A stretch of DNA of 64,000 nucleotides. Origin: an uncultured Acidobacteriota bacterium. Its GTDB lineage: Bacteria; Acidobacteriota; JAQAZP01. Numbering within the stretch: the stretch's first letter is position 1; every line of letters starts with the position of its first letter. The notes under the pieces were generated by a model. That model was not told the origin of the DNA, ran no database searches, and was given only the letters and a program-made list of their open reading frames with translations. Positions 1-64,000 of the stretch are shown here, piece by piece. The position numbers and the translations under genes were made by a program. The DNA lies in contig CAWIIB010000009.1 of NCBI GenBank assembly GCA_963836075.1, positions 2,208,311 through 2,272,310 on the forward strand, in the 5' to 3' direction.

Positions 1-111
1 TGCCACTTTCACCTGCGCTGCCCGCTGGCCGAGGAGATCTGCCGGCGAACGGCTCCCGAACTGCGTGAGATCGCCGAAGGACACCGGGTCTCCTGCCACC
101 TTGCGCGGTGA
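1..111 (+). CDS. C-terminal fragment of an oligopeptide/dipeptide ABC transporter ATP-binding protein (OppD/DppF-type C-terminal domain), 5' truncated by window
   Basis: Frame 1 translates CHFHLRCPLAEEICRRTAPELREIAEGHRVSCHLAR* ; matches the conserved CxFxxRCP...C...P......H.VACH tail of Opp/Dpp ATPases; stop TGA 109-111. Confidence 0.5.
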   Translation, partial: CHFHLRCPLAEEICRRTAPELREIAEGHRVSCHLAR

Positions 112-287
112 GCCCTGACACTTCTTCAGCTTTCTTAATGAAACAAAACGGACTTGGACTGCGTATTCCCTTTGACTTCGAAGGCATGATACTTTGGTGC
201 TCGAGACATGGGCGGCAGGGGGTTGCCGCAACCCGTCGCCTGCAACCGGCGGCGCGGAATACATCCGGAATACACGGTGAGGTGAGG

Positions 288-1881
288 ATGCACATGGAGA
301 AGAGAAACTTGTATGCCGCCGGTATGATACGCTCTGCGGCGGCGGTCCTGCTGCTGATGGTCTCGGCCCTGCTCTTTCCGGCCGCGGCGACCGCGCAGGA
401 CGGGGAAGGCACGCTGGAGCTCACACTCCGGGACTGCATCGAAATCGCCCTGCAGAACAACATGGACATCGAAGTGGGCCGCTACAACCCGCAGATCTCC
501 TTCACGGCCATTGACCAGGCCTGGGGCACCTTCGACCCCGCGATCTACATCCAGGGCCGCAACACCGAGGAGGACCGGCTCTCCTACTTCGGTTACGAAG
601 TGCAGGGAACAGAGGCCTCGCGCTGGCTGGCCACCGGGTATGACCAGACCTTCACCCCGGGCACCAACATCAGCTTCGACTTCTTCCTGCGCAGCAACAC
701 CTCCGAGGAGGAGTTTCTCGGCGAGGCCTCCTCGTCCGACTCCTGGCTCGCCGACGCCCAGTTCACCGTGACCCAGCCCCTGCTGCGCAACTTCGGCCGG
801 GACCTGAACAAGCGGAACATCTACATCGCCCAGAACAATCTCGACATCTCCAACGAGATGTTCCGCGGCGAGGTGATCGATGTCCTGAACAACGTGCAGT
901 CCGCGTACTGGAACCTCAAATACACCATCGGCTGGCTCGGGGTGGAGCAGCAGTCGCTCAAGCGGGCCCAGGACCTCTACGACCTGAACAAGGTCAAGGT
1001 GGAGGTGGGCGCCCTGCCGCCCATCGAGATCACCACCGCCGAGGCGGAGGTGGCGGCGCGGCAGGTGGCGATCATCGTCGCCGAGAACGATGTCCGGGAG
1101 GCCAAGGACGCCTTGCGCAAAATACTCAACCTGCCGGCGGAGCTTTCCGACTGGGAGCGGGACGTGATCCCGGTGGACAACGCTGATTTCGACCCGGTGG
1201 ACGATCGACTGGCAGCGGGAGGTGGAACTGGCCTTCACCAACCGCCCCGACCTGATCCAGGCCCGCCTCGACCTGAAGAACAAGCTGATCGACATCGACT
1301 TCCGCGAGAACCAGATCAAGCCGGACCTCAGCCTCGAGGCCGGGTACGGTCAGGCCGGCCTGGATCAGGACCGCTACGACCAGGGAACCGGCGAGCTATT
1401 GTACAATGCCAGCCTCGGCGAGGCCCTGAAGGGGATGGTGGACGGCGACCTGATGGACTGGCACGTGGGCGCCACCTTCTCCATGCCGCTGCGCAACCGC
1501 ACGGCCAAGGCCAATTTCGCCGCGGCCAAGCTGGAGAAGACCAGGGCCGAGCTCTCGCTGCAGCGCCTGGAGCAGGATGTGATCGTGGAGGTCCGTTTCG
1601 CCATCCGGACCCTGTTGAGTTCTGCCGAACAGGTGGCGGCCTCGAAGATATCGGTCCGGCTGGCCGAAGAAAAGCTGGCCGCCGAGGGAAAGAAATTCGA
1701 AAACGGCCTGAGCACCAGCTACAATGTGGTGCTGATGCAGGAGGACCTGGTGCAGCAGCAAGCCGGGTATGCCCGAGCGCTGCTCGACTTCAAGAAGGCC
1801 GAGTACGGCCTCGAGGCGGCCAAGGGCACACTGCTGGAATACCTCGGCGTGGAGATGGCATCCACCACCGAAGACGAGTAG
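288..1881 (+). CDS. TolC-family outer membrane efflux protein, interrupted by a +1 frameshift near 1186-1215 (N-part in frame of 108..; C-part = ORF 1222..1881)
   Basis: Signal peptide MHMEKRNLYAAGMIRSAAAVLLLMVSALLFPAAATAQ, TolC-like repeats (LRDCIEIALQNNMDIEVGRY ; ...REVELAFTNRPDLIQARLDL...); frames join as DPVDDRL | EVELAFTNRPDL; RBS GAGGTGAGG before ATG 288. Confidence 0.75.
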
Positions 1882-1901
1882 TCTGGGGATACGGTCACAG
1901 C

Positions 1902-2582
1902 ATGCTGATCAGTATCGAATCCCTGGCCAAGCACTACCAGCTGGGCTCCACCCGGGTGGAGGCCCTGCGCGGCCTCGACCTGGCGGTGGAGGCCGGGGAA
2001 TACCTGGCCATCATGGGCCCCTCCGGTTCGGGCAAGTCGACACTGATGAACCTCATCGGCTGTCTCGACACTCCCACCCGCGGCTCATACCGGCTGGAAG
2101 GGAGCGAGATTTCCTCCCTTGACGACCGGCAGCTGGCCGCCATCCGCAATCGCAAAATCGGTTTCATCTTCCAGACCTTCAACCTGCTGCCGCGGATGAG
2201 CGCCCTGCACAACGTGGAGCTGCCCCTGGTCTACCGCGGCCTGCCCCCGGCCCAGCGCCGCAAGGCGGCCACCGCAGCGCTGCAGGCGGTGGGTCTGGCC
2301 GACCGGGCCGCGCACCGGCCCAGCGAACTGTCCGGCGGCCAGCGCCAGCGCACCGCCATCGCCCGCGCCCTGGTGATCAGTCCCTCCCTGCTGTTGGCCG
2401 ACGAGCCCACCGGCAACCTGGACAGCGTCACCGGCGGCGAGATTCTCGATCTCTTTGACCGGCTGAATCGCGACGGTCAAACGGTGATCCTGGTGACCCA
2501 TGAGAACGAGGTGGCCTCCCGGGCCCGCCGCCGGGTGGTGCTCCGGGACGGCCGGATCCGCTCCGACGAGCGCGCCGCCTGA
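1902..2582 (+). CDS. ABC transporter ATP-binding protein (MacB/LolD/FtsE-like ATPase), no cognate permease adjacent
   Basis: Walker A GPSGSGKST, Q-loop, signature LSGGQRQRTAIARAL, Walker B LLLADEPTGNLD, H-loop VTHE; 226 aa. Confidence 0.9.
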   Translation: MLISIESLAKHYQLGSTRVEALRGLDLAVEAGEYLAIMGPSGSGKSTLMNLIGCLDTPTRGSYRLEGSEISSLDDRQLAAIRNRKIGFIFQTFNLLPRMSALHNVELPLVYRGLPPAQRRKAATAALQAVGLADRAAHRPSELSGGQRQRTAIARALVISPSLLLADEPTGNLDSVTGGEILDLFDRLNRDGQTVILVTHENEVASRARRRVVLRDGRIRSDERAA

Positions 2583-2616
2583 CGCCATGGAAATCCCTTT
2601 CCCGCCTCTGATTACC

Positions 2617-2646
2617 TTGACACGCTTTTTCGGGGTATGCTATAAA
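2617..2646 (+). promoter_or_regulatory. Candidate sigma70 promoter (TTGACA -18- TATAAA) at the start of the 430-nt leader of the exbB operon
   Basis: TTGACA at 2617-2622, 18-nt spacer, TATAAA at 2641-2646; AT-rich intergenic region 2583-3011. Confidence 0.35.
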
Positions 2647-2684
2647 GATCGCTCTGAATTGCGTTGTTTGCTGGTCTGTAAAAG

Positions 2685-2703
2685 TTCATTATTATCATAA
2701 TTT
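2685..2703 (+). promoter_or_regulatory. Putative Fur box (iron-responsive operator) in exbB-exbD-exbD-tonB leader
   Basis: TTCATTATTATCATAATTT; reverse complement matches 14/19 of GATAATGATAATCATTATC consensus; TonB systems are classically Fur regulated. Confidence 0.35.
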
Positions 2704-3011
2704 TAAACATAGAAACACATCCAAGGAAGGAGGTGTGGGCCAGGGGCTGGAAACGTCTTCGCCGGTCAGATCTACATCGCACAGCCGTGCGGTGCAAGCT
2801 GATCAAATCACCAGTTTTCCCTTCGACGCGTGACGATGCGCTATAATCATGCTCAGAGAGGAAGGCTGAATTGAAAACCGCTCCATCGTCCGCCATCTTG
2901 GCTGAAAACTGCAAATCCCTGCTTTTCAAGGCAAGTGTGACGGGCAATTCTTCCATGCCGGAGCTGCACCGCGTGTCGTTCTCGAAACGCAGCGTCTAGG
3001 AGGTAACAACC

Positions 3012-3650
3012 TTGTTCAATTTCATTGACAGTTTTCTTCTGAAATACATTCGCGACGGTGGCCCGGTAATGTATGCCCTGGTGTTGGCATCCATCATAGC
3101 GCTCGGCTATACCATCGAGCGTTGGTGGGCGCTGCACAAGGCAAAGATCAATACTGCCGAATTTACCGGCAAACTGCGCACGGTTCTGCTGAAGAAGGAC
3201 GTCAAGGGCGCTGTCCGTCTCTGCGAGAACTACCGTGGTCCCATCGCCTCGATCCTCAAGGCCGGCCTGCTGAAGTACGGTTCGCCCAAGGAAGATATCG
3301 AGAAGACCATTGAAACCGCGGCGATTCACGAGATGGCGCGCCTCGAGCGCGGCCTCAACGTTCTGGCTTCCATCGCCAACGTTGCCCCGATCCTCGGCTT
3401 CCTCGGCACCGTCACCGGCATGATCAAGTCCTTTGACCAGATCGCCAAAGCCGGGTTGAACAACCCCGCCGCCGTGGCCGCCGGTATCTCCGAGGCGCTG
3501 ATCACCACCGCATCCGGCCTGATCATCGCGGCCCCGACCCTGATGGCCTACAACTACTTCACCACCAAGATAGGCAAGTTTGTCCGTGAGATGGGTTCAG
3601 CCTCCAACATCCTGCTGGAGACGTTCGCCGAAATGGACAAGAAGGCGTAG
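3012..3650 (+). CDS. exbB: MotA/TolQ/ExbB family proton channel protein
   Basis: 212 aa, 3 TM helices, conserved C-terminal motif ...SEALITTASGLIIAAPTLMAYNYF; TTG start with AGGAGG RBS 9 nt upstream. Confidence 0.9.
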   Translation: MFNFIDSFLLKYIRDGGPVMYALVLASIIALGYTIERWWALHKAKINTAEFTGKLRTVLLKKDVKGAVRLCENYRGPIASILKAGLLKYGSPKEDIEKTIETAAIHEMARLERGLNVLASIANVAPILGFLGTVTGMIKSFDQIAKAGLNNPAAVAAGISEALITTASGLIIAAPTLMAYNYFTTKIGKFVREMGSASNILLETFAEMDKKA

Positions 3651-3692
3651 CCCGGCCCGAGTGGATTTTCCAAACACTCCAAGGAGTGCCCG

Positions 3693-4121
3693 ATGCAAAA
3701 GTTAAAGACAAAACCCATCGAGGCAAATATCCCTACGGCTTCCATGGCGGACATCGCCTTCTTGCTGATCATCTTTTTCATGGTGACGACGGTCTTTACG
3801 GTTGACCGGACCAATGTCAACCTGCCCCTGTCGATGAAACGTGAAGAGGTGCCCAAGGGCGCCGCAGTGGTCACGATCACCATCGACCAGATGATGAAGT
3901 TCTCCGGCGGACGCGAAGAGAGTTTCGTGATCAGCAGCGCGGAGGACCTGATCTCCCTTGCTGCGGCCGAGGTGGCCAAGAACAGCCTGCACCCCTTCGT
4001 GATCAAGGCAGACGGGGAGGTGCCCTACCGGGCCGTTGACGAAGTGATGGACCGGCTGAAACAGGCGGGTGTTCAGGTGCTGATCCTGCTCACCAACCAG
4101 GAAACCGTGGATAAGGCCTGA
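3693..4121 (+). CDS. exbD: ExbD/TolR family biopolymer transport protein (copy 1)
   Basis: N-terminal anchor MADIAFLLIIFFMVTTVF, periplasmic domain; 142 aa. Confidence 0.9.
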   Translation: MQKLKTKPIEANIPTASMADIAFLLIIFFMVTTVFTVDRTNVNLPLSMKREEVPKGAAVVTITIDQMMKFSGGREESFVISSAEDLISLAAAEVAKNSLHPFVIKADGEVPYRAVDEVMDRLKQAGVQVLILLTNQETVDKA

Positions 4122-4147
4122 GTCGGCCTTCTGACGGGGGATGTGCG

Positions 4148-4597
4148 ATGCTCAACCTGAAAAAACGAACCGTCGACTCGGAGATTCCATCTTCGTCGAT
4201 GGCCGATATCGCCTTCCTGCTGATTGTGTTCTTCATGGTCACCACTGTGTTCAGTGCTACCCGCGGTCTGGAATTCCAGATCCCGCGGGAGGACAAGGCC
4301 GAGATCATCGAGCCCGAAGAGGCGGTGTTGATCGTCATCGGCCCGGACACCAAGCTTACGGTGGACGGTGACCCGATGGAGCTCGATGGTGTGCTCGCTT
4401 ACCTGGCCCCGAAACTGGCCAGGAACCCGAACAAACCGGTGATCCTCCAGACCGATCCCAAGGCACCGTACTACGCCATGGTGAGCGTGATGGATGAACT
4501 GCAGCAGGGCAAGGAAAAGCTGAAGCTTGTCAAGGATATCAATGTGGCCATACCCACTCAGCGAGAGATCGAGGAGCAGTGGGGCGGTTTAATCTGA
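4148..4597 (+). CDS. exbD: ExbD/TolR family biopolymer transport protein (copy 2)
   Basis: MADIAFLLIVFFMVTTVF anchor; paralog of previous gene; 149 aa. Confidence 0.9.
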   Translation: MLNLKKRTVDSEIPSSSMADIAFLLIVFFMVTTVFSATRGLEFQIPREDKAEIIEPEEAVLIVIGPDTKLTVDGDPMELDGVLAYLAPKLARNPNKPVILQTDPKAPYYAMVSVMDELQQGKEKLKLVKDINVAIPTQREIEEQWGGLI

Positions 4598-4623
4598 AGT
4601 TTGCTCTACACAGAGGGGTTTAC

Positions 4624-5346
4624 ATGGCTGGCCAAGAGAAGGACAAAATCCAGACGGGACAACCAGCCGATTCCGTGCCGGATCCAGTGACGGAGCTTGT
4701 GGACGAGGCGTACCTGGAGGACGACCAGGACAACAAGCAACTCAGGGTCGCCCTGCTGATTGCCATCGCCGCGCACCTGCTCCTCTTCTGGTGGAACCTC
4801 TGGCCCGATTTTTCCGTGGCGGCCATGGCCAAGGAGGACCGCAAGGTCATCCTGGTCAAGCGGTTTATTCCAAAGAAGCCGCCGCCACAGAAAAAAGAGC
4901 TCCAGAAGATGAAGTCGAAAAAGGTGCCGATTCCCGATCCCACTCCGGACGAACCGGAACCGATCGTGGAAGCGGAACCCGAGCCCGAGCCCGAGCTCGA
5001 CCTCGATGACGACTTCATCATCGGGATCCCTGAAGGGCCGCCGGTGCCGGACGGGCCGGTGCGTGCGGGATTTGGCGCCACCACGCCGGTGGTCATCCAC
5101 CGGGTAGACCCGGTCTACCCGGAGCTGGCACGCCGGGCCAAGGTCCAGGGTACGGTAATCCTGGAAGCGATCATCAAGCGCGACGGAACGGTGGGCGATA
5201 TCAAGGTCCTCCGTTCACTGGGAAAACTGGGCTGTGACGAAGCCGCGGTGGCTGCGCTGAAACAGTGGCGCTTCACGCCCGGTGAAATGAACGGCCACCC
5301 GGTGGACGTGATCATGACCCTGACCATCAAGTTCGTCCTCGAGTGA
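4624..5346 (+). CDS. tonB: TonB family protein (Pro/Glu-rich spacer + TonB C-terminal domain)
   Basis: PEPEPIVEAEPEPEPE spacer; C-terminal VDPVYPELARRAKVQGTVILEAIIKRDGTVGDIKVLRS...AAVAALKQWRFTPGEMNG; ATG 4624 preceded by AGAGGGG; ORF track start 4579 overlaps exbD. Confidence 0.8.
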   Translation: MAGQEKDKIQTGQPADSVPDPVTELVDEAYLEDDQDNKQLRVALLIAIAAHLLLFWWNLWPDFSVAAMAKEDRKVILVKRFIPKKPPPQKKELQKMKSKKVPIPDPTPDEPEPIVEAEPEPEPELDLDDDFIIGIPEGPPVPDGPVRAGFGATTPVVIHRVDPVYPELARRAKVQGTVILEAIIKRDGTVGDIKVLRSLGKLGCDEAAVAALKQWRFTPGEMNGHPVDVIMTLTIKFVLE

Positions 5347-5497
5347 TCGGGCGCCGGTTGATCCCGGTCTGATGTCTGCTGAATTTTCACAGGTCCCCCC
5401 TGGGGCCTGCCGGAAGACCGGTGCGGGTGTACCTGCACCGGTCGCCGGCCAAAATCCCGGCTCATTCGCCGGGATTTTGCTTTTATGGAGCAGAATT

Positions 5498-5833
5498 GTG
5501 GCGTTTGAGGGATATCTCAGCGGTCTTCAGCTTCACGACCTGCTGCAACTGGCTGCCGGTTCGAGAAAGACGGGCATGTATCGCTTTTCCGGGCGGGACG
5601 GTGGCCTGGGACGGATCTATCTCTTCCAGGGGAATGTGGTTCACGCCGAGTCCGAAGAGGGCGGGGACGCCCTGGAGGGTGAACCGGCCTTGGGCCAGTT
5701 GTCGCTGTGGGCCGGAGGCCGGTTCGAGTTCGTGCCGGGTGCGGTCACCGGGAAGAGGACCATCACCCGGGGAACCACCACCATTCTGCTGGAGGCGGCC
5801 CGCCGGCGTGACGAAGCGTGTATGGGTGGCTAG
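5498..5833 (+). CDS. DUF4388-domain protein (small, motility/regulatory-associated domain); start ambiguous (ORF opens at 5372)
   Basis: GYLSGLQLHDLLQLAAGSRKTGMYRF... matches DUF4388 core (G.L....L.DLLQ.L....KTG.L); GTG 5498 preceded by GGAG. Confidence 0.5.
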   Translation: MAFEGYLSGLQLHDLLQLAAGSRKTGMYRFSGRDGGLGRIYLFQGNVVHAESEEGGDALEGEPALGQLSLWAGGRFEFVPGAVTGKRTITRGTTTILLEAARRRDEACMGG

Positions 5834-6510
5834 GCCCCTTCCTCGGTGTCAGCGGACACCGGCTCGGCGGGGCGGTCATACGGATTGCGTTCGATAATCG
5901 AAGTTTCCTTTTCGCCGTGGCACATCACCGTGTAGTGCTCGGTTTCGGTGTAGCCCACGAAGACGATGCTCCGTTCGGACCAGTCGGTAAAATACTCGTT
6001 GATCCGGGTGTGCCACTGGCAGGCGGTTTTCTTGGCCGTCTCCTCGTCGATTACGCTGTCCGGCGAACCGTAGAGGGTCACGGTGTGTGACCCCTCGTGG
6101 ATCTTGACATGCTGCAGTTTGAGCGGGTCGAGGTCACTGGCGAGGTAGACCTTGTTGGCCACCGTCCGGGCCTTGACCGTGTCGCCGGACCAGAACTTGC
6201 TCTGCTTGCGCATGGTCCAGGCGCCGGAGTGGATCCAGCCGGTCATACCGCTTGGCGTATGGGTGGCCTTGCCCCACTTGTCCTGCACTTCCAGCAGGTC
6301 CAGGTGGTCCCCCTCGTGGACCTGGGTCATCACCGGGCTGCTGTCGGCTGGATTTTCCAGCAGCAGGGCATCCATTGTGGCCAGGCAAAGTTCGTCATCC
6401 TTGGGCGGGTCCGAGGAGAAGACGATGGATTTGGACTCCACTTCCGACTTGCAGCAGACGAGGCAGAGACAGACTGCCACTGCGACAACCAGGAGTGCCG
6501 TGTTCTTCAT
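5830..6510 (-). CDS. Hypothetical secreted/lipoprotein
   Basis: N-terminal MKNTALLVVAVAVCLCLVCC signal/lipobox-like; 226 aa; RBS GAAGAGGGGG upstream on minus strand; convergent overlap with DUF4388 gene stop (CTAG). Confidence 0.6.
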   Translation of the reverse strand: MKNTALLVVAVAVCLCLVCCKSEVESKSIVFSSDPPKDDELCLATMDALLLENPADSSPVMTQVHEGDHLDLLEVQDKWGKATHTPSGMTGWIHSGAWTMRKQSKFWSGDTVKARTVANKVYLASDLDPLKLQHVKIHEGSHTVTLYGSPDSVIDEETAKKTACQWHTRINEYFTDWSERSIVFVGYTETEHYTVMCHGEKETSIIERNPYDRPAEPVSADTEEGA

Positions 6511-6589
6511 TGGACCCCCCTCTTCAGCTTGTAATTAGATTGACCGACCAATTTTGTTAATAAAATCTAACACCCGTGAGGAAGAACTG

Positions 6590-6616
6590 TCAAGGAACAG
6601 AATTCCAGATTATAAT
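6590..6616 (+). promoter_or_regulatory. Candidate sigma70 promoter for TPR gene (TGTCAA -17- TATAAT)
   Basis: TGTCAA 6590-6595, 17 nt, TATAAT 6611-6616 in AT-rich divergent intergenic region. Confidence 0.3.
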
Positions 6617-6761
6617 ATATATAGGATACGAATTCGGGCGGGCCGAGGTTCCGGCACGTATTCCCATCCTGGGGGATTGTGGTATGATGCCGGTTCGCCG
6701 GCACGGCTCGAAGCTGGCGCGGGGATGGATGAACCGTAAACTTCAACGAGGCAGGATAAAG

Positions 6762-8057
6762 ATGAAGACCTTTCGCATTTCTCTTATCGCACTGATTCTT
6801 TTGGGCTTTGCCCTGGGGTTTCAGGCTGCTCCCGAACTGTACGCCGACTACAAGGAAGCGGTGCAGAAGTACCAGCAGGGGCAGTATGTGGAAGCTGCGG
6901 CCGCTTTCCGGGCCGAGGTCGAGGCGTTCCCCAACTGGTGGTTTGTCCAGTATTACCTCGGGAAGTGTAATCTCAAGCTGGAAAAATACGACCAGGCGCT
7001 GATCGAGTACAACAAGGCCAAGGGCCTGGCCAAGGAGGATCAGGAGGTTTTTGCCACCGGTTACGACATCGCCCAGGTTTACTACAAGCAGAACAAGCTT
7101 TCCGCCTCCCTCGATGCGCTGAAGGCGGTGGAAGGGGCGGCAAAGCAGGACGCCGAAAAGAAATCGCTCTACAACCTGATGGGCAACATCTATTACAGCC
7201 AGAAGAAGTACGGTGATGCGGTGCCGGTGATGGAACGGAGCGCCGCGGTGGAGGCTGATGCCAGTCTGCTGTTCAAGATCGGCTACAGCTACTACAGCCT
7301 CGGCGAGTACGAAAAGGCCTACCAGAAGCTGAACCAGGCGGTGAGCAAGGAATCGAAGAACACCAGTGCCCGCTACTGGATGGGTGTGACCGCCCTGACC
7401 CTGGGACGGACCTCCACCGACAAGGCTAAGAAGAATGAGTGGTACACCAAGGCGGTGACCCAGGGCGAACAGCTGACCCGGATGAAGCCGGGCAACATCA
7501 AGTACATCTCCCTCACCGGCCAGGCCTACCTGGGGGCCAAGCAATACGACAACGCCATCGCCCAGTTCAACAAGGCCCTGCAGTCCGACCCCGGGGACTG
7601 CAAGAGCCAGCACAACCTGGCCAACGCTTTGCTGGGCAAGAAGAGCTATGGTGATGCCGAGGCGGCCTTCCTCAAGGTGATCAAGTGCAAGCCCGACGAC
7701 GCGTCGGCGTACAATGCGCTGGGTTTCATCTACGAACAGATCTCCAAGGACTTTGCCAAGAAGGCCGAGAAGGATGCCGCGAAATACAGCGAGGCGATCA
7801 GGAACTGCGACCTGGCCCTGGCCAACTACGAAAAGTCACGGCAGAAGAAGTCCAGCTCGGCGGTATCCTCGTCCATCACACGGGTTCAGGGCAACCGTGA
7901 CATCTACGCCGAGAACATGTCCACCGACGCCGAGAACAGGCGCATCGCCGAGGAGAACGCCGAGGCCGAGCAGTACAACGAGCAGCTGGTTGACGAGTTC
8001 GGTGAGGATGAAGTGCTCGAGGCCGGTGAAGAGCTTCCCGACCCGGACGAGGAATAG
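6762..8057 (+). CDS. Tetratricopeptide-repeat protein with signal peptide and acidic C-terminal tail
   Basis: MKTFRISLIALILLGFALGFQA signal; multiple TPR-like 34-aa units (YYLGKCNLKLEKYDQALIEYNKA...); C-term EDEVLEAGEELPDPDEE; ORF track start 6576 is upstream extension. Confidence 0.75.
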   Translation: MKTFRISLIALILLGFALGFQAAPELYADYKEAVQKYQQGQYVEAAAAFRAEVEAFPNWWFVQYYLGKCNLKLEKYDQALIEYNKAKGLAKEDQEVFATGYDIAQVYYKQNKLSASLDALKAVEGAAKQDAEKKSLYNLMGNIYYSQKKYGDAVPVMERSAAVEADASLLFKIGYSYYSLGEYEKAYQKLNQAVSKESKNTSARYWMGVTALTLGRTSTDKAKKNEWYTKAVTQGEQLTRMKPGNIKYISLTGQAYLGAKQYDNAIAQFNKALQSDPGDCKSQHNLANALLGKKSYGDAEAAFLKVIKCKPDDASAYNALGFIYEQISKDFAKKAEKDAAKYSEAIRNCDLALANYEKSRQKKSSSAVSSSITRVQGNRDIYAENMSTDAENRRIAEENAEAEQYNEQLVDEFGEDEVLEAGEELPDPDEE

Positions 8058-8162
8058 CAACGGAGATCTTCATCTGCCGAGTTGAAGTAGCGGTCAGCAA
8101 ACACCGTCCTTAACGGGGCGGCGTTTTACTGTGCGATGACGGAAGAAACGCGGCAGTTGTCG

Positions 8163-9338
8163 CTATTTCTGTACGACCCGGCGGATCAGTGCGCGGTACT
8201 GCTCCTCGATCCGTTCCCAGGCGTAGGTCTCGTGGCAGTAAGCTTTGCCGCTCTCTCCCAGGGCGCGGCAGAGGTCGTCGTCCTTGATCAGCAGTTCCAT
8301 GGCGTAGAGGAACTCGTCGAAGCTGCTGTACCACAGCCCTCCATTGGCCCGGGTCGCCTGCCCGCGCAGCACGTCGCAGCGGCCGTTGACCAGCGACGGG
8401 GTTCCCATGGTCCAGGCCTCCAGCACCACCATGCAGAGGCTCTCGTAGAACGAAGGCATCAGCAGGAACCGACTGCCGGCCAGCGCCGAGAACTTCTCCT
8501 CCTCGGAGACGAAGCCGAAGTGCCGGATCCCCGGGTGGCGGGGGATCTCCATCACCGGTTTGCCGATCACCACCAGGGGCGGGCAGCCCGGGCGCTCGCC
8601 GGCGTAGCGCATGTAGTGGGCGAACATCTGCCGGCAGCCCTTGTTCTCGTCCACCCGTCCCAGGTAGAGGATGTAGCCGTTTTCCGGGAGATCGTGTTTC
8701 CGATGAAACAGGCTGCGGTCCACCGCCCCCGGCCAGGTATCCAGCCCGCCGATCACGTCCCCGGGGACCTCGCGGTTGCCGGAGATCGATTCGATCAACT
8801 CCTTCTCCTCCGGGGTGAGGTAGACGATGCCGCCGGGCAGGCGGAAGAAGTCGCGGAAGATCTCCAGGTCGATCACCGGGTCATGTTCGGCAGTGGGGAC
8901 CAGAATTGCCTTGTGCGCCACCTGCGGCAGGCCGTGGTAGGTGATGTAGTAGCGGTAGGAGAAGAAGATGAACAGGTCATGCTCCTGCTGGTGTTTGTGG
9001 ATGTGCTGGATCAGAGCCGGGCTGTACGGGCCTTCTTCCTCCAGCCACTTCAGTTCCTGGCGCCGGGTGTGCGGGTTGTTGAGGATGAACTCCTGGATCT
9101 TGCCGAACCGTTTGGGGTTTCGCGGGCGGGCCACCGGGAAGCGTCGCACCGGGATGCCGTTGACCGACTCCAACCCCGGTTTCAGCTGGTTGGCCCAGGT
9201 GACATAGTCCACGGCGCAGGTGGTGAGCACCTCCACTTCGTGCTCCCGGGACAGGCGTTCGGCCACCCGGCGACAGAGCATCTCGGCGCCGCCGGCGATG
9301 GTTTCGCCGTAGCGCTGGATAATAAAGGCGATTTTCAT
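8163..9338 (-). CDS. Glycosyltransferase family 1 (GT4-type, GT-B fold)
   Basis: 391 aa; MKIAFIIQRYGETIAGGAE N-term, C-terminal E..E motif region (FLLMPSFYESLCMVVLEAWTMGTPSLV). Confidence 0.85.
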   Translation of the reverse strand: MKIAFIIQRYGETIAGGAEMLCRRVAERLSREHEVEVLTTCAVDYVTWANQLKPGLESVNGIPVRRFPVARPRNPKRFGKIQEFILNNPHTRRQELKWLEEEGPYSPALIQHIHKHQQEHDLFIFFSYRYYITYHGLPQVAHKAILVPTAEHDPVIDLEIFRDFFRLPGGIVYLTPEEKELIESISGNREVPGDVIGGLDTWPGAVDRSLFHRKHDLPENGYILYLGRVDENKGCRQMFAHYMRYAGERPGCPPLVVIGKPVMEIPRHPGIRHFGFVSEEEKFSALAGSRFLLMPSFYESLCMVVLEAWTMGTPSLVNGRCDVLRGQATRANGGLWYSSFDEFLYAMELLIKDDDLCRALGESGKAYCHETYAWERIEEQYRALIRRVVQK

Positions 9339-9859
9339 TGGCCGTCGTCCCCGGGGTCGGCCACCAGGCGGTGGATGCGGTCCAGGGCCTCCGACCGCAG
9401 CTCGTTCTCACCGGGGGCGCCGCTGGCCCGGAGGACCCGCTCCAGGTGGGCCACCTTCCGTTCGGTGCGCACCTGTTCCAGCAACAGGTGGTGGACCACG
9501 GTGCGCAGGTAGGTGTTGATCTCGGCCTGGCGGTAGACCAGCGGGTTCCCCAGCGCCACGCCGCAGCGTCTCATCACCTTCTTGACCCAGCCCACGGCCC
9601 GGCCGGCAATCCCGGCCCGGTGGCTGGCCATGGCGAACCGGCCGGTGAGGTTCCACTGCTCACCGTCCAGCCGCATCTCCTCCAGCAGGGCCGGCCTGAT
9701 CCGGGTCTCGGTGATCAGTGCTTCCAGACGCCCGGCCACCGCGGCTTCCTCCTCCTCGGGAGTGGGGACGGCGCCGCCGCTCTCACGGATCAGCCGGCGG
9801 ATGGCCTCCATCAGGGCGGACACGTCAGGGTGCTGGTATTCGGGTGGTTCTGCGGTCAT
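9335..9859 (-). CDS. Hypothetical protein (174 aa), in operon between UbiA-like prenyltransferase and glycosyltransferase
   Basis: ATG at 9859 (rc), ends 9335 overlapping GT start by ATGA; upstream 5' extension of ORF track (9335..10726) is an out-of-frame Pro/Arg-rich artefact overlapping the UbiA gene. Confidence 0.55.
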   Translation of the reverse strand: MTAEPPEYQHPDVSALMEAIRRLIRESGGAVPTPEEEEAAVAGRLEALITETRIRPALLEEMRLDGEQWNLTGRFAMASHRAGIAGRAVGWVKKVMRRCGVALGNPLVYRQAEINTYLRTVVHHLLLEQVRTERKVAHLERVLRASGAPGENELRSEALDRIHRLVADPGDDGQ

Positions 9860-9873
9860 GGTCCGGTCATCCG

Positions 9874-10764
9874 TCAAAAAATGTGGGCCAGTCTGGACCA
9901 GTAGATGATCAGGATCACGGTGCTGGTCCAGAGCAGGATATTGATCAGCAGCGGGCGGTCGGTGAGCAGGGTCAGCGAGGGGTTGCCTCCGTGCTCCTTC
10001 TGGTGGATCAGGTAGAGATAGCGAAAAATGCCGTAAATCACAAAGGGGATGGTCAGGTGCAGCTGCGTGGTGTTGAACTTCTGTATTGTCTCGTCGGCCA
10101 TGGTGTAGAGCGCGTAGGCCATCAGCGTGGAGGCGGTGACCACGGCGATCATCTGGTCCAGCAGGTAGGGGCTGTACTCGTCGAGGATCTGGCGATGGCC
10201 AGTGGCCGAGTCGGCCAGCTTGACCAGCTCGTCCCGCCGCTTGCAGAGCCCGAGGAAGAGGGCCAGCAGGATGGTGCAGACCAGCAGCCAGGCGGAGATC
10301 CGCACGTTGATGACCACCGCGCCGGCGATGGCCCGCAGCACGAAACCGACGGCGATGAGCAGGACGTCGAGGATGACGATGTTTTTCAGGTAGAGGGAGT
10401 AGGAGAGAAAAAGCAGCAGGTAGACCAGGCAGACCAGGAAAAAGCCGGTATCCAGGGCCCAGGCGGCGGACAGCGCCACCACCGTGATCACCGCCGCGGT
10501 GGTCATGGCGGCCCGCGGGCTGAGCAGACCGGCGGCGATGGGCCGCTCGCACTTCACCGGGTGGATCCGGTCCCGCTCCATGTCGCAGACGTCGTTGATC
10601 AGGTAGACGGCGCTGGAGAGCAGGCAGAAAACGGCAAAGGCCGCGATGGCGGTGAGCAGGCTGGGCACGTGGAACAGACTGGCCGAAAAGACCAGGCCGG
10701 CGAAGATGACCAGGTTCTTGGCCCACTGCTTGGGACGCAGCGAGGTGACGATGTGTTTGAGCAT
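9874..10764 (-). CDS. UbiA-family prenyltransferase, decaprenyl-phosphate phosphoribosyltransferase (DPPR synthase)-like
   Basis: MLKHIVTSLRPKQWAKNLVIFAGLVFS..., NDVCDMERDRIHP (Asp-rich motif), 8-9 TM helices; true start ATG at 10764 (ORF track 11109 start is a spurious extension). Confidence 0.8.
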   Translation of the reverse strand: MLKHIVTSLRPKQWAKNLVIFAGLVFSASLFHVPSLLTAIAAFAVFCLLSSAVYLINDVCDMERDRIHPVKCERPIAAGLLSPRAAMTTAAVITVVALSAAWALDTGFFLVCLVYLLLFLSYSLYLKNIVILDVLLIAVGFVLRAIAGAVVINVRISAWLLVCTILLALFLGLCKRRDELVKLADSATGHRQILDEYSPYLLDQMIAVVTASTLMAYALYTMADETIQKFNTTQLHLTIPFVIYGIFRYLYLIHQKEHGGNPSLTLLTDRPLLINILLWTSTVILIIYWSRLAHIF

Positions 10765-11047
10765 GAACAGGATGCCTGGGTTCTGTCGGTTATGCGTTCC
10801 TCGAAACGATATTTTATGCTCAAAGTCGTTTCCTCGCAATGCTACCCTGAACGGTCCCCGGGCTGTTGCCTCTTCGCTCCGGTCGCGAAACGCTCCGACG
10901 TCGCTCCCAGGCATCAGCCCGAGGACCATGACACAGAACCGGCAGAAGAATGGGGCCTGATCCCATTCTGTTTTATTCTTGTTTTTGGACATTTTCACAC
11001 GACGATTTGGGCTATTCCCGGGGCTTGTGTATCTTTTCACAAGTTCG

Positions 11048-11076
11048 TTGACACCCCTTGGGCGGTGTGCTAGATT
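11048..11076 (+). promoter_or_regulatory. Candidate sigma70 promoter of nuo operon (TTGACA -17- TAGATT)
   Basis: TTGACA 11048-11053, 17-nt spacer, TAGATT 11071-11076, about 90 nt upstream of nuoA ATG. Confidence 0.35.
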
Positions 11077-11096
11077 TCCGGTGTCCTGAAGTTTTT

Positions 11097-11132
11097 GCGC
11101 CCGGCGCATCTGTCGGGCGCTCCTTTTTTATT
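11097..11132 (+). terminator. Intrinsic-terminator-like hairpin + U-tract inside the nuo 5' leader (possible attenuator)
   Basis: GCGCCCG-gcgcatctgt-CGGGCGC followed by TCCTTTTTTATT. Confidence 0.3.
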
Positions 11133-11162
11133 GCCCATGCTGGCTTAGGACAGGCCGCTCTG

Positions 11163-11519
11163 ATGCTCACTGAGTTCCTTCCCATAGGTGTGGTTTTGCT
11201 GCTCGGCGTCCTTGTGGCTGCCGGCCTGCTGCTGGTCTCCAATCTCCTGGGCCAGAAGAAGCCAAGCCCTGCCAAAAACGCAGTTTACGAGTGTGGTGTC
11301 CCGCTGGTCGAGGGTGCCCGCAAGCGTTATCCGATCAAATTCTTTCTCATTGCCATGATGTTCATCCTCTTCGACATAGAAGTGGCGTTCCTCTTCCCCT
11401 GGGCCGTGGTCTTCCGCAAACTGGGCCTCTTCGGGTTCGTGGAAATGGCCGTCTTCGTCGCCATTCTCCTGGTGGGCTTTGTTTACATCTGGAGCAAGGG
11501 AGGCCTGGAATGGGAATAG
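11163..11519 (+). CDS. nuoA: NADH-quinone oxidoreductase subunit A
   Basis: 118 aa, 3 TM; ...[40 protein letters not shown]. Confidence 0.9.
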
Positions 11520-12079
11520 AAACCATCGGTGGTGACTCCTTTGTCACCACGACCATCGACGCGGTGGCCAACTGGGGCCGCAAGAACTCGCTCTGGCCCC
11601 TGCCTTTCGGCACGGCCTGCTGCGGCATCGAGATGATGTCGGGGCTGGCCTCCCGTTTCGACATCTCCCGCTTCGGCGCCGAGGTGGTCCGCTTCTCGCC
11701 GCGCCAGGCCGACCTGCTGATCGTGGCCGGCACCATCTGTATCAAAATGGCCCCGGTGATCCGCACCGTCTGGGAGCAGATGATGGAGCCCAAGTGGGTC
11801 ATCTCCATGGGGGCCTGCGCCTCCTCCGGCGGGATCTACAACACTTACAGCACGGTGCAGGGCGTGGACCACGTGATCCCGGTGGATATCTATATCCCCG
11901 GCTGCGCGCCGCGGCCCGAAGCGCTGCTGGACGGGCTGCTCAAACTGCAGGACAAGATCAAGGCCGAGACGGTGCAGGACCGCAAGAGCCTGCCGGCCGC
12001 TGAGCGGAAACGGATCATGGAAGAGGGCAGCAGGGAATCGGGCGAGGATTACACCGCCTGGCCCCGCAAACCCGAGTAG
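11510..12079 (+). CDS. nuoB: NADH-quinone oxidoreductase subunit B (20 kDa, N2 cluster)
   Basis: [12 protein letters not shown]..., [18 protein letters not shown] motifs; ATG 11510 overlaps nuoA end. Confidence 0.9.
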
Positions 12080-12084
12080 GACCA

Positions 12085-12615
12085 ATGGAACTGGCGACAA
12101 TCGTCGACAAACTGAGAGAAGCGCTGCCCGAGGCGGTACTGGCCAGCCGCGAAGGGTTCGGTGACACCACCCTCACCGTGCACCCGCCGGCGATCCGTGA
12201 GGTCTGCCGCTGGCTGAAGGAGAACCCCGAGGCGCCCTTCAACCTCTTTCTCGATGTCTGCGGCCAGGACCGCTTCCCCAAAGAGCCGCGGTTCCGTGTG
12301 ATCTACCACCTCTACGCCTTCCCGGCCAACCTGCGGCTGCGCCTGGAGGTGGAGGTTGATTCCGACACTCTTGAAATCGATTCGGTGGTCCCGGTCTGGA
12401 GGGGCGCCGAATGGTTCGAGCGCGAGGTGTTCGACATGTACGGGGTCCGTTTTGCCGGCCACCCCGACCTGCGCCGGCTCCTCTCGCCCGACGGATACGG
12501 CGATCACCCGATGCGCAAGGACTTCCCCCTGGAGGGCAAGTTCCGCATCGAATCCCCCGATGATCTGCATCCCTGGGAAACAGGGCGCCCCGGCGGCGGC
12601 AAAGGGGGAGCGTAG
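12085..12615 (+). CDS. nuoC: NADH-quinone oxidoreductase subunit C (30 kDa)
   Basis: 176 aa; ...GAEWFEREVFDMYGVRFAGHPDLRRLL. Confidence 0.9.
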   Translation: MELATIVDKLREALPEAVLASREGFGDTTLTVHPPAIREVCRWLKENPEAPFNLFLDVCGQDRFPKEPRFRVIYHLYAFPANLRLRLEVEVDSDTLEIDSVVPVWRGAEWFEREVFDMYGVRFAGHPDLRRLLSPDGYGDHPMRKDFPLEGKFRIESPDDLHPWETGRPGGGKGGA

Positions 12616-12622
12616 GGTACTG

Positions 12623-13822
12623 ATGCGCGTAGACGTTGAACAGCAAGAGGGCATGCCTTCCGACCGGATGGTTCTCAATCTCGGCCCGTCGCACCCGGCG
12701 ATGCACGGCACGCTGCGCGTGGTGGTGGAGCTGGAAGGGGAGATCATCAAGAAGGCCACCCCGGAGATCGGCTACCTGCACCGCGGGATGGAAAAGCTCT
12801 CCGAGCACCGCACCTACCCGCAGATCCTGCCGCTCACCGACCGGCTGAACTACGTCTCGGCCCTGATGAACAACATCGGCTACATCATGGCCGTGGAGAA
12901 ACTGCTGGGTATCGAGGTCACCCCGCGGGCCCAGCGGGTGCGGCTGATCCTCTGCGAACTGTCGCGCATCGCCGATCACGCGGTCTGCGTGGGGATCAAT
13001 GCCGTGGACATCGGGGCCATGACCCCCTTCCTCTACATCTACCAGCAGCGCGAGATCATCTACGACATCTTCGAGAAACTCACCGGGGCCCGGCTGCACT
13101 ATACCTACCCCCGGGTGGGCGGAATGGCCGATGACCTTTACCCCGGTTTCGAGGACGAGGTCAGGGCCTTCATGGAAGGCTTCCCCAAACCGCTGGAAGA
13201 CCTGGAAGCCTTGCTCTCCCGCAACCGCATCTGGGTCGACCGGACCCGGGACGTGGGAAAAATCAGCGCCGAAGACGCCCTGGACTACGGTTTCACCGGG
13301 CCCTGTCTCCGTGCGGCCGGCGTACCCTATGACATCAGGCGCGACCGGCCCTACCTCGGCTACGAGGACTTCGACTTCAAGGTGCCGGTGGGGACCAACG
13401 GCGACATCTACGACCGCTACCTGGTGCGTATCGAGGAGATGCGCCAGAGCCTGGAGATCGTGCGCCAGGCCATCGAGGGCATCCCCGAGGGGCCGATCAA
13501 TATCGACGATCCCAAGCTCTTCCTGCCGGAGAAGAAGCTGGTCTACAGCCAGATGGAAGAGCTGATCCACCACTTCAAGATCATCATGCACGGTGTGCAG
13601 CCGCCCAAGGGCGAGTGTTACTTCAGCACCGAGGCGGCCAATGGTGAACTGGGGTTCTACATCGCCAGCGAGGGCGGGCCCAAGCCGGACCGCCTGCACA
13701 TCCGTGGGCCATGTTTCGCTATTTACCAGGCGTTCCCCAAAATGATCGAGGGCCGGTTCATCGCCGACGTCATCGGTATCCTGGGCAGCCTGAACATTAT
13801 CGCCGGAGAGCTTGACCGTTGA
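12623..13822 (+). CDS. nuoD: NADH-quinone oxidoreductase subunit D (49 kDa)
   Basis: MVLNLGPSHPAMHGTLRVVVELEGE..., HRGMEKL; true ATG 12623 (ORF track start 12356 is spurious extension overlapping nuoC). Confidence 0.9.
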   Translation: MRVDVEQQEGMPSDRMVLNLGPSHPAMHGTLRVVVELEGEIIKKATPEIGYLHRGMEKLSEHRTYPQILPLTDRLNYVSALMNNIGYIMAVEKLLGIEVTPRAQRVRLILCELSRIADHAVCVGINAVDIGAMTPFLYIYQQREIIYDIFEKLTGARLHYTYPRVGGMADDLYPGFEDEVRAFMEGFPKPLEDLEALLSRNRIWVDRTRDVGKISAEDALDYGFTGPCLRAAGVPYDIRRDRPYLGYEDFDFKVPVGTNGDIYDRYLVRIEEMRQSLEIVRQAIEGIPEGPINIDDPKLFLPEKKLVYSQMEELIHHFKIIMHGVQPPKGECYFSTEAANGELGFYIASEGGPKPDRLHIRGPCFAIYQAFPKMIEGRFIADVIGILGSLNIIAGELDR

Positions 13823-14316
13823 GCGAGAGTGACAGACAACCGACCGACGCCGGCTGGAGCGCCGAGACCGACGAGCTGATCTCGCGGCTGCTGGGCAACT
13901 ACCCGGACAGGATGGCCGCCCTGCTGCCGGTGCTCACCGCCGTGCAGCGGGAGAAGAACTGGCTTTCCCTGGCCACCATGGACCTGATTGCCGAGCGTCT
14001 GGAGCTGAGCAAGCGGCACGTTTACGGCGTGGCCACCTTCTACACCATGTACAACACCGAGCCGGTGGGGAAGTGGCACCTGCAGCTGTGCCAGAACCTC
14101 TCCTGCTCGCTGGTGGGCGGGGTGCAGATCCTGGCGCACCTGGAGAAGAAACTGGGCATCGGCACCGGGCAGACCACCGCCGACAAGCGGTTCACCCTGA
14201 CCACGGTGGAGTGCCTGGGCTCCTGCGGCACCGGGCCGGTGCTGCAGATCAACGACGTCTATCACGAAAACCTGACCATCGAGAAGGTGGATGAGATACT
14301 GGAGGGCCTGGATTGA
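13819..14316 (+). CDS. nuoE: NADH-quinone oxidoreductase subunit E (24 kDa, 2Fe-2S)
   Basis: ...LQLCQNLSCSLVGG...ECLGSCGTGPVLQIND; TTG start overlapping nuoD stop. Confidence 0.85.
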   Translation: MSESDRQPTDAGWSAETDELISRLLGNYPDRMAALLPVLTAVQREKNWLSLATMDLIAERLELSKRHVYGVATFYTMYNTEPVGKWHLQLCQNLSCSLVGGVQILAHLEKKLGIGTGQTTADKRFTLTTVECLGSCGTGPVLQINDVYHENLTIEKVDEILEGLD

Positions 14317-15644
14317 CCCGCAACGCGGGGACCCGGGCACCGGGAATCATGGCTGAAGAACTGATCCTGCTGAAAAACGACGGCAACCCGGACGCGCGGG
14401 CCCTGAGCTTCTACAAGGCCGGCGGCGGGTACCAGGCGCTGGAAAAGGCGCTGGGCATGCAGCCGGACGAGATCACCGAAGAGGTGAAGAAGGCCGGAGT
14501 GCGGGGCCGCGGCGGCGCCGGGTTCCCGGCAGGGGTCAAGTGGGGCTTCGTGCCCAAGGAAGCGCCAAAGCCGAAGTATCTCTGCTGCAACGCCGACGAG
14601 GGCGAGCCGGGCACCTTCAAGGACCGGGCGCTGATGGAGTGGGACCCGCACATGCTGATCGAGGGCATGGCCATCGCCTGCTTCGCCATCGGCATCCATA
14701 CCGCCTATATCTATATCCGCGGCGAGTTCCACTGGATCACCCTGATCCTGGAAAAGGCCATCGAGGAGGCCCGGGAGGCCAACCTGCTGGGCAAAAACAT
14801 CCTCGGCAGCGGTTTCGACTGCGAGATCTACGTCCACGAGGGTGCCGGCGCCTACATCTGCGGCGAGGAAACCGCACTGATCGAGTCCCTCGAGGGCAAG
14901 CGGGGCCAGCCGCGCCTCAAGCCCCCCTTCCCGGCGGTGGTGGGCGTCTTCGGCGGGCCGACGGTGGTGAACAACGTGGAGACGCTCTGTTGCGTGCCGC
15001 ACATCATCACCCGCGGCGCCGACTGGTTCACCTCCATCGGTCCCGAGCGCAACGCCGGGCCGAAGATCTTCCCGGTGAGCGGCCACGTGCGCAAGCCCGG
15101 CAACTACGAGCTGCCCATGGGCACGCCGCTGCGCGAGATCATCTACGATGTCTGCGGCGGCATCCCCGGTGACCGCAAGCTGAAAGCGGTGATCCCGGGC
15201 GGGTCGTCCACACCGGTGCTCAGCGCCGACGAAGTGGACGTCAAGATGGACTTCGACAGCCTGGCCGCCATCGGCTCCATGTTCGGCGCCGGCTCGATCA
15301 TCGTCATGGACGACAGCACCTGCATGGTGCGGGCACTGATGGTGCTGACCCGTTTTTATGCCCACGAGTCGTGCGGCCAGTGCACGCCGTGCCGCGAGGG
15401 CGTTCCCTGGATGTATGACATCATCAAACGCATCATGCGCGGCGAGGGCAAACCCGAAGATCCCGACCTGCTGCTGGATATCTGTGTCAACATCGAGGGC
15501 AACACCATCTGCCCCCTGGGTGATGCGGCGGTGGGTCCGGTGCGCAGCTTCATCCAGAAATTCAGAAACGAGTTCGACCATTACATCGAAACCGGGAAGT
15601 CGCTGGTTGGCGACGGCGGTTTCGATTTTCGCCCGGGAGACTGA
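14313..15644 (+). CDS. nuoF: NADH-quinone oxidoreductase subunit F (51 kDa, FMN/NADH binding); alternative start ATG 14349
   Basis: GRGGAGFPAGVKW (FMN site), CGQCTPCREG (4Fe-4S); GGAGGG RBS 6 nt before TTG 14313. Confidence 0.9.
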   Translation: MTRNAGTRAPGIMAEELILLKNDGNPDARALSFYKAGGGYQALEKALGMQPDEITEEVKKAGVRGRGGAGFPAGVKWGFVPKEAPKPKYLCCNADEGEPGTFKDRALMEWDPHMLIEGMAIACFAIGIHTAYIYIRGEFHWITLILEKAIEEAREANLLGKNILGSGFDCEIYVHEGAGAYICGEETALIESLEGKRGQPRLKPPFPAVVGVFGGPTVVNNVETLCCVPHIITRGADWFTSIGPERNAGPKIFPVSGHVRKPGNYELPMGTPLREIIYDVCGGIPGDRKLKAVIPGGSSTPVLSADEVDVKMDFDSLAAIGSMFGAGSIIVMDDSTCMVRALMVLTRFYAHESCGQCTPCREGVPWMYDIIKRIMRGEGKPEDPDLLLDICVNIEGNTICPLGDAAVGPVRSFIQKFRNEFDHYIETGKSLVGDGGFDFRPGD

Positions 15645-15647
15645 GCG

Positions 15648-17207
15648 GTGGCAACGATCACCATCAACGGACAGCAGGTTGAAGTGGCCAACGACGCCAC
15701 GATCATGAAGGCGGCGGAGAAGCTCGGGGTCTACATCCCCCATTTCTGCTACCACCCCGGCCTGTCCATCGCCGGCAACTGCCGGATGTGCCTGGTGGAG
15801 GTGGAAGGTGCGCCCAAACTGCTGGCCTCCTGCTGCTCACCGGTGCGTGACGGCATGGTGGTGCTGACCGAATCGGAGAAGGTGGTCAAGGCCCGCAAGG
15901 GAATCATGGAGTTCCTGCTGATCAACCACCCGCTGGACTGCCCGATCTGCGACCAGGCCGGCGAGTGCGTGCTGCAGGACTACAGCTACGACTACGGCGA
16001 CGGCCACAGCCGCTACAGCGAAGAGCGGCAGCGGCACGAGCGGGAAAATGTCGGCAGCACCATGGTGCGCGACATGAACCGCTGTATCGCCTGCACCCGC
16101 TGTGTGAGGTTCTTCCAGGAAGTCACCGGCGAAGACGAATACAACGTATACCTGCGGGGCGGGCACACCGAGGTGGGCACCTATGGCGACCACGAGATCG
16201 GCACCAAATTCATCGGCAACGCCGCCGAGATCTGTCCGGTGGGGGCGCTGACCCTGCGTGATTCCCGTTTCAAGTGCCGGCAGTGGCTCTTCGAACAGGC
16301 CGAATCGGTTTGCCCCTATTGCGCCAACGGCTGCCGTATCGAGATCGACTACCACAAGGACGTGCTGCACCGCTTCCGCAGCCGACCCGACCCGGAGAAG
16401 GACCGCTGGTGGATTTGCGACGAGGGCCGCTTCGGCTTCCACCGCCTCAACGACCGGGAAGCGCGGCTGAGCAAGCCGATGATCCGCCGCGACGGCACGT
16501 TGGTGGAAGTGAGTTGGGACGGAGCCTTCGCCTACATCGCCCAGCGGCTGAAGACCCTGGCCGCCGCCGACGCCACGACCCTGGCCGTCGGCTCGGGCCA
16601 CTGCTCCAACGAGGACAACTACGCGCTGAAGCGTTTTGCCAACCAGTGCCTGAACACCGACGCGGTGCGCTTCAAGTCATGGCCGCCGCCCTGGGTCACA
16701 CCCGGCGAGAAGGACCCGAAGGACCTGTTCATCGAGCCGGACAAGTCGGCCAACGGCACCGGCGCCCGCCGCCTGGGCCTGGAGCCCGACCCGGGCCTGG
16801 CCAAAACCTGGGACGAGCTGGCCGCCGGCGCCTTCCAGGTACTCTACGTCATGGGCGCCGACCTGCTGCGCGGCGACCCGGACAATCCCCGGGACCCCAA
16901 GGTGCTGGACAAACTGGGCCTGGTGGTGGTCCAGGACGTGTTCCGCAGCCCCACCACTGAGCTGGCCCACGTGGTGCTGCCGGCCCTGGCCTTCAGCGAG
17001 CGGCACGGCACCTACACCAACTGCCACGGCGAGGCCCAGGAATTCTTTGCCGGGCCGCACCCCTCGGGCAGCACGGCGATGGCCGACTGGGAGATCATCG
17101 CCCGGCTGGGCACCCACCTGGGGGACAGTTCCCCTGGACCGGGTTCCGCGAACTGCCCTGGCGCGAGGATTACAACGAGAGCGCGTAACAAGCGCGGACG
17201 GACCTAG
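15648..17207 (+). CDS. nuoG: NADH-quinone oxidoreductase subunit G (75 kDa, short form); probable 1-nt indel near 17113-17117 changes the last ~25 codons (alternative natural-looking end at 17189)
   Basis: 2Fe-2S CRMCLVEV, HPLDCPICDQAGEC, CIACTRCVRF clusters; alternative frame after CTGGGGG reads GQFPWTGFRELPWREDYNESA* instead of DSSPGPGSANCPGARITTRARNKRGRT*. Confidence 0.85.
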   Translation: MATITINGQQVEVANDATIMKAAEKLGVYIPHFCYHPGLSIAGNCRMCLVEVEGAPKLLASCCSPVRDGMVVLTESEKVVKARKGIMEFLLINHPLDCPICDQAGECVLQDYSYDYGDGHSRYSEERQRHERENVGSTMVRDMNRCIACTRCVRFFQEVTGEDEYNVYLRGGHTEVGTYGDHEIGTKFIGNAAEICPVGALTLRDSRFKCRQWLFEQAESVCPYCANGCRIEIDYHKDVLHRFRSRPDPEKDRWWICDEGRFGFHRLNDREARLSKPMIRRDGTLVEVSWDGAFAYIAQRLKTLAAADATTLAVGSGHCSNEDNYALKRFANQCLNTDAVRFKSWPPPWVTPGEKDPKDLFIEPDKSANGTGARRLGLEPDPGLAKTWDELAAGAFQVLYVMGADLLRGDPDNPRDPKVLDKLGLVVVQDVFRSPTTELAHVVLPALAFSERHGTYTNCHGEAQEFFAGPHPSGSTAMADWEIIARLGTHLGDSSPGPGSANCPGARITTRARNKRGRT

Positions 17208-18248
17208 ATGGATACCTTGACCGACATTCTGCTCTCCGACGCCGGCGTCACGGTGATCAAGGCGATGATCGTCTATTTCGCGGTGCTGATGACCGTGCCG
17301 GTGATGGTCTATATCGAGCGTCGCGGAGCCGGCCTGATCCAGGACCGCCTGGGGCCCAACCGGGTGGGGCCCTTCGGCCTGATCCAGCCGTTCGCCGACA
17401 TGGTCAAGCTGATGTTCAAGGAGGAGTTCATCCCCTTCAAGGCCAACCGCCTGCTCTACCTGGCGGCCCCGGCGCTGGCCCTGATCCCGGCGGGGATGAC
17501 CTTCGCCGTGATCCCCTTCGGCACCGAGATCACCATCGGCGGGATCAGCATCCCGCTGCGCGCCGCCGACCTCAACGTCGGCATCCTCTACATCTTCGCC
17601 CTGACCTCCCTGGGGGTCTACGGGATCATGATGGCCGGCTGGTCCTCGAACAACAAATACTCGCTGATGGGCGGCCTCCGTTCCTCGGCGCAGATGATCA
17701 GTTACGAACTGTCGATGACCCTGGCCGCGGTGGGGGTGATCATGGCTGCCGGTTCGCTGCGTCTCGGTGATATCGTCGAAGCCCAGACCCCGCTCTGGTT
17801 CTGCGTGCCGCTGTTCATCGGCTTCATCGTCTTCCTGGTGGCCAGTTTTGCCGAGACCAACCGGCTGCCCTTCGACATGCCCGAGGCGGAGAACGAACTG
17901 GTGGGCGGTTACCACACCGAATACAGCTCGATGCGCTTCGCCTCCTTCTTCATGGCCGAATACATCAACATGTTTGTCTCGGCCGGCTTGACGGTGACCC
18001 TCTTCCTCGGCGGCTACCGCTTCCCGCTGCAGCACCTGGTCACCGACCCGACCCTGCTCAGTCTTCTCCAGGTGGCGGCCTTCGTGGGCAAGATCGCCTT
18101 TCTGATGTGGTTCTTCGTCTGGATTCGCTGGACGCTGCCCCGGTTCCGCTACGACCAGCTGATGAAGCTGGGCTGGAAGGTGCTCTTCCCGCTGGCCCTG
18201 GCCAACGTCTTCATCACCGGGCTGCTGATCCTGCTCGGAGTGATATAG
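17208..18248 (+). CDS. nuoH: NADH-quinone oxidoreductase subunit H
   Basis: 346 aa, 8 TM; ...GLIQPFADMVKLMFKEE..., NRLPFDMPEAENELVGGYHTEYSSMRF. Confidence 0.9.
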   Translation: MDTLTDILLSDAGVTVIKAMIVYFAVLMTVPVMVYIERRGAGLIQDRLGPNRVGPFGLIQPFADMVKLMFKEEFIPFKANRLLYLAAPALALIPAGMTFAVIPFGTEITIGGISIPLRAADLNVGILYIFALTSLGVYGIMMAGWSSNNKYSLMGGLRSSAQMISYELSMTLAAVGVIMAAGSLRLGDIVEAQTPLWFCVPLFIGFIVFLVASFAETNRLPFDMPEAENELVGGYHTEYSSMRFASFFMAEYINMFVSAGLTVTLFLGGYRFPLQHLVTDPTLLSLLQVAAFVGKIAFLMWFFVWIRWTLPRFRYDQLMKLGWKVLFPLALANVFITGLLILLGVI

Positions 18249-18255
18249 GAAACCG

Positions 18256-18786
18256 ATGACCGGACCTGACGACAAAAAGAGGAAAAAGGACGTCCTGGTC
18301 AAGGAGTTCAAGCCGCTGACCTGGTGGGAGAAGCTCTACCTCCCCGCCGCCGTCAGCGGGCTGATCCTGACCATCCGTCACCTCTTCTTCAAGAAGAAAG
18401 TCACCGTGCAGTACCCGGAAGAGACGTTGCCGATCCACGACAATTTCCGGGCGCACCAGCGGCTGACCGTCCACGAGGACGGCCACGTCAAGTGCGTGGC
18501 CTGCTACATGTGCTCCACCGCCTGCCCGGCGGAGTGCATCCACATCGTGGCCCAGGAAGACCCGGACCCCGAAGTGGAGAAGGTGCCGCTCTCCTTCGAG
18601 ATCGACATGCTGCGCTGCATTTACTGCGGCTACTGCGAGGAGGCGTGCCCCAAGGACGCCATCGTCATGGGTACGCATTACGAGTTCTCGAATTACCAGC
18701 GGAAGAATTTCGACGTGGGCAAGGAAGAACTGGTCCACAAATACGACAGCGATCCCGGACGGAAGAGTAAAGTCGTAAAGAAGTAA
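18256..18786 (+). CDS. nuoI: NADH-quinone oxidoreductase subunit I (2x 4Fe-4S ferredoxin)
   Basis: CVACYMCSTACPAECI and CIYCGYCEEACPKDAI motifs. Confidence 0.9.
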   Translation: MTGPDDKKRKKDVLVKEFKPLTWWEKLYLPAAVSGLILTIRHLFFKKKVTVQYPEETLPIHDNFRAHQRLTVHEDGHVKCVACYMCSTACPAECIHIVAQEDPDPEVEKVPLSFEIDMLRCIYCGYCEEACPKDAIVMGTHYEFSNYQRKNFDVGKEELVHKYDSDPGRKSKVVKK

Positions 18787-18796
18787 GGGGAAGCCG

Positions 18797-19366
18797 TTGA
18801 TCGAAACCGTGCTTTTCTACATCCTGGCGGTCGTCGCCGTGGTCAGTGCGATCAGTGTGATCAGCCAGCGCAGCCCCATGTCCAGCGTGATCTCGCTGGT
18901 GGTCTGCTTCTTCTCCCTGGCCGTGCTCTACCTGCTGCTCAACGCGCACTTCATCGCCGTGCTGCAGGTGATTGTCTACGCCGGGGCGATCATGGTCCTC
19001 TTCCTCTTCGTGATCATGATGCTCAACCTGCGGGGGCCCGAGGCGCCGCACTCCTTCCACGGCCTGCACAAGCTGGCCGCCGCGGCCCTGGTGCTCTGCC
19101 TGGTCTGCCTGGTGGTCTTCGGGCTGGTCAACCGGGTGGTGCTGGGCGAGGCGGGCCAGGCCACCGAGGAAGCGGTGGGCGCCGCCGGCAACACCGAGCT
19201 GCTGGCCGAACTGCTCTTCCAGCGCTACCTGCTGCCCTTCGAGGCGGTTTCGATCCTGCTGCTGGCGGCCATCGTCGGCGCCATCGTGATGGCCAGCCGC
19301 CGCTTCGAGCGGCCGGACCACGAGGCCGACCCCGACGCGCCGGGCGCCAACAAGGAGACACGGTGA
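18797..19366 (+). CDS. nuoJ: NADH-quinone oxidoreductase subunit J
   Basis: 189 aa, TM-rich; TTG start; stop overlaps nuoK ATG (TGATG). Confidence 0.85.
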
Positions 19367-19671
19367 TGATGGTCACCCTCAACCACTACCTGGTGCTCAG
19401 CGCGCTGCTCTTCAGCATCGGTGTGGCCGGGGTGCTGCTGCGCCGCAACGCGATCATCATCTTCATGTCCATCGAACTGATGCTCAACGCGGTGAACCTT
19501 TCGTTCATCGCCTTTGCCCGCTACCTCGATTCTCTGGACGGGCAGATTTTCGTGCTCTTTGTCATGGCCGTGGCCGCCGCCGAGGTGGCGGTGGGCCTGG
19601 CGATCATCATCGCCATCTTCAAGAGGAAGTCCACGGCCGACGTGGACCGGGTCAACCTGCTCAAGTGGTGA
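19366..19671 (+). CDS. nuoK: NADH-quinone oxidoreductase subunit K
   Basis: ~101 aa; ...[21 protein letters not shown]...; AGGAGA RBS 8 nt upstream of ATG 19366. Confidence 0.9.
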
Positions 19672-19672
19672 C

Positions 19673-21707
19673 ATGTCACTGGAACTGATCATCCTGATTC
19701 CGTTAGCACCGCTGATCGGCTTTCTGATCAACGGCCTGCTGGGCCCGAAACTGCCCAAAAAACTGGTCAGCTTCATCGGCTGCGCGGCGGTGGGCGTCTC
19801 CCTGGTGGTGGCCATCCTCGCCTTCTCCACCCTGAGCGGGATGGAGGTGCGCCACTTCGAGCACGACTACTTCATGTGGATCGAGTCGCCGTCGGCCGAC
19901 TCGGGGGTGGTCAGCGACTACCGCGTCTCCATCCCCTTCGGCCTGCAGCTCGACCCGCTGTCCATGGTGATGGTGCTGGTGGTCACCGGGGTGGGCTTCC
20001 TGATCCACGTCTACTCCGTCGGCTACATGTGGCACGAGCGCGGCTATGCCCGCTACTTCTCCTTCCTCAACCTCTTCACCTTTGCCATGCTGATCCTGGT
20101 GCTGGCCAACAACTTCTTCCTGCTCTTTGTGGGCTGGGAGGGGGTGGGGCTCTGTTCGTATCTTTTGATCGGCTTCTTCTACGAGAAGCACTCGGCGGCC
20201 AAGGCGGGGATGAAGGCCTTCGTGGTCAACCGTATCGGTGACGTGGGCTTCGTCCTCGGCGCCTTCCTGGTCTTCCTTGTCTTCGGCACCCTTGATTTTT
20301 CCGAGGTGATGATGCTGGCCAGCCAGCCCGGCGCCGTTACCGCCGGCGCCGGCGTGATCACCCTCATGGCCCTGTTGCTCTTTGTCGGCGCCACCGGCAA
20401 GTCGGCACAGATCCCGCTCTATGTCTGGCTGCCCGACGCCATGGAGGGCCCCACACCGGTCAGCGCCCTGATCCATGCCGCCACCATGGTCACCGCCGGT
20501 GTCTACATGGTGGTGCGCTGCAACGTGCTCTTCGCCCTGGCTCCCGACGCCATGCTGGTCGTGGCGGTGATCGGCGGGATGACCGCCATCTTTGCCGCCA
20601 CCATCGGCCTGGTGCAGAACGACATCAAGCGGGTGCTGGCCTACTCCACGGTGAGCCAGCTGGGCTACATGTTCCTGGCCCTCGGCGTGGGCGCTTTCAC
20701 CGCCGGGATCTTCCACCTGATGACCCACGCCTTCTTCAAGGCGCTGCTCTTCCTCGGGGCCGGGCTCGGTGATCCACGCCATGAGCGGCGAGCAGGACAT
20801 CCGCAAGATGGGCAACCTCAAGGGCAAGATCCCCGTCACCTACTGGACGTTCCTCATCGCCTCGCTGGCCATCGCCGGTATCCCGCCGTTGTCCGGCTTC
20901 TTCTCCAAGGACGAGATCCTCTGGAAAACCTTCAGCACGGGACACACCATTCTCTGGGGTATGGGCTTCCTGACTGCCGGGATGACCGCCTTCTACATGT
21001 TCCGCCTGGTCTTCCTCACCTTCCACGGGGAAAGCCGGATGGACAAGGAAACAGAATCTCACGTGCACGAGTCGCCGAGGTCGATGACCGTGCCCCTGAT
21101 GACCCTTTGTCTGCTGGCCATTATCGGCGGCTGGATCGGCATCCCCCACGCCATCACCAACATCACTCACTTCCCCGCGGCCAACTACTTCGAGGAGTGG
21201 CTCGAGCCGGTGGTGGGGTGGAGCGGGGAGCAGCTGGCCGGTGGCCACGCGGATGCGGCCCACGCCGAGGTGCCCCACGGTGCAGAGCATGCTGCCGCCG
21301 GCCACGGCCACCATGCCGTGGACCCGATGGAATACGTGCTGATGGGCCTCTCGGTGCTCATCGCCCTCTCCGGCATCCTGCTGGCCGCGGCCTGGTATCG
21401 CAGGAAGAACGACACTCCGGCGAAACTGGCCGGGGTGCTGGACGGCGGCCCGTACCGCACACTGCTCAACAAATACTGGGTGGACGAGCTCTACGACCTG
21501 ACCGTCGTGCAGCGCTTCATCTGGTTCGGCAACTTCCTCTGGAAGTTTATCGACGTGATCGTCATCGACGGGACGGTGAACGCCGTGGCCCACATCAGCC
21601 GCTTCTTCGGCATCGTGGGATCGCGGTTCCAGACCGGCTACGTCAGAAACTACGCGCTGGGGATCGTTCTCGGCGTGGTGATCCTGATCTGGGCCTGCTT
21701 GTTTTAA
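19673..21707 (+). CDS. nuoL: NADH-quinone oxidoreductase subunit L; single-nt frameshift near 20760-20770 splits it between two frames
   Basis: N-part (19673-~20766) ...[13 protein letters not shown] then C-part (ORF 20769..21707) [18 protein letters not shown]...; removing one base in GGGGCCGGGC restores [17 protein letters not shown], the canonical NuoL sequence. Confidence 0.85.
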
Positions 21708-21734
21708 CCAGCAGGCCGGAAGGAAGAACAGAAC

Positions 21735-23312
21735 GTGTCCTGGCTAACCGAACATCTGCTCTCCTGGATCGTCTTCCTGCCCCTTGTCGGGGCGGGCCTG
21801 ATCATGCTCATCGGCAGGCAGAACAAGGCGGCCCTGCGCTGGACCGCCGTAATCTGTTCTTTGCTGGTTTTTGTCATCTCGCTGCCCCTCTGGTTCGGCT
21901 TTGACGAGACCACCGCGTCGATGCAGTTCGTCGAGCTGGCCGACTGGGTGCCCGCCCTGGGCATCAGCTACCACCTGGGCGTTGACGGTATCAGCCTGTT
22001 GCTGATCCTGCTCACCACCTTCATGACTCCGCTGACCCTGCTGAGCACCTTCAGCGCGGTGGACAAGCACCTCAAGGAGTTCCTGGTGGTGCTGCTGATG
22101 CTGGAGACGGGGATGCTCGGCGCCTTCGTGGCCGTCGATCTCTTCCTCTTCTACATCTTCTGGGAAGCGATGCTGATCCCGATGTGTTTCATCATCGGTA
22201 TCTGGGGCGGCCCCCGCCGGGTCTATGCGGCGGTGAAGTTTTTCCTCTACACCCTGGTGGGCTCCCTGCTGATGCTGGTGGCCATCCTGACCATGTATTT
22301 TCTCCAGCAGCAGGCCTCGGGCATCCCGACCTTCGACATGGCCACGCTGATGTCGACACCGGTGCCGGCCCATATGCAGATGTGTCTCTTCCTGGCCTTT
22401 GCCCTGTCCTTTGCCATCAAGGTGCCGATGTTCCCCTTCCACACCTGGCTGCCCGATGCCCACGTGGAAGCCCCCACTGCGGGCTCCGTGATCCTGGCTG
22501 CCATCCTGCTGAAACTGGGAACCTACGGCTTCATCCGTTTTGCCATACCGTTCTTCCCCGAGTCTTCCGGGGTTCTCACGACACTGTTTGCCTCGCTGGC
22601 CGTCATCGGCATCATCTATGGCGCCCTGGTGGCCATGGTGCAGAAGGACATCAAGAAGCTGGTGGCCTACTCCAGCGTCAGCCACCTGGGCTACGTCATG
22701 CTGGGCCTTTTCGCCCTCACCGTGCAGGGCGTGGAAGGCGGTATCTTCGTCATGCTGGCCCACGGCCTCTCCACCGGCGGGCTGTTCCTCATTGTCGGCA
22801 TGATCTACGAGCGGAGGCACACCCGGATGATCGCCGACTTCGGCGGCCTGGCCAGGCAGATCCCGGTGTTCACCACCATCTTCATGATCGTGACCCTGGC
22901 CTCCATCGGCCTGCCCGGACTGAACGGTTTCGTCGGCGAGATCCTGGTTCTGGTGGGCACCTTCACCTCCACCTCGATGAACCACGCCAAGGCTTTCACC
23001 GCCCTGGCCGCCACCGGGATGATCCTCGGCGCGGTCTACATGCTCTGGATGTTCCGCCGGGTGATGTTCGGGCCGCTGGAGCGCGAGGAGAACAAGACGA
23101 TCAAGGACTTAAGCGTCCGCGAGCTGGTGGTGATGATCCCGATCCTGATCATGATCGTCTGGATGGGTGTCTACCCCGGGCCGTTTCTCCGAAAAATGGA
23201 TGTCTCGGTGGCCGCATTTGTCGAGCGGGTGAAGGTGACCAGGCAGGCCACGGCCGAGATGAAAGCGACCGGACAGCCCCGGGGAGAGAGTGAAGCGAGG
23301 AGTGAGCAGTGA
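21735..23312 (+). CDS. nuoM: NADH-quinone oxidoreductase subunit M
   Basis: 525 aa, GTG start; ...FHTWLPDAHVEAPTAGSVILAAILLK... Confidence 0.9.
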   Translation: MSWLTEHLLSWIVFLPLVGAGLIMLIGRQNKAALRWTAVICSLLVFVISLPLWFGFDETTASMQFVELADWVPALGISYHLGVDGISLLLILLTTFMTPLTLLSTFSAVDKHLKEFLVVLLMLETGMLGAFVAVDLFLFYIFWEAMLIPMCFIIGIWGGPRRVYAAVKFFLYTLVGSLLMLVAILTMYFLQQQASGIPTFDMATLMSTPVPAHMQMCLFLAFALSFAIKVPMFPFHTWLPDAHVEAPTAGSVILAAILLKLGTYGFIRFAIPFFPESSGVLTTLFASLAVIGIIYGALVAMVQKDIKKLVAYSSVSHLGYVMLGLFALTVQGVEGGIFVMLAHGLSTGGLFLIVGMIYERRHTRMIADFGGLARQIPVFTTIFMIVTLASIGLPGLNGFVGEILVLVGTFTSTSMNHAKAFTALAATGMILGAVYMLWMFRRVMFGPLEREENKTIKDLSVRELVVMIPILIMIVWMGVYPGPFLRKMDVSVAAFVERVKVTRQATAEMKATGQPRGESEARSEQ

Positions 23313-24766
23313 ACTTTGATCTCTACGCCATAATGCCGATCCTGATCCTGGTGATCTGGGGCTGTGCGCTATTACTGCTCGAAGCCGCCTCCAGAAACAT
23401 GGCCCGCGCCGTGGCCGGGCCGCTGACCCTGGTGGCGGCCCTGGTCTCCGGCATCGGCTGCATCTGTCTCTGGGCCAACCCGCCCGGATCCCAGTTCGGC
23501 GGGATGCTGCTGCTGGACAAGTTCAGTCTGTTCTTTGGTGCCCTGCTGGCCTTCATCCTGGCCATGACCGTGCTGATCTCCGGCGGCTACCTCCGCCGGG
23601 AGGAGAACAACCACAGCGAGTATTACGCTCTGCTCTGCTTCACCGTATCCGGCGCCATGCTGATGGTCGGAGCAGGGGACATGCTGGTGCTCTTCCTCGG
23701 CATCGAGCTGCTCTCCATCCCGCTTTACATCCTTGCCGGGTTCCAGCGGAGAAAGCCCGAGTCCACCGAAGCCGCACTGAAATATTTCCTACTGGGCGCC
23801 TTTGCCACCGGCTTTCTGCTCTACGGCATCGCCCTGGTCTACGGCGCCACCGGCCAACTTGGCCTGCACGCCATCGCCGACCACCTGATCGCCAACGGTA
23901 TCACCACCGAGGAACCGATCCTGCTCATCGGCATCATCTTCCTGGTGGTGGCCTTCGGCTTCAAGGTTTCGGTGGTGCCCTTCCACATGTGGACCCCGGA
24001 TGTCTACCAGGGTGCGCCCACCTCGATCACCGCCTTCATGGCCGCCGCGCCCAAGGCTGCTGGCCTGGCCGTGGTTCTCCGTGTGTTCATCACCGCCTTC
24101 CCCACCGAGCAGGAGTTCGTCTCGGCCATGGTGGTGGTGCTGGCCGTGCTGACCATGACCGTGGGCAACGTGCTGGCCCTGGTGCAGGACAACATCAAGC
24201 GGATGCTGGCCTACTCGTCCATCGCCCACGTGGGCTATCTCCTGGTCGCGGTGGTGGCCGGCAACGAGCTGGGCATGCGGTCGGTCCTCTTTTACAGCGT
24301 GGTCTACGCCCTGATGAACATCGGCGCCTTCGGCCTGGTGATCATGCTCGGCAAGAAGGGGGAGAGCGATCTCGACATGTCCTCCTACGCCGGTGCCGGT
24401 TTCCGCTTTCCGCTGATCGGCCTGGCCATGGCCCTCTTCATGTTCTCCCTGGCCGGCATTCCGCCCACCGGCGGTTTTTTCGGCAAGTTCTACATCTTCT
24501 CCGCCGCGGTCAAGGCCGGGTATATCCCGCTGGCCATCATCGGCGTATTGAACTCCGCCCTCTCGCTCTACTTCTACCTCCGGGTGGTGGTCTACACCTA
24601 CATGCGGGAACCCGACTCCCGGGACGCCGTGGCCGACACCCTGACCCTCTCCCCGGGCCTGATCACCGCGGTGGTCATCGCCTGCCTCGGCACCCTCTAC
24701 CTCGGCCTGCAGCCCGGCGGCCTGCTTGGCCTGACCGGTGAGGCGATTCGGTCGTTGGTGGGGTAG
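23309..24766 (+). CDS. nuoN: NADH-quinone oxidoreductase subunit N
   Basis: 485 aa; ...FHMWTPDVYQGAPTSITAFMAAAPKAAGL...; GTG start overlapping nuoM stop. Confidence 0.9.
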   Translation: MNFDLYAIMPILILVIWGCALLLLEAASRNMARAVAGPLTLVAALVSGIGCICLWANPPGSQFGGMLLLDKFSLFFGALLAFILAMTVLISGGYLRREENNHSEYYALLCFTVSGAMLMVGAGDMLVLFLGIELLSIPLYILAGFQRRKPESTEAALKYFLLGAFATGFLLYGIALVYGATGQLGLHAIADHLIANGITTEEPILLIGIIFLVVAFGFKVSVVPFHMWTPDVYQGAPTSITAFMAAAPKAAGLAVVLRVFITAFPTEQEFVSAMVVVLAVLTMTVGNVLALVQDNIKRMLAYSSIAHVGYLLVAVVAGNELGMRSVLFYSVVYALMNIGAFGLVIMLGKKGESDLDMSSYAGAGFRFPLIGLAMALFMFSLAGIPPTGGFFGKFYIFSAAVKAGYIPLAIIGVLNSALSLYFYLRVVVYTYMREPDSRDAVADTLTLSPGLITAVVIACLGTLYLGLQPGGLLGLTGEAIRSLVG

Positions 24767-24769
24767 GCT

Positions 24770-26580
24770 GGCTCACCCTGGCGGCACACCGTCAACCGCA
24801 GTTTCCACCAGTCTCCTCATAATCCTGCTGACTGACGCTCAAGCTGATCGGCCCCGATCTTGCTCCTCCTGGTCTGTATGGGCCAGGACAAACAGAGCAT
24901 CTACCGACCCCGGCGGCCGGAGCGGACCGACCTGCACCTGGCGGTTCGCGAGAACCTGGAGTTGTTCCTCGAAACCTACGACGAGCGGTTCCTCGACCGG
25001 CACGGCCCTCTGACCGACCGTGCCCGCCGCACGCTGGAGGAGTATCTTCGCTGCGGGATCCTTGCCGCGGGGTTCGCCCGGGTCCGCTGTGGCGACTGCG
25101 GCCACGAGCAACTGGTGGCCTTCTCCTGCCAGCTCCGAGGTGTCTGCCCTTCATGCCAGCAGAAACGGGCCGAGATCCTTTGCCGCTTCGTCATCGACGA
25201 GGTGATCGAGCCGGTGGAGCACCGCCAGCTGGTCTTCGTGCTGCCCAGGCACCTCCGCCGCCCGTTCTACCGCGACCGCCGACTGCTCACCGGCCTGTGC
25301 CGCTCAGCGGTGGAGGCGACCCACACGTTCTACCGGGCCGGCCTGGGCCGTGACGATCTGAGAGTGGGGATGGTGGTGGTTCCCCAGCGGTTCGGCGACC
25401 GGGTCAATCCGCACATTCACCTGCATGCCCTAGCCACCGACGGCGCTTTCGACCGGGACGGACTGTTCCACCCGATGCCCTTCGGCATGCAGGGGGACAT
25501 CGAGGTGCTGGAGCGGCTGTTCGCCCGGCGGGTGCTCGACCTGATGGTGAGGCGTAAGCGGCTGAGCGTGCGCCTTCGCGACGAGATGCTGGACTGGGAG
25601 CATAGCGGGTTCTCGGTGGACGGCTCGGTCAGGGTGGCGGTGGGGGATTACGGGCGGCTCAAGCGGCTGGTGCGCTACCTGGCCCGTCCGGCGGTGTCGG
25701 CGGAGCGGGTGTCCTACGACCGGTCGAACGGCACGGTCACGGTGCGCAGTTCGAAGAAGGTGCGGGGCGTCCGTCCGGTTGTGGCCCAATACGACGGGCT
25801 GACCTTCCTGTCCCTTCTGGCGCTGCAGGTGCCGCCGCCCGGGGTGCACATGGTGCGCTACTACGGTCACTACTCGGTGCGGAGCCGGGCGGAGCGGAGG
25901 AAGAGGTCCGGGGAGGGGACGGCCGGCATCCGCAGCGAAAAGCCGCCGCCGGCAAGCGAGCGGCGGCGGAGGTGGGCGGAGCTGATCCGCCTGGTATTCG
26001 AGGTGGACCCTCTGCGCTGTGATAAGTGCGGGGGCGGTATGAAGGTCGTCTCGTTCATCTCGACGGCGCAGTCCGAGGTGATCCGCCGCATCCTCGAGCA
26101 CCTGGGGGTGAGCACCGTCGTTCCCCGGGCCCACGGGCCGCCGGGGTGGGCTGCCACAAGCGAGCGGCACGTTCAGGCCGAGCTCTCCAGGGACGAGGAG
26201 GACTGCTCGCAGGCGCCGCCAGGTTGGGACGAGTGGGAGCCGGCGTGAGGCCTTCGGTCAGTGACGGGCTGCAGGGAGAGGTATGTCCTGATGACAGATT
26301 AAACGGGGGGCATCGTCGGCATGGCGTAAGGCCACCAGGGATTGACCTCGAACGGCGGGGGAGTGGAGAAACGGCAGGGGGAAAATGACCGGATCATGGA
26401 CCTGAAGGGAGGGGAGATTTCTTGACGCCGGGAAAGGAAATCCCTACTCTTCTCACCTGGTTGATGATCGAGGTGGAGGCGCCCTGATGCTGGGCTCACT
26501 GGTGGGCAACGCACTGCTGCTGGTGCCGGTGACCCGGGCGACCCACCGGCACCGCTGAGCTGGTCGTCTACCCGCTATTT
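24770..26580 (+). mobile_element. IS91-family insertion sequence (ends not resolvable by eye) inserted immediately downstream of nuoN
   Basis: Transposase CDS plus flanking non-coding DNA between nuoN stop (24766) and FG-GAP gene start (26646). Confidence 0.4.
24860..26248 (+). CDS. IS91-family transposase (HUH Y2 rolling-circle type) with N-terminal zinc-binding domain
   Basis: CGDCGHEQLVAFSCQLRGVCPSCQQKR zinc ribbon; HIHLHALATDGAF; C-terminal ...CDKCGGGMKVVSFISTAQSEVIRRILEHLGV typical of IS91/ISCR transposases; alternative ATG 24878. Confidence 0.85.
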   Translation: MLLLVCMGQDKQSIYRPRRPERTDLHLAVRENLELFLETYDERFLDRHGPLTDRARRTLEEYLRCGILAAGFARVRCGDCGHEQLVAFSCQLRGVCPSCQQKRAEILCRFVIDEVIEPVEHRQLVFVLPRHLRRPFYRDRRLLTGLCRSAVEATHTFYRAGLGRDDLRVGMVVVPQRFGDRVNPHIHLHALATDGAFDRDGLFHPMPFGMQGDIEVLERLFARRVLDLMVRRKRLSVRLRDEMLDWEHSGFSVDGSVRVAVGDYGRLKRLVRYLARPAVSAERVSYDRSNGTVTVRSSKKVRGVRPVVAQYDGLTFLSLLALQVPPPGVHMVRYYGHYSVRSRAERRKRSGEGTAGIRSEKPPPASERRRRWAELIRLVFEVDPLRCDKCGGGMKVVSFISTAQSEVIRRILEHLGVSTVVPRAHGPPGWAATSERHVQAELSRDEEDCSQAPPGWDEWEPA

Positions 26581-26645
26581 TCATGGATAATCACTCAGCG
26601 GAACGCGGTATACTGCAGCGAACCAGCCAGGAGGGACGCCTGACC

Positions 26646-29600
26646 ATGAAGCTCGCATCCATCGGATCTGTTCTGCTCTTCCTGCTCACCGCTGTCCCGC
26701 AGTTGACGCACGCCACAAGGCTTTTCGACACGAGGATCGACCATTTCGTCGGTGCTTACCCGTTCGCCATCGACAGCAGCGATCTTGACGGTGACGGGCA
26801 CCTCGACCTGGTGGTGGCCCTCCACGGCTCGGACGGCATCTCCGTTCTTCTCGGCCTGGGGAACGGTGAATTCAGACCCGCCGTGCCATATGTGACCGAC
26901 GACAATCCCACGTCCGTGGCTGCCGCCGATTTCAACGGTGACGGTCACCCGGATGTGGCGGTGGCCAACCGGTATGGGCACAACATGTCCGTCCTCCTGG
27001 GCCAGGGGGACGGTATCCTGTCGCCGCCGGAGCACTACACCACCGGGTCCTCGCCCGAAGCTGTGATCGTCTCCGACCTTGACGGCGACACGGTGCCCGA
27101 CCTGGCCGTGGCCTGCCATTCGAGCCACGCGGTGTCAATCCTGCTCGGCAACGGGGACGGGAGCTTCCAGGCCGAGGTCCGCTACGACACCGGCTGGTAT
27201 CCCATCGATCTCGCCGTGGGGGACGTCAACGGTGACGGTGTGCCGGATCTGGCCACGGCCAGTTCGGCAGACCGCAGCGTGTCCATCCTCCCTGGCGCCG
27301 GCGATGGTTCCTTCGGGCCGCCCCAGGCCATCGAGATCGCCCAGGGCGTTTACGCCCTCGCCCTCGGTGATCTCGATGGGGACGACGTGCCCGACCTGGC
27401 CATCACAACGCACGTTTCGAGCACGAATTCGGGCGAGATCCAGATCTGGCTGAACACCGGTGGCGGCGCGTTCCAATGGAACCAGGAATGGGCGCACGGC
27501 GTCTTGCTCTACGACACCGTCATCGAGGACCTGGACGGCGACGGCTATCGGGATCTGGCGGTCACCGACATCGGATTCGCAAATGCTGAAGGCCGGGTCA
27601 CGGTGTACGCCGGCCGCGGTGACGGCACCGTGGAAGCGGCCTTAGGTCGATCATATTGGGCCGGCCTGTCCACCAATGCCGTCCACCCCGCCGATATCGA
27701 CGGCGACGGCCGTCTGGACCTGGCCGTATCGAACGCCACCAGCAGCGACATCTCCGTACTGCTGGGCAGAGCTGACGGCGCCTTCCACACCGCCCCGACG
27801 TACGGCGCGGGGTATGGCCCGAGGACCTCGGCCATTGCCGACCTCAACGGCGACAGCGTTCCCGACATCGCCGTTTCGTCATATGCCAACGGGCTCATCA
27901 AGATCCTGATCGGCGAGGGGGACGGCACCTTCCTGCCTGCCGGCCAGGTCACCGGGGCCGGCGGAAAACCGTCGGCCATCGTTGCCGACGACCTGAACGG
28001 CGACGGCATTTCCGACCTGGCCTTCACCACCCCGCTGGACGACAGCTGCTCAGTGACATTGGGCAATGGAGATGGAACGTTCCAGCCGGCGACGGACTTC
28101 GGAACCGGGGGATATCCCGACGCAATGGTGATCAGTGACCTGAACAACGACACCATCCCGGACCTGGCCGCAGCCAACATGGCCAGCGACTCGATCTCGG
28201 TGCTCCTCGGTGCGGGGGACGGCAGCTTTCTTCCGGCGCTCCACGCCGGCGCCGGTGCCGAACCGGCCGGCCTGGCCGCCGGGGACCTGGATGGCGACGG
28301 GGCCACCGACCTCGCGGTTACCAGTTCCACCGGGCATGACGTCTCCGTGCTGATCGGCAACGGTGATGGCACATTCCGGACGGCGGTGGGCTACGCGACC
28401 AGCCAGACCCCGGCCGGTGTGGCCATTGCCGATCTCAACGGCGACGGCCACCCGGACCTGGCGGTGGCCTGCCAGAACAGCAACAGGACATCGGTGCTCC
28501 TCGGCCACGGCGACGGTACCTTCCGGGAGGCGGTCGATCACTACACGCCCCACGGCCCGATATCGGTGACCGCCACCGACCTCGACCTCGACGGCTCGCT
28601 CGATCTGGTGCTGGCCTGCACAGTACGGTTCACCGTCGCCGTCCTCCGGGGACAGGGTGACGGCTCATTCATGGAAGCCGAACAGTACCGGCGTCGGGTT
28701 TCATCCGTACCATGTCTCCGCCGGCGACCTGGACCGGGACGGCCACCCGGACCTGGTGGCGGTGAACCGGTACAGCCATGATGTCTCGGTGTTGATCAAC
28801 GCCGGGAGCCCGGGGATGCTGGTGACCGGCCCTGGTCCGGGATTGGCGAACGAACCGCTGGTCAGGGTCTTCCCGCCGGTGGAGAACGCATTTCACGTTT
28901 CCGCGTTTCAGGCATATGGCGCCCCCCACTTTGGCGTGGGCGTGGCGGCCGGTGATCCAGACGGCGACGGCATCGACGTCATCATCACCGGCGCCGGCCC
29001 GGGGGCGGTTTTTGGCCCCCACATCCGCGCATTCATGGTCGACGGCACACCGGACCCCGGCATCAACTTCCTGGCCTACGGCACCAACAAGTTCGGCGTC
29101 AATGTGGCCGCCGGCGACCTGGATGGCGACGGGATCGACGAGATCGTCACCGGCGCCGGCCCGGGGGCTGTGTTCGGGCCCCACGTCCGGGGCTGGAACG
29201 TGGATGGCGGTACGGCCACGGCCATGCCCGGGGTCAGCTACTTCGCCTACGGCACGCTGAAACACGGGGTCAACGTGGCGGCCGGCGACCTGGACGGCGA
29301 CGGTTACGATGAGATCATCACCGGCGCCGGCCCGGGGGCGGTGTTCGGGCCCCATGTCCGGGGCTGGAACGTCGACGGCGGCACGGCCGCGGCCATGTCC
29401 GGGGTCAGTTTCCTGGCCTACGGCACCAACAGGTGGGGGGTCAACGTGGGTACCGGCGACATCGACGGGGACGGCATCGACGAGATCCTCACCGCGCCCG
29501 GTCCCTCGGCCCTCTTCGCCTCGCACATCCGGGGCTGGAATGCGGATGGCAGTTCCGCCACACCGCTGGCCGGCTGCAGCTTCCTCGCCTGGTCGGCAGC

Positions 29601-29817
29601 GCTGTCCCGCTACGGCGCCCGGGTGGCCTCGGGTGTCGACCTCGACAGCGACGGGTACCAAGAGATCCTGGTGGGCGCCGGCCCGGACCCCGCCACCGGC
29701 TCACCGGTGCGGGTCTTCGACTACCAGGATGGCCAGGTCAGCGAGGACTTCTCCCTCACCGCCTACCCCCAGGGCTGGAATCACGGGGTGAACGTGGCCG
29801 CGGGTCTGTTCCGGTAG
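26646..29817 (+). CDS. FG-GAP/VCBS repeat-containing secreted protein (~1057 aa) interrupted by a 1-nt frameshift near 28690-28700 (ORFs 26583..28781 and 28657..29817 are one gene)
   Basis: Signal peptide MKLASIGSVLLFLLTAVPQLTHA; >15 FG-GAP units (DLDGDGHLDLVVA...), C-terminal GAGPGAVFGPHVRGWNVDGG repeats; frames join as GQGDGSFMEAEQY | (G)VGFHPYHVSAGDLDRDGHPDLVAV. Confidence 0.8.
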
Positions 29818-29959
29818 ATCAAGACTTGGATTCGGCAAGCCGTGTGTCTGGAGCGGGACCCCACGGAGCAGCCCCTCCGTGCTCAGGTCTTCATCGATGT
29901 CCGGCCAATGGATACCGACCCCTGTCCCTCCTGTAAATTACGTACTACCTGATAACGTT

Positions 29960-31300
29960 GAACTTAGCGCTTCAGGAGTGTACCATCGATGAATGATGTA
30001 CAAACTCCTCAAAACCATCTATTCAGCTCTGAGAACCCAACGAACTTTGGCCCTGGAGAACCTGGCGCTCAGGCAACAACTTGCCATCCTCCGTCGAACG
30101 ATGAAACGCCCTCGATTGACGGAAACCGATCGACTGTTCTGGGTCTTCCTTTCCAGGATATGGCGAGACTGGGCCCAGGTGCTCGTTGTCGTCAAGCCTG
30201 AAACCGTCATTTCCTGGCATCGGGTGGGCTTCAAGCTCTTCTGGCGATTGAAAAGCCGGCGGAGGAACCGGGGCCGGCCTCGAGTTACACGTGAGATCAG
30301 GGATCTGATCAGAAGAATGTCCCGAGAAAACCCGACGTGGGGCGCTCCAAGAATCCATGGAGAACTGCTCAAACTGGGAATCGATGTGTCTCCGGCATCC
30401 GTGTCGAAATATATGGGTCGCCACCGGAAACCTCCATCCCAAACTTGGAGAACCTTCCTGCGCAACCATATGGGCGACATGGCCTCCATTGATTTCTTCA
30501 CCGTGCCCACGGCGACGTTCCGGATTCTCTACGCCTGTATCATTCTGACCCACTCTCGACGCCTCGTTGTACATTTCAACATCACCGATTCCCCTTCGGC
30601 AGCCTGGACTGGTCAGCAGATCATCGAGGCATTTCCCTGGGATTCAGCTCCGCGGTATCTGCTCCGCGATCGTGATGGGAAATACGGCCATGAATTTGTC
30701 AGCCGCGTCCGGTCAATGGGCATTGAAGAAGTGAAGACTGCCCCACGATCACCCTGGAAAAACTGTTTCGTCGAGAGGCTCGTTGGATCCATACGCCGAG
30801 ATTGCCTCGACCATGTCATCATCATCAACGAACAGCACCTCCGGCGAATCCTGAAAGAGTACTTCCTGTATTACCACCGGTCTCGAACGCATCTATCGCT
30901 CGATAAGGATTGTCCGGAGCCGCGAGCTGTAGAATCACCGAAGATGGGCAAAGTGATCGCACTGCCGCAGGTCGGTGGACTCCACCATCGCTACACCCGT
31001 CGGGCCGCCTGATCTGGTCGTGGACTTCAAAGCTTCTACATCAGATAGAACTGTAGGATCGTTTGTTCCGAATCGTTTTCTTTGGTCAGGCAACACTTCA
31101 TGAAGTGGCGATCCGTTGGTCTCGATGATTTCCCCCATCGATGATGCTTCAATTCTTCACTCTGAATGATCCCTCCGTCCATTCGTTCGACACCATCAGC
31201 GAGTCAGATGGATTTTGCAGGAGCCACAGGTATCCTGAATCATGTACACCGTACACAGCGAGGCGCGGATTCCCATATCCGCGCCTCATTGATTCTGCTC
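29960..31300 (+). mobile_element. IS481-like insertion sequence (approximate limits); lower-GC block between FG-GAP gene and flotillin gene
   Basis: Transposase gene, local GC drop, palindromic/CCATCGATGA repeats near both ends (29982-29998, 31133-31149), 11-bp stem hairpin 31259-31286. Confidence 0.35.
29993..31012 (+). CDS. DDE transposase/integrase (rve integrase core; IS481-like family)
   Basis: 339 aa; N-terminal HTH region, WGAPRIHGELLKLGIDVS, DFFTVPTATFRILYACIILTHSRRLVVHFNITDSPSAAWTGQQIIEAFP (DDE core). Confidence 0.8.
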   Translation: MMYKLLKTIYSALRTQRTLALENLALRQQLAILRRTMKRPRLTETDRLFWVFLSRIWRDWAQVLVVVKPETVISWHRVGFKLFWRLKSRRRNRGRPRVTREIRDLIRRMSRENPTWGAPRIHGELLKLGIDVSPASVSKYMGRHRKPPSQTWRTFLRNHMGDMASIDFFTVPTATFRILYACIILTHSRRLVVHFNITDSPSAAWTGQQIIEAFPWDSAPRYLLRDRDGKYGHEFVSRVRSMGIEEVKTAPRSPWKNCFVERLVGSIRRDCLDHVIIINEQHLRRILKEYFLYYHRSRTHLSLDKDCPEPRAVESPKMGKVIALPQVGGLHHRYTRRAA

Positions 31301-31321
31301 TAACCCGTTTAAACCAGTTTT

Positions 31322-32680
31322 TTACAGAATTGGTTCTTCAGGTTTTGTACTTTCAGGGACTCTTTCCGACTTCTCAGCTTTGACGCCCATCTGGCCCAGC
31401 ACGGCTTCGCCAAGCGGGGTCTGGGCAAATGCCTCCACCATCGAGGCGAGGTTGGTTCCGCCCTTGGAAGAGAAGAGGTCCATCGCCCGGTTCATGCCCT
31501 CGTTGGCATTGCCGGCGTTGGCGATGACCTTGACGTCAGCGGTCTGGAGCGCCTGGGCCTGTTCCTGGCCGACGATGATGTGGGCCTTGATCGCTTCCAG
31601 CATGGCCAGATACTGCTGGTAGCCGTCGTTGGCGCCGATCTCCTTGGCCAGCTCGATCTGGGCCATCACCGGCGCCAGCTTCATCGCCTTCTCGGCATCG
31701 GCACGGGCCACACCAACCACCCGGATGGCCTCGGCTTCCTTCTGCTGGGCTTCCAGTTCGCCCTCGGCGCGGATGATACGCGTTTGCTTGTCCTGCTCAG
31801 CGGTCACCACCTGGCGGTCCTTCTCGATCTCTTCCTGCTTGACCTGCTCGACCCGGCGCACGTCCATGGTGCGCTCCTGGGTCAGCTTTTCCTGCGTGAG
31901 CACCTCCTGGCGCGACTGCTGCAGGGCGATGCCGACGGCCTTGTCCTTTTCGGCCGTGCGCTGGCCGACGGCTTCGGCCGCTTCCTGGTCGCGCACATCG
32001 ATGACCTGCTGGGACTCGATCTCGGCGGTTCTGGCTTTCTTGGTGTTCTCCGCGACCTCGGTGCGTGACTCCATCTCGATGAAGGAGGTCTTTTTGGCCA
32101 TGATGTTGCTGACGTTGCGCGAGCCCTCTCCGTCACGGATGTCCATCAGCTCCATCGACTTTACCGACCGGACGCCCCACTCCTTGAGCTGGTCGCCAAC
32201 CTCCTCGGTGAAGGCGTTGCCGAATTTGGCCCGCTCGAGCATGATGGAGTCGATGACGTCGTCGGCCAGCACCTTCCTCACCGCGCCCTGGACGATCAGT
32301 GAGAGTTGCTCTTCCAACTCCTTGACGTTCACCACACGGCGCGCCGCCACTGCCGTGTCCTCGATGCGGAAGAACGCCGTCACGTCGACGATGAACGGCA
32401 CACGGTCCCGGTCATACGCCTCGTAGGCCAGCAGCGAGAGGTCGAAGTTGCTCACCGGGAGCCTGATCACCGTGACACCCAGCCCCGGAATCCACGAGGG
32501 CCACCGGAAGTAGACGTTGCCTGCTTTCTGGCCCGTGCCGTAGGGGGTGGTCTTACGGCGCGACTGGACCACATGGACCATGTTGGTGCTGACCACGGTG
32601 CGCATCATGAATGATGCGATGATGATGATGAACACAAAACCGACCGCACCGAGAACAATGGCTGGAGTCAACATAAACAT
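31322..32680 (-). CDS. Flotillin-like SPFH/band-7 domain protein (FloA/YqiK-like)
   Basis: N-terminal TM MFMLTPAIVLGAVGFVFIIIIASFMM, SPFH domain, long EA-rich coiled coil (AEIESQQVIDVRDQEAAEAVGQRTAEKDKAV...). Confidence 0.85.
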   Translation of the reverse strand: MFMLTPAIVLGAVGFVFIIIIASFMMRTVVSTNMVHVVQSRRKTTPYGTGQKAGNVYFRWPSWIPGLGVTVIRLPVSNFDLSLLAYEAYDRDRVPFIVDVTAFFRIEDTAVAARRVVNVKELEEQLSLIVQGAVRKVLADDVIDSIMLERAKFGNAFTEEVGDQLKEWGVRSVKSMELMDIRDGEGSRNVSNIMAKKTSFIEMESRTEVAENTKKARTAEIESQQVIDVRDQEAAEAVGQRTAEKDKAVGIALQQSRQEVLTQEKLTQERTMDVRRVEQVKQEEIEKDRQVVTAEQDKQTRIIRAEGELEAQQKEAEAIRVVGVARADAEKAMKLAPVMAQIELAKEIGANDGYQQYLAMLEAIKAHIIVGQEQAQALQTADVKVIANAGNANEGMNRAMDLFSSKGGTNLASMVEAFAQTPLGEAVLGQMGVKAEKSERVPESTKPEEPIL

Positions 32681-32992
32681 TCCTTCTCTCCTTCGCTACC
32701 CTCGCCCGAACAACAGGGCATTCAGTTGTTGAGACCCGATCCTATCACGAGTGACTTCTGACTTGTACGTTGGGTATTGTACTTAAGGCAGTATAAAAGT
32801 AACTCATGCACAACTCCTCCAGGTGATCCCATACTTTGTTATACGCAGCGACCACGTCGGATATTTTCTTCCCTTTCGAGCGAGCGCCGATCAGCTTGCA
32901 GATGGTCACCGCGGAACCGCTCAGCCGCTCGCGGTTGGGGCAGGTTTCTGCCGGTGCGGCGAACAGCCGGGCACCGCTCTCATGCAACGGGG

Positions 32993-33021
32993 TTGACAAG
33001 AGGGCGGTGAACTACAATATT
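32993..33021 (+). promoter_or_regulatory. Candidate promoter (TTGACA -17- AATATT) upstream of selenoperoxiredoxin gene
   Basis: TTGACA 32993-32998; weak -10; divergent region between flotillin and prx. Confidence 0.2.
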
Positions 33022-33254
33022 GGTCGATGTGGTCTAAGTTGTTGCAAGAACTAAATATATCGACATGGTGGTCATTCGCACACCGGGTCCCGCCGGTGGG
33101 GCAGCTGGTGTCGTTTCTTGCCGGTCGATAGTGGCGAAAGGAGCAACGCATGGCGCAGGAGAAGGACGGGTGCGTCAAGCCGGCAAGGGGCCCGATCATG
33201 CCGGCAGAATCGGAAGGCAGTCCAGGCGGCGGTGAAAAAAAGGAGGTGATCGCC

Positions 33255-33851
33255 ATGCAGGCACGAGTGGGACGGGAAGCGCCGGATTTCGAGGCCAACG
33301 CATACGTGGCCGGTGAGGGGTTCAAGACGGTTCGGCTCTCCGGTTTCAAGGGCAAGTGGATCGTGCTCTGCTTCTACCCCGGTGACTTCACCTTTGTCTG
33401 ACCCACCGAACTGGCGGCGGTCGCCGCCCGTTACGAGGACCTGAAAGGGCTCGGTGTCGTCGTGCTGTCCATGAGCACCGACAGCCGGTTCGTGCACCAG
33501 ATCTGGCAGCGCGAGGAACTGGCCAAAATGGTCGACGGTGGGGTGCCCTTCCCGATGCTTTCCGATGCCGGGGGGCTGATCGGCAAACTGTATGGGGTGT
33601 ACGATGAGGCCGCCGGAGTCGATATCCGCGGCCGGTTCATCATCGACCCCGATTTCGTCATCCGGGCGATGGAGGTGCTGACCCCCGAGGTGGGCCGCAA
33701 TCCCGATGAACTGACCCGGCAGGTCAAGGCGTTCCAGCATGTGGCATCCACCGGCGAGGTGACCCCCTCCGGCTGGCAGCCCGGCGATACCACCCTCACG
33801 CCGGGCCCCGACCTGGTGGGCAAGGTCTGGGAGGCCTGGAAGGTCAAGTAG
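33255..33851 (+). CDS. Selenocysteine-containing peroxiredoxin (AhpC/Prx1 family; Sec encoded by in-frame TGA 33399-33401 at the peroxidatic Cys position)
   Basis: ORFs 33150..33401 and 33462..33851 are in the same frame separated only by TGA; read-through gives [38 protein letters not shown] matching the FTFVCPTE active site; AAGGAGGTGA RBS 7 nt before ATG 33255; SECIS-like hairpin 11 nt downstream of TGA. Confidence 0.85.
33402..33435 (+). promoter_or_regulatory. Bacterial SECIS-like element: 11-nt spacer then hairpin GGCGGC-GGUC-GCCGCC
   Basis: Stem 33413-33418 / 33423-33428, apical loop GGTC 33419-33422, identical to the GGUC apical loop of E. coli fdhF SECIS; begins 11 nt after UGA. Confidence 0.6.
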
Positions 33852-33859
33852 GGCGAGGG

Positions 33860-34314
33860 CGCGATCAACAGGGCCCGACACGCCGAACCCCGACCAGGAG
33901 GATGCCGACGAGGACGGTGTTGGTGATGCCTGTGACACGGCCTCCGCCACCCTGGCCGCCACTCTGCGCTGTCTGCCCGATGCGGGGACCCTGCCCTTCA
34001 CCACCACCATGACGGTGGAACTGGCCAACCTGTATGGCGGGCAAACCCGCCGTCTGGCTGGACGTCTCGAACTGGACCTGGCCGGCGGGCAGCACTACGG
34101 CAGCTGGCGGGCCGGCTGGAGCAACATTGGCCCTTCAAACAGCTACCTCACCAGTTGGGGGCAATTCATCCCCGCCCTGGGATCGCTGGTGGGTGTCAAC
34201 ACCTTCACCCTGCTGGCCGAGGATGTCACACCGGCCCCGTACAACCAGCCGCCCTACCCGGCAGCCGGCGACCAGGCCAGCGACAACTGCACGGTGACCG
34301 GAATCCTTCCCTGA
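33860..34314 (+). pseudogene. Orphan copy of the conserved ~115-aa C-terminal domain (CTVTG-type CTD) without an N-terminal catalytic part or signal peptide; possibly a gene remnant (ATG-initiated ORF 34009..34314)
   Basis: Frame 1 reads ...DQEDADEDGVGDACDTASATLAATLRCLPDAGTLPFTTTMTVELANLYGGQTRRLAGRLELDLAGG...WRAGWSNIG...LGSLVGVNTFTLLAEDVTPAPYNQPPYPAAGDQASDNCTVTGILP, homologous to C-termini of four neighbouring genes; starts right after prx stop with no start codon. Confidence 0.45.
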
Positions 34315-34576
34315 AGTAGTTTATCGACGGCCCGGGGGACGCTCCCCGGGCCGTCCGTCCGGCATCCCGCCTGAAATCACTCCTTGACGAGTCTCATTCC
34401 TGAACATAAATTAGCTTCAAGACAATTGCACTCTCTTTCTCTATGACAACGATCAAGCGCAGCACTCCTGTCGCGAGAGTGCGTGAAACTACCACCAGGG
34501 CGAGTTGTTGTTGAAGGTCTGCTGCAGGTCGGCAGCTGATTTTCTTTCTTGTCCAATTAGCAAAGGGAGAAGAGCC

Positions 34577-34786
34577 ATGGCCGAGAGCGTGTACAAAGTC
34601 GTTGAAATCGTGGGTACCAGCACCGAGGGTTGGGAGAGAGCCGCGACTGCCGCCGTGGAGCGGGCAAGTCAGAGTCTGCGTGACCTTCGTGTCGCCGAGG
34701 TGACAGCGATGGACCTGGTGCTCAAGGACGGGCAGGTCGAGGCTTACCGGGCAAAGGTCAAGGTCTCCTTCAAATACGAGGGCTGA
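34577..34786 (+). CDS. Dodecin-family flavin-binding protein
   Basis: 69 aa MAESVYKVVEIVGTSTEGWERAATAAVERASQSLRDLRVAEVTAMDLVLKDGQVEAYRAKVKVSFKYEG; GGGAGAAG RBS. Confidence 0.8.
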   Translation: MAESVYKVVEIVGTSTEGWERAATAAVERASQSLRDLRVAEVTAMDLVLKDGQVEAYRAKVKVSFKYEG

Positions 34787-34829
34787 GCGGAGGCCGCCGC
34801 GGGGCGGCCCCCGAGTCGTCCCGACCCGG

Positions 34830-37055
34830 TCAGGGGGCGTGGGCCACCACCACGTTTGTCTTGGTGCACGTACTTCCCGAAGGCGGGTAGGGCGGCTGGT
34901 TGTATGGGGCCGGCGTTACATCCATGACGGACAACATACTGGTGTTGCTGCCGATGACGCTCCCCAAACTCGGGATGGTCACCGGGAACTGGGTGTAGTA
35001 GAAGGAACCCGGGGCTACGTTGGTGTAGCCCGCTCTCCAAGGGTTGAAGAGGGTGCCGTTGGCCAGGGTCAGGGAGATCTGCCCGGCGATCCGGCGGGTG
35101 AGGGCCGCGCCTCCGCTGAGGGTGTTGGTCATGGTGATCTGGTGCAGCACCTGGAAGGGCACTGTACCCGAGGAGGGCGTGCAGTTATAACTGCAGGTAA
35201 GGGTCGAGGTGCTCACGGCGCCGAACCCGGTGGCCCGGAGGCCGTAGTTGCCGTAAACCCCGCTGTCGGCGTAGAAGGTGCCTCCGATATAGGTCATGGT
35301 CCGTCCGTTCCAGGGTGAGCTGGTGTCCGCGCCGATGTTCGAACCGTTGTAAATGATGTAGAGCACCCAGAAGTCGCCCGAAGCGATCTGGATGTTCAGG
35401 CCGGAGACATCCTCGTAGTCCCAGCTATACCCGGTGGCCCCGGTGCTGGTGAGCACCGAGGTGAGAGGGGAGCCCGGCGAACCGCCGCTGTCGGACCAGA
35501 TCTGGTACTGACAGTTCCCGGTGTTCTGATGGATGTGAATCCCCTTCAGGTCGAAGGGGTAGGCGCCTGGCGTCATTCGCACCGCCCAGCCGTAACCCTC
35601 GGCCCAGTTCCAGCCGGTCTCGATGGACCCGTCGTCATAGACCAGGTATTCCCACAGGTCGCCCGGCTGGATGTCCATCTGCATGTCGCCGGCCGAAGCG
35701 GCGATATTGGTGATCGAAACCCCGGAGGCGCTGCCGTCATGCCGGTTGCTCGACGGCGTGGTGGAGGCGGTGAACTGGTCCACCGTGCTGTAGGGATAGA
35801 TGTCGCCGCTGTCACCGTAGGGCATGAAGGCTGAGCAGTCGAGGTCGAAGTTGCCGTCCGGCTGCTCCAGGGAGACCAGGTAGTGCGAGCTGGACGTGCA
35901 GTACGGCGCGTCCTCGCAGTCATTGCCGGTGGCGACTTCCTCGTCGATGTGCCAGACCAGCACACCGCCGCCCGGAAGGTTGCTGTCGAAACCGTAGCTG
36001 TTATCGCGGTGGGAGACCAGCAGGTACTCGGAACCCCGCCAGTTCATCCCGATCTTCAGCACCGTGGCGTTGTCCTCGATCCGCGGCAGCAGCCGGCCGA
36101 CAGCCGGTGAGGCCACCACCGTGGGGGTGAGCCAGCCCATCTGGATCTTGGACCAGGCGCAGAGGTGAGTGGGCTGTTCGGGATCGGCCACCGTGCCGCC
36201 CCATCCGCCGTAGCCCATCAGTCCCCAGACACCGATGCCTGAGCTGAGGGTGTCCATCGGCGGCCCGCAGACGAACCCGGTGTCGTTCAGGTCGGGCAGG
36301 CCTAGCATGTGGCCGAACTCGTGGCAGTACACGCCGATCTTGACGTGGGTCAGCGGCGAGGCGTCCTGCAGTTCCGGAACGCAGAGGTAGGAATCAATGG
36401 TCTTGCCGTCGTAGGACCGTGCCGTGCCGCCCATGGCGCTGATCGAGCTGAGGTGGCTGTGGATATCGTTGGTGTCCAGGCTGGTCTCGTGCCCCTCGCC
36501 GCAGTGCACCACGAAGATCGATTCGGCCACCCCGTCGCCGTCGTTGTCGTACTGGGAGAAATCAACCCCGGCGGTCTCGGCGGCATCCACCGCCTCCTCA
36601 ACCAGCGCGGCCGCGTTCCGGGGGTACGCGCCCCAACCCTGTTGCGCATTGCCGTAATAGGCCCGGGTGTTGGCCGCCGTATACCAGCCCACGCACAGAC
36701 CGGCGAGCTGCAGATTGCCGTACGACACCTCGTTGAAATAGTCGTTCATACTGTGTGGCGACCAGGGGCCGAACACCATGTTGTCAAAGGAGCCGGCCGT
36801 GTAGTTGCTGGTGACGTCCGAGAAACGGATACAGATCACCAGGATGTTGTGCGTTGCCCGCCAGCCCCCGTCGGGGATCCGGGCCGGCTTGTCGATCCAG
36901 GGCGGCTTGACCATCAGCTGCCGCCCATCCAGGGTCAGTCCGGGATTGGCCGGATCCAGAGCCCTGGGATCAACCGTGATCGCCTGGGCCAGAAAGCCGG
37001 GGAAGGAAAAGAGCGTGCACAACAAAAGCACCAACAGAAAATACTTGATATTCAT
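34830..37055 (-). CDS. Secreted M6-like (immune inhibitor A-type) zinc metallopeptidase with conserved C-terminal CTVTG-type domain
   Basis: Signal peptide MNIKYFLLVLLLCTLFSFPGFLAQA; HEFGHMLGLPDLNDTG (HExxH...zinc site); C-terminal ~115 aa CTD (...WRAGYTNVAPGSFYYTQF...DVTPAPYNQPPYPPSGSTCTKTNVVVAHAP). Confidence 0.8.
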   Translation of the reverse strand: MNIKYFLLVLLLCTLFSFPGFLAQAITVDPRALDPANPGLTLDGRQLMVKPPWIDKPARIPDGGWRATHNILVICIRFSDVTSNYTAGSFDNMVFGPWSPHSMNDYFNEVSYGNLQLAGLCVGWYTAANTRAYYGNAQQGWGAYPRNAAALVEEAVDAAETAGVDFSQYDNDGDGVAESIFVVHCGEGHETSLDTNDIHSHLSSISAMGGTARSYDGKTIDSYLCVPELQDASPLTHVKIGVYCHEFGHMLGLPDLNDTGFVCGPPMDTLSSGIGVWGLMGYGGWGGTVADPEQPTHLCAWSKIQMGWLTPTVVASPAVGRLLPRIEDNATVLKIGMNWRGSEYLLVSHRDNSYGFDSNLPGGGVLVWHIDEEVATGNDCEDAPYCTSSSHYLVSLEQPDGNFDLDCSAFMPYGDSGDIYPYSTVDQFTASTTPSSNRHDGSASGVSITNIAASAGDMQMDIQPGDLWEYLVYDDGSIETGWNWAEGYGWAVRMTPGAYPFDLKGIHIHQNTGNCQYQIWSDSGGSPGSPLTSVLTSTGATGYSWDYEDVSGLNIQIASGDFWVLYIIYNGSNIGADTSSPWNGRTMTYIGGTFYADSGVYGNYGLRATGFGAVSTSTLTCSYNCTPSSGTVPFQVLHQITMTNTLSGGAALTRRIAGQISLTLANGTLFNPWRAGYTNVAPGSFYYTQFPVTIPSLGSVIGSNTSMLSVMDVTPAPYNQPPYPPSGSTCTKTNVVVAHAP

Positions 37056-37224
37056 GGCCGGTCCTCCATTTATTACAGGGATATGATCTGCGTTCAGTTA
37101 GGTAGTGCGAGGAAGGGAAAGTAATCTCACAACAAAATATAGGTATTTTTCTTTTATGACGCCATAATTTTCTGATGTTTTTGGTTTTCGCTTCTGTGGG
37201 TCACAAAGTGACTGATACTGTTGA

Positions 37225-37310
37225 GGTTATCATTGCTTGAAGTCGTCACGCCTGAAACCGACATCTTCTGGAATCGAATGGGTTTCAAGCTCTTCTGGCG
37301 GATGCCCCCG
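37225..37310 (+). mobile_element. Short remnant of the IS481-like transposase gene (nucleotide similarity to 30196-30265)
   Basis: gtcgtcacgcctgaaaccgacatcttctggaatcgaatgggtttcaagctcttctggcggatg vs gtcgtcaagcctgaaaccgtcatttcctggcatcgggtgggcttcaagctcttctggcgattg; peptide VVTPETDIFWNRMGFKLFWR vs VVKPETVISWHRVGFKLFWR. Confidence 0.5.
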
Positions 37311-37430
37311 CAATTCCCACTCCGAATTGTCACTATTGTAATTTGGTTGGACCCATCAGCACGTCGGTTGGATATTCAGGAGCAACACCAGTGGGTTGAC
37401 ACAGAAGGAGGCTGTATTGGCATCTCTAGT

Positions 37431-37462
37431 TCGAGTCCGGCCCGGGGAGCCAGCATTCGGCA
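37431..37462 (+). other. tRNA 3'-end-like fragment (T-loop/T-stem/acceptor/CCA format) - possible att-site remnant
   Basis: TTCGAGT-CCGGC-CCGGGGA-G-CCA fits T-loop + T-stem 3' + acceptor 3' + discriminator + CCA but no matching 5' half upstream. Confidence 0.3.
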
Positions 37463-37643
37463 CATGAAATTCGCTGCAGGGCACACGAGGTATAATCTAA
37501 TATCGGTATATTCAGGAAATTCCCATGAATCGTGACCAGTTAGAGGTAAAACCATGACAATGATTCAGATGGTATCCGGCAACAACTGGTGGTAGAGGAA
37601 TCTAATAGGCGGGGGTGTTACCTGGAATGGAGGAGAACAGGAA

Positions 37644-39164
37644 ATGAAATATCAATCATATATCATCGTCCTTCTTGTTACCCTGATGTTTGCCATGGTG
37701 GGAAGTTACGCCAGAGCCCAATGGAATCCTCCCGAGCAGATTACCTACAACAACAAAGATGAACTGATCACGAACGGAAGTCTTGCCATCGATGGCAACG
37801 ATATCCTTCACATGGCCTGGGCACAGTACGATGGCATGGGAAGCAGCAAGCAGATCGTCTACATGGAGGGCTCCAGCGGAAACTGGGGGGATATCGTGGA
37901 GATTACCCCCAGCAGCCTTGACTGCACGACTCCGAACCTCGCCGTCCACTCGAGTGGAGACTCCCATCTCGTGTGGCTGCAGGACAACGGGAGCGCCGGC
38001 GAGCTTTTCTATGCCACCAATTCCTCGGGAACCTGGATCACGGAACGGATCACCAACAACACGACAACCGACATCGGTCCGGTTGTTGGTGTCGACGGCG
38101 CAAACAGCCCGCACATTGCCTGGGCTGGATACGATCCGGCCTCCGGCGAAGGCAAGATCTTCTATGGAAAGCGTTCCGGAGGGATCTGGAACAAACAGGT
38201 CCTCGAGAATTCTTCTCTCGGTGATTACTGGACCGGCGCCTATCCAAAGATCTCGGTCTCCCCTGCGGGGATTGTCCAGATCACCTACCGCGGGGGCGGA
38301 TACGGCTACTACCATATCCATCAGGCGACCAATGCGACCGGGGACTGGACGATTCAGATCCTCCATAGCACGAATCTCAATGATTTTTCCTCTTCCGTGC
38401 GCACCGATCCTTTCAACACCTGCTATCTCGCTATGAGCGGAGATTACGGATGGGGAATGCCCGGTGAGGTCTATTACCGAGAAAGCAGCGATCAGGGACT
38501 CACCTGGTCCGCGGCCGAACTGGCCTCAGGTTATCACGGAACATCGAATCCAGTGCTCGAAGTGGACGGGGAGGGTCACGCCCATATCGCCTGGGAGGAA
38601 GTCAGCGGCAGCATTTACACGGGAACGATCTTTTATTCCACCAATCGAGGCGGCGCCTGGACTACCGAACAGATGACGGGAAGCAGTGACTACTTCAGCC
38701 CCTCTCTCGTGATGGACGGTTCGGGGAGGGTTCACATGATCTACCTGCAGGAAATCCATCCCCAGCCCTCCGAGATATTCTACCTGACCAATGCGACATC
38801 GACCGTGACCGCGGACATCACCTGCACACCCTCATCGGGCACCTTGCCGTTCAGCACCTTCATGACGATGACGATGACCAATCTCCACACCGATCGGCGC
38901 AGGATCGCCGGCCGGCTCGGCATCACCCTGGCCAACGGCACCAGTTACGGCACCTGGCGGGCCGGGTACACCAACATTGGTAGCGGGGAAAGTTACGTCA
39001 CCTCCTGGGTCCAGAGCATCCCGGCCCTGGGCTCGCTGGTCGGGGACAACGTCTTCTCGCTCACCGCCGAGGATGTGACCCCGGCGCCGTACAACCAGCC
39101 GCCCCACCCGCCGGCGGGCGACACGGATACGGCCCAATGCACGGTGACCGGCGTGGCGCCGTAA
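37644..39164 (+). CDS. Secreted beta-propeller (BNR/sialidase-like repeat) protein with C-terminal CTVTG-type domain
   Basis: Signal peptide MKYQSYIIVLLVTLMFAMVGSYARA; recurring blade motif (...HIAW....G.IFY.TN.GG.W...); CTD 38815-39164 ending CTVTGVAP. Confidence 0.75.
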   Translation: MKYQSYIIVLLVTLMFAMVGSYARAQWNPPEQITYNNKDELITNGSLAIDGNDILHMAWAQYDGMGSSKQIVYMEGSSGNWGDIVEITPSSLDCTTPNLAVHSSGDSHLVWLQDNGSAGELFYATNSSGTWITERITNNTTTDIGPVVGVDGANSPHIAWAGYDPASGEGKIFYGKRSGGIWNKQVLENSSLGDYWTGAYPKISVSPAGIVQITYRGGGYGYYHIHQATNATGDWTIQILHSTNLNDFSSSVRTDPFNTCYLAMSGDYGWGMPGEVYYRESSDQGLTWSAAELASGYHGTSNPVLEVDGEGHAHIAWEEVSGSIYTGTIFYSTNRGGAWTTEQMTGSSDYFSPSLVMDGSGRVHMIYLQEIHPQPSEIFYLTNATSTVTADITCTPSSGTLPFSTFMTMTMTNLHTDRRRIAGRLGITLANGTSYGTWRAGYTNIGSGESYVTSWVQSIPALGSLVGDNVFSLTAEDVTPAPYNQPPHPPAGDTDTAQCTVTGVAP

Positions 39165-39435
39165 GGAATCTCTGACACGGGCGGGGGCTGTGCCCCCTCC
39201 CGCAATCCTCCTTGACTCTCACCGGCAGTGGGGTGCAACAAACACCTTCCGAAAAGTTCTACCTTCTGCTGGGCCCGGGGAGCCAGGCTTTTGTACAGCG
39301 AATCTGAAGGCCGATCTGGTTAACAGACAATATGACTCTTATTGTTGGACGTCTACCATATGGGTAAGCTTACGGTCTGTCTCCAATTTTTATCACTAAC
39401 TCTCTGTTCGCGATGCACTGGTTGGATGAAGCACA

Positions 39436-39451
39436 CCCCCCCCCAAAAAAA
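39436..39451 (+). repeat. Homopolymer tract C9-A7 in AT-rich intergenic region upstream of SBBP gene
   Basis: cccccccccaaaaaaa at 39436-39451; region 39290-39790 is ~40% GC versus ~65% flanks. Confidence 0.6.
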
Positions 39452-39801
39452 TAAGCATTTATCCGATGGGAGCCATACCTTTATAGTTATGGATTAATGT
39501 TGTACGAAGCAGGTCTAAAGTCTTACAGTTACTCTGCAAGCACGATCCCATCAAATTATTGTTTTACAGTTGCCTCAACATTATCGAGCCACAAGGCTCT
39601 ATATTTCACCGATCATGGCGTGGCTCCATCCCTGATGAGTCATTCCGTCAGCTTGTTCATGGAAATCTGAATCACACTCCACTCAGCGGTGGAAAACCCC
39701 AGGAGAGCGTGATAACAGCAGTGCTCAATTGAATCGAACAGTCGAAGTCAAATATGTTCAGACGCATTAGCAGGAATGAAGTACCAAAGGAGAAACGTAC
39801 G

Positions 39802-41499
39802 ATGACCAATAAGATAATATGGCAGGCCCTCGCTCTTGGACTCATGGCACTGTGGTTGGCGGTACCGGCGGCCCAGGCCCAGGTCGAGGAGGCCTGGGTG
39901 TCTCAATACATCGGCCCCCCTCCCCTCGAGGGCTGGCACCCTTCGGACTATGTAACAGATCTGGCGGTGCGTGACGGCTACGTCTATGTCACCGGATACG
40001 AATCTCGGTTTACCGCCTACTGGGCCACCGTGAAGTACGACTATACCGGGCAGGAGGTATGGGTCCAGAGAGTTGTGGACGGTCAGTCACAGACCGCCGA
40101 GGGGATCGCGGTTGACGCGGCCGGCAACGTTTATGTGACCGGCTACCAAAAACAAGTTGGTGCCGGCGGTGATGCGTTGACGGTGAAGTACAGCCCGGAG
40201 GGCGTGATCCTGTGGGAGAAGCTCTACGTGAGCCCTGGCGGTAACAACCGACCAAATGACATAGCGATCGATGCATCCGGGAACATCTACGTCTCCGGTG
40301 CCTCGTGGGTCACCGAGCAAGAGGAGTTTGACATGCTCCTGCTCAAGTACGACTCCGACGGCGAATTGCTATGGGATCGCACGTTCGACGATGGGGAAGA
40401 AAATTGGGACTCCGGTCTCGCATTAGCCATCGATCCGGATGGCAACACAATTGTGGCAGGTTTCACCGAACCCGAAGCCATGCTTGTGAAGTACAGCCCC
40501 ACCGGCGACCTGCTCTGGTATGACAAGCACGTGAGCTATGCGCCCTGGGACCAATGGGCACGAGTCATAACTGACTCGACGGGCAACATCTACGTTCTAG
40601 GGGAAATATCTCTCCCGGGGACGCCAAAGTACCTGTGGACGGCCAAGTACGATCCCGACGGCAACATTCTGTGGGAACAGCCCTACACCGGCACCGCGGA
40701 CGAATCCTGTTACGATGGCAACCTGGCCCTTATGCCCGACGGCGGCGTGGTGGTCACTGGCCAGAGTTGGGAGGTGTCCGGCATCAGCATCGTCACGATT
40801 CGTTATGATAAGGAAGGCACTGAGCTCTGGCGGCGGCTCGAAAACGCCGGGTACGCGCATACCAGCGGCGACGATGTGGCCGTCGACGCGGAAGGCCGTA
40901 TCTACGTCACGGGCTACGGCTATAACTATAGCTACTGGGAGGACAACATTACTCTGGGTTACTCACCCGACGGCGACCTGCTCTGGACACAGATCTACGC
41001 CAATCCCCAGCCCGATGGATCGGACTATCCGCAGGCGATCGCGGTGGATGAAGACGCGAATGTGTTCGTCGCGGCGCACTCCTGGAGTAGCGAAACCAGC
41101 AACGACTACACCACGATCATGTACCGGCAGGGTGCTCTGTCTGCCGAGTTGACCTGCCTTCCCTCATCCGGCACGCTCCCGTTCTCCACGGTAATGACCG
41201 CAACGCTGAGCAATCTATACACTGAACAGAGCCGCCGCATCTCCGGCCACATCGACGTCACTTTGGCCAGCGCTCAGCTATTCACCAATTGGCGGGCTGG
41301 ATTTACCAATATTGCTGGTGGCGCAAGTTACGTCACGACCTGGAATCAGACCATCCCGGCCTATGGGAGTGTGGTCGGTGAAAACGTCTTCCAGCTCCTG
41401 GCTCAGGACGTCACACCGCCACCATACAACCAACCGCCCTACCCACCGGCAGGGGACACGGCCACGGCCACCTGCACTGTGACGGGGATAGCACCCTGA
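39802..41499 (+). CDS. Secreted SBBP beta-propeller repeat protein with C-terminal CTVTG-type domain
   Basis: Signal peptide MTNKIIWQALALGLMALWLAVPAAQA; repeated G(N)xYVTG(Y) motifs typical of SBBP (PF06739-like) repeats; CTD 41150-41499 ending CTVTGIAP; AAGGAGA RBS. Confidence 0.8.
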   Translation: MTNKIIWQALALGLMALWLAVPAAQAQVEEAWVSQYIGPPPLEGWHPSDYVTDLAVRDGYVYVTGYESRFTAYWATVKYDYTGQEVWVQRVVDGQSQTAEGIAVDAAGNVYVTGYQKQVGAGGDALTVKYSPEGVILWEKLYVSPGGNNRPNDIAIDASGNIYVSGASWVTEQEEFDMLLLKYDSDGELLWDRTFDDGEENWDSGLALAIDPDGNTIVAGFTEPEAMLVKYSPTGDLLWYDKHVSYAPWDQWARVITDSTGNIYVLGEISLPGTPKYLWTAKYDPDGNILWEQPYTGTADESCYDGNLALMPDGGVVVTGQSWEVSGISIVTIRYDKEGTELWRRLENAGYAHTSGDDVAVDAEGRIYVTGYGYNYSYWEDNITLGYSPDGDLLWTQIYANPQPDGSDYPQAIAVDEDANVFVAAHSWSSETSNDYTTIMYRQGALSAELTCLPSSGTLPFSTVMTATLSNLYTEQSRRISGHIDVTLASAQLFTNWRAGFTNIAGGASYVTTWNQTIPAYGSVVGENVFQLLAQDVTPPPYNQPPYPPAGDTATATCTVTGIAP

Positions 41500-41530
41500 T
41501 CGACCAGACAGCACCGGCTCGGGACAATGT
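41150..41530 (+). repeat. CTD-coding repeat copy A (~93% nucleotide identity with 42643-43025, extends ~30 nt past the stop codon)
   Basis: Direct comparison of the two segments: long identical runs (ccctcatccggcacgctcccgttctccacggtaatgac..., ...tgaccagacagcaccggctcgggac). Confidence 0.8.
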
Positions 41531-41540
41531 GCGATGATTG

Positions 41541-41574
41541 CTCCATTCCTGCCCTTCAAGGGGCAGGAATGGAG
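41541..41574 (+). other. Perfect 14-bp inverted repeat hairpin (CTCCATTCCTGCCC-ttcaag-GGGCAGGAATGGAG) between SBBP and FGE genes
   Basis: Perfect palindrome produces mirrored peptide MLHSCP in ORFs on both strands (41538+, 41577-); no U-tract. Confidence 0.5.
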
Positions 41575-41625
41575 CAATGAAAAAGACCGCCGATATTCGG
41601 CTGAGATTTATTGAACTGGAGGGAT

Positions 41626-42994
41626 ATCGTGAGAGTTTTCTTATTCTGCGTTGTGTTGGTTTTGACACCCGCCGTGATGTGCCTTGCCCAAACTCCAGTC
41701 ATGCAGTTGGTTCCCGCCGGGGAGTACCGAGATGGGGGACCACCTGGGAACGGGATATTACCAGGAACTCCCTGTTCATGCGGTGTACATAGACGCGTTC
41801 TACATGGACACATTCGAGGTGGCCAACGAGGGGTACGGCACCTACTTGAACTCGGCCTACAGCCAGGGATTGATCGAGGTATCCGGGGGCGTGGTGTACA
41901 AGAACAACGACACCGAAGCGTACTGCTCAACAACCTCTGCACCTCCGGGCGTTCCTTTCTTTGGCGAGTCCAGCCGTATTTCCTGGAACGGAAGCACCTT
42001 TGCGGCCACCGCGGGCAAGAAGGAGCACCCCATGGTGCTGGTGAGCTGGTGGGGGGCTGCGGCGTACGCGAATTGGCGAAGCGAGCAGGAAGGACTGACG
42101 CCCTGTTACAACCTGGCAACCTGGGAGTGCGACTTCGGTGCGGACGGATACCGGCTGCCCACGGAAGCGGAGTGGGAGAAGGCGTCCCGGGGCGGTGAGC
42201 ACACACCTTATTACGATTATCCCTGGGGCAATAGCATTGATGGGTCAAAGGCGAACTACTATGATTCCGGTGATCCGTATGAGACGGGTGCCTTCCCTCA
42301 CACAACACCGCAGGGGTATTACGACGGCAACCAGATCCCTTCCGGCGTAGATATGGCCAACGGGTACGGCCTGTACGACATGTCGGGAAGCGTATGGGAG
42401 TGGTGCAATGATTGGTACGATGATCAATATTACCAGGCCTGCGTGGACTACGGGATATACGACAACCCGACAGGACCTCCGTATAGCCCTTATGGCTATC
42501 GTGTGTATCGCGGCGGTTCGTGGTTCAGCTATGGGATCAACCTGCGTTGCTCGGTCCGCGAAAGAAACTACCCCATCATTCTGCCCGAAATTGTCGGGTT
42601 CCGACTGGTCCGGGGTGCATCAAACAGTACCGTAGCTGCTGACCTGACCTGCGATCCCTCATCCGGCACGCTCCCGTTCTCCACGGTAATGACGACAACG
42701 CTGAGCAATCTATACACTGAACAGAGCCGCCGCATCTCCGGCCACATCGACGTCACTTTGGCCAACGACCAGTTCATCGCCAACTGGCGTGCCGGTTACA
42801 CCAACGTGGCCGCAGGCGGAAGTTACGTCACGACCTGGAATCAGACCATCCCGGCCTATGGGAGTGTGGTCGGTGAAAACGTCTTCCAGCTCCTGGCCCA
42901 GGACGTCACACCGCCACCATTCAACCAACCGCCCTACCCACCGGCGGGGGCCACGGCCACGGCCACCTGCACCGTGACGGGGATAGCACCCTGA
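41626..42994 (+). CDS. Secreted formylglycine-generating-enzyme (FGE/SUMF1) sulfatase-modifying-domain protein with C-terminal CTVTG-type domain; +1 frameshift near 41720-41730
   Basis: Signal peptide (M)RVFLFCVVLVLTPAVMCLAQT in frame of ORF 41611; FGE domain (YRLPTEAEWEKASRGG, GLYDMSGSVWEWCNDWY, YRVYRGGSWFS) in ORF 41684 frame; frames join as LVPAGEY | EMGDHLGTGYY (delete one C in TACC); CTD 42643-42994. Confidence 0.75.
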
Positions 42995-43025
42995 TTGACC
43001 AGACAGCACCGGCTCGGGACTCCCT
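42643..43025 (+). repeat. CTD-coding repeat copy B (paired with 41150-41530)
   Basis: see copy A. Confidence 0.8.
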
Positions 43026-43210
43026 GGGCCGGTGTTGCTGTGTACGGATAGCGCCAACGGCCGGCGGTGCATTGATTTCCTCACGTGCATGCGGCCCTCA
43101 TTCGTGTACCCATTGCCTGGGCTGGCTGCATACCATATAATATCAACAACTTAGGTGGCATCCCGCAACGATGAATGCATGAAACTCCCCTGTGAAAGGA
43201 TCGGTCACCC

Positions 43211-44182
43211 ATGAATGTCCCTGCAACGTTCCTGATTATCGCGCTGCTGGCTGGTGGTGCAACGACACCGGTCATCGAGCGGTGGCAGCCCCGGATCGTG
43301 ATCGCTGACCCCACCTTCATCGACGTGGACGGCATCTGCTGTTGCTCAGGGGAAGTCTTCGTGGCCGACACGAAGGCCAGGTCGGTCCTGGTGTTCAATG
43401 GGCAGGGCGACAAGCTCAGGGTGTACGGTGGCCAGTCAGAACCACAGCGTTTCGGCGAACCGATGGGTCTCGCGTGCCAGGGAGATCGGATCGTGCTGGT
43501 GGATCGGGAAAGAGTGCAGGTCAGCATCCTGACGCTTGATGGTGAGGTGGTCAAAAAGATCGCAGGAGCACCCGGGGCGCCGTTCCTGGAACCCAGTGGG
43601 GTGACCGTCGGCCCGGGGGGCAGGATCTTCGTAGTGGATTCGGGAAACCGTGTGTTCGTTTTCGACAGGAGTGGGAACTATCTCTTCCGCTTCGGCTCAC
43701 AGGGGTCGGAACCCGGGCAGTTGGACGGTGCCGAGTCCATCGCAGTGGACGCCCGGGGCCGCATCGTGGTGGCCGACGAAGGCAACTTCCGTTTGTCCGT
43801 TTTCGATGACAGCGGCCTGTTTCTCCGCACCATCAGTGAACGGGGGCCCGGTCCCGGCAAGTTCACCAAAGACGTCGAGGGGATCATCATTGACAAACGG
43901 GGTTACATTGTCTGTTTGGACGAAGCCGACGGCCTTGTGGAGGTCTTCGACCTGGAGGGTCACGTGATCGCCACCATCGGGAACGGGGCAGGCCAGGGGC
44001 CCGGCAAGCTCAACAGTCCGGACGGCATGGCCTATGATATGGAAACCGACCACCTCTGGATCGGAGACCAGGGGAACAAACGGGTTCTGTGCTTCGATCT
44101 TGGTCCCCTCCTGGGCCAGACGGAAGCGACCCCTCCAGGCAAGGCTGCCTTACCTTCCGTTGACGCCCCTCATTGTGAGTAA
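43211..44182 (+). CDS. NHL-repeat (six-bladed beta-propeller) secreted protein
   Basis: 323 aa; signal-like N-term MNVPATFLIIALLAGGA; repeated ...P.GVAVD..G.I.VAD..N.R..VFD..G... NHL units. Confidence 0.8.
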   Translation: MNVPATFLIIALLAGGATTPVIERWQPRIVIADPTFIDVDGICCCSGEVFVADTKARSVLVFNGQGDKLRVYGGQSEPQRFGEPMGLACQGDRIVLVDRERVQVSILTLDGEVVKKIAGAPGAPFLEPSGVTVGPGGRIFVVDSGNRVFVFDRSGNYLFRFGSQGSEPGQLDGAESIAVDARGRIVVADEGNFRLSVFDDSGLFLRTISERGPGPGKFTKDVEGIIIDKRGYIVCLDEADGLVEVFDLEGHVIATIGNGAGQGPGKLNSPDGMAYDMETDHLWIGDQGNKRVLCFDLGPLLGQTEATPPGKAALPSVDAPHCE

Positions 44183-44380
44183 GCGCGGGTTGTCCCTCCT
44201 GAATATTCCGTCCGCGTTCATTTCATTAGACTTACGCGACCGCCATCGAAATCAGGAAACTCAACGTCTTACCATACTGTAGTGTGTAACCCGATTTGAG
44301 TTTTTTGCCAATGCTCTCTGGTCGTCTGGATCGCCACTTCATCCCGGACATGTACGCTCTGAGCCATTAGCCCGGGGAGC

Positions 44381-44409
44381 CCAGCCGGACTCGAACCAGA
44401 GGTGTGACC
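44381..44409 (-). other. Second tRNA T-arm-like fragment (GGTTCGAGTCCGGC) in inverted orientation relative to 37431-37449
   Basis: Minus strand reads cctctgGTTCGAGTCCGGCTGGGCTCCCCGGGC; 17/19 identity with tctctaGTTCGAGTCCGGC at 37431; no complete cloverleaf. Confidence 0.3.
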
Positions 44410-44557
44410 CGCCGTTTTACCTTTAGCTTGCCAATCGTGATCAAAGGTATACGTCTACTTGCACGTCAAGCAGCCTCACCCTCAGCTGTCAGATCCCCCG
44501 CTCCACGACCTTCCACCCTCTTCCCAAGCCTGATAATATAAACTCCAGTGGCCGCTG

Positions 44558-46210
44558 ATGGTCCACCTTGGATTGGTGCCCTTCAGCGGCCAGTTTCATT
44601 TCCATGTCAATCTTGGACTCAGGCTCTCTCCGGGGTATCTGCCCTTGATCAACCGCTCCGTCGAACGTGTGACTCGTGCCGCCTGGCTGGTGATTCTGGC
44701 CACCGTGGTGGTGCGTGTGGTGGGGCTGCTCAAGGAAGTGGTGGTGGCCGGCAGCTTTGGTGTGGGCCCGGCCATGGACGCCTTCAACGTGGCCATTGCC
44801 ATCCCCTATCTGCTGGCCGGCGTGGTGGTGCCGGCCATCTCCGGGGCGGTGGTGCCCCTGGCCGCGGCGGCCGAGCTGAAGTGGGGGACAAGGGCTGAGC
44901 GCAACAGGCGGTTCTGGGGCACCCTGCTGCTGGTCACCTTTGTGGTGCTTTTTTCCGGGGTGCTGCTGGTTGACCTGTTGTCTTTCGGGCTGGAGGGGCT
45001 CTTTGCCTTTCTCTCACGGTTGATGGGCGGCACCTTCGACGCCGATCTCCAGGTGCCGCTGATCCGCAACCTGCTCTTCATCGTCACGCCCATGGCTCTG
45101 CTGCAGGGCCTGGCCAGCCTCGAGGCGAGCCTGTTCCACATCCGCAAGCGCTTCCTGTTGCCGGCGCTGGCGCCGATCTCCTTCTCCCTGGCCATGATCC
45201 TGCTGCTGGTGCTGCACCCATCTCCCAATGTGGTTCTTCTGGCCTGGGCGGCGCTGATCGGCAATGTGTTCTGGGCTTTTGCGCTCTTGCCCTACTTCAT
45301 GCGCAATGCCCGGCCACTATTCAAGCCTGTGGGCGAGGATATCCGTGAGTTCACGGGAACGCTGCTCCCCCTGACCCTGGTGATGCTCTTTGCCCAGTCG
45401 TCGGAGGCCCTGGGGTATTTCCTGGGGATCAGCGTCTCGGTGGGTGGGGCGGCGTCCCTGGGCTATGCCCAGCGTCTGGTGGACATGCCGGTTCTGCTCT
45501 TTGGGGCGGCGCTGTCGGTGGCGGCGTTCCCCTATCTCTCGGACAGTGCGGCCGAGGGTGATCTGAAGCAGCTGTCCGTCGATTTTCGCCGGGCATTCGG
45601 GCAGGTGGCTCTCCTGATGGCGCCGGTGACCGCGGCCTGGCTGGTGCTGGGGAGGCAGATTCTCACCTCGCTCTACAAACAGGGGGCCTTTGATGAGGCT
45701 GCGGTCACCATGACCCTTGGTCCGCTGTTCATGTTCGCCCTGGGCGGGACTTTCAAGGCGCTGAGCTTTACCCAGGGCAAGATGCTGATGGCGGTGCGGC
45801 GCTACAAGGCGCTGATCTTCTTCGGGCTCAGCGCCCTGGTGATCAACTTGACCCTGTCCGTGCCCCTGGGCCGTGTCTTCGGGCCCCCGGGCCTGGCCGC
45901 CTCGGTCTCCATCTCCTATGCCTGCGTGGTGGTGGGCATCACCATCCTCACGGTGCGGGTGCTCGCCCCGTATTTTCTCCTGCGCCCGTTGCTGGCCATC
46001 CTGGCCCGGGCAGCTGCTGCCGCGGGGGGGGCGGGTGTGGCGGCTGCCATCCTTCTCTCTTTCATACCACTGCAGAGTGGCCTGGCCGGGTTCGGGCGGC
46101 TGTTCCTCGGGGGAGTGGTGCTGCTTCTCCTCTACCTCCTGCTCTGCCGGGTCTTTGGTGTACGGCTGAGCGATGTGGGCATCATGCGCAACCAGGAGCT
46201 TTCCGGCTGA
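44558..46210 (+). CDS. murJ: Lipid II flippase MurJ (MviN family); start possibly GTG 44669
   Basis: ~14 TM; N-terminal ...VRVVGLLKEVVVAGSFGVGPAMDAFNVAIAIPYLLAGVV matches MurJ N-terminus (RILGFVRD..IA..FG.G...DAF.VAF..P). Confidence 0.8.
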   Translation: MVHLGLVPFSGQFHFHVNLGLRLSPGYLPLINRSVERVTRAAWLVILATVVVRVVGLLKEVVVAGSFGVGPAMDAFNVAIAIPYLLAGVVVPAISGAVVPLAAAAELKWGTRAERNRRFWGTLLLVTFVVLFSGVLLVDLLSFGLEGLFAFLSRLMGGTFDADLQVPLIRNLLFIVTPMALLQGLASLEASLFHIRKRFLLPALAPISFSLAMILLLVLHPSPNVVLLAWAALIGNVFWAFALLPYFMRNARPLFKPVGEDIREFTGTLLPLTLVMLFAQSSEALGYFLGISVSVGGAASLGYAQRLVDMPVLLFGAALSVAAFPYLSDSAAEGDLKQLSVDFRRAFGQVALLMAPVTAAWLVLGRQILTSLYKQGAFDEAAVTMTLGPLFMFALGGTFKALSFTQGKMLMAVRRYKALIFFGLSALVINLTLSVPLGRVFGPPGLAASVSISYACVVVGITILTVRVLAPYFLLRPLLAILARAAAAAGGAGVAAAILLSFIPLQSGLAGFGRLFLGGVVLLLLYLLLCRVFGVRLSDVGIMRNQELSG

Positions 46211-46347
46211 TCGTCCCCCCGAACGTTACCCTCCCTGGTCTCGTATAGTGGTACAGTTTCACGAGCTCTGTCCCGGTGCACCGCCGGCAGTCGGCCGGTG
46301 GGACGACGTGTGGCGGGGGAGAGAGAAAACCGAAGCGGGAGAACGAA

Positions 46348-47046
46348 ATGCAGCGTAAAAAAGAAGCGAAGACGGATACCTTGAAGACGAAGCTGGTCCG
46401 GTTCTGGAACTCCTGGGGCAAACTGCTGTTGGTCACCATCCTGCTGGTGACGTCGTTTCGCTCTGCCGTGGCTGACTGGAATGACGTGCCCACCGGGTCG
46501 ATGAAGCCCACCATCCTCGAAGGGGACCGGATCTTCGTCAACAAATTGGCTTACGACCTCAAAGTTCCGTTTACCACGATGAGGCTTGCCCGCTGGTGTG
46601 AGCCCCGGCGGGGTGAGCTGGTGGTCTTTTTCTCCCCGGTGGACGGCACGCGGCTGGTCAAGCGGGTGGTGGGGGTACCCGGCGACGTGATCACCGTGCT
46701 GAACCACCGGTTGCTGATCAACGGCGAGATGGCGACTTACCAGCCCTCCGGTGAGGCCCAGGGGGCTGTCCGTTTCACCGAGACGCTGGCCGGCTCCAGC
46801 CGCACGGTGCAGTTCACTGCCGGCCGGTCGGCGAACGGCTCATTCCCGGAGACGATCCTGGAAGACGGGACCTACTTCATGATGGGGGACAACCGCTGCA
46901 ACAGTGCCGACTCGAGGTATTTCGGGGCAGTGGGGTTGGACCGCATTGTGGGGCGGGTGAGCACCGTGGTGCTCTCCGTCGACCGTGGCCATCATTACCT
47001 TCCCCGCTGGGACAGGTTCTTCAGGTCACTGGACAATAATTCGTAA
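46348..47046 (+). CDS. lepB: Signal peptidase I (S26 family)
   Basis: DVPTGSMKPTILEGDRIFVNK (Ser box), RLVKRVVGVPGD (Lys box), YFMMGDNRCNSADSRYFG; GGGAGA RBS before ATG 46348. Confidence 0.9.
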   Translation: MQRKKEAKTDTLKTKLVRFWNSWGKLLLVTILLVTSFRSAVADWNDVPTGSMKPTILEGDRIFVNKLAYDLKVPFTTMRLARWCEPRRGELVVFFSPVDGTRLVKRVVGVPGDVITVLNHRLLINGEMATYQPSGEAQGAVRFTETLAGSSRTVQFTAGRSANGSFPETILEDGTYFMMGDNRCNSADSRYFGAVGLDRIVGRVSTVVLSVDRGHHYLPRWDRFFRSLDNNS

Positions 47047-47285
47047 CCGGGATTACGGAATCGTGACCGGCTTGCCCTTTTCCCCTCCCTCGTTCTGTCC
47101 CTGTCATTTTCCTGGTACATATTCAAGCCATTGTAAAATAATGGCTTACGTTTTGTTTGCTGGTTTTTGGCATGGTGGAACGGCGGTTGCACTATGTCAA
47201 TGCATCTTGACTCACGGCGTTGTCTCCCTTGGTGTGAAAGCGGCGTCGATGGAATGGAATCTGGCTAATCAACAGGAGGGCCGTC

Positions 47286-47720
47286 ATGAAGAGAGCCAAC
47301 CGGGGATTCACCCTCATCGAATTGCTGATCGTTGTTGCCATCATCGGCATTATCGCGGCCATCGCTGTTCCCAACCTGCTCAACGCCATCCAGCGCGGCA
47401 AGCAGAAGAGGACCATGGCCGACATGCGGTCCCTGGGCACCGGCATGGGGACTTACGAAATCGACTACAACCAGTATCCCGCGGGACTCTCGGGGCTGGC
47501 GCCCGACTATTTGAAGAACCCCCCGGCGGCTGACGGCTGGAATACGGCCTGGGTGACCACGTTCGGGACACAGGAATATACCTTTGTCAGCCTGGGCAAG
47601 AACCAGGCGGCTGACGGTGCTGGGAGCTATGGTGGGACCACCAGCACCTTCAACGCCGACATCGTTTACTCCTCCGGAACCTTCATCCAGTATCCGGATG
47701 GAAAGCAGACCAACGGCTGA
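47286..47720 (+). CDS. Prepilin-type N-terminal cleavage/methylation domain protein, GspG-like pseudopilin / type IV pilin-like (copy 1)
   Basis: MKRANRG|FTLIELLIVVAIIGIIAAIAVPNLL (G-1, F+1, E+5); GspG-like ...MADMRSLGTGMGTYEIDYNQYP...; GGAGGG RBS. Confidence 0.8.
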   Translation: MKRANRGFTLIELLIVVAIIGIIAAIAVPNLLNAIQRGKQKRTMADMRSLGTGMGTYEIDYNQYPAGLSGLAPDYLKNPPAADGWNTAWVTTFGTQEYTFVSLGKNQAADGAGSYGGTTSTFNADIVYSSGTFIQYPDGKQTNG

Positions 47721-48115
47721 TTCGGATTGCTTCGTCAGGAGCAGTGACACGCACGCGGGCGGGGAGACAGGACCGCGGAACCTACCCCCTGCTCCTCGCC
47801 CGCAAGGCCCGGAAAACTGATCGCACCCGCAAGGCCCGCACTCGCCATGCCCACAGAAGACCTGGAACTCCCCTCCAGTTGATCGCCCGCTCCTCCACGG
47901 ATTCCCCCCGGTCATTTCAAGGCTGGAGATATATATATTGAGCACTAAACGTTTGGCCACGCAGTGACGATATAGTCATGTGAAGGATAGTGATTGAACC
48001 CATTCGGGGTGTCTTGAGCGAGGGCGTCGCGTATCAGTGGGGAACCGGCGTCGATAAAACTATCAGAAGGACGGGACTCGCAGATCTGCACCCGTCGAAG
48101 CCTGGGAGGGCCGCC

Positions 48116-48550
48116 ATGAAGAGAAACAACCGAGGATTCACGCTTATCGAACTGCTGATCGTTGTGGCGATCATCGGTATCATCGCCGCCATCGCGGTTC
48201 CCAACCTGCTCAACGCCATCCAGCGTGGCAAGCAGAAGAGGACCATGGCCGACATGCGGTCCCTGGGCACCGGTATGGGAACCTACGAGATCGACTACAA
48301 CCAGTATCCCTCGACGCTCGCCGGCCTGGCGCCCGACTACCTGAAGAACCCCCCGGCGAACGACGGCTGGAATACGGCCTGGGTGACCACCTTCGGGACA
48401 CAGGAATATACCTTTGTCAGCCTGGGCAAGAACCAGGCGGCCGACGGCGCGGGCAGCTACGGCGGCACCACCAGCACCTTCAACGCCGACATCGTCTACT
48501 CCTCCGGAACCTTCATCCAGTACCCGGACGGCAAGCAGACCAACGGTTAG
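48116..48550 (+). CDS. Prepilin-type pseudopilin / pilin-like protein (copy 2, tandem duplicate, ~95% aa identity to copy 1)
   Basis: MKRNNRG|FTLIELLIVVAIIGIIAAIAVPNLL...; differences mostly synonymous at DNA level; GGGAGGG RBS. Confidence 0.8.
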   Translation: MKRNNRGFTLIELLIVVAIIGIIAAIAVPNLLNAIQRGKQKRTMADMRSLGTGMGTYEIDYNQYPSTLAGLAPDYLKNPPANDGWNTAWVTTFGTQEYTFVSLGKNQAADGAGSYGGTTSTFNADIVYSSGTFIQYPDGKQTNG

Positions 48551-48576
48551 CCGTTAACAACGATTGGAATCAGAAA

Positions 48577-48604
48577 GGGACGGCGGTTACGCCGTCCCTT
48601 TTTT
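48577..48604 (+). terminator. Rho-independent terminator (bidirectional position between convergent genes)
   Basis: GGGACGGCG-gtta-CGCCGTCCC followed by TTTTTTAT. Confidence 0.7.
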
Positions 48605-48628
48605 ATGGCCGCTGCCGCTGTGAGTGCC

Positions 48629-49630
48629 CTACTCCCGGCCCTTGGCCCGCAGGGCGCGGAGGATGTAGATTACGCCGGCCGCCAGCAGGGCGATGGGAAG
48701 CAGGATCTTCCCGAACCACTGTCCCCCGCCTTCCACCACCACCACGAAGATCCCCACCCCGGCCAGAGCCACCGCCGGATAGCGGGCCCAGGCCAATTTG
48801 TTTGCTTCGTTGCTGATCAGGTAGAGATAGCCGAAGATCGCGCTCATGCCGAGGAAGAACAGGCAGGGACTCCACGGTTCGCTGATCCCCAACGTCTCTT
48901 CCATCTGGATGATAACGGCGATGAGGCAAAGCACGCCACCGGGGATCACCGGCCACCAGACCCGGCGCCGGCGCAGGTGAATGACCAGGAAGACCAGGCC
49001 CAGAAGAAAGGTGAAGACTGCGGGGCCCAGGTCGCTGTGGGGCAGGAACTCTTCGATGGTGAACACCACGGCCAGCAGCCCGAACACCCCGGCCACGATC
49101 AGCGGCCAGACTTTCCGCCGGTTGATCAGGTGCACGGCGAGAAAGGTGACGGCAAAACCGTAGAAGAGGAAGATCGGATTGTCGGTGTCGAAGCGGTTCA
49201 ACAGTTGCTGTATGCCCAGCTCGACGCCGACGAAGAAGAGGATACCCACCGGAATGATCGGCCACCACCGTTGGGGACTGGGACGGAAGAAAAGCAGGAA
49301 GCCCACCGCGATGCTCCACAATATGATCGTGGGCATGAAATGGGCCCCGGGACGCAGGGCATCGATCAGCCATCTGGCGGACAGGATCAGGAAAATGCCC
49401 GCCGGGATCAGTGCCCACCTCATGTTCACGTTCAGCCGGGCCGCAGCCAGGAAGCCCAGCCCGGCCAGCAGGGCCAGAACCCCCTGGGAGAAGTGCGAGT
49501 TGAGAGAGTAGATGCCGAGACTGGCGCCGAGAAAGATCAGGCCGCTGACCAGGAGGGCGATGCCCCCCAGCAGGTACTTGTTGTCGATTTGCCGTTCTGT
49601 GCTGGTCATTGGTCTCTCTCCCGCCGTCAA
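48629..49630 (-). CDS. Polytopic membrane protein with internal repeats (function unknown)
   Basis: 333 aa; repeated unit R(R/K)(R/K)VW(W)P(L/V)I(P/V)(A/G)GV(L/F) followed by TM helix, at least 4 times. Confidence 0.6.
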   Translation of the reverse strand: MTAGERPMTSTERQIDNKYLLGGIALLVSGLIFLGASLGIYSLNSHFSQGVLALLAGLGFLAAARLNVNMRWALIPAGIFLILSARWLIDALRPGAHFMPTIILWSIAVGFLLFFRPSPQRWWPIIPVGILFFVGVELGIQQLLNRFDTDNPIFLFYGFAVTFLAVHLINRRKVWPLIVAGVFGLLAVVFTIEEFLPHSDLGPAVFTFLLGLVFLVIHLRRRRVWWPVIPGGVLCLIAVIIQMEETLGISEPWSPCLFFLGMSAIFGYLYLISNEANKLAWARYPAVALAGVGIFVVVVEGGGQWFGKILLPIALLAAGVIYILRALRAKGRE

Positions 49631-49902
49631 TCGCTGACCGAAGTATATTCCGTGTTTCGCGCTATGTTACGGCCCGGGACCCGGAAAAGTTCCACCGACA
49701 GCTCCCCTCTTTGGGGGAACGGTTTTTCGACTGTGGAAACCTCAGCCGATCCATGGTGACCCGTGAGGCGCATCGCAGTCAAGACCACCCTGAATCCACC
49801 CCCTTGTTCGTTGACCGTGCCCCCTGTTTCAGCTATCCTTCTTCAAGGGATGGAATTCTCTGAAACAGCGGCGGCCGGGCTGTTTTTATTCGCCGCCGAG
49901 GG

Positions 49903-50676
49903 GTGTGGAACGTGTATCAACAGCAGCGAATCCGGTTCGGTTTCGGGTCGGGGCTGACCCCGGCGGTGAAACTTCTGCTCATCGTCAACGGCGTGGTTTT
50001 CATCCTGCAGAATCTCGCCCCCGATTTCTTCTACCGCTGGTTCGCCCTCTGGCCCTACCTCGTCTGGAGCAAGCTGAACGTCTGGCAACTGGTCACCTAC
50101 ATGTTCCTGCACGGCGGGTTCATGCACATCCTGTTCAACATGTTCGCCCTCTGGATGTTCGGCTGCCAGATCGAGCGGCTTTTCGGCCGGAACCGGTTCA
50201 TCCGTTTCTACCTGCTAACCGGCGTGGCCGCCGGGCTGACGCATCTGATATTCTCCCCCAACTCCATGGTGCCGGTGATCGGCGCGTCGGGCGCCACCTA
50301 CGGCATCCTGCTGGCCTTCGGGCTCTACTTCCCCGACAACAAACTGCTGATCTTTCCCTTTGTCTTCACCCCGATCAAGGCCAAGTGGCTGGTGCTCATC
50401 GTCGGTGCCATCGCCTTTCTCGGTTCGATCTCGTCCTCGGGCGGCGGCGGTGTCGCCCACCTGGCCCACCTGGGCGGGATGGTTTTCGCCTACTTTTACA
50501 TCCGCCGGCTCCGCTTTCTCAACGACATCCACTACCTGATCCAGCGGATCCGGCAGCGGTCGCTGAGGAAGAAATACAAGATCTATGATGGTGGAAACGG
50601 AGGGGATCGGACGCCTGGAGGATTTCCCCGGCGGCCGCCGGACGGGGACGACGACAACGACTTCACCGTGCACTGA
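49903..50676 (+). CDS. Rhomboid-family intramembrane serine protease
   Basis: GASGATYGIL (catalytic Ser), AHLAHLGGMVFAY (catalytic His), 6 TM; GTG start (alternative GTG 49912). Confidence 0.85.
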   Translation: MWNVYQQQRIRFGFGSGLTPAVKLLLIVNGVVFILQNLAPDFFYRWFALWPYLVWSKLNVWQLVTYMFLHGGFMHILFNMFALWMFGCQIERLFGRNRFIRFYLLTGVAAGLTHLIFSPNSMVPVIGASGATYGILLAFGLYFPDNKLLIFPFVFTPIKAKWLVLIVGAIAFLGSISSSGGGGVAHLAHLGGMVFAYFYIRRLRFLNDIHYLIQRIRQRSLRKKYKIYDGGNGGDRTPGGFPRRPPDGDDDNDFTVH

Positions 50677-50699
50677 CCTCAGACCAGGGAGCTGACGCC

Positions 50700-51641
50700 G
50701 TGCGGAAGGAAGAGCCCCCAGCCAACCGTGAAAAGGTTTCGATCATCGGCGGCGGCCGGGTGGGCAAGACCCTCGGTTTTCTGCTGGCCCGGGCAGGGTA
50801 TCGCATCCGCGGAGTCTCCTGTCTCAACCTGGCCGAGGCCGAGGAGGCGGTGCGCTTCATCGGCGACGGCGCCCCCTTCGAAGACAATACCGCGGTGGTG
50901 ATGGACAGCGTCATCGTGCTGATCACCACTCCCGACGACGCCATCGCCTCGGTGGCCCGTGGGCTGGCCGGGATACCGGTCTCCTGGACGTCGAGACTGG
51001 TGCTCCACTGCAGCGGGTTTCTCACCTCCGGGGTGCTCCGGCCGCTGGCCGACCAGGGCGCTGCCGTGGCCACCCTCCACCCGCTGCAGACCATTGCCAG
51101 CCCCCGCGAGGCGGTGACCGCGATCCGCACAGGTTTCTTCTCCATCGAAGGAGATGAGGACGCGTGGCCCACGGTACAGGCCATGGTGAGCCATATCGGG
51201 GCGCGTTACCTGATGATCGACCCGCAGAAAAAGGTGCTCTACCACGCCGCGGCGGTGATGGCCTCCAATTACGTTGTCACCCTCACCGGCCTCTGTGCCG
51301 ATCTGATGGCCGAAGCCGGGGTGCCCCGGGAGCAGGGTCTGGAAGCGCTGACTCCCCTGGTCCAGGGTGCGCTGGACAATGTCAAGCGACTGGGACACCG
51401 CCGTTCGCTCACCGGCCCGATCTCCCGGGGGGATGTGGCCACGGTGCGCGGCCACCTGGAGGGACTGGCCCGCGGCGGCCGGACCACCGATGCGGTTTAC
51501 CGTTCCCTGGGCCTGGCCACCCTCGAACTGGCTTTGGGCGGTCGGGGCGGTCCCTCCCTGGACCGGGCCTGGGAGCTTCGCGAGGCGCTGAAGAACAGCG
51601 ACGATGATCAGGGGGTTGTGGGTGGCGACGAATACGAGTAA
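50700..51641 (+). CDS. Rossmann-fold NAD(P)-binding protein, DUF2520-type (ketopantoate-reductase/ProC-like superfamily)
   Basis: KVSIIGGGRVGKTLGFLLARAG dinucleotide fold; C-terminal helical DUF2520-like region; GTG start. Confidence 0.55.
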   Translation: MRKEEPPANREKVSIIGGGRVGKTLGFLLARAGYRIRGVSCLNLAEAEEAVRFIGDGAPFEDNTAVVMDSVIVLITTPDDAIASVARGLAGIPVSWTSRLVLHCSGFLTSGVLRPLADQGAAVATLHPLQTIASPREAVTAIRTGFFSIEGDEDAWPTVQAMVSHIGARYLMIDPQKKVLYHAAAVMASNYVVTLTGLCADLMAEAGVPREQGLEALTPLVQGALDNVKRLGHRRSLTGPISRGDVATVRGHLEGLARGGRTTDAVYRSLGLATLELALGGRGGPSLDRAWELREALKNSDDDQGVVGGDEYE

Positions 51642-51677
51642 CCGAGACCTGGAGCAGCAATCCGGAGGTTTGTTCTG

Positions 51678-53138
51678 ATGCGCAAGATAGTGCTCACCGC
51701 CAGCCTGGTGTTCTTCCTCTTCATTTCCTGCGGCCATGTCGGCTCGGAGAGCGGGGGAGAAGGCGCGGTGTTGCTGGAACCGGCTTCGGCGTCCGTCCAG
51801 GGCCCCGTGACCGGCGGATCGGTCCCGGGCCGTCTGGAGGCCGGTTCGGCCCTGCAGGCTTCCCGGCGCACCGCGGTTGTGGAGGTGGTGGAGCGGGTGG
51901 CGCCGGCGGTGGTCAACATCTCCACCGAACAGGCGGTGGAGGTGAACCCCTTCCTGCGGCGGCAGACGCCGAGCATCTTCGACTGGTTTGGCGAACCGGA
52001 CCGCAGTTACACCCGGACCAGCCTCGGTTCGGGGGTGATCATCGACGACCAGGGGCACGTGCTGACCAACCAGCACGTGATCCTCAAGGGCTCGCGGATC
52101 ACCGTGGTGCTCTCCGACAAGCGGGAGTTCGAGGCCGAACTGGTGGGCGCCGACCCGACCCTGGACCTGGCCGTGCTGAAGATCGACACTGGAAACTCGC
52201 TGCCCCACGTGCCCATGGGCACCTCCTCCGACCTGATGATCGGCGAGTCGGTGATCGCCATCGGCAACCCCTTCGGGCTCAATCACACCGTAACCACCGG
52301 GGTGGTCAGCGCCACCGGTCGGATTCTGCGAACCGAGGAGAGGGTCTACCGTGATTTCATCCAGACCGATGCCTCGATCAACCCCGGCAACAGCGGCGGA
52401 CCACTGCTCAACATCAACGGTTCGCTGATCGGTATCAACACGGCCATCTATGGCGGAAGCGCCCAGAACATCGGCTTCACCATCCCCATCGACCGGGCGC
52501 GGCGCATCGTTGACGACCTGATCCGCTTCGGCGCCGTGGTGCCGGCCTGGCTGGGGGTGGATGTCCAGGACCTGAGCCGTGATTTGGCCGAGAGCTTTGA
52601 TTTCCCCCTGCGCAGCGGGGTGCTGGTCTCCGAGGTGGCGGAGGAGGGTCCGGCCGAGGCCGGCGGTCTCCAGCGGGGCGACATCATCACCGCCCTGGGC
52701 AGCGACAGCGTCCAGACGGCGCGGGACTTCCGGGAAAGCCTCCGCGGCTACACGGCCGATGACGAGGTAAAAGTGACGTACTACCGCGGTGGGGAGAAGA
52801 GAGAAGGCATGCTGCTCAGCACCGAATTCCCCGCCGGACAGGTGGACCAGGAACTGTGGCGCCGGGTGGGCTTCGAGGTGATCGAGATCACTCCGGCCCT
52901 GGCCCGCAGCTACAAACTGCCGGCCACGGACGGGGTGGCCATCCGCCGGGTCCGCGACAACAGCCCGGCATATGCCATCGGCCTCGACGGCGGTGACGTG
53001 CTGCTGCACATCGACGGCACGCACATCGGCAGCCTGGAGAATCTGCACCATGCGCTGGTGCCCGCCCTGGGCCGCGGCTCCTTCACGCTGATGGTCCAGC
53101 GGGGACGACACCGCTATCGGGGGGTGCTGGAGTTTTGA
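51678..53138 (+). CDS. DegP/HtrA-family periplasmic serine endoprotease (trypsin domain + 2 PDZ)
   Basis: Catalytic H (LTNQHVI), D (DLAVLKI), S (GNSGGPLLN); two PDZ-like segments; signal peptide; GGAGG RBS. Confidence 0.9.
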   Translation: MRKIVLTASLVFFLFISCGHVGSESGGEGAVLLEPASASVQGPVTGGSVPGRLEAGSALQASRRTAVVEVVERVAPAVVNISTEQAVEVNPFLRRQTPSIFDWFGEPDRSYTRTSLGSGVIIDDQGHVLTNQHVILKGSRITVVLSDKREFEAELVGADPTLDLAVLKIDTGNSLPHVPMGTSSDLMIGESVIAIGNPFGLNHTVTTGVVSATGRILRTEERVYRDFIQTDASINPGNSGGPLLNINGSLIGINTAIYGGSAQNIGFTIPIDRARRIVDDLIRFGAVVPAWLGVDVQDLSRDLAESFDFPLRSGVLVSEVAEEGPAEAGGLQRGDIITALGSDSVQTARDFRESLRGYTADDEVKVTYYRGGEKREGMLLSTEFPAGQVDQELWRRVGFEVIEITPALARSYKLPATDGVAIRRVRDNSPAYAIGLDGGDVLLHIDGTHIGSLENLHHALVPALGRGSFTLMVQRGRHRYRGVLEF

Positions 53139-53169
53139 CTGTCCCTCTTCTAGCCCAGAGGATGTGAGC

Positions 53170-53556
53170 ATGCCTTTCTCAATCGATACGTTCGAGCACC
53201 TGGACTTGACCGTCATCACTGCAGATGGAGAGATCATGCCTGGAGAGCCGCTGGAGACGATCAGGGCTTTCTATGGTGGCAGGCCGACAAGGTATGCGAT
53301 CTGGGATTTCAGGGCCGTTGCCATGAGCCAGATGTCCACTGATGAGATCCAGCTGATCCTTGATCACGGGTTGAAGAATATCCTCAAGCGACAGTTCGGC
53401 AAGACGGCTCTGGTGGCCCCGGGGGATCATGACTTCGAACTGGCCCGCAACACCAGCACCATCGGCGATTTGAAGGACGTCCCCTGGGAAATGCAGGCTT
53501 TCCGGACGATGGAGGAAGCGGCCCGGTGGATTGGCGTCCAGTATCCTGAAGAATAG
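53170..53556 (+). CDS. Small STAS/SpoIIAA-like (DUF3478-like) protein, paralog 1
   Basis: ~128 aa MPFSIDTFEHLDLTVITADGEI...WDFRAV...GKTALVAP...; tandem paralog of next gene; AGAGGA RBS. Confidence 0.45.
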   Translation: MPFSIDTFEHLDLTVITADGEIMPGEPLETIRAFYGGRPTRYAIWDFRAVAMSQMSTDEIQLILDHGLKNILKRQFGKTALVAPGDHDFELARNTSTIGDLKDVPWEMQAFRTMEEAARWIGVQYPEE

Positions 53557-53651
53557 GCGCCGACCCGTTGCTGTGACGCTCACCAGTGGCCCGGAAACAG
53601 GAAAGACACTATATTCAGTAGAGCATGCACCTGCTGCAGGGGGAGGTTGAC

Positions 53652-54038
53652 ATGCCAATCTCGATCGAACAGTACAAGGATCAGGATCTGACCGTCATCG
53701 TTGCGGCTGGAGACATCCTGGACGGTGAGCCGTTTGCGGCACAGAGGGACTTCTATGACGGTGAGCCGACGGCCAAGGTTCTCTGGGATTTCAGGGCCGT
53801 ATCCGGAGGACAGCTCAGCGCTGACGAAATCAGGCAGATCTTCGACTACGCCATTGTGAACATGCCCAAGCGCCAAAGCGGCAAGACGGCCTTTGTGGCT
53901 CCGGAAGACCACGAGTTCGGCCTGGCCCGCATGACCACCACCATCGGCGAACTGAGAGATGTCCCCTGGGAACTGCGGGCCTTCAGGAATCTAGCAGACG
54001 CCGTCCGGTGGCTCGGCGTCCAATACGTTCAGGAATAG
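53652..54038 (+). CDS. Small STAS/SpoIIAA-like (DUF3478-like) protein, paralog 2
   Basis: ~128 aa MPISIEQYKDQDLTVIVAAGDI...WDFRAV...GKTAFVAP...AVRWLGVQY; ~45% identity to paralog 1; GGGAGG RBS. Confidence 0.45.
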   Translation: MPISIEQYKDQDLTVIVAAGDILDGEPFAAQRDFYDGEPTAKVLWDFRAVSGGQLSADEIRQIFDYAIVNMPKRQSGKTAFVAPEDHEFGLARMTTTIGELRDVPWELRAFRNLADAVRWLGVQYVQE

Positions 54039-54106
54039 TAGTTCCACACAGGCCGTTTCCCCGGCCTGGTAATTTCCAGAGCGGGAGCTCCAAGGAGAAA
54101 TACGTC

Positions 54107-57100
54107 ATGGACATCCGCGGTACGTCTCTTCTTTGCTTCGCACTATTGATATCTGCTTCGTTCCCGCCACAACGGCCGGGCCACTGCTGTTCAACACGAG
54201 GGTCGAATTCCCGGTGGGTATCTTTCCTTCCTGCGTTGCCCTGGCCGACCTGGATGGTGATGGCCGCCAGGACCTGGCCGTGCCGAACCTGGTCAGCGAC
54301 GACGTCTCGGTGCTGCTGGGCAACGGTGACGGCACCTTTCAGGAGGCGGTGAACTACGGGGTGGATGATTCCCCTCTTGCGGTGGCCATCGGTGACCTGG
54401 ACGCGGACAGCCATCCGGACCTGGCGGTGGTGAACTATACCGACGGACTGGTCTCAGTGCTGCTGGGCCGGGGCGACGGCACTTTCGAGAACGCGGTGAA
54501 CTACGAGAGCGCCCACTCGGCCAACTCGGTGGCCATCGGCGATCTGGACGGGGATGGCCATCCGGACCTGGCGGTGGCCAACGGCGGTTTCCAGGCGGTT
54601 GCGGTTCTACTGGGCAATGGCGACGGCACCTTTCAGAGCAGGGTGAACTACAGCGCCGGTCTGGGGCCGGCATCGGTGGTCATCGGTGACCTGGACAACG
54701 ACGGTATCCCGGACCTGGCGGCGGCGAATTCCAGCCTCGACTCGGTTGCGGTGCTGCTGGGCAACGGGGACGGCACCTTCCAGACCCGTGTCCTCCACGA
54801 GACCGGGGACAGCCCGGTGGCGGTGGCCATCGTCGACCTGGAGAACGACAACTTCAAAGATCTGGTGACGGCGAGTAGAATCGGTAACAACATCTCGGTG
54901 CTGGCGGGCAACGGGGACGGCACCTTCCAGGCTGCGGTGAACTACCCGGCCGGGGACGATCCCGAAGCGCTTGCCGTCGGTGACGTGAATGACGACGGCC
55001 AGGCGGATGTGGTGGTTGCCAATCTGTCCAGCTCTGACGTCTCCATACTGCAGGGCAACGGGGATGGCACATTGCAGGTTGCCCGGCAATTCCCCATCGG
55101 CCGGGCCCCCGTTTCGGTGGCCATCGGCGACCTGGACGGCGACGGAAACCAGGACCTGACCGCGGCGACTTCCAGCTACAACTATGTCACGGTTCTGCGG
55201 GGATACGGGGACGGCACCTTTGCCACCGCAGCTGAATACGGTGTCGGCGGTCTCCCTCAATCAGTGGCCGCGGGCGAGCTGGATGGTGACGGGCGTGTGG
55301 ACCTGGTGGTGGCCAACCCCGACGAGGGCACCGTCTCGGTGCTTGCCGGCCAGGGGAACGGCAGTTTCGGCTCCGCGGTACAGCACGGTGCCGGTGCCGG
55401 GGCCTGGTCGGTGGCCATCGTCGACCTCGATGGCAACGGCAACCCGGACCTGGTCACGGCGAACTACAACGGTGACGACGTCTCGGTGTTGATGAACACG
55501 GGTGGCGGCGCCTTCGCCGCACCCGTGAATTACGGGGCCGGCAGCGGCCCATTCTCGGTGGCCGGCGATGACTTTGACAATGATGGCCACCAGGACCTGG
55601 TGGTGGCGAATTACTACGACAACAACGTGTCGGTGTTGCTGGGCAACGGTGACGGCTCCCTTCAGACGGCAAGTGACTTCGCGGTTCAGGCTTTTCCCAC
55701 GGCGGTGGTCACCGGAGACCTGAATAAAGACGGTGACCCGGACCTGGCCGTGGCCAACACGCTCGGCGACTCTGTTTCGGTACTTCTGGGTCTCGGGGAC
55801 GGCGCCTTCCAGGCGGCCGTAAACTACGGTGCAGGGAACAACCCGTATTCGCTGGCCCTCAATGACCTCGATGGCGATGGCGCCCTGGACCTGGCCGTGG
55901 CCAATAACGGCAGCGATTCCGTATCGCTGTTGCTGGGCCAGGGCGACGGCACCTTGCAGTCCGCGGTGTACTATGACACCGGCGTCGGGCCTGTCTCGGT
56001 GGCCATGGCCGACCTGGACGGCGACGGCCGGCTGGATCTGGCCGTGGCCAACCTCGACAGCGACAATGTGTCGGTGTTCCCGGGCCTGGGGGACGGCACT
56101 CTGGGGACCGCGGTGCTCTATGGTTGCGGTGAAGATCCCATCTCCATGGTGTCGGGCAACCTGAACGGTGATGGCTATCCGGACCTGGTCACGGCGGACC
56201 AGGACCAGGAGACGGTAACGGTGCTGATCAACGGCACCAGTATCTCGTCCCTTTCATCGCTCTATGTCGGTCCGGGCCCGGCCTACGACAACAGCCCCCT
56301 GGTCCGGCTGTTCCCGCCGTTGCAGGACGCAGCGGCCCAGTCCGAGTTCCCGGCATACGGCGCAACTCATTACGGCGTCAAGGTGAACAGCGGTGACCCG
56401 GACGGTGACGGAGCGGACGAGATCCTCACTGGTGCTGGTCCGGGTGACATCTACGGGCCCCACGTCCGGGGGTTCGAGGTGGACGGCACGCCCGTTCCCG
56501 GGCTCAATTTCCTGGCCTACGGCACGAACAAATACGGCGTGAATGTCGCCGCCGGCGACTTCGACGGCGACGGTTTCGACGAGATCATCACCGGTGCCGG
56601 TCCGGGTGCGGTGTTCGGGCCTCACGTGCGCGGCTGGACTTACAACGGCGGGTCAGGGGTCACTTCATTGCCCGGGGTGAGCTACTTTGCCTACGGCACG
56701 CCAAAGTGGGGAGTGAACGTGGCCGGCGGTGATATCGATGGCGACGGCTTTGACGAGATCGTCACCGGCGCCGGTCCGGGTGCGGTGTACGGCCCCCATG
56801 TGCGCGGCTGGAACGTGGACGGCGGTGCGGCGGCAGCCATACCAGCGGTGAGCTACTTCGCTTACGGCACACTGAAGTTCGGGGTCAATGTCAGCTGCGG
56901 CGATGTGGATGGCGACGGTATTGACGAGATCGTCACCGGCGCCGGTCCGGGTGCGGTGTTCGGGCCCCACGTGCGCGGCTGGAACTATGACGGGTCCGCG
57001 GTCACTTCGCTGCCCGGCTTCAGTTTCTTTGCCTGGCAGACCGAACCGCTCCGCTTCGGGGTCAATGTCTTTGCCGGAACCGACCTGGATGCCGACGGCC

Positions 57101-57255
57101 GTGACGATCTGCTGGTGGGCCGCGGGCCGGATCCCACCGCGGACAGTGAGGTGAAAGCGTTCTCCTACAACGGGTCGGCCGTGAGCCAGCTCTTTTCGCT
57201 GGACGCATTTCCGGGCCTGACCCACGGGGCCAACGTGGCGGCGGGAAAGAACTAA
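54107..57255 (+). CDS. FG-GAP/VCBS repeat-containing secreted protein (~1045 aa), paralog of 26646..29817; N-terminus may contain a frameshift (signal peptide in frame of ATG 54107, body in frame of TTG 54133)
   Basis: AAGGAGA RBS 8 nt before ATG 54107 giving MDIRGTSLLCFALLISASF signal; body ORF 54133..57255 with >15 FG-GAP units and C-terminal GAGPGAVFGPHVRGWN repeats. Confidence 0.8.
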
Positions 57256-57259
57256 TACG

Positions 57260-58693
57260 TTACCCCTTGATCACCGCCAGTGGCACCAGTCGGGCCACCT
57301 TGCGCGAGATCCCCGAGAGGTGCACCGCTTGCACCACGTCCTCCACGTCCTTGTAAGCTTCGGGCATCTCTTCGGCCAGGGTGCCCTTGCCCCTGGCGCG
57401 GACGTGAATCCCCCGGTCGGAGAGCTCGAAGGCGATGGTGCGCTCCCGGGCGGCCTTCCTGGCCTGGCGGCGGCTCATCACCCGGCCGGCGCCGTGGCAG
57501 GTGCTGCCGAAGGTGGTCTCCATGGCCTTGGCCGTGCCTGAAAGCACGTAGGAGCAGGAGCCCATGTCCCCGGGAATCAGCACCGGCTGGCCCACCGCGC
57601 GATAGGCCGCAGGGACTTCCGGGCGGCCGGGGCCGAAGGCGCGGGTGGCCCCCTTGCGGTGCACCATCAGTGTACGCTCCCGTCCCTCGAAAGTGTGCCG
57701 TTCCTTTTTGGCGATGTTGTGGCAGACGTCGTAGACCAGGCCCATGCCCAGGTCGCGCGGGCCGGCCTGGAAGACCTTCTGGAAGATCTCACGGGTCAGG
57801 TGGCTCATCGCCTGGCGGTTGGCGAAGGCGTAGTTGGTGGCGCAGGCCATGGCCGCCATGTAGTCCCTGGCCTCCCGGGAACCGATCGGCGCGCAGGCCA
57901 GCTGGCGGTCGGGCAGGTCTCTTCTGCCGCTGCGCACCAGCTGTTTGAGATAGTCGTCGCAGACCTGGTAGCCCAGGCCGCGGGACCCGGAGTGGATCAT
58001 CACGGTGATGCCGCCCTCGGCCAGACCGTAGGCCGCGGCCGCGGTCTCGTCGAACACGGTGTCCACCAAACCCACCTCGATGAAGTGGTTGCCCGAGCCG
58101 AGGGTCCCCAGCTGGTTGCGGCCCCTTTCCAGGGCCCGCCTGCTCACGGCTGCGGGATCGGCCTCGGGGAGGCAGCCCCGCTCCTCCATGTATTCCAGGT
58201 CGCTCTGCTGGCCGTAACCGTTCTTCACCGTCCAGGCCGCGCCCTGGGACAGCACTTTGAGCTGGTCAGCAGGGGAGAGGCGGATGGCGCCGCTGGAGCC
58301 CACGCCGCAGGGCACCCCGTTGAACAGCGCATCGGCCAGTGCGCGGATCCGCGGTTTCACCGTCTCCAGGTCCAGCCTGGTGCGCATCAACCGCACACCG
58401 CAGTTGATGTCGTAGCCCACGCCGCCGGGCGAGATGATCCCCTCGTCGAGATCGAAGGCCGCCACCCCGCCGATGGGGAAACCATAGCCCCAGTGGATGT
58501 CCGGCATGGCCAGCGAGTAGCCGACGATGCCCGGCAACTGGGCCACGTTGGTCAACTGGTCCAGGGCCTGGTCCTTGCGGATCTGGTCCAGGGCCGATTC
58601 ACGGGCGAAGAACCGGGCCGGCACCCGCATCCGGCCCCGTTTCCCGATCTCCCAGGTGCACTCGCCGATCTTCTTGAATCCTGCGCCGCTCAT
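57260..58693 (-). CDS. rtcB: RNA-splicing ligase RtcB
   Basis: 477 aa; ...GYDINCGVR..., SGSRGLGYQ, HNIAKKE, GHGAGR motifs characteristic of RtcB. Confidence 0.9.
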   Translation of the reverse strand: MSGAGFKKIGECTWEIGKRGRMRVPARFFARESALDQIRKDQALDQLTNVAQLPGIVGYSLAMPDIHWGYGFPIGGVAAFDLDEGIISPGGVGYDINCGVRLMRTRLDLETVKPRIRALADALFNGVPCGVGSSGAIRLSPADQLKVLSQGAAWTVKNGYGQQSDLEYMEERGCLPEADPAAVSRRALERGRNQLGTLGSGNHFIEVGLVDTVFDETAAAAYGLAEGGITVMIHSGSRGLGYQVCDDYLKQLVRSGRRDLPDRQLACAPIGSREARDYMAAMACATNYAFANRQAMSHLTREIFQKVFQAGPRDLGMGLVYDVCHNIAKKERHTFEGRERTLMVHRKGATRAFGPGRPEVPAAYRAVGQPVLIPGDMGSCSYVLSGTAKAMETTFGSTCHGAGRVMSRRQARKAARERTIAFELSDRGIHVRARGKGTLAEEMPEAYKDVEDVVQAVHLSGISRKVARLVPLAVIKG

Positions 58694-58714
58694 CCCCGGG
58701 GCCTCTACTTCTGT

Positions 58715-59146
58715 TCAGACGTCGAAGAGCAGGGTGGCCTCCAGCAGGCCGCCGTTCTCCCGGATGCCTGACTGGTGGTAGGTCACCGCCTTGATCTCGC
58801 AACCTGGGCGGCCTGTCCGCCGCATGATGCACTCGGCCCGCAGGCGTGTCTGGCCCAGCTGCTGAAAAGTGATCGCGTGGGGGATCAGATGTCGGGTATC
58901 GGCATGGAAGTGCAGTTCCCCCAGCCAGCGCACCAGCAGGTCGTCCGGGTCCAGGCCGTCGAGATCGATGTCGATCCGGGCGGCAAGGGACTGCGCGCCA
59001 CCCGTGGTTCCCTCGTCGGGGAACAGGGTGTCGAACAGCGCCCGGGCGGCCTGCCGGAAGAGACTTTCCCGGTCGGGGGCCCAGAGGCGGATACGCAGGT
59101 CCGCCGGGTGGTCCACCATCTCATATCCGGCCTCCGGGATTTCCAT
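58715..59146 (-). CDS. Archease (RtcB activator)
   Basis: 143 aa; MEIPEAGYEMVDHPADLRIRLWAPDRESLFRQAARALF...KAVTYH...; immediately upstream of rtcB in same orientation. Confidence 0.8.
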   Translation of the reverse strand: MEIPEAGYEMVDHPADLRIRLWAPDRESLFRQAARALFDTLFPDEGTTGGAQSLAARIDIDLDGLDPDDLLVRWLGELHFHADTRHLIPHAITFQQLGQTRLRAECIMRRTGRPGCEIKAVTYHQSGIRENGGLLEATLLFDV

Positions 59147-59223
59147 AACAGCACGGTTCCTTCATTGCCAAACGGTTCGCAAGCTGGTCATTTGAATAGT
59201 ATTATTGTACAGGAATCCGCCTG

Positions 59224-62200
59224 GTGACAAGTGAGGACAAGCCCCTGGCCCATAAGAAACCAAGTACAGAAGCGAAGAAATCGAGGAAGATTCTGTCAGC
59301 GTTCCGCTTCTCCCGAATCGGGCTGGCGGCCAGGATCGCCGGGGCGGTGATCATTCTTTTCTCCATTCTGTTGCTCTACCTCGTGTTCGGGTCGCCCAGC
59401 AGCCGCATCACCTCCAGTCTGCTCACCGGCCTGGTGGAGAAGTATTTCGCCCCGGGGTCGGGGTTTCAGGCGCTGAACCTCGACTTCTATTCGGGCGAAC
59501 TGCTTATCTCGGGCATCCAGCTCGAGATTCCACCCGATCCCGAGGCCCTGCCCACCGCCGAGGGCCCGGCCCCCGGCTGCTCGCTCACCCTGGAGTCCCT
59601 GCGCTTCGCCTTCGGCCCCTCCTTCCACAGGCCTTTCACCTTCGGGGCGCACCAGTTGGATCTCGACGGTCTCGACGTGGATATGGAGCACCATTCGCTG
59701 ATGGCCTTTGTCAACCGCTTCCGCAAGCGGGATAAGAAACCGCCGCGGGACTTCTCGATCAGCCTTCCCGGGGCCAGTATCCGGCGGGCGGTCTTCCGCT
59801 TCGGGCGGCACGAGATTCCCCTGGACATCGAGGTTCGGAACATCAAAGTGTCGCTGGCCCCCACGGACAGCCGCGAGGTCGTCGAGGGCGTGGTGCAGTG
59901 CGGGCCGGGCATGGTGGACGCCAACGGCTACCGCTTTCCGGTGGACTCGCTGGTGGCCGCGGCGGGCCTCGACCTCAGCGGTGTCCGGGTGCGTCACCTG
60001 GAGCTCTCCTCGCCGGTGGCCCAGCTGACCGGCGACGGGGTCATCGGCTTCCGGCGCTACGGAGAGGTTCCCCGGCGGCTGGCCATCCAGGGCGTCTGCC
60101 GGCTGGAACGGGTGGCCCGCTACACCCGGCTGCCCTTTGGTCTGACCGGCAGCGCGGCGCTGGATCTGGAGCTCATCGGCAAGTGGGGCGAGCCGGACGA
60201 GACCGGGCTCTGGACCCTCAGCGGCACCGTCTCCGGTAACCGGGCATGGATCGATGACCTGCCGCTGGATGACTACACCATCCTCGCCGAGGTGGGCAGC
60301 GCCGGGTTGACCGTGCACCGTTTCGACACCGGGCTGTTCGACGGTCGTTGCCGCGGGGCGGGCAGCCTCTTCCCGCTCAACACCCGGGGAGTGCTGGAGG
60401 CCACGCTGGAACTGGACAAGGTCAGCCTGCCGCAGGTCCAGCCCTGGATCCAGCTGGGAGAGGAGTGGCCTCAGGGGCTGGTCAGCGGCCAGGTCGCCGG
60501 GACGATGCCGGTGAAAAACTGGACCGACCTGGTGGCCGCGGGTGATCTGGTGGTGGACTCCGGCCAGAGAAAGGGCACTTTGCAGGCCATGGGCCCCCCC
60601 TCGTTGCGGGGCCGGGTGGCCTTCCACGCCTTCCAGGGGACGCTGCAGTTCCAGGAGAGCTCGCTGGTGGTGGGGCAGACCGCCGTCCAGTTCTCCGGGC
60701 CTCTCAGTCTGGAGGGCGGTGGATCCCGGGTCAACATCCGGTTGGTTGCCGATGACCTGCGCCGCAGCAAGAACACCCTGGAGCGGATCTTCGGGCCGCG
60801 GTATCCCACGCTCCGTGACGGGGAGGGGCGGACGCCGCTGTCCATGGCCGGGGTGCTGGAGTTCGACGCCACCCTGGTTCGCGAGGAGGGCGGGCCGTTC
60901 CGTTTCGAGGGCTGGATGCGGGGCGACAGTCTCCAGCTGGCCGGGTTCCGGCTGGGGCAGACCGACGGCCGTTTCCACCTGGACCCGGAGCGCTTCGAGC
61001 TGCGCGACCTGGTGTTGGGTGGTGACGGGGTCAACGGCACGGTGGACTATTTCGGCTGGCGGCTGGGGCGGCGTGGTGCCGGCGACGAGGAGCCGGGTGC
61101 GGAAACGGAGAAAGAGCGGGATCTCGTTCTGCAAGTGGATGACCGGATGGCCGGGCCGGCCGTTTACGGCATTCTCGGCCCCCTCGACCCGCTGATCGGG
61201 ATACGCTGCGACCTGACCGGTATTCCCCTGGCCACGGTCAGCAACCTGCTGCCCATGCCGCCGGTCAGCGGCGATCCGGCTGATGTCCAGCTGGCTCTCG
61301 ACCGGTCCGACCCCTTCTCCCCACTGGCCGGCTGGGGGCTGGTGGAGAGCGGCAGCTGGGACCTCGATCAGTGGCGCTTCGGCACCACCAGGGCCGGGGT
61401 GGAGGTGGACGGCGACGGGGTCCGCTGGCACGGTGAGATCGGGGGGAACGGGCGGATGAGCATCTCCGGGTGGATCGAGCCGGGGTTCCATGACGTCCAC
61501 TTTCGCTGCAACGGATCGGCAGTGGAGTTTGCCGGTGCCTGCACCGTACTGGTGGACGAGGAGACCGGCGAGCCGTATTTCCGGGCGCCTCTGGACTTCA
61601 CCGGGCACGGTTCCTATGACGGGGGCCGGTTCTCCCTGCGGGGCGGCTTCTATTTCCCCTGGCTGGCCTCGGGGGCCAACCTGCTGGGCCCGGGCAAGGC
61701 GAGTCTGGCCATGAACGGGGATATCTGGCGGCTGGAGCTGGAGCCGGAAACCGGAAGCGGCCGCATACGTGGGATGCTTTTTGCCGATGGTCACAACTGG
61801 CCGCTCTGGCTGGCCGGCGAACTCTCCTCGCTCCGCGTGCGGCAGTGCGAAGAGGACGCCACCGTTCCCCAGTTCATCCCCGGCCAGTGGGCCGAGCTCA
61901 CCGGCCGGGTCTGGCTCCGCGGGCCGGGAGCCGTGGCCCGGCGGATGGTGCTCGGCGGCCTGGTGGAGCACTGCCTGGTCAGCACGTCGGAGTACTACCG
62001 TCTGGAGAGCCGCGGCGCCTTCCCCATCCTGATGGACCAGGGCGTGCGCAGCCTGAAGGTGCCCCGGGCCAGCTTCCAGGGGCCGGGGGGGTCGCGGATC
62101 AGCGCCGGCGGCCGGTTGGCCTTCGAGGGTGTGCCCACGCCTTCCGACATGTTGCTCCTCGGCTCCTTCGACCTCGACGGCCTCGGTATCTCCCGCGAGA

Positions 62201-64000
62201 CCTACCAGCTCAGCGGCTCGGGGATGGCCGAGCTGCAACTGGGCGGTTACTACCCCCACCTGACCCAGACCGGCCGGGTGGACCTCACCGGCGGCAAGCT
62301 GACCCTGCCCCAGATCCACTTCGCCTGCACCGGCATCGAAGCGGCCATCGCCCTCGAACCGGACCGTCTCGAACTGCTGAGCATGAGCGGCCGGATTGGT
62401 GGCGGGCCGGTGAGCGGCAGCGGCACCCTCCACTTCGGCCGGGACTACTCGGCGGAATCGTTCCGCTTCGAGGCCGTCGGTCGGGACATGGTGCTGGCCT
62501 ACCCGGAGAAGGTGAGCACCCTCTTCGACGCCGACCTGGTGTTGGAAGGGGACCGGCAGGGGCACACCCTCTCCGGCCGGGGCCTGATCCGCCGCACTGT
62601 TTACAGCGGGTCGGTGTTCATCGAGGAGGAGGAACCGTTGCTGGTCGACGACCCGGTCTCCTCGGGGGAGGAAGAGATCGACTGGCTGGGACGGCTGGCC
62701 CTCGATCTGACACTGGAGGCGCCGGACAACCTCTTTATCCGCAGCGAGGAGGGCACGGTGCAGTTCGCCGGCAGCCTCGAGGTTGGACAGACCTTTGCCG
62801 AACCCCGGATTACCGGTACGGTGACCTCGGTTCCTGGCGGCCGGTTCCTGTTCCGCGACATCGAGTACGACGTGGAGGAGGCGCGGGTCGATTTCATCGA
62901 TCCCACCGGGGTGCAGCCGGTGCTCTACCTCAAGGCTTCCACAACCGTGGACACCTACCTGATCACCCTGGTGGCCGACGGTCCCTTCGAGGACCTCTCC
63001 TTCGAGGTCACCTCGGTACCTCGGCTCAATGACCGGGACATCATTTCGCTGCTGGCCTTCGGCCGTCTCAGCTCCGAGATGCCCGGGATCGAGGGGGCGG
63101 CGCTGGCCGGCCAGGAGGTGACCTCCTACTTCACCGGCGGGTTCACCGGTGAACTGCAATCGGTGTTCAAGGAGGCCTTCGGGCTCACCCGCTTCGAGAT
63201 CCAGCCGATGTTCCTCGAGGGGACCACCGACCCCACCGCCCGCATCACCGTGGGCAAGGACCTCTCCGAAGACCTTTTCTTCACCTACTCCACCAGCCTG
63301 ACGAACGTCGAGGAAACGCTGGTGCTGCTGCGCTACCGCTTTGACGAGCGGATGGCCCTGCTCGGCTCCCGGGAGCAGGACGGGTCGTACGGCGCCGACT
63401 TTCAGTACCGCACCACCATGAGTTTTGCCCAGGGCAAGGATAAGAGGTTGTGGGACAGCCTCCTGGGCCGGCGCAGCCGCACGTCCCCTGACCAGGGAAC
63501 CGCCGCCGACGGCTCTCCCCGGCCGCGGGTGGGCCGGATCAGCTTTGCCGAACCGGAGCAGCTTCCGGTGAAACAGGAGAAACTGGCCGGCAAGCTCAAG
63601 GTGCGATCCGGGGACCTGGTGGAAGCCAAGCGGCTGGTGGACGACCAGGAAAGGCTCACCAAATTCCTGCTCAAGCAGGGGCACCTCCGCTGCCGGGTGA
63701 AGCTGGACCGGCTGCCGCGGGAGACCGCCAGGGCCGATGAGCCGTTAACCGATCTGGTCTGGACCGTGAACGCCGGGCCGCGCTACGGGGTGAAGTACCG
63801 CGGGGGCCGTGTCCCCCTGGGGATGAAAGGAAAGATCCGCAAACTCTGGTCCGGGGAGGCGTTTTTCGATGACAACATCCGCCGGGCCCGGGAGATGCTG
63901 GCCCAGCACTTCCGGCACAAGGGCTTCCCCGACGCCGAGGTGACGGCGGTGCAGGAGCCGGCGGAGGACCGGACGGACCTGGTCTTCGTGGTGCGGGAGG
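59224..64000 (+). CDS. Giant TamB/AsmA-like translocation-and-assembly-module protein continuing, without stop, into POTRA-like (Omp85/TamA-type) domains; 3' end beyond window (>1590 aa). Missing from supplied ORF track
   Basis: Uninterrupted frame (codon phase of 59224) checked at 60001, 61021, 62041, 63001, 63901; N-terminal signal anchor ILSAFRFSRIGLAARIAGAVIILFSILLLYLVFG; DUF490-like C-terminal block ...RITVGKDLSEDLFFTYSTSLTNVEETLVLLRYRFDERMALLGSREQDGSYGADFQYRTTMSF; then linker and POTRA-like units (RVGRISFAEPEQLPV...LVDDQERLTKFLLKQGHLRCRVKLDRLP...DLVWTVNAGPRYGVKYRGG...). Confidence 0.75.
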   Translation, partial: MTSEDKPLAHKKPSTEAKKSRKILSAFRFSRIGLAARIAGAVIILFSILLLYLVFGSPSSRITSSLLTGLVEKYFAPGSGFQALNLDFYSGELLISGIQLEIPPDPEALPTAEGPAPGCSLTLESLRFAFGPSFHRPFTFGAHQLDLDGLDVDMEHHSLMAFVNRFRKRDKKPPRDFSISLPGASIRRAVFRFGRHEIPLDIEVRNIKVSLAPTDSREVVEGVVQCGPGMVDANGYRFPVDSLVAAAGLDLSGVRVRHLELSSPVAQLTGDGVIGFRRYGEVPRRLAIQGVCRLERVARYTRLPFGLTGSAALDLELIGKWGEPDETGLWTLSGTVSGNRAWIDDLPLDDYTILAEVGSAGLTVHRFDTGLFDGRCRGAGSLFPLNTRGVLEATLELDKVSLPQVQPWIQLGEEWPQGLVSGQVAGTMPVKNWTDLVAAGDLVVDSGQRKGTLQAMGPPSLRGRVAFHAFQGTLQFQESSLVVGQTAVQFSGPLSLEGGGSRVNIRLVADDLRRSKNTLERIFGPRYPTLRDGEGRTPLSMAGVLEFDATLVREEGGPFRFEGWMRGDSLQLAGFRLGQTDGRFHLDPERFELRDLVLGGDGVNGTVDYFGWRLGRRGAGDEEPGAETEKERDLVLQVDDRMAGPAVYGILGPLDPLIGIRCDLTGIPLATVSNLLPMPPVSGDPADVQLALDRSDPFSPLAGWGLVESGSWDLDQWRFGTTRAGVEVDGDGVRWHGEIGGNGRMSISGWIEPGFHDVHFRCNGSAVEFAGACTVLVDEETGEPYFRAPLDFTGHGSYDGGRFSLRGGFYFPWLASGANLLGPGKASLAMNGDIWRLELEPETGSGRIRGMLFADGHNWPLWLAGELSSLRVRQCEEDATVPQFIPGQWAELTGRVWLRGPGAVARRMVLGGLVEHCLVSTSEYYRLESRGAFPILMDQGVRSLKVPRASFQGPGGSRISAGGRLAFEGVPTPSDMLLLGSFDLDGLGISRETYQLSGSGMAELQLGGYYPHLTQTGRVDLTGGKLTLPQIHFACTGIEAAIALEPDRLELLSMSGRIGGGPVSGSGTLHFGRDYSAESFRFEAVGRDMVLAYPEKVSTLFDADLVLEGDRQGHTLSGRGLIRRTVYSGSVFIEEEEPLLVDDPVSSGEEEIDWLGRLALDLTLEAPDNLFIRSEEGTVQFAGSLEVGQTFAEPRITGTVTSVPGGRFLFRDIEYDVEEARVDFIDPTGVQPVLYLKASTTVDTYLITLVADGPFEDLSFEVTSVPRLNDRDIISLLAFGRLSSEMPGIEGAALAGQEVTSYFTGGFTGELQSVFKEAFGLTRFEIQPMFLEGTTDPTARITVGKDLSEDLFFTYSTSLTNVEETLVLLRYRFDERMALLGSREQDGSYGADFQYRTTMSFAQGKDKRLWDSLLGRRSRTSPDQGTAADGSPRPRVGRISFAEPEQLPVKQEKLAGKLKVRSGDLVEAKRLVDDQERLTKFLLKQGHLRCRVKLDRLPRETARADEPLTDLVWTVNAGPRYGVKYRGGRVPLGMKGKIRKLWSGEAFFDDNIRRAREMLAQHFRHKGFPDAEVTAVQEPAEDRTDLVFVVRE

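Follow-up and report, generated by a model that had tools for sequence, protein, structure and literature searches.

Pseudogenes abound in genomes at an early stage of reductive evolution, among them those of Shigella, Yersinia pestis, Sodalis and Mycobacterium leprae. Many of their genes are frameshifted and transposases lie nearby, and the lesions are mixed, single genes are hit several times, selection is relaxed and essential functions are spared. Programmed +1 frameshifting is exemplified by prfB, at CUU-UGA-C, and by the yeast elements Ty1 and Ty3, at rare arginine codons. Gene-fragmenting consensus indels were also reportedly described in long-read assemblies by Watson and Warr in 2019. 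The fragmentation of gene calls by long-read consensus indels is well documented (Sereika et al., 2022, PMC9262707; Kastor, PMC12007338; Polypolish, PMC8812927). The bacterial and MAG assemblies treated in these reports resemble the locus described here, in that single-base indels split intact conserved genes and truncated or fused calls arise within a very long contig.

The window (the whole 64-kb stretch of DNA analysed here) contains six conserved, otherwise intact genes, each of which is interrupted by a single extra or missing base. Judging from sequence comparison, these breaks are probably (at about 0.8) recent, artefactual single-base consensus errors of a long-read assembly and not biology. 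The genes and their lesions are as follows.

288..1881, + strand, TolC-family outer-membrane efflux gene, split over two frames (Pfam OEP, intact homologues)
1199..1204, + strand, TolC lesion, one extra base at 1202/1203 (DNA alignment with relatives L161 and L162; deletion scan)
15648..17188, + strand, nuoG (Pfam, comparison with relative L001)
17124..17134, + strand, nuoG lesion, one base missing (GACAGTT-CCCC), an unpaired 1-nt gap against L001
19673..21707, + strand, nuoL, split in mid-gene between LFLGAG and SVIHAMSGEQD (Pfam; NuoL of L001 intact)
20762..20765, + strand, nuoL lesion, one extra base (GGGC; GGT in L001), an unpaired 1-nt gap against L001
26583..29817, + strand, FG-GAP/VCBS repeat protein 1, FG-GAP 1 (Pfam FG-GAP_3 and FG-GAP on either side of the break)
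28688..28689, + strand, FG-GAP 1 lesion, an extra C (GTAC[C]GG) where FG-GAP_3 is split
41611..42994, + strand, formylglycine-generating-enzyme (FGE) family gene (Pfam, homologues, public gene call)
41727..41728, + strand, FGE lesion, an extra C (GTAC[C]GA) (repair compared with homologues)
54107..57255, + strand, FG-GAP/VCBS repeat protein 2, FG-GAP 2 (Pfam; start-site and frame analysis)
54135..54166, + strand, interval of the FG-GAP 2 lesion, one base missing (frame change from signal peptide to body)

Each affected gene carries exactly one lesion of exactly 1 nt, both halves retain full homology, and Pfam models run seamlessly through every repaired junction. Insertions account for four of the six lesions (TolC, ~1202; nuoL, 20762-20765; FG-GAP 1, 28688/9; FGE, 41727/8) and deletions for the other two (nuoG, 17124-17134; FG-GAP 2, 54135-54166). 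With about 51 genes in the window, ~12% are affected, at a density of ~1 lesion per 10 kb of coding sequence; two of the lesions lie in the complex I genes nuoG and nuoL, and constrained genes are thus not spared. A self-trained codon-usage Viterbi scan detected the breaks in TolC, nuoG, nuoL and FG-GAP 1 and gave only a hint at FGE; because it also confused the strands in a number of G+C-rich regions, Pfam and NCBIfam were used to complete the census. Further apparent breaks (9876; 50.7-53.2 kb; 57260-58693/58715-59146; 53164/53625) proved to be normal gene junctions or spurious antisense ORFs. The Pfam/NCBIfam census found no nonsense mutation among the roughly 51 genes, the sole in-frame stop being the predicted selenocysteine codon of PrxU described below, and Rfam and tRNA scans of the window gave no matches.

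In TolC, Pfam OEP matches over model positions 2-187 in 288-1209 and again over 6-187 in 1222-1881, the frames of the N- and C-terminal repeats differing by +1, and the upstream frame as written extends to 2582, fusing with the frame of the next ABC ATPase. Two relatives read GTGGA-ATTGGAC and GTGGA-AGTCGAC where the window has GTGGACGATCGAC; since their DNA is one base shorter, the extra base is placed at 1202/1203. Removal of C1202, at a site outside any homopolymer, gave PVEIDW, the best match to relatives in the deletion scan; intact homologues of 522-579 aa (72-82% identity) read PVE(L/V)DW(Q/R)QE at the junction.

The two complex I lesions were located against L001. The nuoG ORF as written extends to 17207 with 31 foreign residues, and the true stop is inferred to be the TAA at 17186-17188. 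The window has GACAGTT-CCCC where L001 has GTCGATTATATC, and the alternative frame gives WTGFRELPWR, corresponding to WTGFREVPWR in L001; the frameshift touches only the last ~20 residues. For nuoL, the window reads GCCGGGCTCGG against GCC-GGTTCGG in L001, and the match to Pfam Proton_antipo_M is divided between two frames (1-220 and 222-294), becoming continuous over 1-294 (294.7 bits) after repair. The half of nuoL lying 3′ of the break has a dN/dS of 0.20, compared with 0.14 for the upstream half and 0.08-0.20 for nuoF, G, H and M; to the extent that such values can register an event (a very recent one is undetectable by them), the downstream half has evolved under purifying selection like the neighbouring nuo genes.

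Among the genes for secreted proteins, repaired FG-GAP 1 encodes 1077 aa, and its true start is likely that of an internal signal peptide beginning MKLASIG. Its FG-GAP_3 model is split at ~35 (1-35 in one frame, 34-60 in the other) and is recovered over 5-60 at 56.9 bits by the repair. In FGE, the signal peptide and first strand share one frame, and the remainder follows in the next. Repair yields MQLVPAGEYEMGDHLGTG, which agrees with homologues P0130-P0134, P0145 and P0156; the homologues carry (M)x(L/I)(V/I)PxGEYEMGDHLGTG in a single frame. The public gene call for this gene (P0121, 100% identical, on a contig of 3,516,849 bp) is truncated to 41732..42994, or 420 aa. FG-GAP 2 starts at an ATG at 54107, with AAGGAG 9 nt upstream, which opens a signal peptide, MDIRGTSLLCFALLISAS, in frame 2, while the body, starting PLLFNTRVEFPVG, is in frame 1, that is, in the -1 frame relative to the signal peptide. 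A signal peptide directly precedes the PLLFNTRVEFPVG motif in the paralogue FG-GAP 1 and in distant homologues. This lesion can be fitted, for one, by supposing that the C run at 54163-54165 shrank from 4 bases to 3.

The six frame breaks of the preliminary description, which had counted at least five, are thus all present in the sequence, at slightly refined coordinates. Its placing of the N- and C-parts of TolC in different frames is borne out by the split OEP repeats and by the relatives' DNA, and the 1-nt excess it saw in nuoL by the single uninterrupted Proton_antipo_M that repair produces. The extra bases of FG-GAP 1 and FGE are upheld at 28688/9 and 41727/8, where deletion of 1 nt rejoins the FG-GAP_3 repeat and restores the GEYEMGDHLG motif of homologues, respectively, and the possible N-terminal frameshift of FG-GAP 2 is substantiated by a signal peptide and body that lie in different frames. 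For nuoG, the native-looking C-terminus of the alternative frame stands, but the lesion adjoins the G5 run to which it had been assigned and is not inside it.

At every comparable site, relatives have one uninterrupted frame, both in L001 (~90% DNA identity) and among protein homologues. Over the ~17 kb that align with L001, unpaired 1-nt gaps within genes occur only at the nuoG and nuoL sites, where the ORFs of L001 are intact, and the relatives of TolC, FGE and the FG-GAP proteins are likewise in frame. The searches turned up no genome of this species: the genome scan came nearest with L001, followed by one at ~60% aa identity, the best match in the metagenome scan reached 59%, and public records contain no exact copy of the NuoH protein. 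Among TolC homologues, the highest identity is 82%.

The breaks had been described as all lying in short G/C runs. This holds in part: the lesions are located in runs of 1-5 bases, the four insertions in runs of 1-3, but the extra base of TolC is in no run, and with 62% G+C nearly any position in the window adjoins some short G/C run. About 150 (~152) runs of at least 5 bases lie inside genes without a frame break, as do 25 homopolymers of at least 6 bases, including a G8 in murJ. Published accounts of long-read artefacts emphasise long-homopolymer errors, mostly deletions for nanopore, whereas here insertions in runs of 1-3 make up four of six lesions and the long runs are undisturbed. The classic long-homopolymer pattern is not followed, which counts against an artefact, and homopolymer-length error is not supported as the specific mechanism. 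Sequence motifs offer a weak hint of a GTAC-linked error. The FG-GAP 1 and FGE sites have AGTACCG in common (P~0.06 by simulation) and GTACG lies near the FG-GAP 2 site. A systematic error linked to methylation or k-mers at GTAC was rejected, as AGTACG or its complement is found unbroken at 20 further places and nuoL has a GTACCG that is read in frame.

Programmed recoding, in which a ribosomal +1 shift at UAC-CGN in FG-GAP 1 and FGE and shifts elsewhere would yield full-length proteins from the sequence as written, is extremely improbable and close to refuted. As in prfB, Ty1 and Ty3, two window sites, both within AGUACCG, have an arginine codon (CGN) at the zero-frame A site and continue in +1. 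Unlike those systems, the sites are not conserved, no shift being present at the corresponding positions in L001, L161, L162 or the protein homologues; they are without a slippery P-site codon, have no slippery or hungry-codon motif or stimulatory element in common, and vary in sequence and direction, two requiring -1 and four +1. Moreover, nuoL contains a UAC-CGC, in frame at 21453, that is decoded normally, and about 6% of simulations produce the common 7-mer by chance. Quadruplet or programmed +1 decoding was set aside on account of the unshifted orthologues, the heterogeneous sites and this normally read UAC-CGC. Genuine and very recent frameshifts, by which the organism or its dominant strain would carry inactivated TolC, nuoL, FGE and FG-GAP genes, deserve more weight but are unlikely; such mutations could reflect early genome decay with insertion-sequence activity, or strain polymorphisms caught in the consensus. 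The deposited sequence does contain the lesions, spontaneous indels too prefer short runs, and avoidance of long homopolymers is atypical of nanopore errors. Two transposase genes (IS91-family, 24860-26248; rve, 29993-31012) and an orphan C-terminal-domain copy that has no start (33853-34314) imply that some real rearrangement has occurred, and this flux counts to some degree against an artefact; a search of the window for an att-like copy of the 3′ end of nuoN beside the 24.8-31.2 kb insert found none.

However, decay of the kind found in Shigella, Y. pestis, Sodalis or M. leprae leaves traces that are not seen here. Although about 12% of genes are affected, each is hit exactly once, with neither nonsense mutations nor multiply damaged genes to give a mixed lesion spectrum, and the relatives are all intact. 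The 3′ part of nuoL is under purifying and not relaxed selection, bearing in mind that a very recent event would be undetectable, and essential functions are not spared: nuoL, a core respiratory subunit, is disrupted in the middle of the gene, whereas 12 other nuo genes are flawless. Were the losses real, a free-living-type bacterium of a poorly sampled lineage would simultaneously be without complex I subunit L, TolC and several secreted proteins, in the first moments of IS-associated decay, or, in an exotic version, would express these genes by non-canonical +1 decoding at UAC-CGN; such a state seems quite improbable.

The relatives in frame, the single lesions, the signs of selection, the lack of nonsense mutations and the source contig together make artefactual indels the best explanation. 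A contig of 3,516,849 bp realistically needs long reads and so points to a long-read assembly; the window passes uninterrupted through two transposase genes and a pair of paralogous repeat genes. The earlier attribution to assembly indel errors is therefore retained on the evidence of relatives, single lesions, purifying selection and the 3.52-Mb contig, but not its homopolymer mechanism. Had HiFi reads been used, a density of ~1 error per 10 kb of coding sequence would far exceed what an artefact could explain. By the artefactual reading, residual 1-nt insertion or deletion errors would have remained in the long-read consensus, one per affected gene, with low coverage or imperfect polishing as a possible origin; the organism's actual genes would be intact and the lesions presumably absent from its DNA. 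Gene callers would then return split, truncated and fused products, with nuoL cut in two, TolC joined out of frame to the next gene, and FGE and FG-GAP 2 products devoid of signal peptides.

An in-frame stop of a different nature is present in a PrxU peroxiredoxin gene (33255-33851), where a TGA (33399-33401) occurs in DFTFV[TGA]PTE, at the position of the peroxidatic cysteine. The PrxU model (NCBIfam NF040737) matches on either side of it, over 35-80 and 82-232 of 233 positions, with 73.1 and 261.4 bits, the sum exceeding the cut-off of 270, and the TGA is a predicted selenocysteine codon. A candidate SECIS hairpin, AAC-U-GGCGGC-GGUC-GCCGCC-C-GUU, has its loop 20 nt past the UGA, with a folding energy no better than that of shuffled sequences; selA, selB, selC and selD were not found in the window. 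This TGA must not be "repaired" or labelled a pseudogene, which would be the opposite error to taking the frame breaks at face value.

The finding itself is ordinary, and its value is in annotation hygiene. The error is already public, FGE being recorded as a product of 420 aa from which the signal peptide and the first conserved strand are missing. If the breaks are taken at face value, complex I is scored as broken, TolC is fused to an ABC ATPase, and two large secreted proteins are mislocalised. Extrapolated to a genome of 3.5 Mb, a density of ~1 lesion per 10 kb of coding sequence would amount to roughly 300 breaks, a number that would distort estimates of completeness, metabolic reconstruction and pseudogene statistics.

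About 51 genes, with ~57 kb of coding sequence, could be delimited in the window (62% G+C), including two transposase genes, several genes for secreted beta-propeller, peptidase and FGE proteins, murJ, lepB, pseudopilins, degP, rtcB and archease. A 1462-aa protein had no family matches. Outside the six broken genes, Pfam and NCBIfam covered all sizeable ORFs completely. Tandem paralogous genes (53164-53556 and 53625-54038, +; ~130 aa each), both intact and without a family match, share the motif ...DLTVI.A.G(E/D)I...VAP(G/E)DH(D/E)F(E/G)LAR...WxGVQY. G+C-rich DNA typically yields long spurious or chimeric ORFs that are traps for naive ORF calling, and three occur here, listed below after the two main gene clusters:

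0.3-5.3 kb: efflux and TonB cluster
11.1-24.8 kb: complete nuoA-N operon
8136-9512 (+): spurious 458-aa antisense ORF over a glycosyltransferase
50679-53237 (-): spurious 852-aa antisense ORF over DUF2520 and degP
108-2582 (+): chimeric 824-aa ORF made of the TolC N-terminal part, out-of-frame sequence and an ABC ATPase

The six frame breaks listed in the preliminary description are real features of the sequence, each backed by homologues, Pfam continuity or the DNA of relatives, with coordinates and context slightly corrected; the census of the approximately 51 genes identified no additional frameshifts or nonsense mutations. The two OEP repeats of TolC are read in different frames, that of 288..1209 for the first and that of 1222..1881 for the second, and the unrepaired upstream frame, open to 2582, would fuse with the ABC ATPase gene. 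Searching with the repaired protein returned intact relatives (522-579 aa, 72-82% identity) that read ...DFxPVE(L/V)DW(Q/R)QE... across the junction. At the DNA level two of them have GTGGA-ATTGGACTGG and GTGGA-AGTCGACTGG where the window has GTGGACGATCGACTGG, and there is therefore one surplus base at 1202/1203; deletion of C1202 restores PVEIDW. One of these relatives, L162, matches window 1-12 kb in both the order and the lengths of its genes.

For the nuo genes, the comparison was with L001, one genome of the species collection, whose contig CBESOE010000038.1 aligns to 11023-24766 (90.6% identity) and additionally to 7202-10764. Gaps within genes were either compensating pairs a few bases apart or divergent stretches in and near a variable nuoL loop (21218-21310). 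Only two were unpaired single gaps, with the window lacking a base at ~17131 and carrying a surplus one at ~20762; NuoG (512 aa) and NuoL are both intact in L001. The nuoG lesion (within 17124-17134) changes only the last ~20 residues, the alternative frame ending ...LGDS?PWTGFRELPWREDYNESA before its stop, compared with ...LGVDYIWTGFREVPWRDERKED in L001. In nuoL, Pfam Proton_antipo_M matches model positions 1-220 before the break and 222-294 after it (224.4 + 54.7 bits), and 1-294 unbroken once repaired (294.7 bits).

Removal of one C from GTACCGG (28688/9) in FG-GAP 1 gives ...GDGSFMEAEQYGVGFHPYHVSAGDLDRDGHPDL..., the periodic unit of all its other repeats, and the FG-GAP_3 model, cut at ~35 as written, is matched from 5 to 60 across the repaired junction. 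Similarly, removing one C from GTACCGA (41727/8) in FGE makes EMGDHLGTGYYQELPVHAVYIDAFYMDTFEV continuous with the signal peptide and MQLVPAGEY; the homologues read (M)x(L/I)(V/I)PxGEYEMGDHLGTG in one frame. In FG-GAP 2, ATG 54107, preceded by AAGGAG at a spacing of 9 nt, encodes MDIRGTSLLCFALLISAS, and the repeat protein (PLLFNTRVEFPVG...) lies in the -1 frame. A signal peptide immediately precedes the PLLFNTRVEFPVG motif in the paralogue FG-GAP 1 and in distant homologues alike, and the missing base lies somewhere within 54135-54166.

The breaks are best read as consensus indels of the assembly (probability roughly 0.8). Four are 1-nt insertions and two 1-nt deletions, and each affected gene carries one lesion and is otherwise perfect. 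The spectrum is six frameshifts to no nonsense mutations, and constrained genes were not spared, with two of the six lesions in complex I, whose genes account for roughly one quarter of all coding sequence. Against L001, dN/dS is 0.20 downstream of the nuoL break and 0.14 upstream (0.08-0.20 for nuoF, G, H and M). The FGE search also returned P0121, a public truncated call (420 aa, 100% identical, starting MGDHLG...) equal to the ORF 41732..42994, from an NCBI/ENA contig of 3,516,849 bp, a near-chromosome size that points to long reads; the window is also unbroken across two transposase genes and a pair of paralogous repeat genes. Taken together, the single lesions, nuoL dN/dS, lack of sparing, 6:0 spectrum and P0121 contig point to lesions that are extremely recent or not present in the organism at all. 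Genuine recent mutations are an unlikely reading, although lesion density would argue for them if the data were HiFi; long-standing pseudogenes would show relaxed selection, several hits per gene and a mixture of lesion types, none of which is seen here. Programmed frameshifting, which would have a conserved site and a shared slippery motif, is highly improbable: the orthologues show no shift, and the sites differ from one another, with no slippery motif in common.

Indels that fragment gene calls are a recognised weakness of long-read assemblies, notably at low coverage (PMC9262707; PMC12007338; PMC8812927), and the window matches this standard picture, but with an atypical context distribution. 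The earlier attribution to assembly error stands as likely, whereas its homopolymer mechanism is unsupported: no frame is broken at any of the 25 within-gene runs of at least 6 bases (including G8 in murJ, C7 and G7) or of the about 152 of at least 5, the lesions themselves falling in runs of 1-5 bases. Nor do "short G/C runs" describe every site, since the TolC lesion is outside any homopolymer and that of nuoG adjoins a G5 run. The FG-GAP 1 (28684-28690) and FGE (41723-41729) lesions both read AGTAC[C]G, with the surplus C following GTAC, which could hint at a context-specific consensus error, but simulation gave no significance to this sharing (P~0.06). Every lesion can be expressed as one C gained or lost on the + strand.

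Similarity to L001 ends with nuoN (24766) and restarts at 31239-31294. In place of the intervening segment L001 has a different 2.2-kb insert, behind which ~100 nt of the nuoN 3′ end are repeated; in the window, the search for a flanking repeat found none. The region downstream of nuoN is apparently a hot spot for insertions.

24767-31238: 6.5-kb insert with an IS91-family transposase (24860-26248), FG-GAP 1 and an rve-family integrase (29993-31012)
38784-39164, 41119-41499, 42605-42994 and 33853-34314 (+), and 34830-35210 (-): copies of a C-terminal domain

This ~120-aa domain, running from LTCxPSSGTLPF to QPPYPPAG...CTVTG(I/V)AP-stop, ends four unrelated secreted proteins (SBBP propeller, FGE, BNR protein and M6 peptidase). 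It also occurs in L001 (~19256-19636) and at the N-terminus of the FGE homologue P0122, has no Pfam or NCBIfam match, and is possibly a sorting or anchoring domain specific to the lineage. The orphan copy at 33853-34314, directly after the stop of a peroxiredoxin gene, has one thrombospondin-type-3-like DxDxDG repeat in front and no ATG, GTG or TTG in its frame before 34009, and has the look of a genuine remnant of a gene's 3′ end.

The peroxiredoxin gene (33255-33851, +) holds the only in-frame stop in the census, a TGA (33399-33401) exactly at the peroxidatic cysteine (DFTFV-TGA-PTE). Its halves match NCBIfam PrxU (NF040737) at 35-80 and 82-232 of 233, and a GC-rich hairpin, GGCGGC-GGUC-GCCGCC, has its GGUC loop 20 nt downstream of the TGA. 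Peroxiredoxins with selenocysteine form a known family of bacterial selenoproteins (PMC1794560), and from its sequence this gene is probably a selenoprotein gene and not a pseudogene, the TGA probably reflecting recoding rather than damage. The frame breaks themselves offer no novelty. In practice, the six split genes should be taken as intact for functional inference, and the PrxU TGA should be left unrepaired.

Follow-up and report, generated by a model that had tools for sequence, protein, structure and literature searches.

A strain-variable accessory patch behind nuoN: an old IS91/ISCR-type element, a frameshifted FG-GAP family gene and a newer DDE element

The nuo operon of the genome studied here ends in nuoN (TIGR01770, 457 bits against a cut-off of 333), and the gene is followed, in this order, by an IS91/ISCR-family insertion sequence, a gene for a large FG-GAP repeat protein and a DDE insertion sequence. 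The arrangement raises the question of how the FG-GAP gene came to lie between two mobile elements and, in particular, whether the first of them carried it there, as was proposed in a sequence-only reading of the locus. The analysis was based on the window, i.e. the 64-kb stretch of the source genome that is numbered here, and IS copies and the density of FG-GAP genes were counted within it. The segment from 24767 to 31365 (6.6 kb) is a strain-variable accessory patch in a hot spot of gene turnover. Its parts are an IS91/ISCR-type element of considerable age, an FG-GAP gene that belongs to the host's own family and is frameshifted, and a DDE element of low GC content that is the more recent arrival. 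Import of the FG-GAP gene by the IS91 element is not supported. An overview of the features is given in Table 1.

Table 1 Features in and around the variable segment behind nuoN, with positions in the window
Feature	Position	Strand	Remarks
nuoN	23309..24766	+	Closes the nuo operon; constant left border of the variable region
IS91/ISCR-family insertion sequence, ~1.66 kb	24789..26449	+	terIS-side end left, oriIS-side end right
HUH transposase gene, intact, 456 aa (likely start)	24878..26248	+	Pfam Zn_Tnp_IS91, Y2_Tnp; NCBIfam IS91
FG-GAP/VCBS repeat protein gene	26646..29817	+	Signal peptide; two repeat types, 49 aa (14 repeats) and ~57 aa (at least 5)
DDE (rve) insertion sequence, 1,306 bp, 53% GC	29923..31228	+	TGT...ACA ends, imperfect inverted repeats
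DDE transposase gene, 339 aa	29993..31012	+	Pfam rve_3, HTH_32, HTH_21; apparently intact
Hairpin, perfect 11-bp stem	31260..31287	.	Located past the DDE element, before the stop of the convergent Band_7 gene
Band_7/SPFH (flotillin-like) gene	31322..32680	-	Pfam Band_7 match; borders the variable block on the right
Relic of a related DDE element, internally deleted	37234..37387	+	Transposase-gene piece 37234-37300 and right terminus 37343-37387
FG-GAP paralog, full-length, 1040 aa	54133..57255	+	Same architecture; Pfam FG-GAP_3 394 bits

Relatives of the locus were collected by a protein search plus contig look-ups. Four related genomes encode NuoN proteins that are 88-92% identical to the one in the window; in a NuoN scan of genome contigs, the best among the matches listed reached at most 51% identity (segments up to 55%). 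At the DNA level, the four relatives share 86-89% identity with the window over ~11.4 kb, and in three of them this similarity ends at 24762-24767. In the closest relative, L120, it breaks off at 24765 and is found again from 31366 onwards, within the Band_7 gene (88%); between nuoN and Band_7, a different gene is present and the IS91 element is absent. The match to L121 and L122 stops at 24762 and 24767, respectively. The five genomes, including the window, thus have five different contents directly after nuoN, and the accessory block that had been suspected here is confirmed by the gap in L120 and by yet other DNA in the three remaining relatives. L120 ranks first by identity but has no IS91. 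Simple vertical descent does not account for this unless a loss or a recombination event is added, a point against the account preferred below. The tRNA and Rfam scans of the whole window gave zero matches, so that the patch is not a tRNA-linked island, and a promoter scan found nothing. The hairpin in front of the Band_7 gene is probably a terminator for the convergent gene pair.

The extent of the IS91 element was set from DNA similarity to 38 metagenome loci. As described in the sequence-only reading, the transposase ORF opens 94 nt past the nuoN stop, at TTG 24860; ATG 24878 is the likely start and gives 456 aa, as in the homologues, which share 80-92% identity at equal length. The homologue with 92% identity is encoded on a 3.5-Mb contig. 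The protein combines an N-terminal zinc-binding domain with an HUH domain (Zn_Tnp_IS91, 66 vs 26.3; Y2_Tnp, 80 vs 20.9) and scores above the NCBIfam cut-off for IS91 (NF033538, 156.1 bits vs 125). It is distant from the named elements of the family (ISCR1, ISCR2/ISVsa3, ISCR8/ISPps1, IS91, IS801, IS1294), with which it shares just 28-37% identity. Exact-protein look-ups with two alternative starts for each of the two transposases of the patch (IS91 and DDE) returned no match, and the sole match in a search of solved structures was the zinc ribbon of ribosomal protein S27e.

The HUH motif reads HIHLH (residues 179-183). H181 and H183 are invariant, as are Y267 and the zinc cysteines, in alignments of 16 and 7 sequences that included ISCR1 and ISPps1 and left out a canonical Y2 IS91 sequence. 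Y267 is the only invariant tyrosine in the region of the catalytic motif (RYLARP, with proline at +4) and aligns with RYISRP of ISCR1, the tyrosine of which is of the Y1 type (PMC10288648). IS91 proper has two catalytic tyrosines in the spacing Y-x3-Y, namely Y249 and Y253 (PMC5714925). The same spacing is found here in Y328-x3-Y332, a pair that is unconserved in ISCR1 and ISPps1. Judged by these motifs, the transposase looks like the Y1/ISCR type rather than Y2: the earlier assignment to the IS91 family holds and its Y2 label is doubtful.

The two ends of the element are dissimilar and form no inverted repeats, as is typical of IS91/ISCR elements. The left, terIS-side end starts with the conserved CCGTCAACCGC at 24789. 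In this family, terIS has a palindrome near the terminus and a cleavage tetranucleotide. The outer GGTTTCCGAT, which is seen in five other copies and contains GTTT/GTTC there, is missing here, which sets the element apart from the family, and the terIS palindrome is degenerate. The right, oriIS-side end carries the conserved TTGACGCCGGGAAAGGAAATCCCTACTC at 26422-26449, a motif common to more than 10 copies, followed by CTTC (elsewhere CTTA, CATC or CGTC). It finishes 201 bp past the transposase stop, comparable to an oriIS located 167 bp past the CDS (PMC5737581). A CTTN tetranucleotide adjoining the right end and the absence of a target duplication from the flanks are further features of the family. 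Unlike ISCR elements, the copy has no link to integrons or resistance genes. Hairpins predicted at its ends by folding are no stabler than those of shuffled sequence (z-scores ~0).

A single FG-GAP protein of about 1057 aa had been described behind this element. The FG-GAP repeats stand, the single ORF does not: the gene reads as two ORFs in different frames (26583-28781 and 28657-29817), and the repeat period changes from 147 nt to 148 nt between 28571 and 28719. Deleting one C near 28689 yields a 1056-aa protein with an exact 49-aa repeat spacing. Either the gene was inactivated recently by this 1-nt frameshift, or the extra base is a sequencing error. Pfam matches cover the first ORF (FG-GAP_3, 332 bits; FG-GAP, 176 bits) as well as the second (FG-GAP, 85 bits), and 18 DxDxD motifs are spaced at 49 and 57 aa. 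The 14 repeats of 49 aa with DxDxDGxxD motifs, the C-terminal module of ~57-aa FG-GAP repeats and the Sec-type signal peptide are all shared with FG-GAP/VCBS beta-propeller proteins. What sets the gene apart from these, besides the frameshift, is its membership in a lineage-specific paralog family of ~1050-1100 aa without a characterised member.

The second FG-GAP gene reported from the sequence was found again in the window, where its product is 48% identical to the repaired protein and collinear with it over 1044 aa. The closest homologue among 5.8 billion database proteins shares 50% identity; the sample it stems from is the metagenome that also yielded the L121 relative contig, and its locus holds six FG-GAP-type genes. 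The protein search also returned several contigs with two to three FG-GAP paralogs each. The leader of the gene (26450-26660) has no homologue in the relatives. The FG-GAP gene is treated here as a divergent member of a family native to and expanded in the host lineage. Its base composition agrees with this: GC3 is 0.82-0.88 in the FG-GAP gene and 0.80 in the paralog, compared to 0.89 in nuoN, 0.88 in the IS91 transposase gene and 0.62 in the DDE transposase gene. The GC profile marks the DDE element (53% GC inside vs 62-67% around it) as foreign, and the FG-GAP gene resembles core genes in GC3.

The inverted repeats of the DDE element match at 14 of 17 positions. A copy with 87% identity in L113/L114 covers exactly 29920-31228 of the window, and the boundaries are confirmed by this copy. 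Over their full length of 339 aa, the transposases of the two copies share 89% identity. Neither the element in the window, which lacks a target-site duplication, nor the L113 copy is flanked by a direct repeat. The catalytic residues read from the sequence are D167, D226/D228 and E261, with spacings of ~60 and 33-35 residues. The element had been called IS481-like. Its lower GC content and its rve-type transposase (rve_3) are borne out, and with a single transposase ORF, N-terminal HTH domains, a length of ~1.3 kb and TGT...ACA termini with imperfect inverted repeats it does resemble IS481, and was also compared with IS3. However, it scores far under the curated cut-offs of both families (IS481, NF033577, 92.2 bits vs 224; IS3, 83 vs 160), so that the IS481 label denotes a resemblance only. 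It also differs from IS481 in lacking a target-site duplication. The nearest annotated relatives of the transposase (Paraburkholderia, Bradyrhizobium, Leptospira) share 36-58% identity and are named just 'integrase core domain-containing protein' where annotated; the top match is on an unannotated record.

The transposase remnant that had been noticed near 37225-37310 was recovered by tblastn (21 aa at 71% identity, E 5e-5) and blastn (84% over 67 nt), together with a second piece reaching the IS terminus (79% over 47 nt). Repeated IS activity, likewise suggested before, is evident from this relic, from IS91 fragments at the same site in L124 and from L113, where the DDE element is nested inside an IS91 copy.

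The history of the IS91 insertion can be read from L124-L128, which match the window at 32 of 33 positions in 24768-24800, across the boundary between nuoN and IS91. The similarity extends to 24926 and is followed by scrambled IS91 fragments. L124 thus has an identical junction, a decayed IS91 and no FG-GAP gene, which indicates that the IS91 insertion is old and unlinked to the FG-GAP gene. The right IS91 junctions differ by lineage, both being of the CTTN form (CCCTACT followed by CTTC in the window, CCCTATT followed by CTTA in L124-A).

In the account preferred here, which is given a probability of roughly 0.6, three unrelated units arrived or changed independently in a turnover hot spot after nuoN. 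The element identities, boundaries, synteny breaks, shared junction and composition are observed; we infer in what order the events took place and how the DNA next to oriIS was replaced. An old IS91/ISCR-type element would have inserted directly past the nuoN stop before the split from the L124 lineage, in which it subsequently decayed; in the window, the transposase gene and the oriIS-side end are intact and the outermost ~10 nt of the terIS-side end are missing. Since the shared insertion, the DNA adjoining oriIS would have been replaced in at least one lineage with a breakpoint exactly at the IS end, putatively because IS91 copies recombined homologously or because an adjacent deletion, mediated by the IS end, led to a new CTTN target. 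In both cases a resident FG-GAP gene, which encodes a secreted beta-propeller repeat protein, would end up beside IS91. The compositionally foreign DDE element presumably inserted at a later time into the space that separates the FG-GAP gene from the convergent Band_7 gene; as it lacks a target duplication, one of its ends seems to have been rearranged since.

An unlikely alternative is that the FG-GAP gene is the ancestral neighbour of nuoN, with IS91 inserted between the two, the DDE element added later and the FG-GAP gene lost or replaced in the relatives. The canonical-looking CTTC target at the right IS91 junction and the host-like composition of the gene fit this history. If the DDE element is removed, moreover, FG-GAP and Band_7 remain as an ordinary convergent gene pair, separated by ~200 bp that include a hairpin. 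However, no trace of the FG-GAP gene of the window was found at the locus in any of the four relatives, so that independent replacement in four lineages would be needed. The unmatched leader and the lack of a homologue above 50% identity anywhere searched also speak against it.

Transport of the FG-GAP gene as IS91 cargo, either by one-ended read-through or by an ISCR1-like circle that recombined with a resident IS91 and whose second copy was later lost, is improbable. Genes captured by ISCR1 typically lie downstream of oriIS in transposase orientation (PMC6218425), and the FG-GAP gene, 134-197 bp past oriIS and in that orientation, is placed as in ISCR1 complex integrons (PMC6218425). This ISCR1-like placement, seen here and in the 341-aa gene after the mini-IS91 of L124, is a counterpoint to the preferred account, to which a capture of the ISCR1 kind, with the second copy lost afterwards, may be an alternative. 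The eroded outer terIS end would favour read-through, L124 shows a mini-IS91, a gene and a truncated IS91 at the same anchor, and the absent target duplication of the DDE element is compatible with a deletion of flanking DNA. The direction of replication argues against the first route: IS91-family elements replicate from oriIS, downstream of the transposase gene, to terIS, upstream of it (PMC6218425, PMC13393415, PMC13181058, PMC5737581), and read-through therefore mobilises DNA beyond terIS. Here it would head via the transposase gene and terIS to nuoN (PMC6218425, PMC13393415), away from the FG-GAP gene, which sits beyond oriIS on the opposite side. For the second route, another IS copy or a duplicate of the upstream flank has to lie on the far side of the cargo. 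The 64-kb window holds neither a second IS91 match nor a repeat of the nuoN end beyond the FG-GAP gene, and at the junctions of the DDE element the similarity to an IS91 remnant or a shared flank is no better than in shuffled sequence.

Other IS91 copies have no junction in common with that of the window, and the sequence directly past oriIS is unconserved among them. FG-GAP genes are not enriched near these copies, with three in ~108 kb of flanks compared to 2.1-3.4 expected from the density in the window; the associations at L100, L108 and L116 were judged to be chance. Together with the oriIS-side position, L124 without the gene and the missing second IS91, the host-like GC3 and the native paralog family speak against the proposal that the order IS91 - cargo - second IS reflects an arrival of the FG-GAP gene as cargo.

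Also improbable is a broader variant, in which the IS91/ISCR-like clade would serve as a stationary platform for gene exchange where the nuo operon ends, with terIS anchored to nuoN and genes swapped beside oriIS in transposase orientation. The swapped genes would be the FG-GAP gene here and, in L124, the 341-aa gene, which lies in transposase orientation between two IS91 fragments. If true, an ISCR1-like capture system of an uncultured lineage would be taking up ordinary surface-protein genes of the chromosome.

A recent import of the entire 6.6-kb block in one piece, be it an island or a composite transposon with the two IS elements as its limits, is very unlikely. In its favour, L120 lacks the block as a unit, the edges at 24766 and 31366 are sharp, and an IS element is found at each end. 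However, the IS91 junction shared with L124 shows chromosome-like divergence (84-91% vs 86%) and must have been at the site for long, composition differs sharply within the block (67% vs 53% GC), no integrase, tRNA or flanking direct repeats were found for it and, to our knowledge, elements of the unrelated HUH and DDE families cannot act jointly as a composite transposon.

IS91-mediated gene capture is not demonstrated by these findings. The minority reading, if true, would extend ISCR-style capture past resistance genes, and the present evidence does not favour it. In the account of three independent units, the patch represents ordinary IS-driven plasticity and genome turnover. The finding is chiefly of use for annotation: the gene for the 'giant' FG-GAP protein has a frameshift, the element of IS91 type is ISCR-like and has long been resident at the locus, and the DDE element, the ends of which are defined, arrived more recently.

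The relatives for a synteny comparison, four at 88-92% identity, came from a protein search with NuoN, and the comparison used their contigs. The nuo operon is collinear with the window in all four (86-89% DNA identity), and DNA comparison places the divergence at the nuoN stop codon in each of them. In the closest relative (L120), nuoN is followed by a PRiA4_ORF3 gene, and similarity returns at window position 31366, within the Band_7 gene. The contig L121 carries a gene of unknown function followed by DUF2207 and LemA, and L122 carries genes for an HD-domain protein, an SNF2 helicase and an Eco57I-like protein (12010-21458), a set that looks like a defence island. Different accessory DNA is found after nuoN in each of the five related genomes. 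The elements named in the sequence-only reading are real, and the block is genuinely accessory.

Coordinates of the annotated features in the window
Feature	Position	Remark
nuoN	23309-24766	TIGR01770, 457 bits
IS91-family transposase ORF	TTG 24860, likely start ATG 24878	zinc-binding and HUH domains
FG-GAP repeat coding sequence	26583-28781 and 28657-29817	two overlapping ORFs, different frames
DDE/rve_3 transposase gene	29993-31012	339 aa
DDE-element relic	37234-37300, 37343-37387	transposase-gene piece; second piece ends at the element's right terminus
~100-aa C-terminal module	33956-34314, 34876-35096 (-), 38898-39160, 41141-41499, 42636-42994	

The IS91-type transposase scores 156 bits with the NCBIfam IS91 model (curated threshold 125), and its named relatives are only 28-37% identical. 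The ATG is the likely start, since the resulting 456 aa equal all close homologues in length. Relatives of this protein were found at 38 loci in a metagenome scan, and the element ends were located by DNA comparison as the limits of similarity. On the right, TTGACGCCGGGAAAGGAAATCCCTAYYC is common to more than ten copies, and the window copy ends at 26449, 201 bp past the stop codon. Beyond this end, the copies are unrelated apart from a tetranucleotide (CTTC in the window; CTTA, CATC or CGTC in others). Position and abutting target match the oriIS of the IS91 family, which follows the coding sequence and directly adjoins a CTTG/GTTC-type target that is not duplicated (PMC13181058, PMC5737581, PMC10288648). 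On the left, GGTTTCCGNTCCGTCAACCG opens five copies and is followed by a palindrome, perfect in the metagenome locus L100. The window copy shares this sequence only from CCGTCAACCGC (24789) and lacks the outer ~10 nt, which in other copies hold GTTT/GTTC, the presumed equivalent of the terIS cleavage tetranucleotide. Neither end has a predicted hairpin that is more stable than in shuffled sequence. Similarity to other copies is modular, the left leader of the window copy being like that of one subgroup and its coding region and 3' leader like those of others.

The residues that stay invariant when the protein is aligned with ISCR1, ISPps1 and further ISCR-type transposases are the zinc cysteines, H181, H183 and one tyrosine. 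This tyrosine, Y267, lies in RYLARP, where ISCR1 has RYISRP. IS91 is described as Y2 and ISCR as Y1 (PMC10288648), and the window transposase looks ISCR-like; the label Y2, applied earlier, derives from the Pfam family name.

The FG-GAP gene had been read as a single 1057-aa ORF and as cargo of the IS91 element. Two overlapping ORFs (732 and 386 aa) were found instead. The repeat period changes from 147 to 148 nt between 28571 and 28719, and one extra C near 28689 (in CAGTACCGGC, 28680-28700) splits the gene. Its deletion in silico gives a 1056-aa protein with exact 49-aa repeat spacing, in which a Sec-type signal peptide is followed by 14 repeats and, at the C-terminus, a module of ~57-aa repeats; hence the gene either became a pseudogene very recently or contains a base-calling error. 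It is collinear with the paralog at 54133-57255 (48% identity). In a search of 5.8 billion proteins, no match exceeded 50% identity; the best one lies on a contig (L129 1-19282, from the same metagenome sample as L121) with six FG-GAP-type genes within 19 kb, a sign that the family has expanded greatly in this lineage. Several contigs carry two or three such genes apiece. GC3 is 0.82-0.88 in the FG-GAP gene, 0.89 in nuoN and 0.80 in the paralog, the outlier being the DDE transposase (0.62). By composition, collinear paralog and multi-gene family, the FG-GAP gene looks native.

The polarity of the IS91 family is well established: replication proceeds from oriIS to terIS, the latter being located, like the promoter, upstream of the transposase gene, and non-termination mobilises DNA past terIS (PMC6218425, PMC13393415, PMC13181058). 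With this polarity, DNA carried by read-through would here be nuoN, not the FG-GAP gene. In the ISCR1 route, captured genes lie downstream of oriIS, with a second IS copy or its upstream flank past the cargo. The window holds no second IS91 match and no repeat of the nuoN end, and the flanks of the DDE element are no more similar to IS91 than shuffled sequence. Capture of the ISCR1 kind, with the second copy later lost completely, is improbable. Against the cargo proposal stand the gene's side relative to read-through, the missing second copy, and the native-looking composition and paralogs. FG-GAP genes also occur within 2 kb of IS91 copies at three metagenome loci (L100, L108, L116), on the opposite strand, at differing distances and with unrelated junctions; an association was rejected, as three genes in ~108 kb of flanks fall within the 2.1-3.4 expected from window density.

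The DDE element (1,306 bp, TGT...ACA termini) is bounded by an imperfect inverted repeat, CCTGTCCCTCCTGTAAA / TTTGCAGGAGCCACAGG, and an 87% identical copy at two metagenome loci (L113, L114) matches window 29920-31228 exactly. There the DDE element (at 1249-2559 in L113) is inserted into the 5' part of an IS91 copy, so that two IS are nested. The transposase stretch has 53% GC against 62-67% in its surroundings. No target duplication was found around the window copy or the L113 copy. The heptamers GGATACC (29910-29916) and GGTATCC (31229-31235) flanking the window element are mutually reverse complementary, absent from the L113 copy and probably due to chance. The transposase falls well short of the cut-offs for IS481 and IS3, and its closest annotated relatives are named merely 'integrase core domain-containing protein'; 'IS481-like' hence holds as a resemblance, not as demonstrated membership. 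The reported remnant is real and slightly larger than first stated.

The relic lies in a second accessory block (34787-44530) flanked by the dodecin gene and murJ, two genes that lie side by side in L121. This block also encodes an M6 peptidase, SBBP/NHL beta-propeller proteins and an FGE-sulfatase-domain protein; GC3 is lower (0.72-0.74) in the three genes measured (37644-42994). The ~100-aa module recurs at the C-terminal ends of several secreted-protein genes, in relatives' DUF362/TSP_3 proteins and in a 341-aa gene of L124; neither Pfam nor NCBIfam has a model that matches it, and it may serve in sorting or anchoring as a domain particular to this lineage. The DUF362/TSP_3 gene, conserved in L120, L121 and L124, is reduced to its last ~460 nt in the window (33854-34314), ~3.5 kb being deleted relative to L120.

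In the fourth relative (L124-L128), the nuoN-IS91 junction matches the window at 32 of 33 positions (24768-24800), with similarity extending to 24926. A miniature IS91 follows (left end, internal piece and oriIS motif), then the 341-aa gene and an IS91 that lacks its 5' part but has an oriIS of its own, a layout recalling ISCR1 complex structures. In L124 (11459-13959), the miniature spans ~380 bp with both ends, and the 341-aa gene is of unknown family. These fragments are 78-91% identical to the window copy, about the divergence of the chromosome (86%). Shared junction and chromosome-like divergence argue that the insertion, with its unusual truncated left end, is old and common to both lineages. 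DNA to the right of oriIS differs, with the breakpoint exactly at the IS end.

Most likely, the block has a four-step history. IS91 would have inserted after nuoN in an ancestor. In one lineage or more, the DNA adjoining oriIS would later have been replaced, either through recombination of one IS91 copy with another or through an IS-end-mediated deletion that reached a new CTTN target. The low-GC DDE element would then have landed between the FG-GAP gene and the convergent Band_7 gene, and the FG-GAP frameshift would be recent or mis-sequenced. No support emerges for the cargo mechanism; what is seen is ordinary IS-driven plasticity, and both insertion sequences are new representatives of known kinds.

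Follow-up and report, generated by a model that had tools for sequence, protein, structure and literature searches.

Gene structure of the prxU locus

The locus lies on the plus strand of the window, i.e., the whole 64 kb stretch of DNA that was analyzed, and comprises two open reading frames (33150..33401 and 33462..33851) that share one frame and are parted by a TGA codon (33399-33401). When this codon is read through, a single frame extends from the ATG at 33150 to a TAG stop codon (33849-33851), with the TGA as its sole interruption. Coordinates and frame agree with the original prediction, which had described two same-frame ORFs split by nothing but a TGA at the peroxidatic site of a peroxiredoxin. 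The same prediction had let the gene begin at 33255, and this start had to be corrected: the ORF begins with the ATG at 33150, which adds an N-terminal arm of 35 residues that is covered by the PrxU family model. The features of the locus are listed in Table 1.

Table 1. Features of the prxU locus (positions refer to the window).
Feature	Position	Strand	Remarks
Shine-Dalgarno GGAG of ATG 33150	33140..33143	+	6-nt spacer
Full prxU coding sequence	33150..33851	+	233 codons including predicted Sec84, then TAG 33849-33851
N-terminal arm motif, 12 residues	33162..33197	+	Cys8 codon 33171-33173
Internal Shine-Dalgarno AGGAGG (33241-33246) and ATG 33255-33257 (Met36)	33241..33257	+	8-nt spacer
Cys74 codon (TGC), ten residues before Sec, in a 12-residue motif	33369..33371	+	Cys at U-10 in 81/81 sequences
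UGA codon, predicted Sec84, peroxidatic residue of PxxxTxxU	33399..33401	+	aligned to the peroxidatic Cys of Prx2 and of Cys-type homologs
Spacer between UGA and SECIS, 11 nt	33402..33412	+	length invariant in 81/81 sequences
SECIS hairpin GGCGGC-GGUC-GCCGCC	33413..33428	+	apical G-U 33420-33421
Thr205 codon, where typical 2-Cys Prx have their C-terminal resolving Cys	33762..33764	+	GEVTPSGW versus GEVCPAGW of human Prx2 (5ijt)

It had been anticipated that gene callers would split or truncate such a gene, and fragments of this kind are on record for the window gene as well as for its relatives. The 83-aa N-terminal piece of the window gene is recorded as a separate protein, and prxU of relatives is annotated as pieces of 84 aa and 145 aa. 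Other homologs carry Trp at the Sec position or end at that codon. For prxU, an annotation as fragments of 83 aa and about 130-145 aa is regarded as wrong; the appropriate entry is one selenoprotein gene of 233 codons (33150..33851) with a transl_except for Sec at 33399-33401. No second selenoprotein candidate emerged from a scan of the window for in-frame TGA codons that are flanked on either side by high GC3 and accompanied by a G-containing hairpin. The other hits of the in-frame TGA scan were adjacent genes such as nuoF/nuoG.

Assignment of the product to the PrxU family

The 233-aa product, with U written as C, was compared with family models. The NCBIfam equivalog model NF040737 (PrxU) was matched with 367 bits, where the cutoff is 270, and the match covered positions 2-232 of the 233 model positions; starting from Met36, the score was 354.9 bits. 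A PrxU-homologous seleno-peroxiredoxin, as originally proposed, is in keeping with this match over the whole model. The AhpC equivalog TIGR03137 scored 181.9 bits, under its cutoff of 272, and the scores of the Prx6-type NCBIfam models were likewise under their cutoffs. Pfam detected the domains AhpC-TSA (E = 3e-35) and 1-cysPrx_C.

The nearest solved structures are 2-Cys peroxiredoxins, and in the alignment the TGA falls on their peroxidatic Cys. The translated active site reads P77-G-D-F-T81-F-V-U84, followed by PTE. In addition, the segment IRGRFIID aligns with YRGLFIID of Prx2, and the catalytic R160 is invariant among the homologs. The Sec position is occupied by Cys in the homologs P0003, P0007, P0027, P0033 and P0036, and for P0003, P0007, P0033 and P0036 the UGA was aligned directly with the peroxidatic Cys. 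Both the Prx2 alignment and the alignments with Cys-type homologs bear out the earlier placement of the TGA on the peroxidatic Cys of AhpC/Prx proteins. The entry "Peroxiredoxin (Prx), TxxU" appears in the lists of verified prokaryotic selenoproteins in PMC13188914 and PMC9312934, which give Sohling et al. 2001 for the experimental verification of the Sec-peroxiredoxin.

Conservation of the TGA codon

The window gene was compared with its 80 closest genomic relatives, giving a set of 81 sequences. The relatives span Gemmatimonadota, Krumholzibacteriia, Chloroflexota, Acidobacteriota, Planctomycetia, Nitrospirae and Desulfomonilaceae, and the cultured Desulfothermobacter acidiphilus (L071) is among the TGA carriers. 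TGA was found at the Sec position in all 81 sequences. With relatives of 84-89% identity (dS 0.8-2), dN/dS amounted to 0.03-0.10 on either side of the TGA. Thus, both halves of the gene appear to be translated. The PxxxTxx- motif preceding the codon is nearly invariant among the homologs.

The hairpin downstream of the UGA as a probable bacterial SECIS

The hairpin GGCGGC-GGUC-GCCGCC that had been predicted 11 nt past the UGA is present exactly at 33413-33428. It was folded and compared with Zhang and Gladyshev's bSECIS consensus model in the form given in Figure 2 of PMC13188914. According to this figure, the upper stem of a bSECIS measures 4-16 bp and carries an apical loop of 3-9 nt, loop positions 1-2 include one G or more (G, then G or U), and the minimum free energy does not exceed -7.5 kcal/mol (PMC13188914). 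The prxU hairpin agrees with the model on all four points compared. Its 4-nt loop and 6-bp stem lie within the size ranges, and the loop GGUC supplies the required G. The 11-nt spacer and the 6-nt stem arm add up to 17 nt, a distance that is invariant in the 81 sequences and conforms to the matching element of the model. The free energy of -11.7 kcal/mol for the 16-nt hairpin, and of -17.8 kcal/mol for 47 nt, lies below the energy limit. A SECIS family was not detected by Rfam, either in the whole window at the gathering threshold or in 33300-33520 at a permissive E-value. The permissive search returned chance-level matches only (F6, Xanthine and mir-6827).

As a single sequence, the fold was not significant (z of -1.65, with 15 of 200 shuffles folding as well), and four of the six stem pairs are dictated by the peptide A-A-V-A-A (GCN GCN GUN GCN GCN). 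The significance of the hairpin derives from the comparison of the 81 sequences, not from the single-sequence fold. Across the alignment, 98.1% of the cells of the 6-bp stem were paired, and the RNAalifold consensus consisted of exactly the 6-bp stem at 33413-33428. The stem pair formed by two wobble positions was G-C in 48 sequences, A-U in 27, U-A in four and C-G in one, and it was broken in one. The two stem pairs that are free of peptide constraint were kept in 80/81 and 76/81 sequences, with compensatory changes, and none of 500 shuffles reached the observed score. The loop was GGUC in 73 sequences, AGUU in seven and GGUU in one. While its outer bases covary (GC 73, AU 7, GU 1), the apical G (second loop base) and U (third) are invariant in 81/81. 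In the loop, Val is encoded by GUC or GUU alone; at another invariant Val of the prxU genes, all four codons occur. Synonymous variation is restricted at the two wobble-position stem pairs and in the loop across the 81 sequences. The hairpin of the window is the commonest variant (31/81). An extended lower stem, which is part of the minimum-free-energy fold of the window sequence, was rejected, since three of its five pairs fail to form in roughly half of the 81 sequences or in more.

A degenerate-pattern scan with TGY returned a small sample of three TGC-type metagenomic loci, and all three have kept the perfect hairpin. The simplest reading of these loci is a recent conversion from Sec to Cys that left a fossil SECIS behind. 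In the Cys forms that are further removed, of which three were compared, the hairpin retains 5 bp in one and is degraded in two.

Proposed decoding of the UGA codon and alternative readings

The family match, the comparative genomics and the covariation support a Sec-containing peroxiredoxin of the AhpC/Prx type with a bacterial SECIS. Judged by its sequence, the locus is very probably prxU and encodes an AhpC/Prx1-type peroxiredoxin of the thioredoxin fold with Sec as predicted peroxidatic residue. On the basis of established bacterial Sec decoding, we infer that Sec insertion and SelB binding take place here and that selA, selB, selC and selD are present in this genome. During translation, the hairpin 11 nt past the UGA (33399-33401) would expose its apical G-U, to which SelB carrying Sec-tRNA(Sec) would bind. 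With the UGA in the A site, Sec would be delivered in place of release factor 2, and translation would run on as far as the TAG (33849). The enzyme made in this way would reduce peroxides with Sec84 in PxxxTxxU. In this sense, prxU marks its host as a probable Sec-user, which bears on the reading of other split redox genes of the genome.

Domains of SelA, SelB or SelD were not found in the window ORFs run with Pfam, a scan that covered the 64 kb outside nuoG-nuoK and a handful of weak ORFs; the original prediction had likewise seen no selA, selB or selD in the window. No tRNA, tRNA-Sec included, was found in the 64 kb, and crude motif scans for SelA, SelD and SelB returned nothing in the window and in 88 related loci (1.3 Mb). 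Since sel genes usually lie apart from their client genes, not finding them in 64 kb carries little information. For the same reason, it lends little weight to a relic, in which the Sec machinery would have been lost, the UGA would terminate translation after an inactive fragment of 83 residues, and the intact downstream frame would reflect the recent date of the loss. Such a relic would account for the negative searches of the window for Sec machinery genes and tRNA-Sec, but it is very improbable: the window copy has the commonest SECIS variant, its frame is intact and has the low dN/dS downstream of the TGA given above, and a probable second UGA-truncated PrxU copy is on record (P0057, 91.7% identical), two intact relics being less likely than two working genes.

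It is still less probable that the UGA is read without Sec, with near-cognate decoding or reassignment placing Trp, Cys or Gly at the site. Several database homologs do have Trp at this position. However, TGA is the commonest ordinary stop codon in the window, ending 17 of the 31 Pfam-supported genes, which speaks against a genome-wide reassignment and for the standard code. Because the code of the window is standard, the Trp residues are taken to be a gene-caller artefact, TGA having been read with an alternative genetic code. Furthermore, Trp or Gly at this site would render a peroxiredoxin inactive, yet the PxxxTxx- motif shows hardly any variation and the catalytic Arg none, and the conserved hairpin with its invariant apical G-U is a signature of SelB recruitment.

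The least probable reading is that the halves are independent genes, or that the codon is an error of assembly or sequencing, with the hairpin as a by-product of coding for Ala-Ala-Val-Ala-Ala. It can draw on the peptide-dictated stem pairs, the modest single-sequence z and the hairpin in some Cys-type relatives, but it has against it the same TGA in 80 independent assemblies, a downstream part that has neither a start codon nor a Shine-Dalgarno sequence at the junction and that makes up the C-terminal half of one Prx fold, the compensatory changes in the peptide-free pairs and the restricted codon choice of the loop Val.

Catalytic class and candidate resolving residues

The original prediction had classed the protein as a 1-Cys-type seleno-peroxiredoxin. 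One part of this claim stands: the C-terminal resolving Cys is missing, as Thr205 aligns with Cys172 of Prx2, and the EVCP resolving-Cys motif that characterizes typical 2-Cys Prx/AhpC was not found. The class itself is unproven, with Cys8 and Cys74 both invariant in 81/81 sequences; at the place of Cys74, typical 2-Cys Prx have Phe (Prx2 alignment). Given these two invariant cysteines, a Sec/Cys two-residue mechanism is at least as likely as a 1-Cys mechanism. Sec84 might be recycled through a selenenylsulfide with Cys8 of the flexible arm, which is the preferred guess, or with Cys74, followed by reduction by thioredoxin.

N-terminal arm and double start

At the upstream start, homologs have a perfect AGGAGG (34/80) or a 5-of-6 match (21/80). 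Within the arm, Cys8 is encoded by TGT in 43 and by TGC in 38 of the 81 sequences, and the Gly six residues past Cys8 is invariant with four different codons. These invariant residues with varied codons indicate that selection acts on the arm as protein. In the AlphaFold model of the Cys-type homolog P0007 (mean pLDDT 90), the arm has a pLDDT of about 62-66 and the linker of less than 50.

A second, internal start has a very strongly conserved Shine-Dalgarno sequence, and a start codon is aligned at Met36 in 80/81 sequences. The internal AGGAGG is perfect in 63/80 sequences, versus 3/810 control positions, and the spacing of its GGAGG is 8 nt in 62 sequences and 5 nt in 11. The Glu codons at this Shine-Dalgarno sequence are GAG in 89 and GAA in 15 cases, compared with 720 and 727, respectively, elsewhere in the same genes.

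Conceivably, although we hold it for rather unlikely, two proteins are made per ORF in the PrxU clade, with Cys8 on the flexible arm of the long form (from 33150) serving as a tethered resolving thiol for the selenenic acid at Sec84 and the short form (from 33255) being the bare catalytic core. If this were true, PrxU would resolve its Sec through an N-terminal Cys, as a Sec/Cys enzyme and not a 1-Cys enzyme, and the ratio of long to short form would tune recycling or oligomer behaviour. A description of a two-form PrxU with Cys8 as resolving thiol was not found in the searchable literature. The double start and the Cys-containing arm could be a small follow-up for researchers working on peroxiredoxin mechanism or alternative starts.

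Comparison with known systems

Human Prx2 and bacterial AhpC share about 45% identity with the window protein over residues 37-221, and the active-site Pro/Thr/Arg and the C-terminal domain of typical 2-Cys Prx are the same. The window protein differs from these enzymes by the predicted Sec in place of the peroxidatic Cys and by Thr205 in place of the resolving Cys, and it has in addition the invariant Cys74 and the N-terminal arm with Cys8. The role considered for Cys8, that of a resolving thiol ahead of the peroxidatic residue, has an analogy, in this respect only, in yeast Ahp1 with its resolving Cys31 on the N-terminal side of that residue: Ahp1 belongs to the Prx5-type subfamily and has neither a tethered low-complexity linker nor Sec.

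The apical loop had been said to match the GGUC loop of the E. coli fdhF SECIS, and checking and folding the fdhF sequence (5419 E. coli genomes) confirmed the match. In fdhF, the TGA is followed by 11 nt, a 6-bp stem with a bulged U and the GGUC loop, whose apical G-U dinucleotide contacts SelB. The two elements have the 11-nt spacer, six paired positions and the GGUC apex in common. The prxU hairpin differs in its perfect, GC-rich stem without a bulged U, in having no conserved lower stem, and in the first and last loop bases, which covary as a pair. The prxU genes provide a clean covariation set for a minimal SECIS of a geometry near-identical to that of E. coli fdhF, drawn from at least ten phylum- or class-level lineages.

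The PrxU of Eubacterium (Peptoclostridium) acidaminophilum was absent from the best 120 database matches. Its length, which we take to be about 203 aa, would mean that it does not have the 35-residue arm. It has the same AhpC/Prx1-type fold with Sec in PxxxTxxU, and its family has the SECIS inside the coding region right after the UGA, as does the window gene. No family-defining feature differs between the two. As PrxU, its Sec/Cys pairing and this type of SECIS have all been described before, the window gene counts as an ordinary family member and adds nothing new on Sec decoding.

Identity of the interrupted gene

TGA 33399-33401 was the sole break in the + strand frame 33150-33851 when the sequence was read through. 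The original prediction had described two same-frame ORFs separated by this TGA, and its coordinates were all correct (Table). Since TGA is the commonest ordinary stop in the window, ending 17 of the 31 Pfam-supported genes, the code is standard and the codon at 33399-33401 is a case of site-specific recoding rather than of a reassigned code.

For profile searches, the TGA was entered as Cys. The product then matched AhpC-TSA (E = 3e-35) and 1-cysPrx_C in Pfam, and the NCBIfam equivalog NF040737 (peroxi_PrxU) with 367 bits over the full 233 residues (model positions 2-232 of 233; curated cutoff of 270). The score for AhpC (TIGR03137) was 182 and thus below the cutoff of 272, and the Prx6-type NCBIfam models also scored the product under their cutoffs. 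The nearest solved structures were typical 2-Cys peroxiredoxins, with human Prx2 aligning to residues 37-221 (E = 1.5e-45). This alignment bore out the placement of the TGA at the position of the peroxidatic Cys, and it set the catalytic-Arg motif of Prx2 opposite IRGRFIID of the window protein. Thr205 of GEVTPSGW aligned with the Cys of GEVCPAGW in Prx2, as expected from the proposal that Thr replaces the resolving Cys.

‘Peroxiredoxin (Prx), TxxU’ is listed among the experimentally verified prokaryotic selenoproteins in two reviews, which refer to the work of Sohling et al. 2001 with Eubacterium acidaminophilum (PMC13188914, PMC9312934). Counts of Sec-peroxiredoxins in many anaerobes go back to 2006 (PMC1794560), and such proteins are annotated in cultured sulfate reducers, e.g., Desulfococcus multivorans (PMC5109826). 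The window gene belongs to PrxU, a selenoprotein family that is already known, curated and grounded in experiment; the essentials of the original reading, a Sec peroxiredoxin with a SECIS, were correct and the finding is real.

The UGA codon in relatives

The protein search returned close relatives of three kinds. In those of full length, the site was occupied either by Cys (P0003, P0007, P0027, P0033, P0036) or by Trp, the latter taken to be TGA translated by the gene caller under an alternative genetic code; the third kind comprised many 145-aa fragments starting just past the site. A scan with one genome per species yielded 80 loci that were 71-81% identical over residues 1-231. They belonged to Gemmatimonadota, Krumholzibacteriia, Anaerolineae, Dehalococcoidia, Aminicenantes, Acidobacteriota, Planctomycetia, Nitrospirae, Ignavibacteriaceae, Desulfomonilaceae and the cultured Desulfothermobacter acidiphilus, and the peroxidatic codon was TGA in 80/80. 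When the window gene was compared with eight relatives, dN/dS was 0.03-0.06 over the 45 codons preceding the TGA (locus L022, with saturated dS, left out, giving seven comparisons) and 0.04-0.10 over the 146 codons after it, at dS values of 0.8-2.1. Such low dN/dS on either side of the TGA shows that both gene halves are translated in a single frame.

P0057, a UGA-truncated PrxU C-terminal fragment of 145 aa encoded outside the window, was 91.7% identical to the C-terminal part of the window protein. Its record places it on a contig of 3,516,849 bp, equal in length to the contig of the window's proteins, which suggests two UGA-containing prxU genes in one genome and would indirectly support a Sec-decoding host. 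The scanned window ORFs included no selA, selB or selD, as had been noted originally; the window held no tRNA, and a dedicated scan found no second selenoprotein candidate gene in it. For annotation, the locus should be entered as one gene with Sec at 33399-33401, and the host as a probable Sec user.

Covariation of the SECIS hairpin

The predicted GC hairpin with a GGUC loop, eleven nt past the TGA, was found and folds as a 6-bp stem (Table). Its single-sequence fold was statistically unremarkable (z = -1.65), and no Rfam family matched it, either at the gathering threshold or at permissive E-values. In the ungapped alignment of the 81 sequences (the window copy and 80 relatives), the 11-nt spacer between UGA and hairpin was invariant. 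The peptide A-A-V-A-A (GCN GCN GUN GCN GCN) by itself forces four of the six stem pairs, which are hence no proof; the synonymous positions are informative. The wobble bases of Ala codons one and three formed G-C in 48, A-U in 27, U-A in four and C-G in one sequence and were unpaired in one, and those of Leu and the fourth Ala codon paired in 76/81, including A-U and C-G variants. In covariation score and in percentage paired, none of 500 shuffles matched the real alignment, slid registers collapsed, and RNAalifold independently returned exactly this stem and no other. A lower stem in the window's own minimum-free-energy fold was rejected, being unconserved among the 81 sequences.

The loop was GGUC in 73, AGUU in seven and GGUU in one sequence; its outer bases covaried (G-C, A-U and G-U, respectively) around an invariant apical G and U. 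The loop Val codon was only GUC or GUU, while another invariant Val in the same genes used all four codons. The bSECIS model specifies a loop of 3-9 nt with G in its first two positions, a stem of 4-16 bp, a UGA-to-loop distance of 16-37 nt and a free energy no higher than -7.5 kcal/mol (PMC13188914). With a distance of 17 nt and -11.7 kcal/mol for the hairpin alone, the prxU element agreed with the model on 4/4 criteria.

Three Cys-type relatives reached via their proteins carried TGT or TGC at the site, and their hairpins had 5/6 pairs with a UGUC loop, 3/6 pairs, and 5/6 pairs interrupted by an internal mismatch. When the identical peptide was sought with TGY in a degenerate scan, only three metagenomic loci came up (L086, L087, L088), all of which retained a perfect GGCGGC-AGTT-GCCGCC hairpin; on the simplest reading, Sec was probably replaced by Cys recently in these genes and the SECIS persists as a fossil. 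The Cys forms are a weak control, and in so small a sample the hairpin by itself did not tell Sec from Cys forms.

N-terminal arm, internal start and candidate resolving residues

The original prediction placed the start at 33255. As the gene start this did not hold, since the frame and a selected arm begin at 33150, but a conserved internal start is located there. In all 81 sequences, the open frame ran on upstream as far as an ATG, mostly four or seven codons ahead of an invariant Cys within the motif K-D-G-C-V-K-P-x-x-G-P. This Cys was encoded by TGT (43) or TGC (38), and the invariant Gly and the Val of the motif each by four codons; this pattern points to protein-level selection on the arm. 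The curated NF040737 model includes the arm, and its score fell to 354.9 bits from the Met36 start.

At the aligned 33255 position, 80/81 sequences had a start codon (ATG 62, GTG 17, TTG 1), located where canonical peroxiredoxins begin. A perfect AGGAGG preceded it in 63/80, compared with 3/810 control positions in the same genes, with GGAGG at a distance of 8 nt from the start in 62 sequences and of 5 nt in 11. Glu codons at this Shine-Dalgarno were GAG in 89 and GAA in 15 cases, as against 720 and 727 elsewhere in these genes, and the hexamer was retained even where the amino acids changed (S-G-G-V, V-E-G). These features show selection at the nucleotide level for an internal Shine-Dalgarno, and the single ORF probably gives a long and a short product. 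No description of a conserved double start or an N-terminal Cys arm was found in the searchable literature; the two are a modest lead, not a finding.

Assignment to the 1-Cys type was accurate in that the C-terminal resolving Cys is absent, but Cys8 and Cys74 are invariant in 81/81, and no other Cys is conserved. Typical peroxiredoxins have Phe at the position of Cys74. Either Cys is a candidate for resolving the selenenic acid. When P0007, a homolog of the Cys type, was modelled with AlphaFold, the core was confident (mean pLDDT 90), the arm reached about 62-66 and the linker stayed below 50. Two planctomycete-type Cys homologs (P0036, P0044) had a signal-peptide-like sequence before the arm motif.

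Genomic neighbourhood

The neighbours of prxU were unrelated window ORFs (Table); further window genes encoded FG-GAP repeat proteins, RtcB and others. The nuo operon is parted from the prxU region by mobile elements, given the positions of the two transposase genes. Antisense ORFs of 218-544 aa with a GC3 of about 0.6 lay over nuoF-nuoK and can mislead longest-ORF gene pickers in sequence of 62.5% GC such as this window. For NuoF, two relatives stood at 95% and 90% identity, and the next hits, of mixed phyla, reached only 62-70%.

A sigma-70-like promoter match (TTGACA-17-AATATT, 10/12) at 32993-33021 preceded prxU by about 100-150 bp. Between this match and the gene came the palindrome AGTTGTTGCAAGAACT (33037-33052), a possible operator. 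A Fur-family (PerR-like) gene stood beside prxU in loci L081 and L085, and the window had none. In L085, this gene adjoined a catalase next to prxU that was called as two adjacent ORFs of 311 aa and 202 aa, both with hits to PF00199 (10611-12151, -); a frameshift, a fault in the assembly or a further case of recoding could account for this. Just downstream of prxU, the end of a 101-aa ORF (34009-34314, +) closely resembled the C-terminal tail of the M6 peptidase (34830-37055, -), the common sequence being ...DVTPAPYNQPPYP...; duplication of a C-terminal domain fragment, or a sorting-signal region, may explain the likeness.

Table. Positions of features at the prxU locus, in its surroundings and in Cys-type relatives.
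Feature	Position	Strand	Remark
nuo (complex I) operon	11291-24766	+	complete-looking
IS91-type Y2 transposase gene	24860-26248	+	directly after nuoN
rve_3 integrase gene	29993-31012	+	few kb beyond the IS91-type gene
Flotillin-like gene	upstream of prxU	opposite	
ORF, N-terminal part	33150..33401	+	83 aa; mechanical ORF list
N-terminal arm, Met1-Ala35	from 33150	+	GGAG precedes start
Arm motif with invariant Cys8	33162-33197	+	81/81, synonymous variation
Internal Shine-Dalgarno and start codon	33241-33257	+	nucleotide-level conservation in 77-80 of 81 homologs (L001-L083)
Invariant Cys74 (U-10)	33369-33371	+	81/81, synonymous variation
Hairpin GGCGGC-GGTC-GCCGCC	33413-33428	+	6-bp stem, 4-nt loop
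ORF, C-terminal part	33462..33851	+	129 aa; frame common with 33150..33401
Dodecin gene and M6 peptidase gene	downstream of prxU		
Cys-type (TGC) PrxU genes, SECIS-like hairpin at 11 nt	L086 1701-1735; L087 733-767; L088 4416-4450	-; -; +	

Comparison with the fdhF SECIS of E. coli

The arrangement TGA-CACGGCCCATC-GGTTGCA-GGTC-TGCACC was found under fdhF in 5419 E. coli genomes. The likeness to this SECIS in the original prediction was accurate, as the 11-nt spacer, the six paired positions and the GGUC apex are common to both elements. They differ in that the fdhF stem contains a bulged U, whereas the prxU element does not.

Follow-up and report, generated by a model that had tools for sequence, protein, structure and literature searches.

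Five genes located within a 64,000-nucleotide stretch of DNA labelled as acidobacterial (hereafter, the window) encode proteins sharing a C-terminal domain (CTD) of about 120 aa which is new to the protein family catalogues. We estimate at roughly 0.6 the probability that it represents a new class of sorting or anchoring domain with a function equivalent to that of the T9SS CTD. In the model proposed here, Sec-exported proteins of one uncultivated diderm lineage would share this presumably disulfide-stabilized Ig-like sandwich as their C-terminal sorting or anchoring domain, at the site where sister lineages have a T9SS type A CTD on the same cargo.

Copies of the CTD in the window

A profile HMM built from the five copies was used to search the six-frame translation of the window, and it recovered exactly five full-length CTDs (the match ranked sixth had E=0.18), each extending right up to a stop codon (Table 1). 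In pairwise comparisons, the remaining copies showed 50-87% identity to that of the SBBP protein over 120 aa. These results confirm the homology of the five C-termini, which had been proposed earlier from the nucleotide sequence and its translations (the sequence-only reading), with the length of the domain corrected from about 115 to about 120 aa. The ending CTVTG(I/V)AP, described there as common to all copies, does not hold for the divergent copy of the M6 protease, which terminates with NVVVAHAP and shows a shifted Cys pattern.

Table 1. Coordinates of the genes, CTDs and repeated or relic elements in the window.
Feature	Position	Strand	Evidence or remarks
Orphan 3' gene remnant	33871..34314	+	CTD 33952-34311, HMM E 6e-65, stop-terminated
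M6 (immune inhibitor A-like) metalloprotease, signal peptide	34830..37055	-	PF05547; TIGR03296, 175 bits
M6 protease CTD	34833-35201	-	HMM E 1e-59; divergent copy
IS481-type transposase relic, 24 codons	37233..37304	+	Between the M6 and propeller genes
BNR-like/PDIAV-like beta-propeller, signal peptide	37644..39164	+	Weak BNR_4 and PDIAV_lipo matches
BNR-like propeller CTD	38805-39161	+	HMM E 6e-65
SBBP beta-propeller protein, signal peptide	39802..41499	+	PF06739, E 1e-23
SBBP protein CTD	41137-41496	+	HMM E 1e-67
CTD-encoding DNA cassette	41150..41525	+	~90% identical to 42645-43020; pairwise DNA alignment
FGE-sulfatase-domain protein, secreted	41611..42994	+	PF03781, E 3e-47
FGE-sulfatase protein CTD	42632-42991	+	HMM E 2e-67

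The N-terminal modules are unrelated, as had been claimed, with significant matches to Peptidase_M6 (E 3e-22), SBBP, and FGE-sulfatase; the assignment of the BNR-like module is only marginal (BNR_4, 27.5 bits vs the cutoff of 27.3). Signal peptides of the AXA type were seen at the N-termini; the orphan has none, and that of the FGE-sulfatase protein is encoded in another frame, with the gene frameshifted near position 41727, between the signal peptide (from 41611) and the body (from 41684), which lie in two overlapping frames. The supposed orphan fragment can be defined more precisely as the 3' remnant of a gene, which starts directly after a peroxiredoxin stop codon, lacks a start codon and a signal peptide, and encodes a thrombospondin-type-3-like repeat (NPDQEDADEDGVGDACD) and, after it, the CTD. 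Its product is identical to database protein P0015, while P0137 (648 aa, with the DUF362 + TSP3 + CTD architecture) is its full-length homolog. The SBBP protein is identical to database protein P0124.

The CTD-encoding DNA of the SBBP and FGE-sulfatase genes is itself repeated, with 90% identity over 300 nt in the repeat search, and the identity begins at the domain boundary and extends about 26 nt beyond the stop codon. This indicates recent copying or gene conversion between two adjacent, unrelated genes, and we propose that the tag spreads between genes as a DNA cassette, as shown for this pair. The transposase relic listed in Table 1 shows 67% identity to residues 63-86 of the IS481-type transposase encoded at 29993-31012 (pairwise E 9e-9). 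Moreover, a rhomboid-family gene (49903-50676) is present in the window. Promoter and terminator scans gave counts no better than the chance level. The envelope-biogenesis neighbors (signal peptidase I, MurJ, pseudopilins, and DegP), pointed out in the sequence-only reading, were rejected as functional partners because this gene neighborhood is not kept, and no synteny was observed, in close relatives. Furthermore, no conserved partner gene was found beside the tagged genes, where FG-GAP and sulfatase paralogs alone recur.

Size, distribution, and conservation of the CTD family

An HMM scan of the databases revealed a large family comprising 494 clusters at 50% identity, with copies at hundreds of loci other than the one described above. 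When 185,579 species-representative genomes were searched, three of them accounted for the best 80 of the 144 matches, and the numbers of distinct copies in these three are at least 67, at least 36, and 3. The CTD is heavily expanded within a narrow uncultured clade (the two richest genomes being MAGs), and 248 matches were found in 1.82 Mb of clade DNA. In a taxonomic placement by NuoF, the values were 66% with Gemmatimonadota and Marinimicrobia and 64% with Thermoanaerobaculia, with no close named relatives.

The domain reaches the very end of the protein in 252 of 259 database entries, 108 of 115 ORFs of related genomes, and 117 of 118 ORFs of metagenome contigs, i.e., about 97% of copies occupy the extreme C-terminus; Pro is the final residue in 96%. 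Tandem or internal copies occur in about 3% of the proteins, and three proteins carry the domain far from the C-terminus. The consensus end is C-T-V-T-G-x-A-P, with no conserved Lys, and the domain also contains an invariant loop, D-V-T-P-x-P-Y-N-Q-P-P-Y-P-P-x-G-D, which spans D91-D107. The cargo modules preceding the CTD include beta-helix, FG-GAP, S8, C25, C1, M28, M6, PQQ, LamG, PA14, and arylsulfotransferase, and a signal-peptide-like N-terminus was recognized in 100 of 115 full-length members.

About 25 positions of the CTD are conserved at ≥90% across hundreds of cargos and many environments. The mean identity of CTDs carried by different cargos reaches 51%, compared with 36% for T9SS tags of a single cargo family. 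Such high conservation would fit constraint by a common partner, and the narrow range of the clade could also explain it. These data bear on the possibility that the CTD is a generic, stabilizing Ig-like spacer or folding aid spread by cassette duplication, without any role in sorting or anchoring, its C-terminal position reflecting a recombination habit of the cassette. The copying of the cassette between adjacent unrelated genes, together with 26 nt of the 3' flank, its ubiquitous fold, and its narrow phylogenetic range would all agree with this explanation, which we nevertheless consider very unlikely given the very strong conservation, the conserved free C-terminus, and the signal-peptide character of the carriers, as well as two features described below, i.e., the substitution of the CTD for a known sorting tag and its placement after a choice-of-anchor J domain.

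Novelty and predicted structure of the CTD

None of 64 CTD members matched any Pfam or NCBIfam model even at E≤10, and so no known domain, well characterized or otherwise, was recognized in them; the NCBIfam models without a match included TIGR04183, TIGR04131, PEP-CTERM, MYXO-CTERM, GlyGly-CTERM, and LPXTG. Pfam and NCBIfam scans of the five window proteins likewise yielded no family for the domain. A sequence profile search of the PDB with the CTD gave nothing, and no description of the domain was found in the literature.

The AlphaFold (AF2) model of the CTD (pLDDT 97.3) is an eight-strand Ig-like beta-sandwich, superposable on the Ig-like/FnIII/CARDB fold class (two-sheet beta-sandwich). 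Its best structural neighbors are RbmA, CARDB, and macroglobulin domains of the generic Ig/FnIII type, not T9SS CTDs, with identities of 8-16% and no family match; unlike the new CTD, they also occur away from the C-terminus, and they do not serve as sorting tags. The absence of a TM segment, noted in the sequence-only reading, was corroborated for 204 CTDs, in which the highest Kyte-Doolittle value of any 19-residue window has a mean of 1.02 and is never above 1.59. The Cys pair also covaries: 168 of the 204 copies contain both C7 and C113 (odds ratio 31, p 1.5e-10), and the pairs C3/C109 and C21/C68 were found as alternatives among the CTDs. Judging from these covarying pairs, the data suggest that the domain is stabilized by a disulfide.

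Alternatively, the CTD may be a non-covalent retention or adhesion module rather than a secretion signal, i.e., an Ig/FnIII-like domain which associates with other proteins or binds LPS, exopolysaccharide, the S-layer, or the like on the cell surface or in the matrix, and which keeps enzymes at the cell surface after their secretion by another route, e.g., the T2SS. We regard this explanation as rather unlikely. The tandem and internal copies speak in its favor, and the invariant loop, rich in Pro, Tyr, and Asn, could be a ligand site; however, binding modules are not normally terminal in 97% of proteins, with an invariant Pro at the end, and the structural matches are of low identity (about 10-15%) within a ubiquitous fold.

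Replacement of the T9SS tag on orthologous cargo

Residues 1-618 of the M6 protease of the window are colinear with residues 1-621 of P0274 (56% identity), and the homology stops at the boundary of the tag. The two closest M6 homologs (83% and 74%) carry the new CTD, and a T9SS-type CTD is present on 97 of the 118 best M6 homologs outside the clade. The tags of three M6 homologs scored 30-31 bits against TIGR04183 of NCBIfam (cutoff 23), which served as a positive control for this model. On contig Ga0568849_0000236 of a sister lineage, the M6 protease and other cargo bear T9SS/FlgD-type tags and the new CTD is absent; the M6 protease and a 504-aa protein pass TIGR04183, and the tag of the SBBP protein matches only the custom T9SS-tag HMM and FlgD-type models.

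Within the 1.82 Mb of clade DNA, no T9SS tags were found except for one marginal match (E 7e-4), and the T9SS-tag HMM used in this search detects tags on non-M6 cargo. In the sampled clade DNA, the new CTD and the T9SS tag are therefore mutually exclusive, this one match aside. The CTD occupies exactly the position of the T9SS type A CTD on orthologous M6 cargo. The putative role as a sorting signal is strengthened because orthologous cargo of sister lineages bears a T9SS type A domain at that place. A retention module predicts neither an exact replacement of the tag on orthologous cargo nor mutual exclusion with the T9SS tag.

Moreover, in the P0171 protein a choice-of-anchor J domain (NF038128, 39.4 bits, cutoff 30) immediately precedes the CTD; this class of domains is defined by its position before alternative sorting signals. 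Another region of the protein shows homology to M36 proteases that depend on myxosortase and rhombosortase.

Comparison with known sorting systems

The short tripartite signals comprise about 25-35 aa, with a motif preceding a TM helix and a basic tail. The PEP-CTERM/exosortase, LPXTG/sortase, GlyGly-CTERM/rhombosortase, and MYXO-CTERM/myxosortase systems resemble the one described here in having a common tag, diverse secreted cargo, and genome-level expansion, and these signals, like the new CTD, are placed after the choice-of-anchor J domain. The CTD differs from them in being a soluble folded domain of 120 aa with no hydrophobic segment, an A-P terminus, and no HMM match.

The CTDs of the T9SS adopt an Ig-like sandwich at the C-terminus, and those of type A (TIGR04183/PF18962 Por_Secre_tail; FlgD_ig-like) carry the conserved motifs A-E, the last of which comprises the C-terminal lysines (PMC10202324). 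The new CTD shares with type A a C-terminal Ig-like sandwich, diverse Sec-exported cargo, dozens of paralogs per genome, conserved extreme C-terminal residues (PMC10202324), and the identical position on orthologous M6 proteases, and SBBP-repeat proteins bear either tag depending on the lineage. The fold class and the size range were also counted as alike; in detail, the new CTD, with about 120 aa and 8 strands, differs from type A, with 70-100 aa and 7 strands. On the other hand, similarity was detected neither in sequence nor in profiles: none of the 64 members matched the type A family HMMs (PF18962, PF13860, and TIGR04183) at E≤10, and when the alignment of these 64 CTDs was compared with 97 T9SS tags by hhalign, the probability was 4.8% in local and 0.1% in global mode. 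Furthermore, the new CTD ends with G-x-A-P, whereas type A ends with the Lys-rich motif E, and the conserved disulfide pair, the long invariant Pro-rich loop, and the occasional tandem or internal copies are features of its own. As for T9SS type B (TIGR04131/PF13585), no HMM match of the 64 CTDs was obtained at E≤10, and no clustering with PorP/SprF-like genes was seen. Types B and C (ChiA-like, cl41395) provide a precedent for unrelated CTD classes in one system, as a single secretion system can recognize several CTD families unrelated in sequence (PMC10202324). The T9SS has been described as restricted to Bacteroidota (PMC10202324), while the present lineage is labelled Acidobacteriota.

Search for the partner machinery

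In a heuristic screen of the window and about 1.8 Mb of clade DNA (partial genomes), neither T9SS core genes nor, in particular, a SprA-sized ORF, a gldK-type operon, or a PorV-like OMP were seen, and no FGE-sulfatase/gldK operon was found in related loci. This result, together with the pseudopilin genes present in the window, would agree with a retention module acting after secretion by another route. The longest untagged ORFs of the related loci encode alpha-2-macroglobulin and S8/FG-GAP proteins. OMP-like candidates in these loci are a TonB-dependent receptor, porin O/P, and OmpW, and no PorP/SprF-like OMP was recognized among the OMP-like neighbors. Other candidates for the machinery were a TatT-like TPR lipoprotein or proteins without a PDB match. 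The possibility that the tagged C25 peptidases correspond to PorU was ruled out, all of them scoring 37-74 bits against a cutoff of 420.

Proposed mechanism and its significance

According to the sorting model, Sec would carry the cargo over the inner membrane by means of the N-terminal AXA signal peptide, which is evident in the sequences, and the cargo would then fold and become oxidized in the periplasm, as the covarying Cys pairs imply. The folded CTD would be recognized by a translocation or attachment machine of the outer membrane (a co-evolved T9SS or another system), probably through a surface formed by the invariant loop and the free ...G-x-A-P-COOH end. This machine would export the cargo, which would subsequently be released or tethered to the surface, possibly with removal of the CTD.

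Several points may be raised against this model: there is no detectable homology to T9SS CTDs and no C-terminal Lys motif of type A, the tandem or internal copies are unusual for a pure secretion signal, and the structural neighbors are of the generic Ig/FnIII type; to these one may add that no T9SS core gene was seen in the partial clade samples and that the lineage bears the Acidobacteriota label. We suggest, tentatively and with less than even confidence, that the CTD may be the recognition signal of an undescribed system of outer-membrane export or surface attachment, either a strongly remodelled, non-Bacteroidota T9SS with a fourth, unrelated CTD class or an entirely different machine that displaced the T9SS in this deep-branching clade; cassette exchange would then have given every cargo gene its new tag.

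C-terminal sorting domains define the bacterial secretome and surface proteome, and an uncatalogued one leaves hundreds of proteases, propellers, and beta-helix proteins of this clade annotated as hypothetical, without localization. The CTD merits a new Pfam/NCBIfam family, and its profile HMM combined with phylogenetic profiling offers a direct way to search for the partner machinery. The clean exchange between this CTD and the type A tag of the T9SS on orthologous proteins constitutes a natural experiment in the co-evolution of secretion signals and machines.

A shared C-terminal domain closing five genes of the window

The ORF listing and translation revealed a homologous segment of approximately 120 residues closing five reading frames of the window. 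A profile built from these five copies and run over the 64-kb sequence translated in six frames returned precisely the same five loci as the sequence-only reading (E-values of 1e-59 to 1e-67). Each match reached the last codon before the stop, and the next-best one had an E-value of 0.18. As had also been proposed, the modules preceding this C-terminal domain (CTD) are unrelated. Pfam/NCBIfam searches assigned them to Peptidase_M6 (TIGR03296, 175 bits), a propeller with weak BNR/PDIAV-like similarity, an SBBP propeller and an FGE-sulfatase domain.

Several details required correction. AXA-type signal peptides were found in four of the five proteins and not in each of them. The orphan gene lacks a start codon and represents what is left of the 3' part of a gene encoding a DUF362, thrombospondin-type-3 and CTD protein, such as the database protein P0137. 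The FGE-sulfatase-domain protein, previously described as one locus, does carry both this domain and the CTD, but a frameshift near position 41727 places its signal peptide and catalytic domain in different frames (those of 41611 and 41684, respectively). Finally, the proposed common ending CTVTG(I/V)AP does not apply to the M6 copy, whose terminal residues are NVVVAHAP.

The novelty of the domain was upheld, since neither the five window proteins nor 64 diverse family members matched any Pfam/NCBIfam model over the CTD region, even at E ≤ 10, and a profile search of PDB sequences found no match. Although uncatalogued, the family is both large and tight: the suggested profile scan of public databases (1.84 billion representative proteins) yielded 494 clusters at 50% identity, of which 343 had E-values of 1e-30 or lower. 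The CTD family is real and widespread.

Genomic context of the CTD cluster

The coordinates of the features discussed in this section are collected in the table.

Features of the window surrounding the CTD genes
Feature	Position	Remarks
IS91-family (Y2) transposase	24860-26248	intact, just upstream of the CTD genes
FG-GAP/VCBS proteins	26583-29817	paralogous family
FG-GAP gene	28657-28781	broken into overlapping ORFs
IS481-type integrase/transposase	29993-31012	intact, just upstream of the CTD genes
Peroxiredoxin	33150-33851	broken in two (33150-33401 and 33462-33851)
Orphan CTD gene	33871-34314	truncated
IS481-type transposase relic	37233-37304	24 codons, between the M6 and propeller genes
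FGE-sulfatase gene	41611-41760	part of the gene with the apparent frameshift/split
NHL-repeat gene	43079-44381
Rhomboid-family intramembrane protease	49903-50676	7 kb downstream of the cluster
DegP/HtrA	51678-53138	trypsin domain and two PDZ domains
FG-GAP/VCBS proteins	54133-57255	paralogous family
RtcB-archease pair	57260-59146
TamB, then POTRA-domain reading frame	59224-63999	extends beyond the window end

The IS481 relic and the intact IS481- and IS91-type genes upstream show that the CTD locus has been rearranged. The truncated orphan CTD gene fits the mobile-element content around the cluster. The apparently frameshifted or split genes (FGE-sulfatase, FG-GAP and peroxiredoxin) could be either long-read assembly indel errors or genuine pseudogenes.

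The CTD copies of the SBBP and FGE-sulfatase genes, which are adjacent and unrelated, share approximately 90% DNA identity that starts at the domain boundary and extends 26 nt past the stop codon. This pattern indicates that the CTD probably moves by cassette-like duplication or gene conversion. The arrangement of the five genes is not conserved, as relatives of the M6 gene at 84% nucleotide identity have other neighbours, some tagged with the CTD and some untagged. The envelope genes named in the sequence-only reading (signal peptidase I, MurJ, two pseudopilins, an NHL protein and DegP) were correctly identified, and rhomboid and TamB can be added; however, with such an unconserved neighbourhood, they are generic envelope genes rather than demonstrable partners. 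A rhombosortase-type role of the rhomboid is unlikely, because the CTD has no transmembrane helix. TamB and the POTRA domain mark the organism as a diderm.

The sole local synteny seen concerned the NHL-repeat gene, which shows 90.5% DNA identity to positions 4475-5778 of locus L009 of the metagenome-assembled genome JAQAZP01, where the matching gene is likewise located within a few kb of a CTD gene. The window encodes a second large paralogous family, i.e., FG-GAP/VCBS proteins, which have a common C-terminal module of approximately 330 aa (ending in NVAAGRF or similar) and do not carry the new CTD. These copies show 71-77% DNA identity to many related loci (L006, L008, L033, L042, L049, L051 and others), and the family comprises 47 untagged genes at 31 loci. 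Lipoprotein-like sulfatase-domain proteins also recur near tagged genes (14 genes at 11 loci, i.e., L044 13533-16013 and 10 others).

Distribution and cargo of the domain

Within genomes of 185,579 species (one genome each), 144 stretches encode the new domain, and the best 80 of these 144 came from three assemblies only: JAQAZP01 ("Acidobacteriota bacterium MAG_302_bin-08"), CBESOE01 and a single contig from a "Ca. Sulfomarinibacteraceae" MAG. In the DNA fetched, the numbers of distinct tagged ORFs were at least 67, at least 36 and 3, respectively. Further copies are present on the window's own contig of 3.52 Mb (proteins P0003, P0035, P0039, P0046 and P0091). JGI and NCBI metagenomes provided 297 more stretches, and a stop codon directly ends the domain in 117 of the 118 complete ones. 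The NuoF protein of the window has relatives at 90-95% identity, below which the values fall to 70% or less (named matches: Gemmatimonadota and Marinimicrobia, 66%; Thermoanaerobaculia, 64%); judged by this drop, the lineage branches deeply, and its placement in a phylum is uncertain.

A signal-peptide-like start was recognized in 100 of 115 full-length members, and the tagged cargo includes right-handed beta-helix, FG-GAP, subtilase, C25, C1, M28, PQQ propeller, LamG, PA14 and arylsulfotransferase modules. C25 (gingipain/PorU-family) cysteine peptidases with the new CTD are unusually abundant, with several paralogues per genome (loci L035, L036, L048, L053, L063, L066, L067 and L150).

Probable replacement of a type IX secretion system tag

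Homologues of the window M6 protease form two sets. The two closest (83% and 74% identity) terminate in the new domain, and the next tier (33-58% identity), whose closest members are of equal length (about 720 aa), carries PF18962/PF13860 annotations. A profile of type IX secretion system (T9SS) tags matched the tails of 97 of the 118 M6 homologues outside the clade, and the three of these tails that were compared with NCBIfam all reached 30-31 bits for TIGR04183, "T9SS type A sorting domain" (curated cutoff of 23 bits). The window protein and P0274, a homologue from a sister lineage ending in a type A tag, are colinear from residue 1 to residues 618/621 (56% identity), and the homology ends exactly at the tag boundary. 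On the P0274 contig, two more proteins, one of them with SBBP repeats, bear T9SS/FlgD-type tags, and the new domain was not found there. Reciprocally, DNA of the clade contains 123 new-domain matches in 1.03 Mb (window and genome loci) and 125 in 0.79 Mb (metagenome loci), and no convincing T9SS tag was found in either set (one marginal 65-aa match, E-value of 7e-4), although the same profile finds tags of non-M6 cargo on the sister contig at 1e-15 to 1e-17. The swap and this absence indicate that the type A tag was most likely replaced by the new domain across the secretome of one uncultivated clade.

This interpretation is also favoured by two other observations. In protein P0171, the new domain comes after a choice-of-anchor J domain (39.4 bits; cutoff of 30) and a region common to myxosortase- and rhombosortase-dependent M36 proteases. 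Moreover, the mean identity of new-domain copies on different cargos is 51%, compared with 36% for T9SS tags on a single cargo family, which suggests that a partner common to all copies constrains their sequence; the limited phylogenetic breadth of the clade is another possible cause of this difference.

Sequence features and proposed function

About 25 positions of the domain are conserved at 90% or more, including a strongly conserved loop (D-V-T-P-x-P-Y-N-Q-P-P-Y-P-P-x-G-D), and the final residue is Pro in 96%. The suspected disulfide gained support, as Cys7 and Cys113 occur together in 168 of 204 copies (odds ratio 31, p 1.5e-10) and alternative pairs (C3/C109 and C21/C68) were also found, a signature of putative disulfides and hence of a probable extracytoplasmic location. 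As previously claimed, the domain contains no hydrophobic segment.

In 252 of 259 retrieved proteins the C-terminus lies at most three residues from the match end, and in three the domain lies far from it. Eight proteins have two complete copies, seven of them in tandem, and a ninth adds a partial second copy. Tandem copies occur on beta-helix proteins (P0121, P0123, P0125, P0127, P0132 and P0180), where the terminal CTD represents a separate subtype that has diverged further (with motifs such as YRSGWNN...CW) and the internal one lacks the terminal A-P; in P0126 and the protein of locus L156 (1566-4685), another module separates the two. Tandem and internal copies, together with an RbmA-like fold, would suit a non-covalent surface or matrix retention module. 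Neither this reading nor that of a purely structural domain, however, accounts for the strictly terminal location, the invariant Pro at the end or the way in which the domain substitutes one for one for a secretion tag. The evidence best supports a domain that sorts or anchors proteins from the C-terminus in the manner of a T9SS CTD, most likely a new class of such tags.

T9SS substrates have a Sec signal and, in addition, a CTD that is both required and sufficient for export; CTDs of type A adopt a seven-strand Ig-like fold and depend on conserved surface motifs and on their last residues, and three CTD classes unrelated in sequence (A, B and C) are already accepted (2023 review, PMC10202324), which makes a further class plausible by analogy. 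It should be stressed that, although the new domain is proposed to work alike, HMM and profile-profile tests revealed no similarity to T9SS CTDs, and membership in any known CTD family is unsupported. The cargo would undergo Sec export, the step shown by the signal peptides, then presumably fold and form disulfides in the periplasm. An outer-membrane machine may recognize the tag in its folded state, together with the free G-x-A-P end, after which the cargo would be released or attached at the surface.

The sampled genome fragments yielded neither an SprA-sized ORF nor a gldK operon, none of the OMP candidates was PorV-like, and the many tagged C25 peptidases were ruled out as PorU (37-74 bits against a cutoff of 420). 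The partner machinery could be a T9SS that reads a fourth class of signal or another system altogether, and either outcome would be informative.
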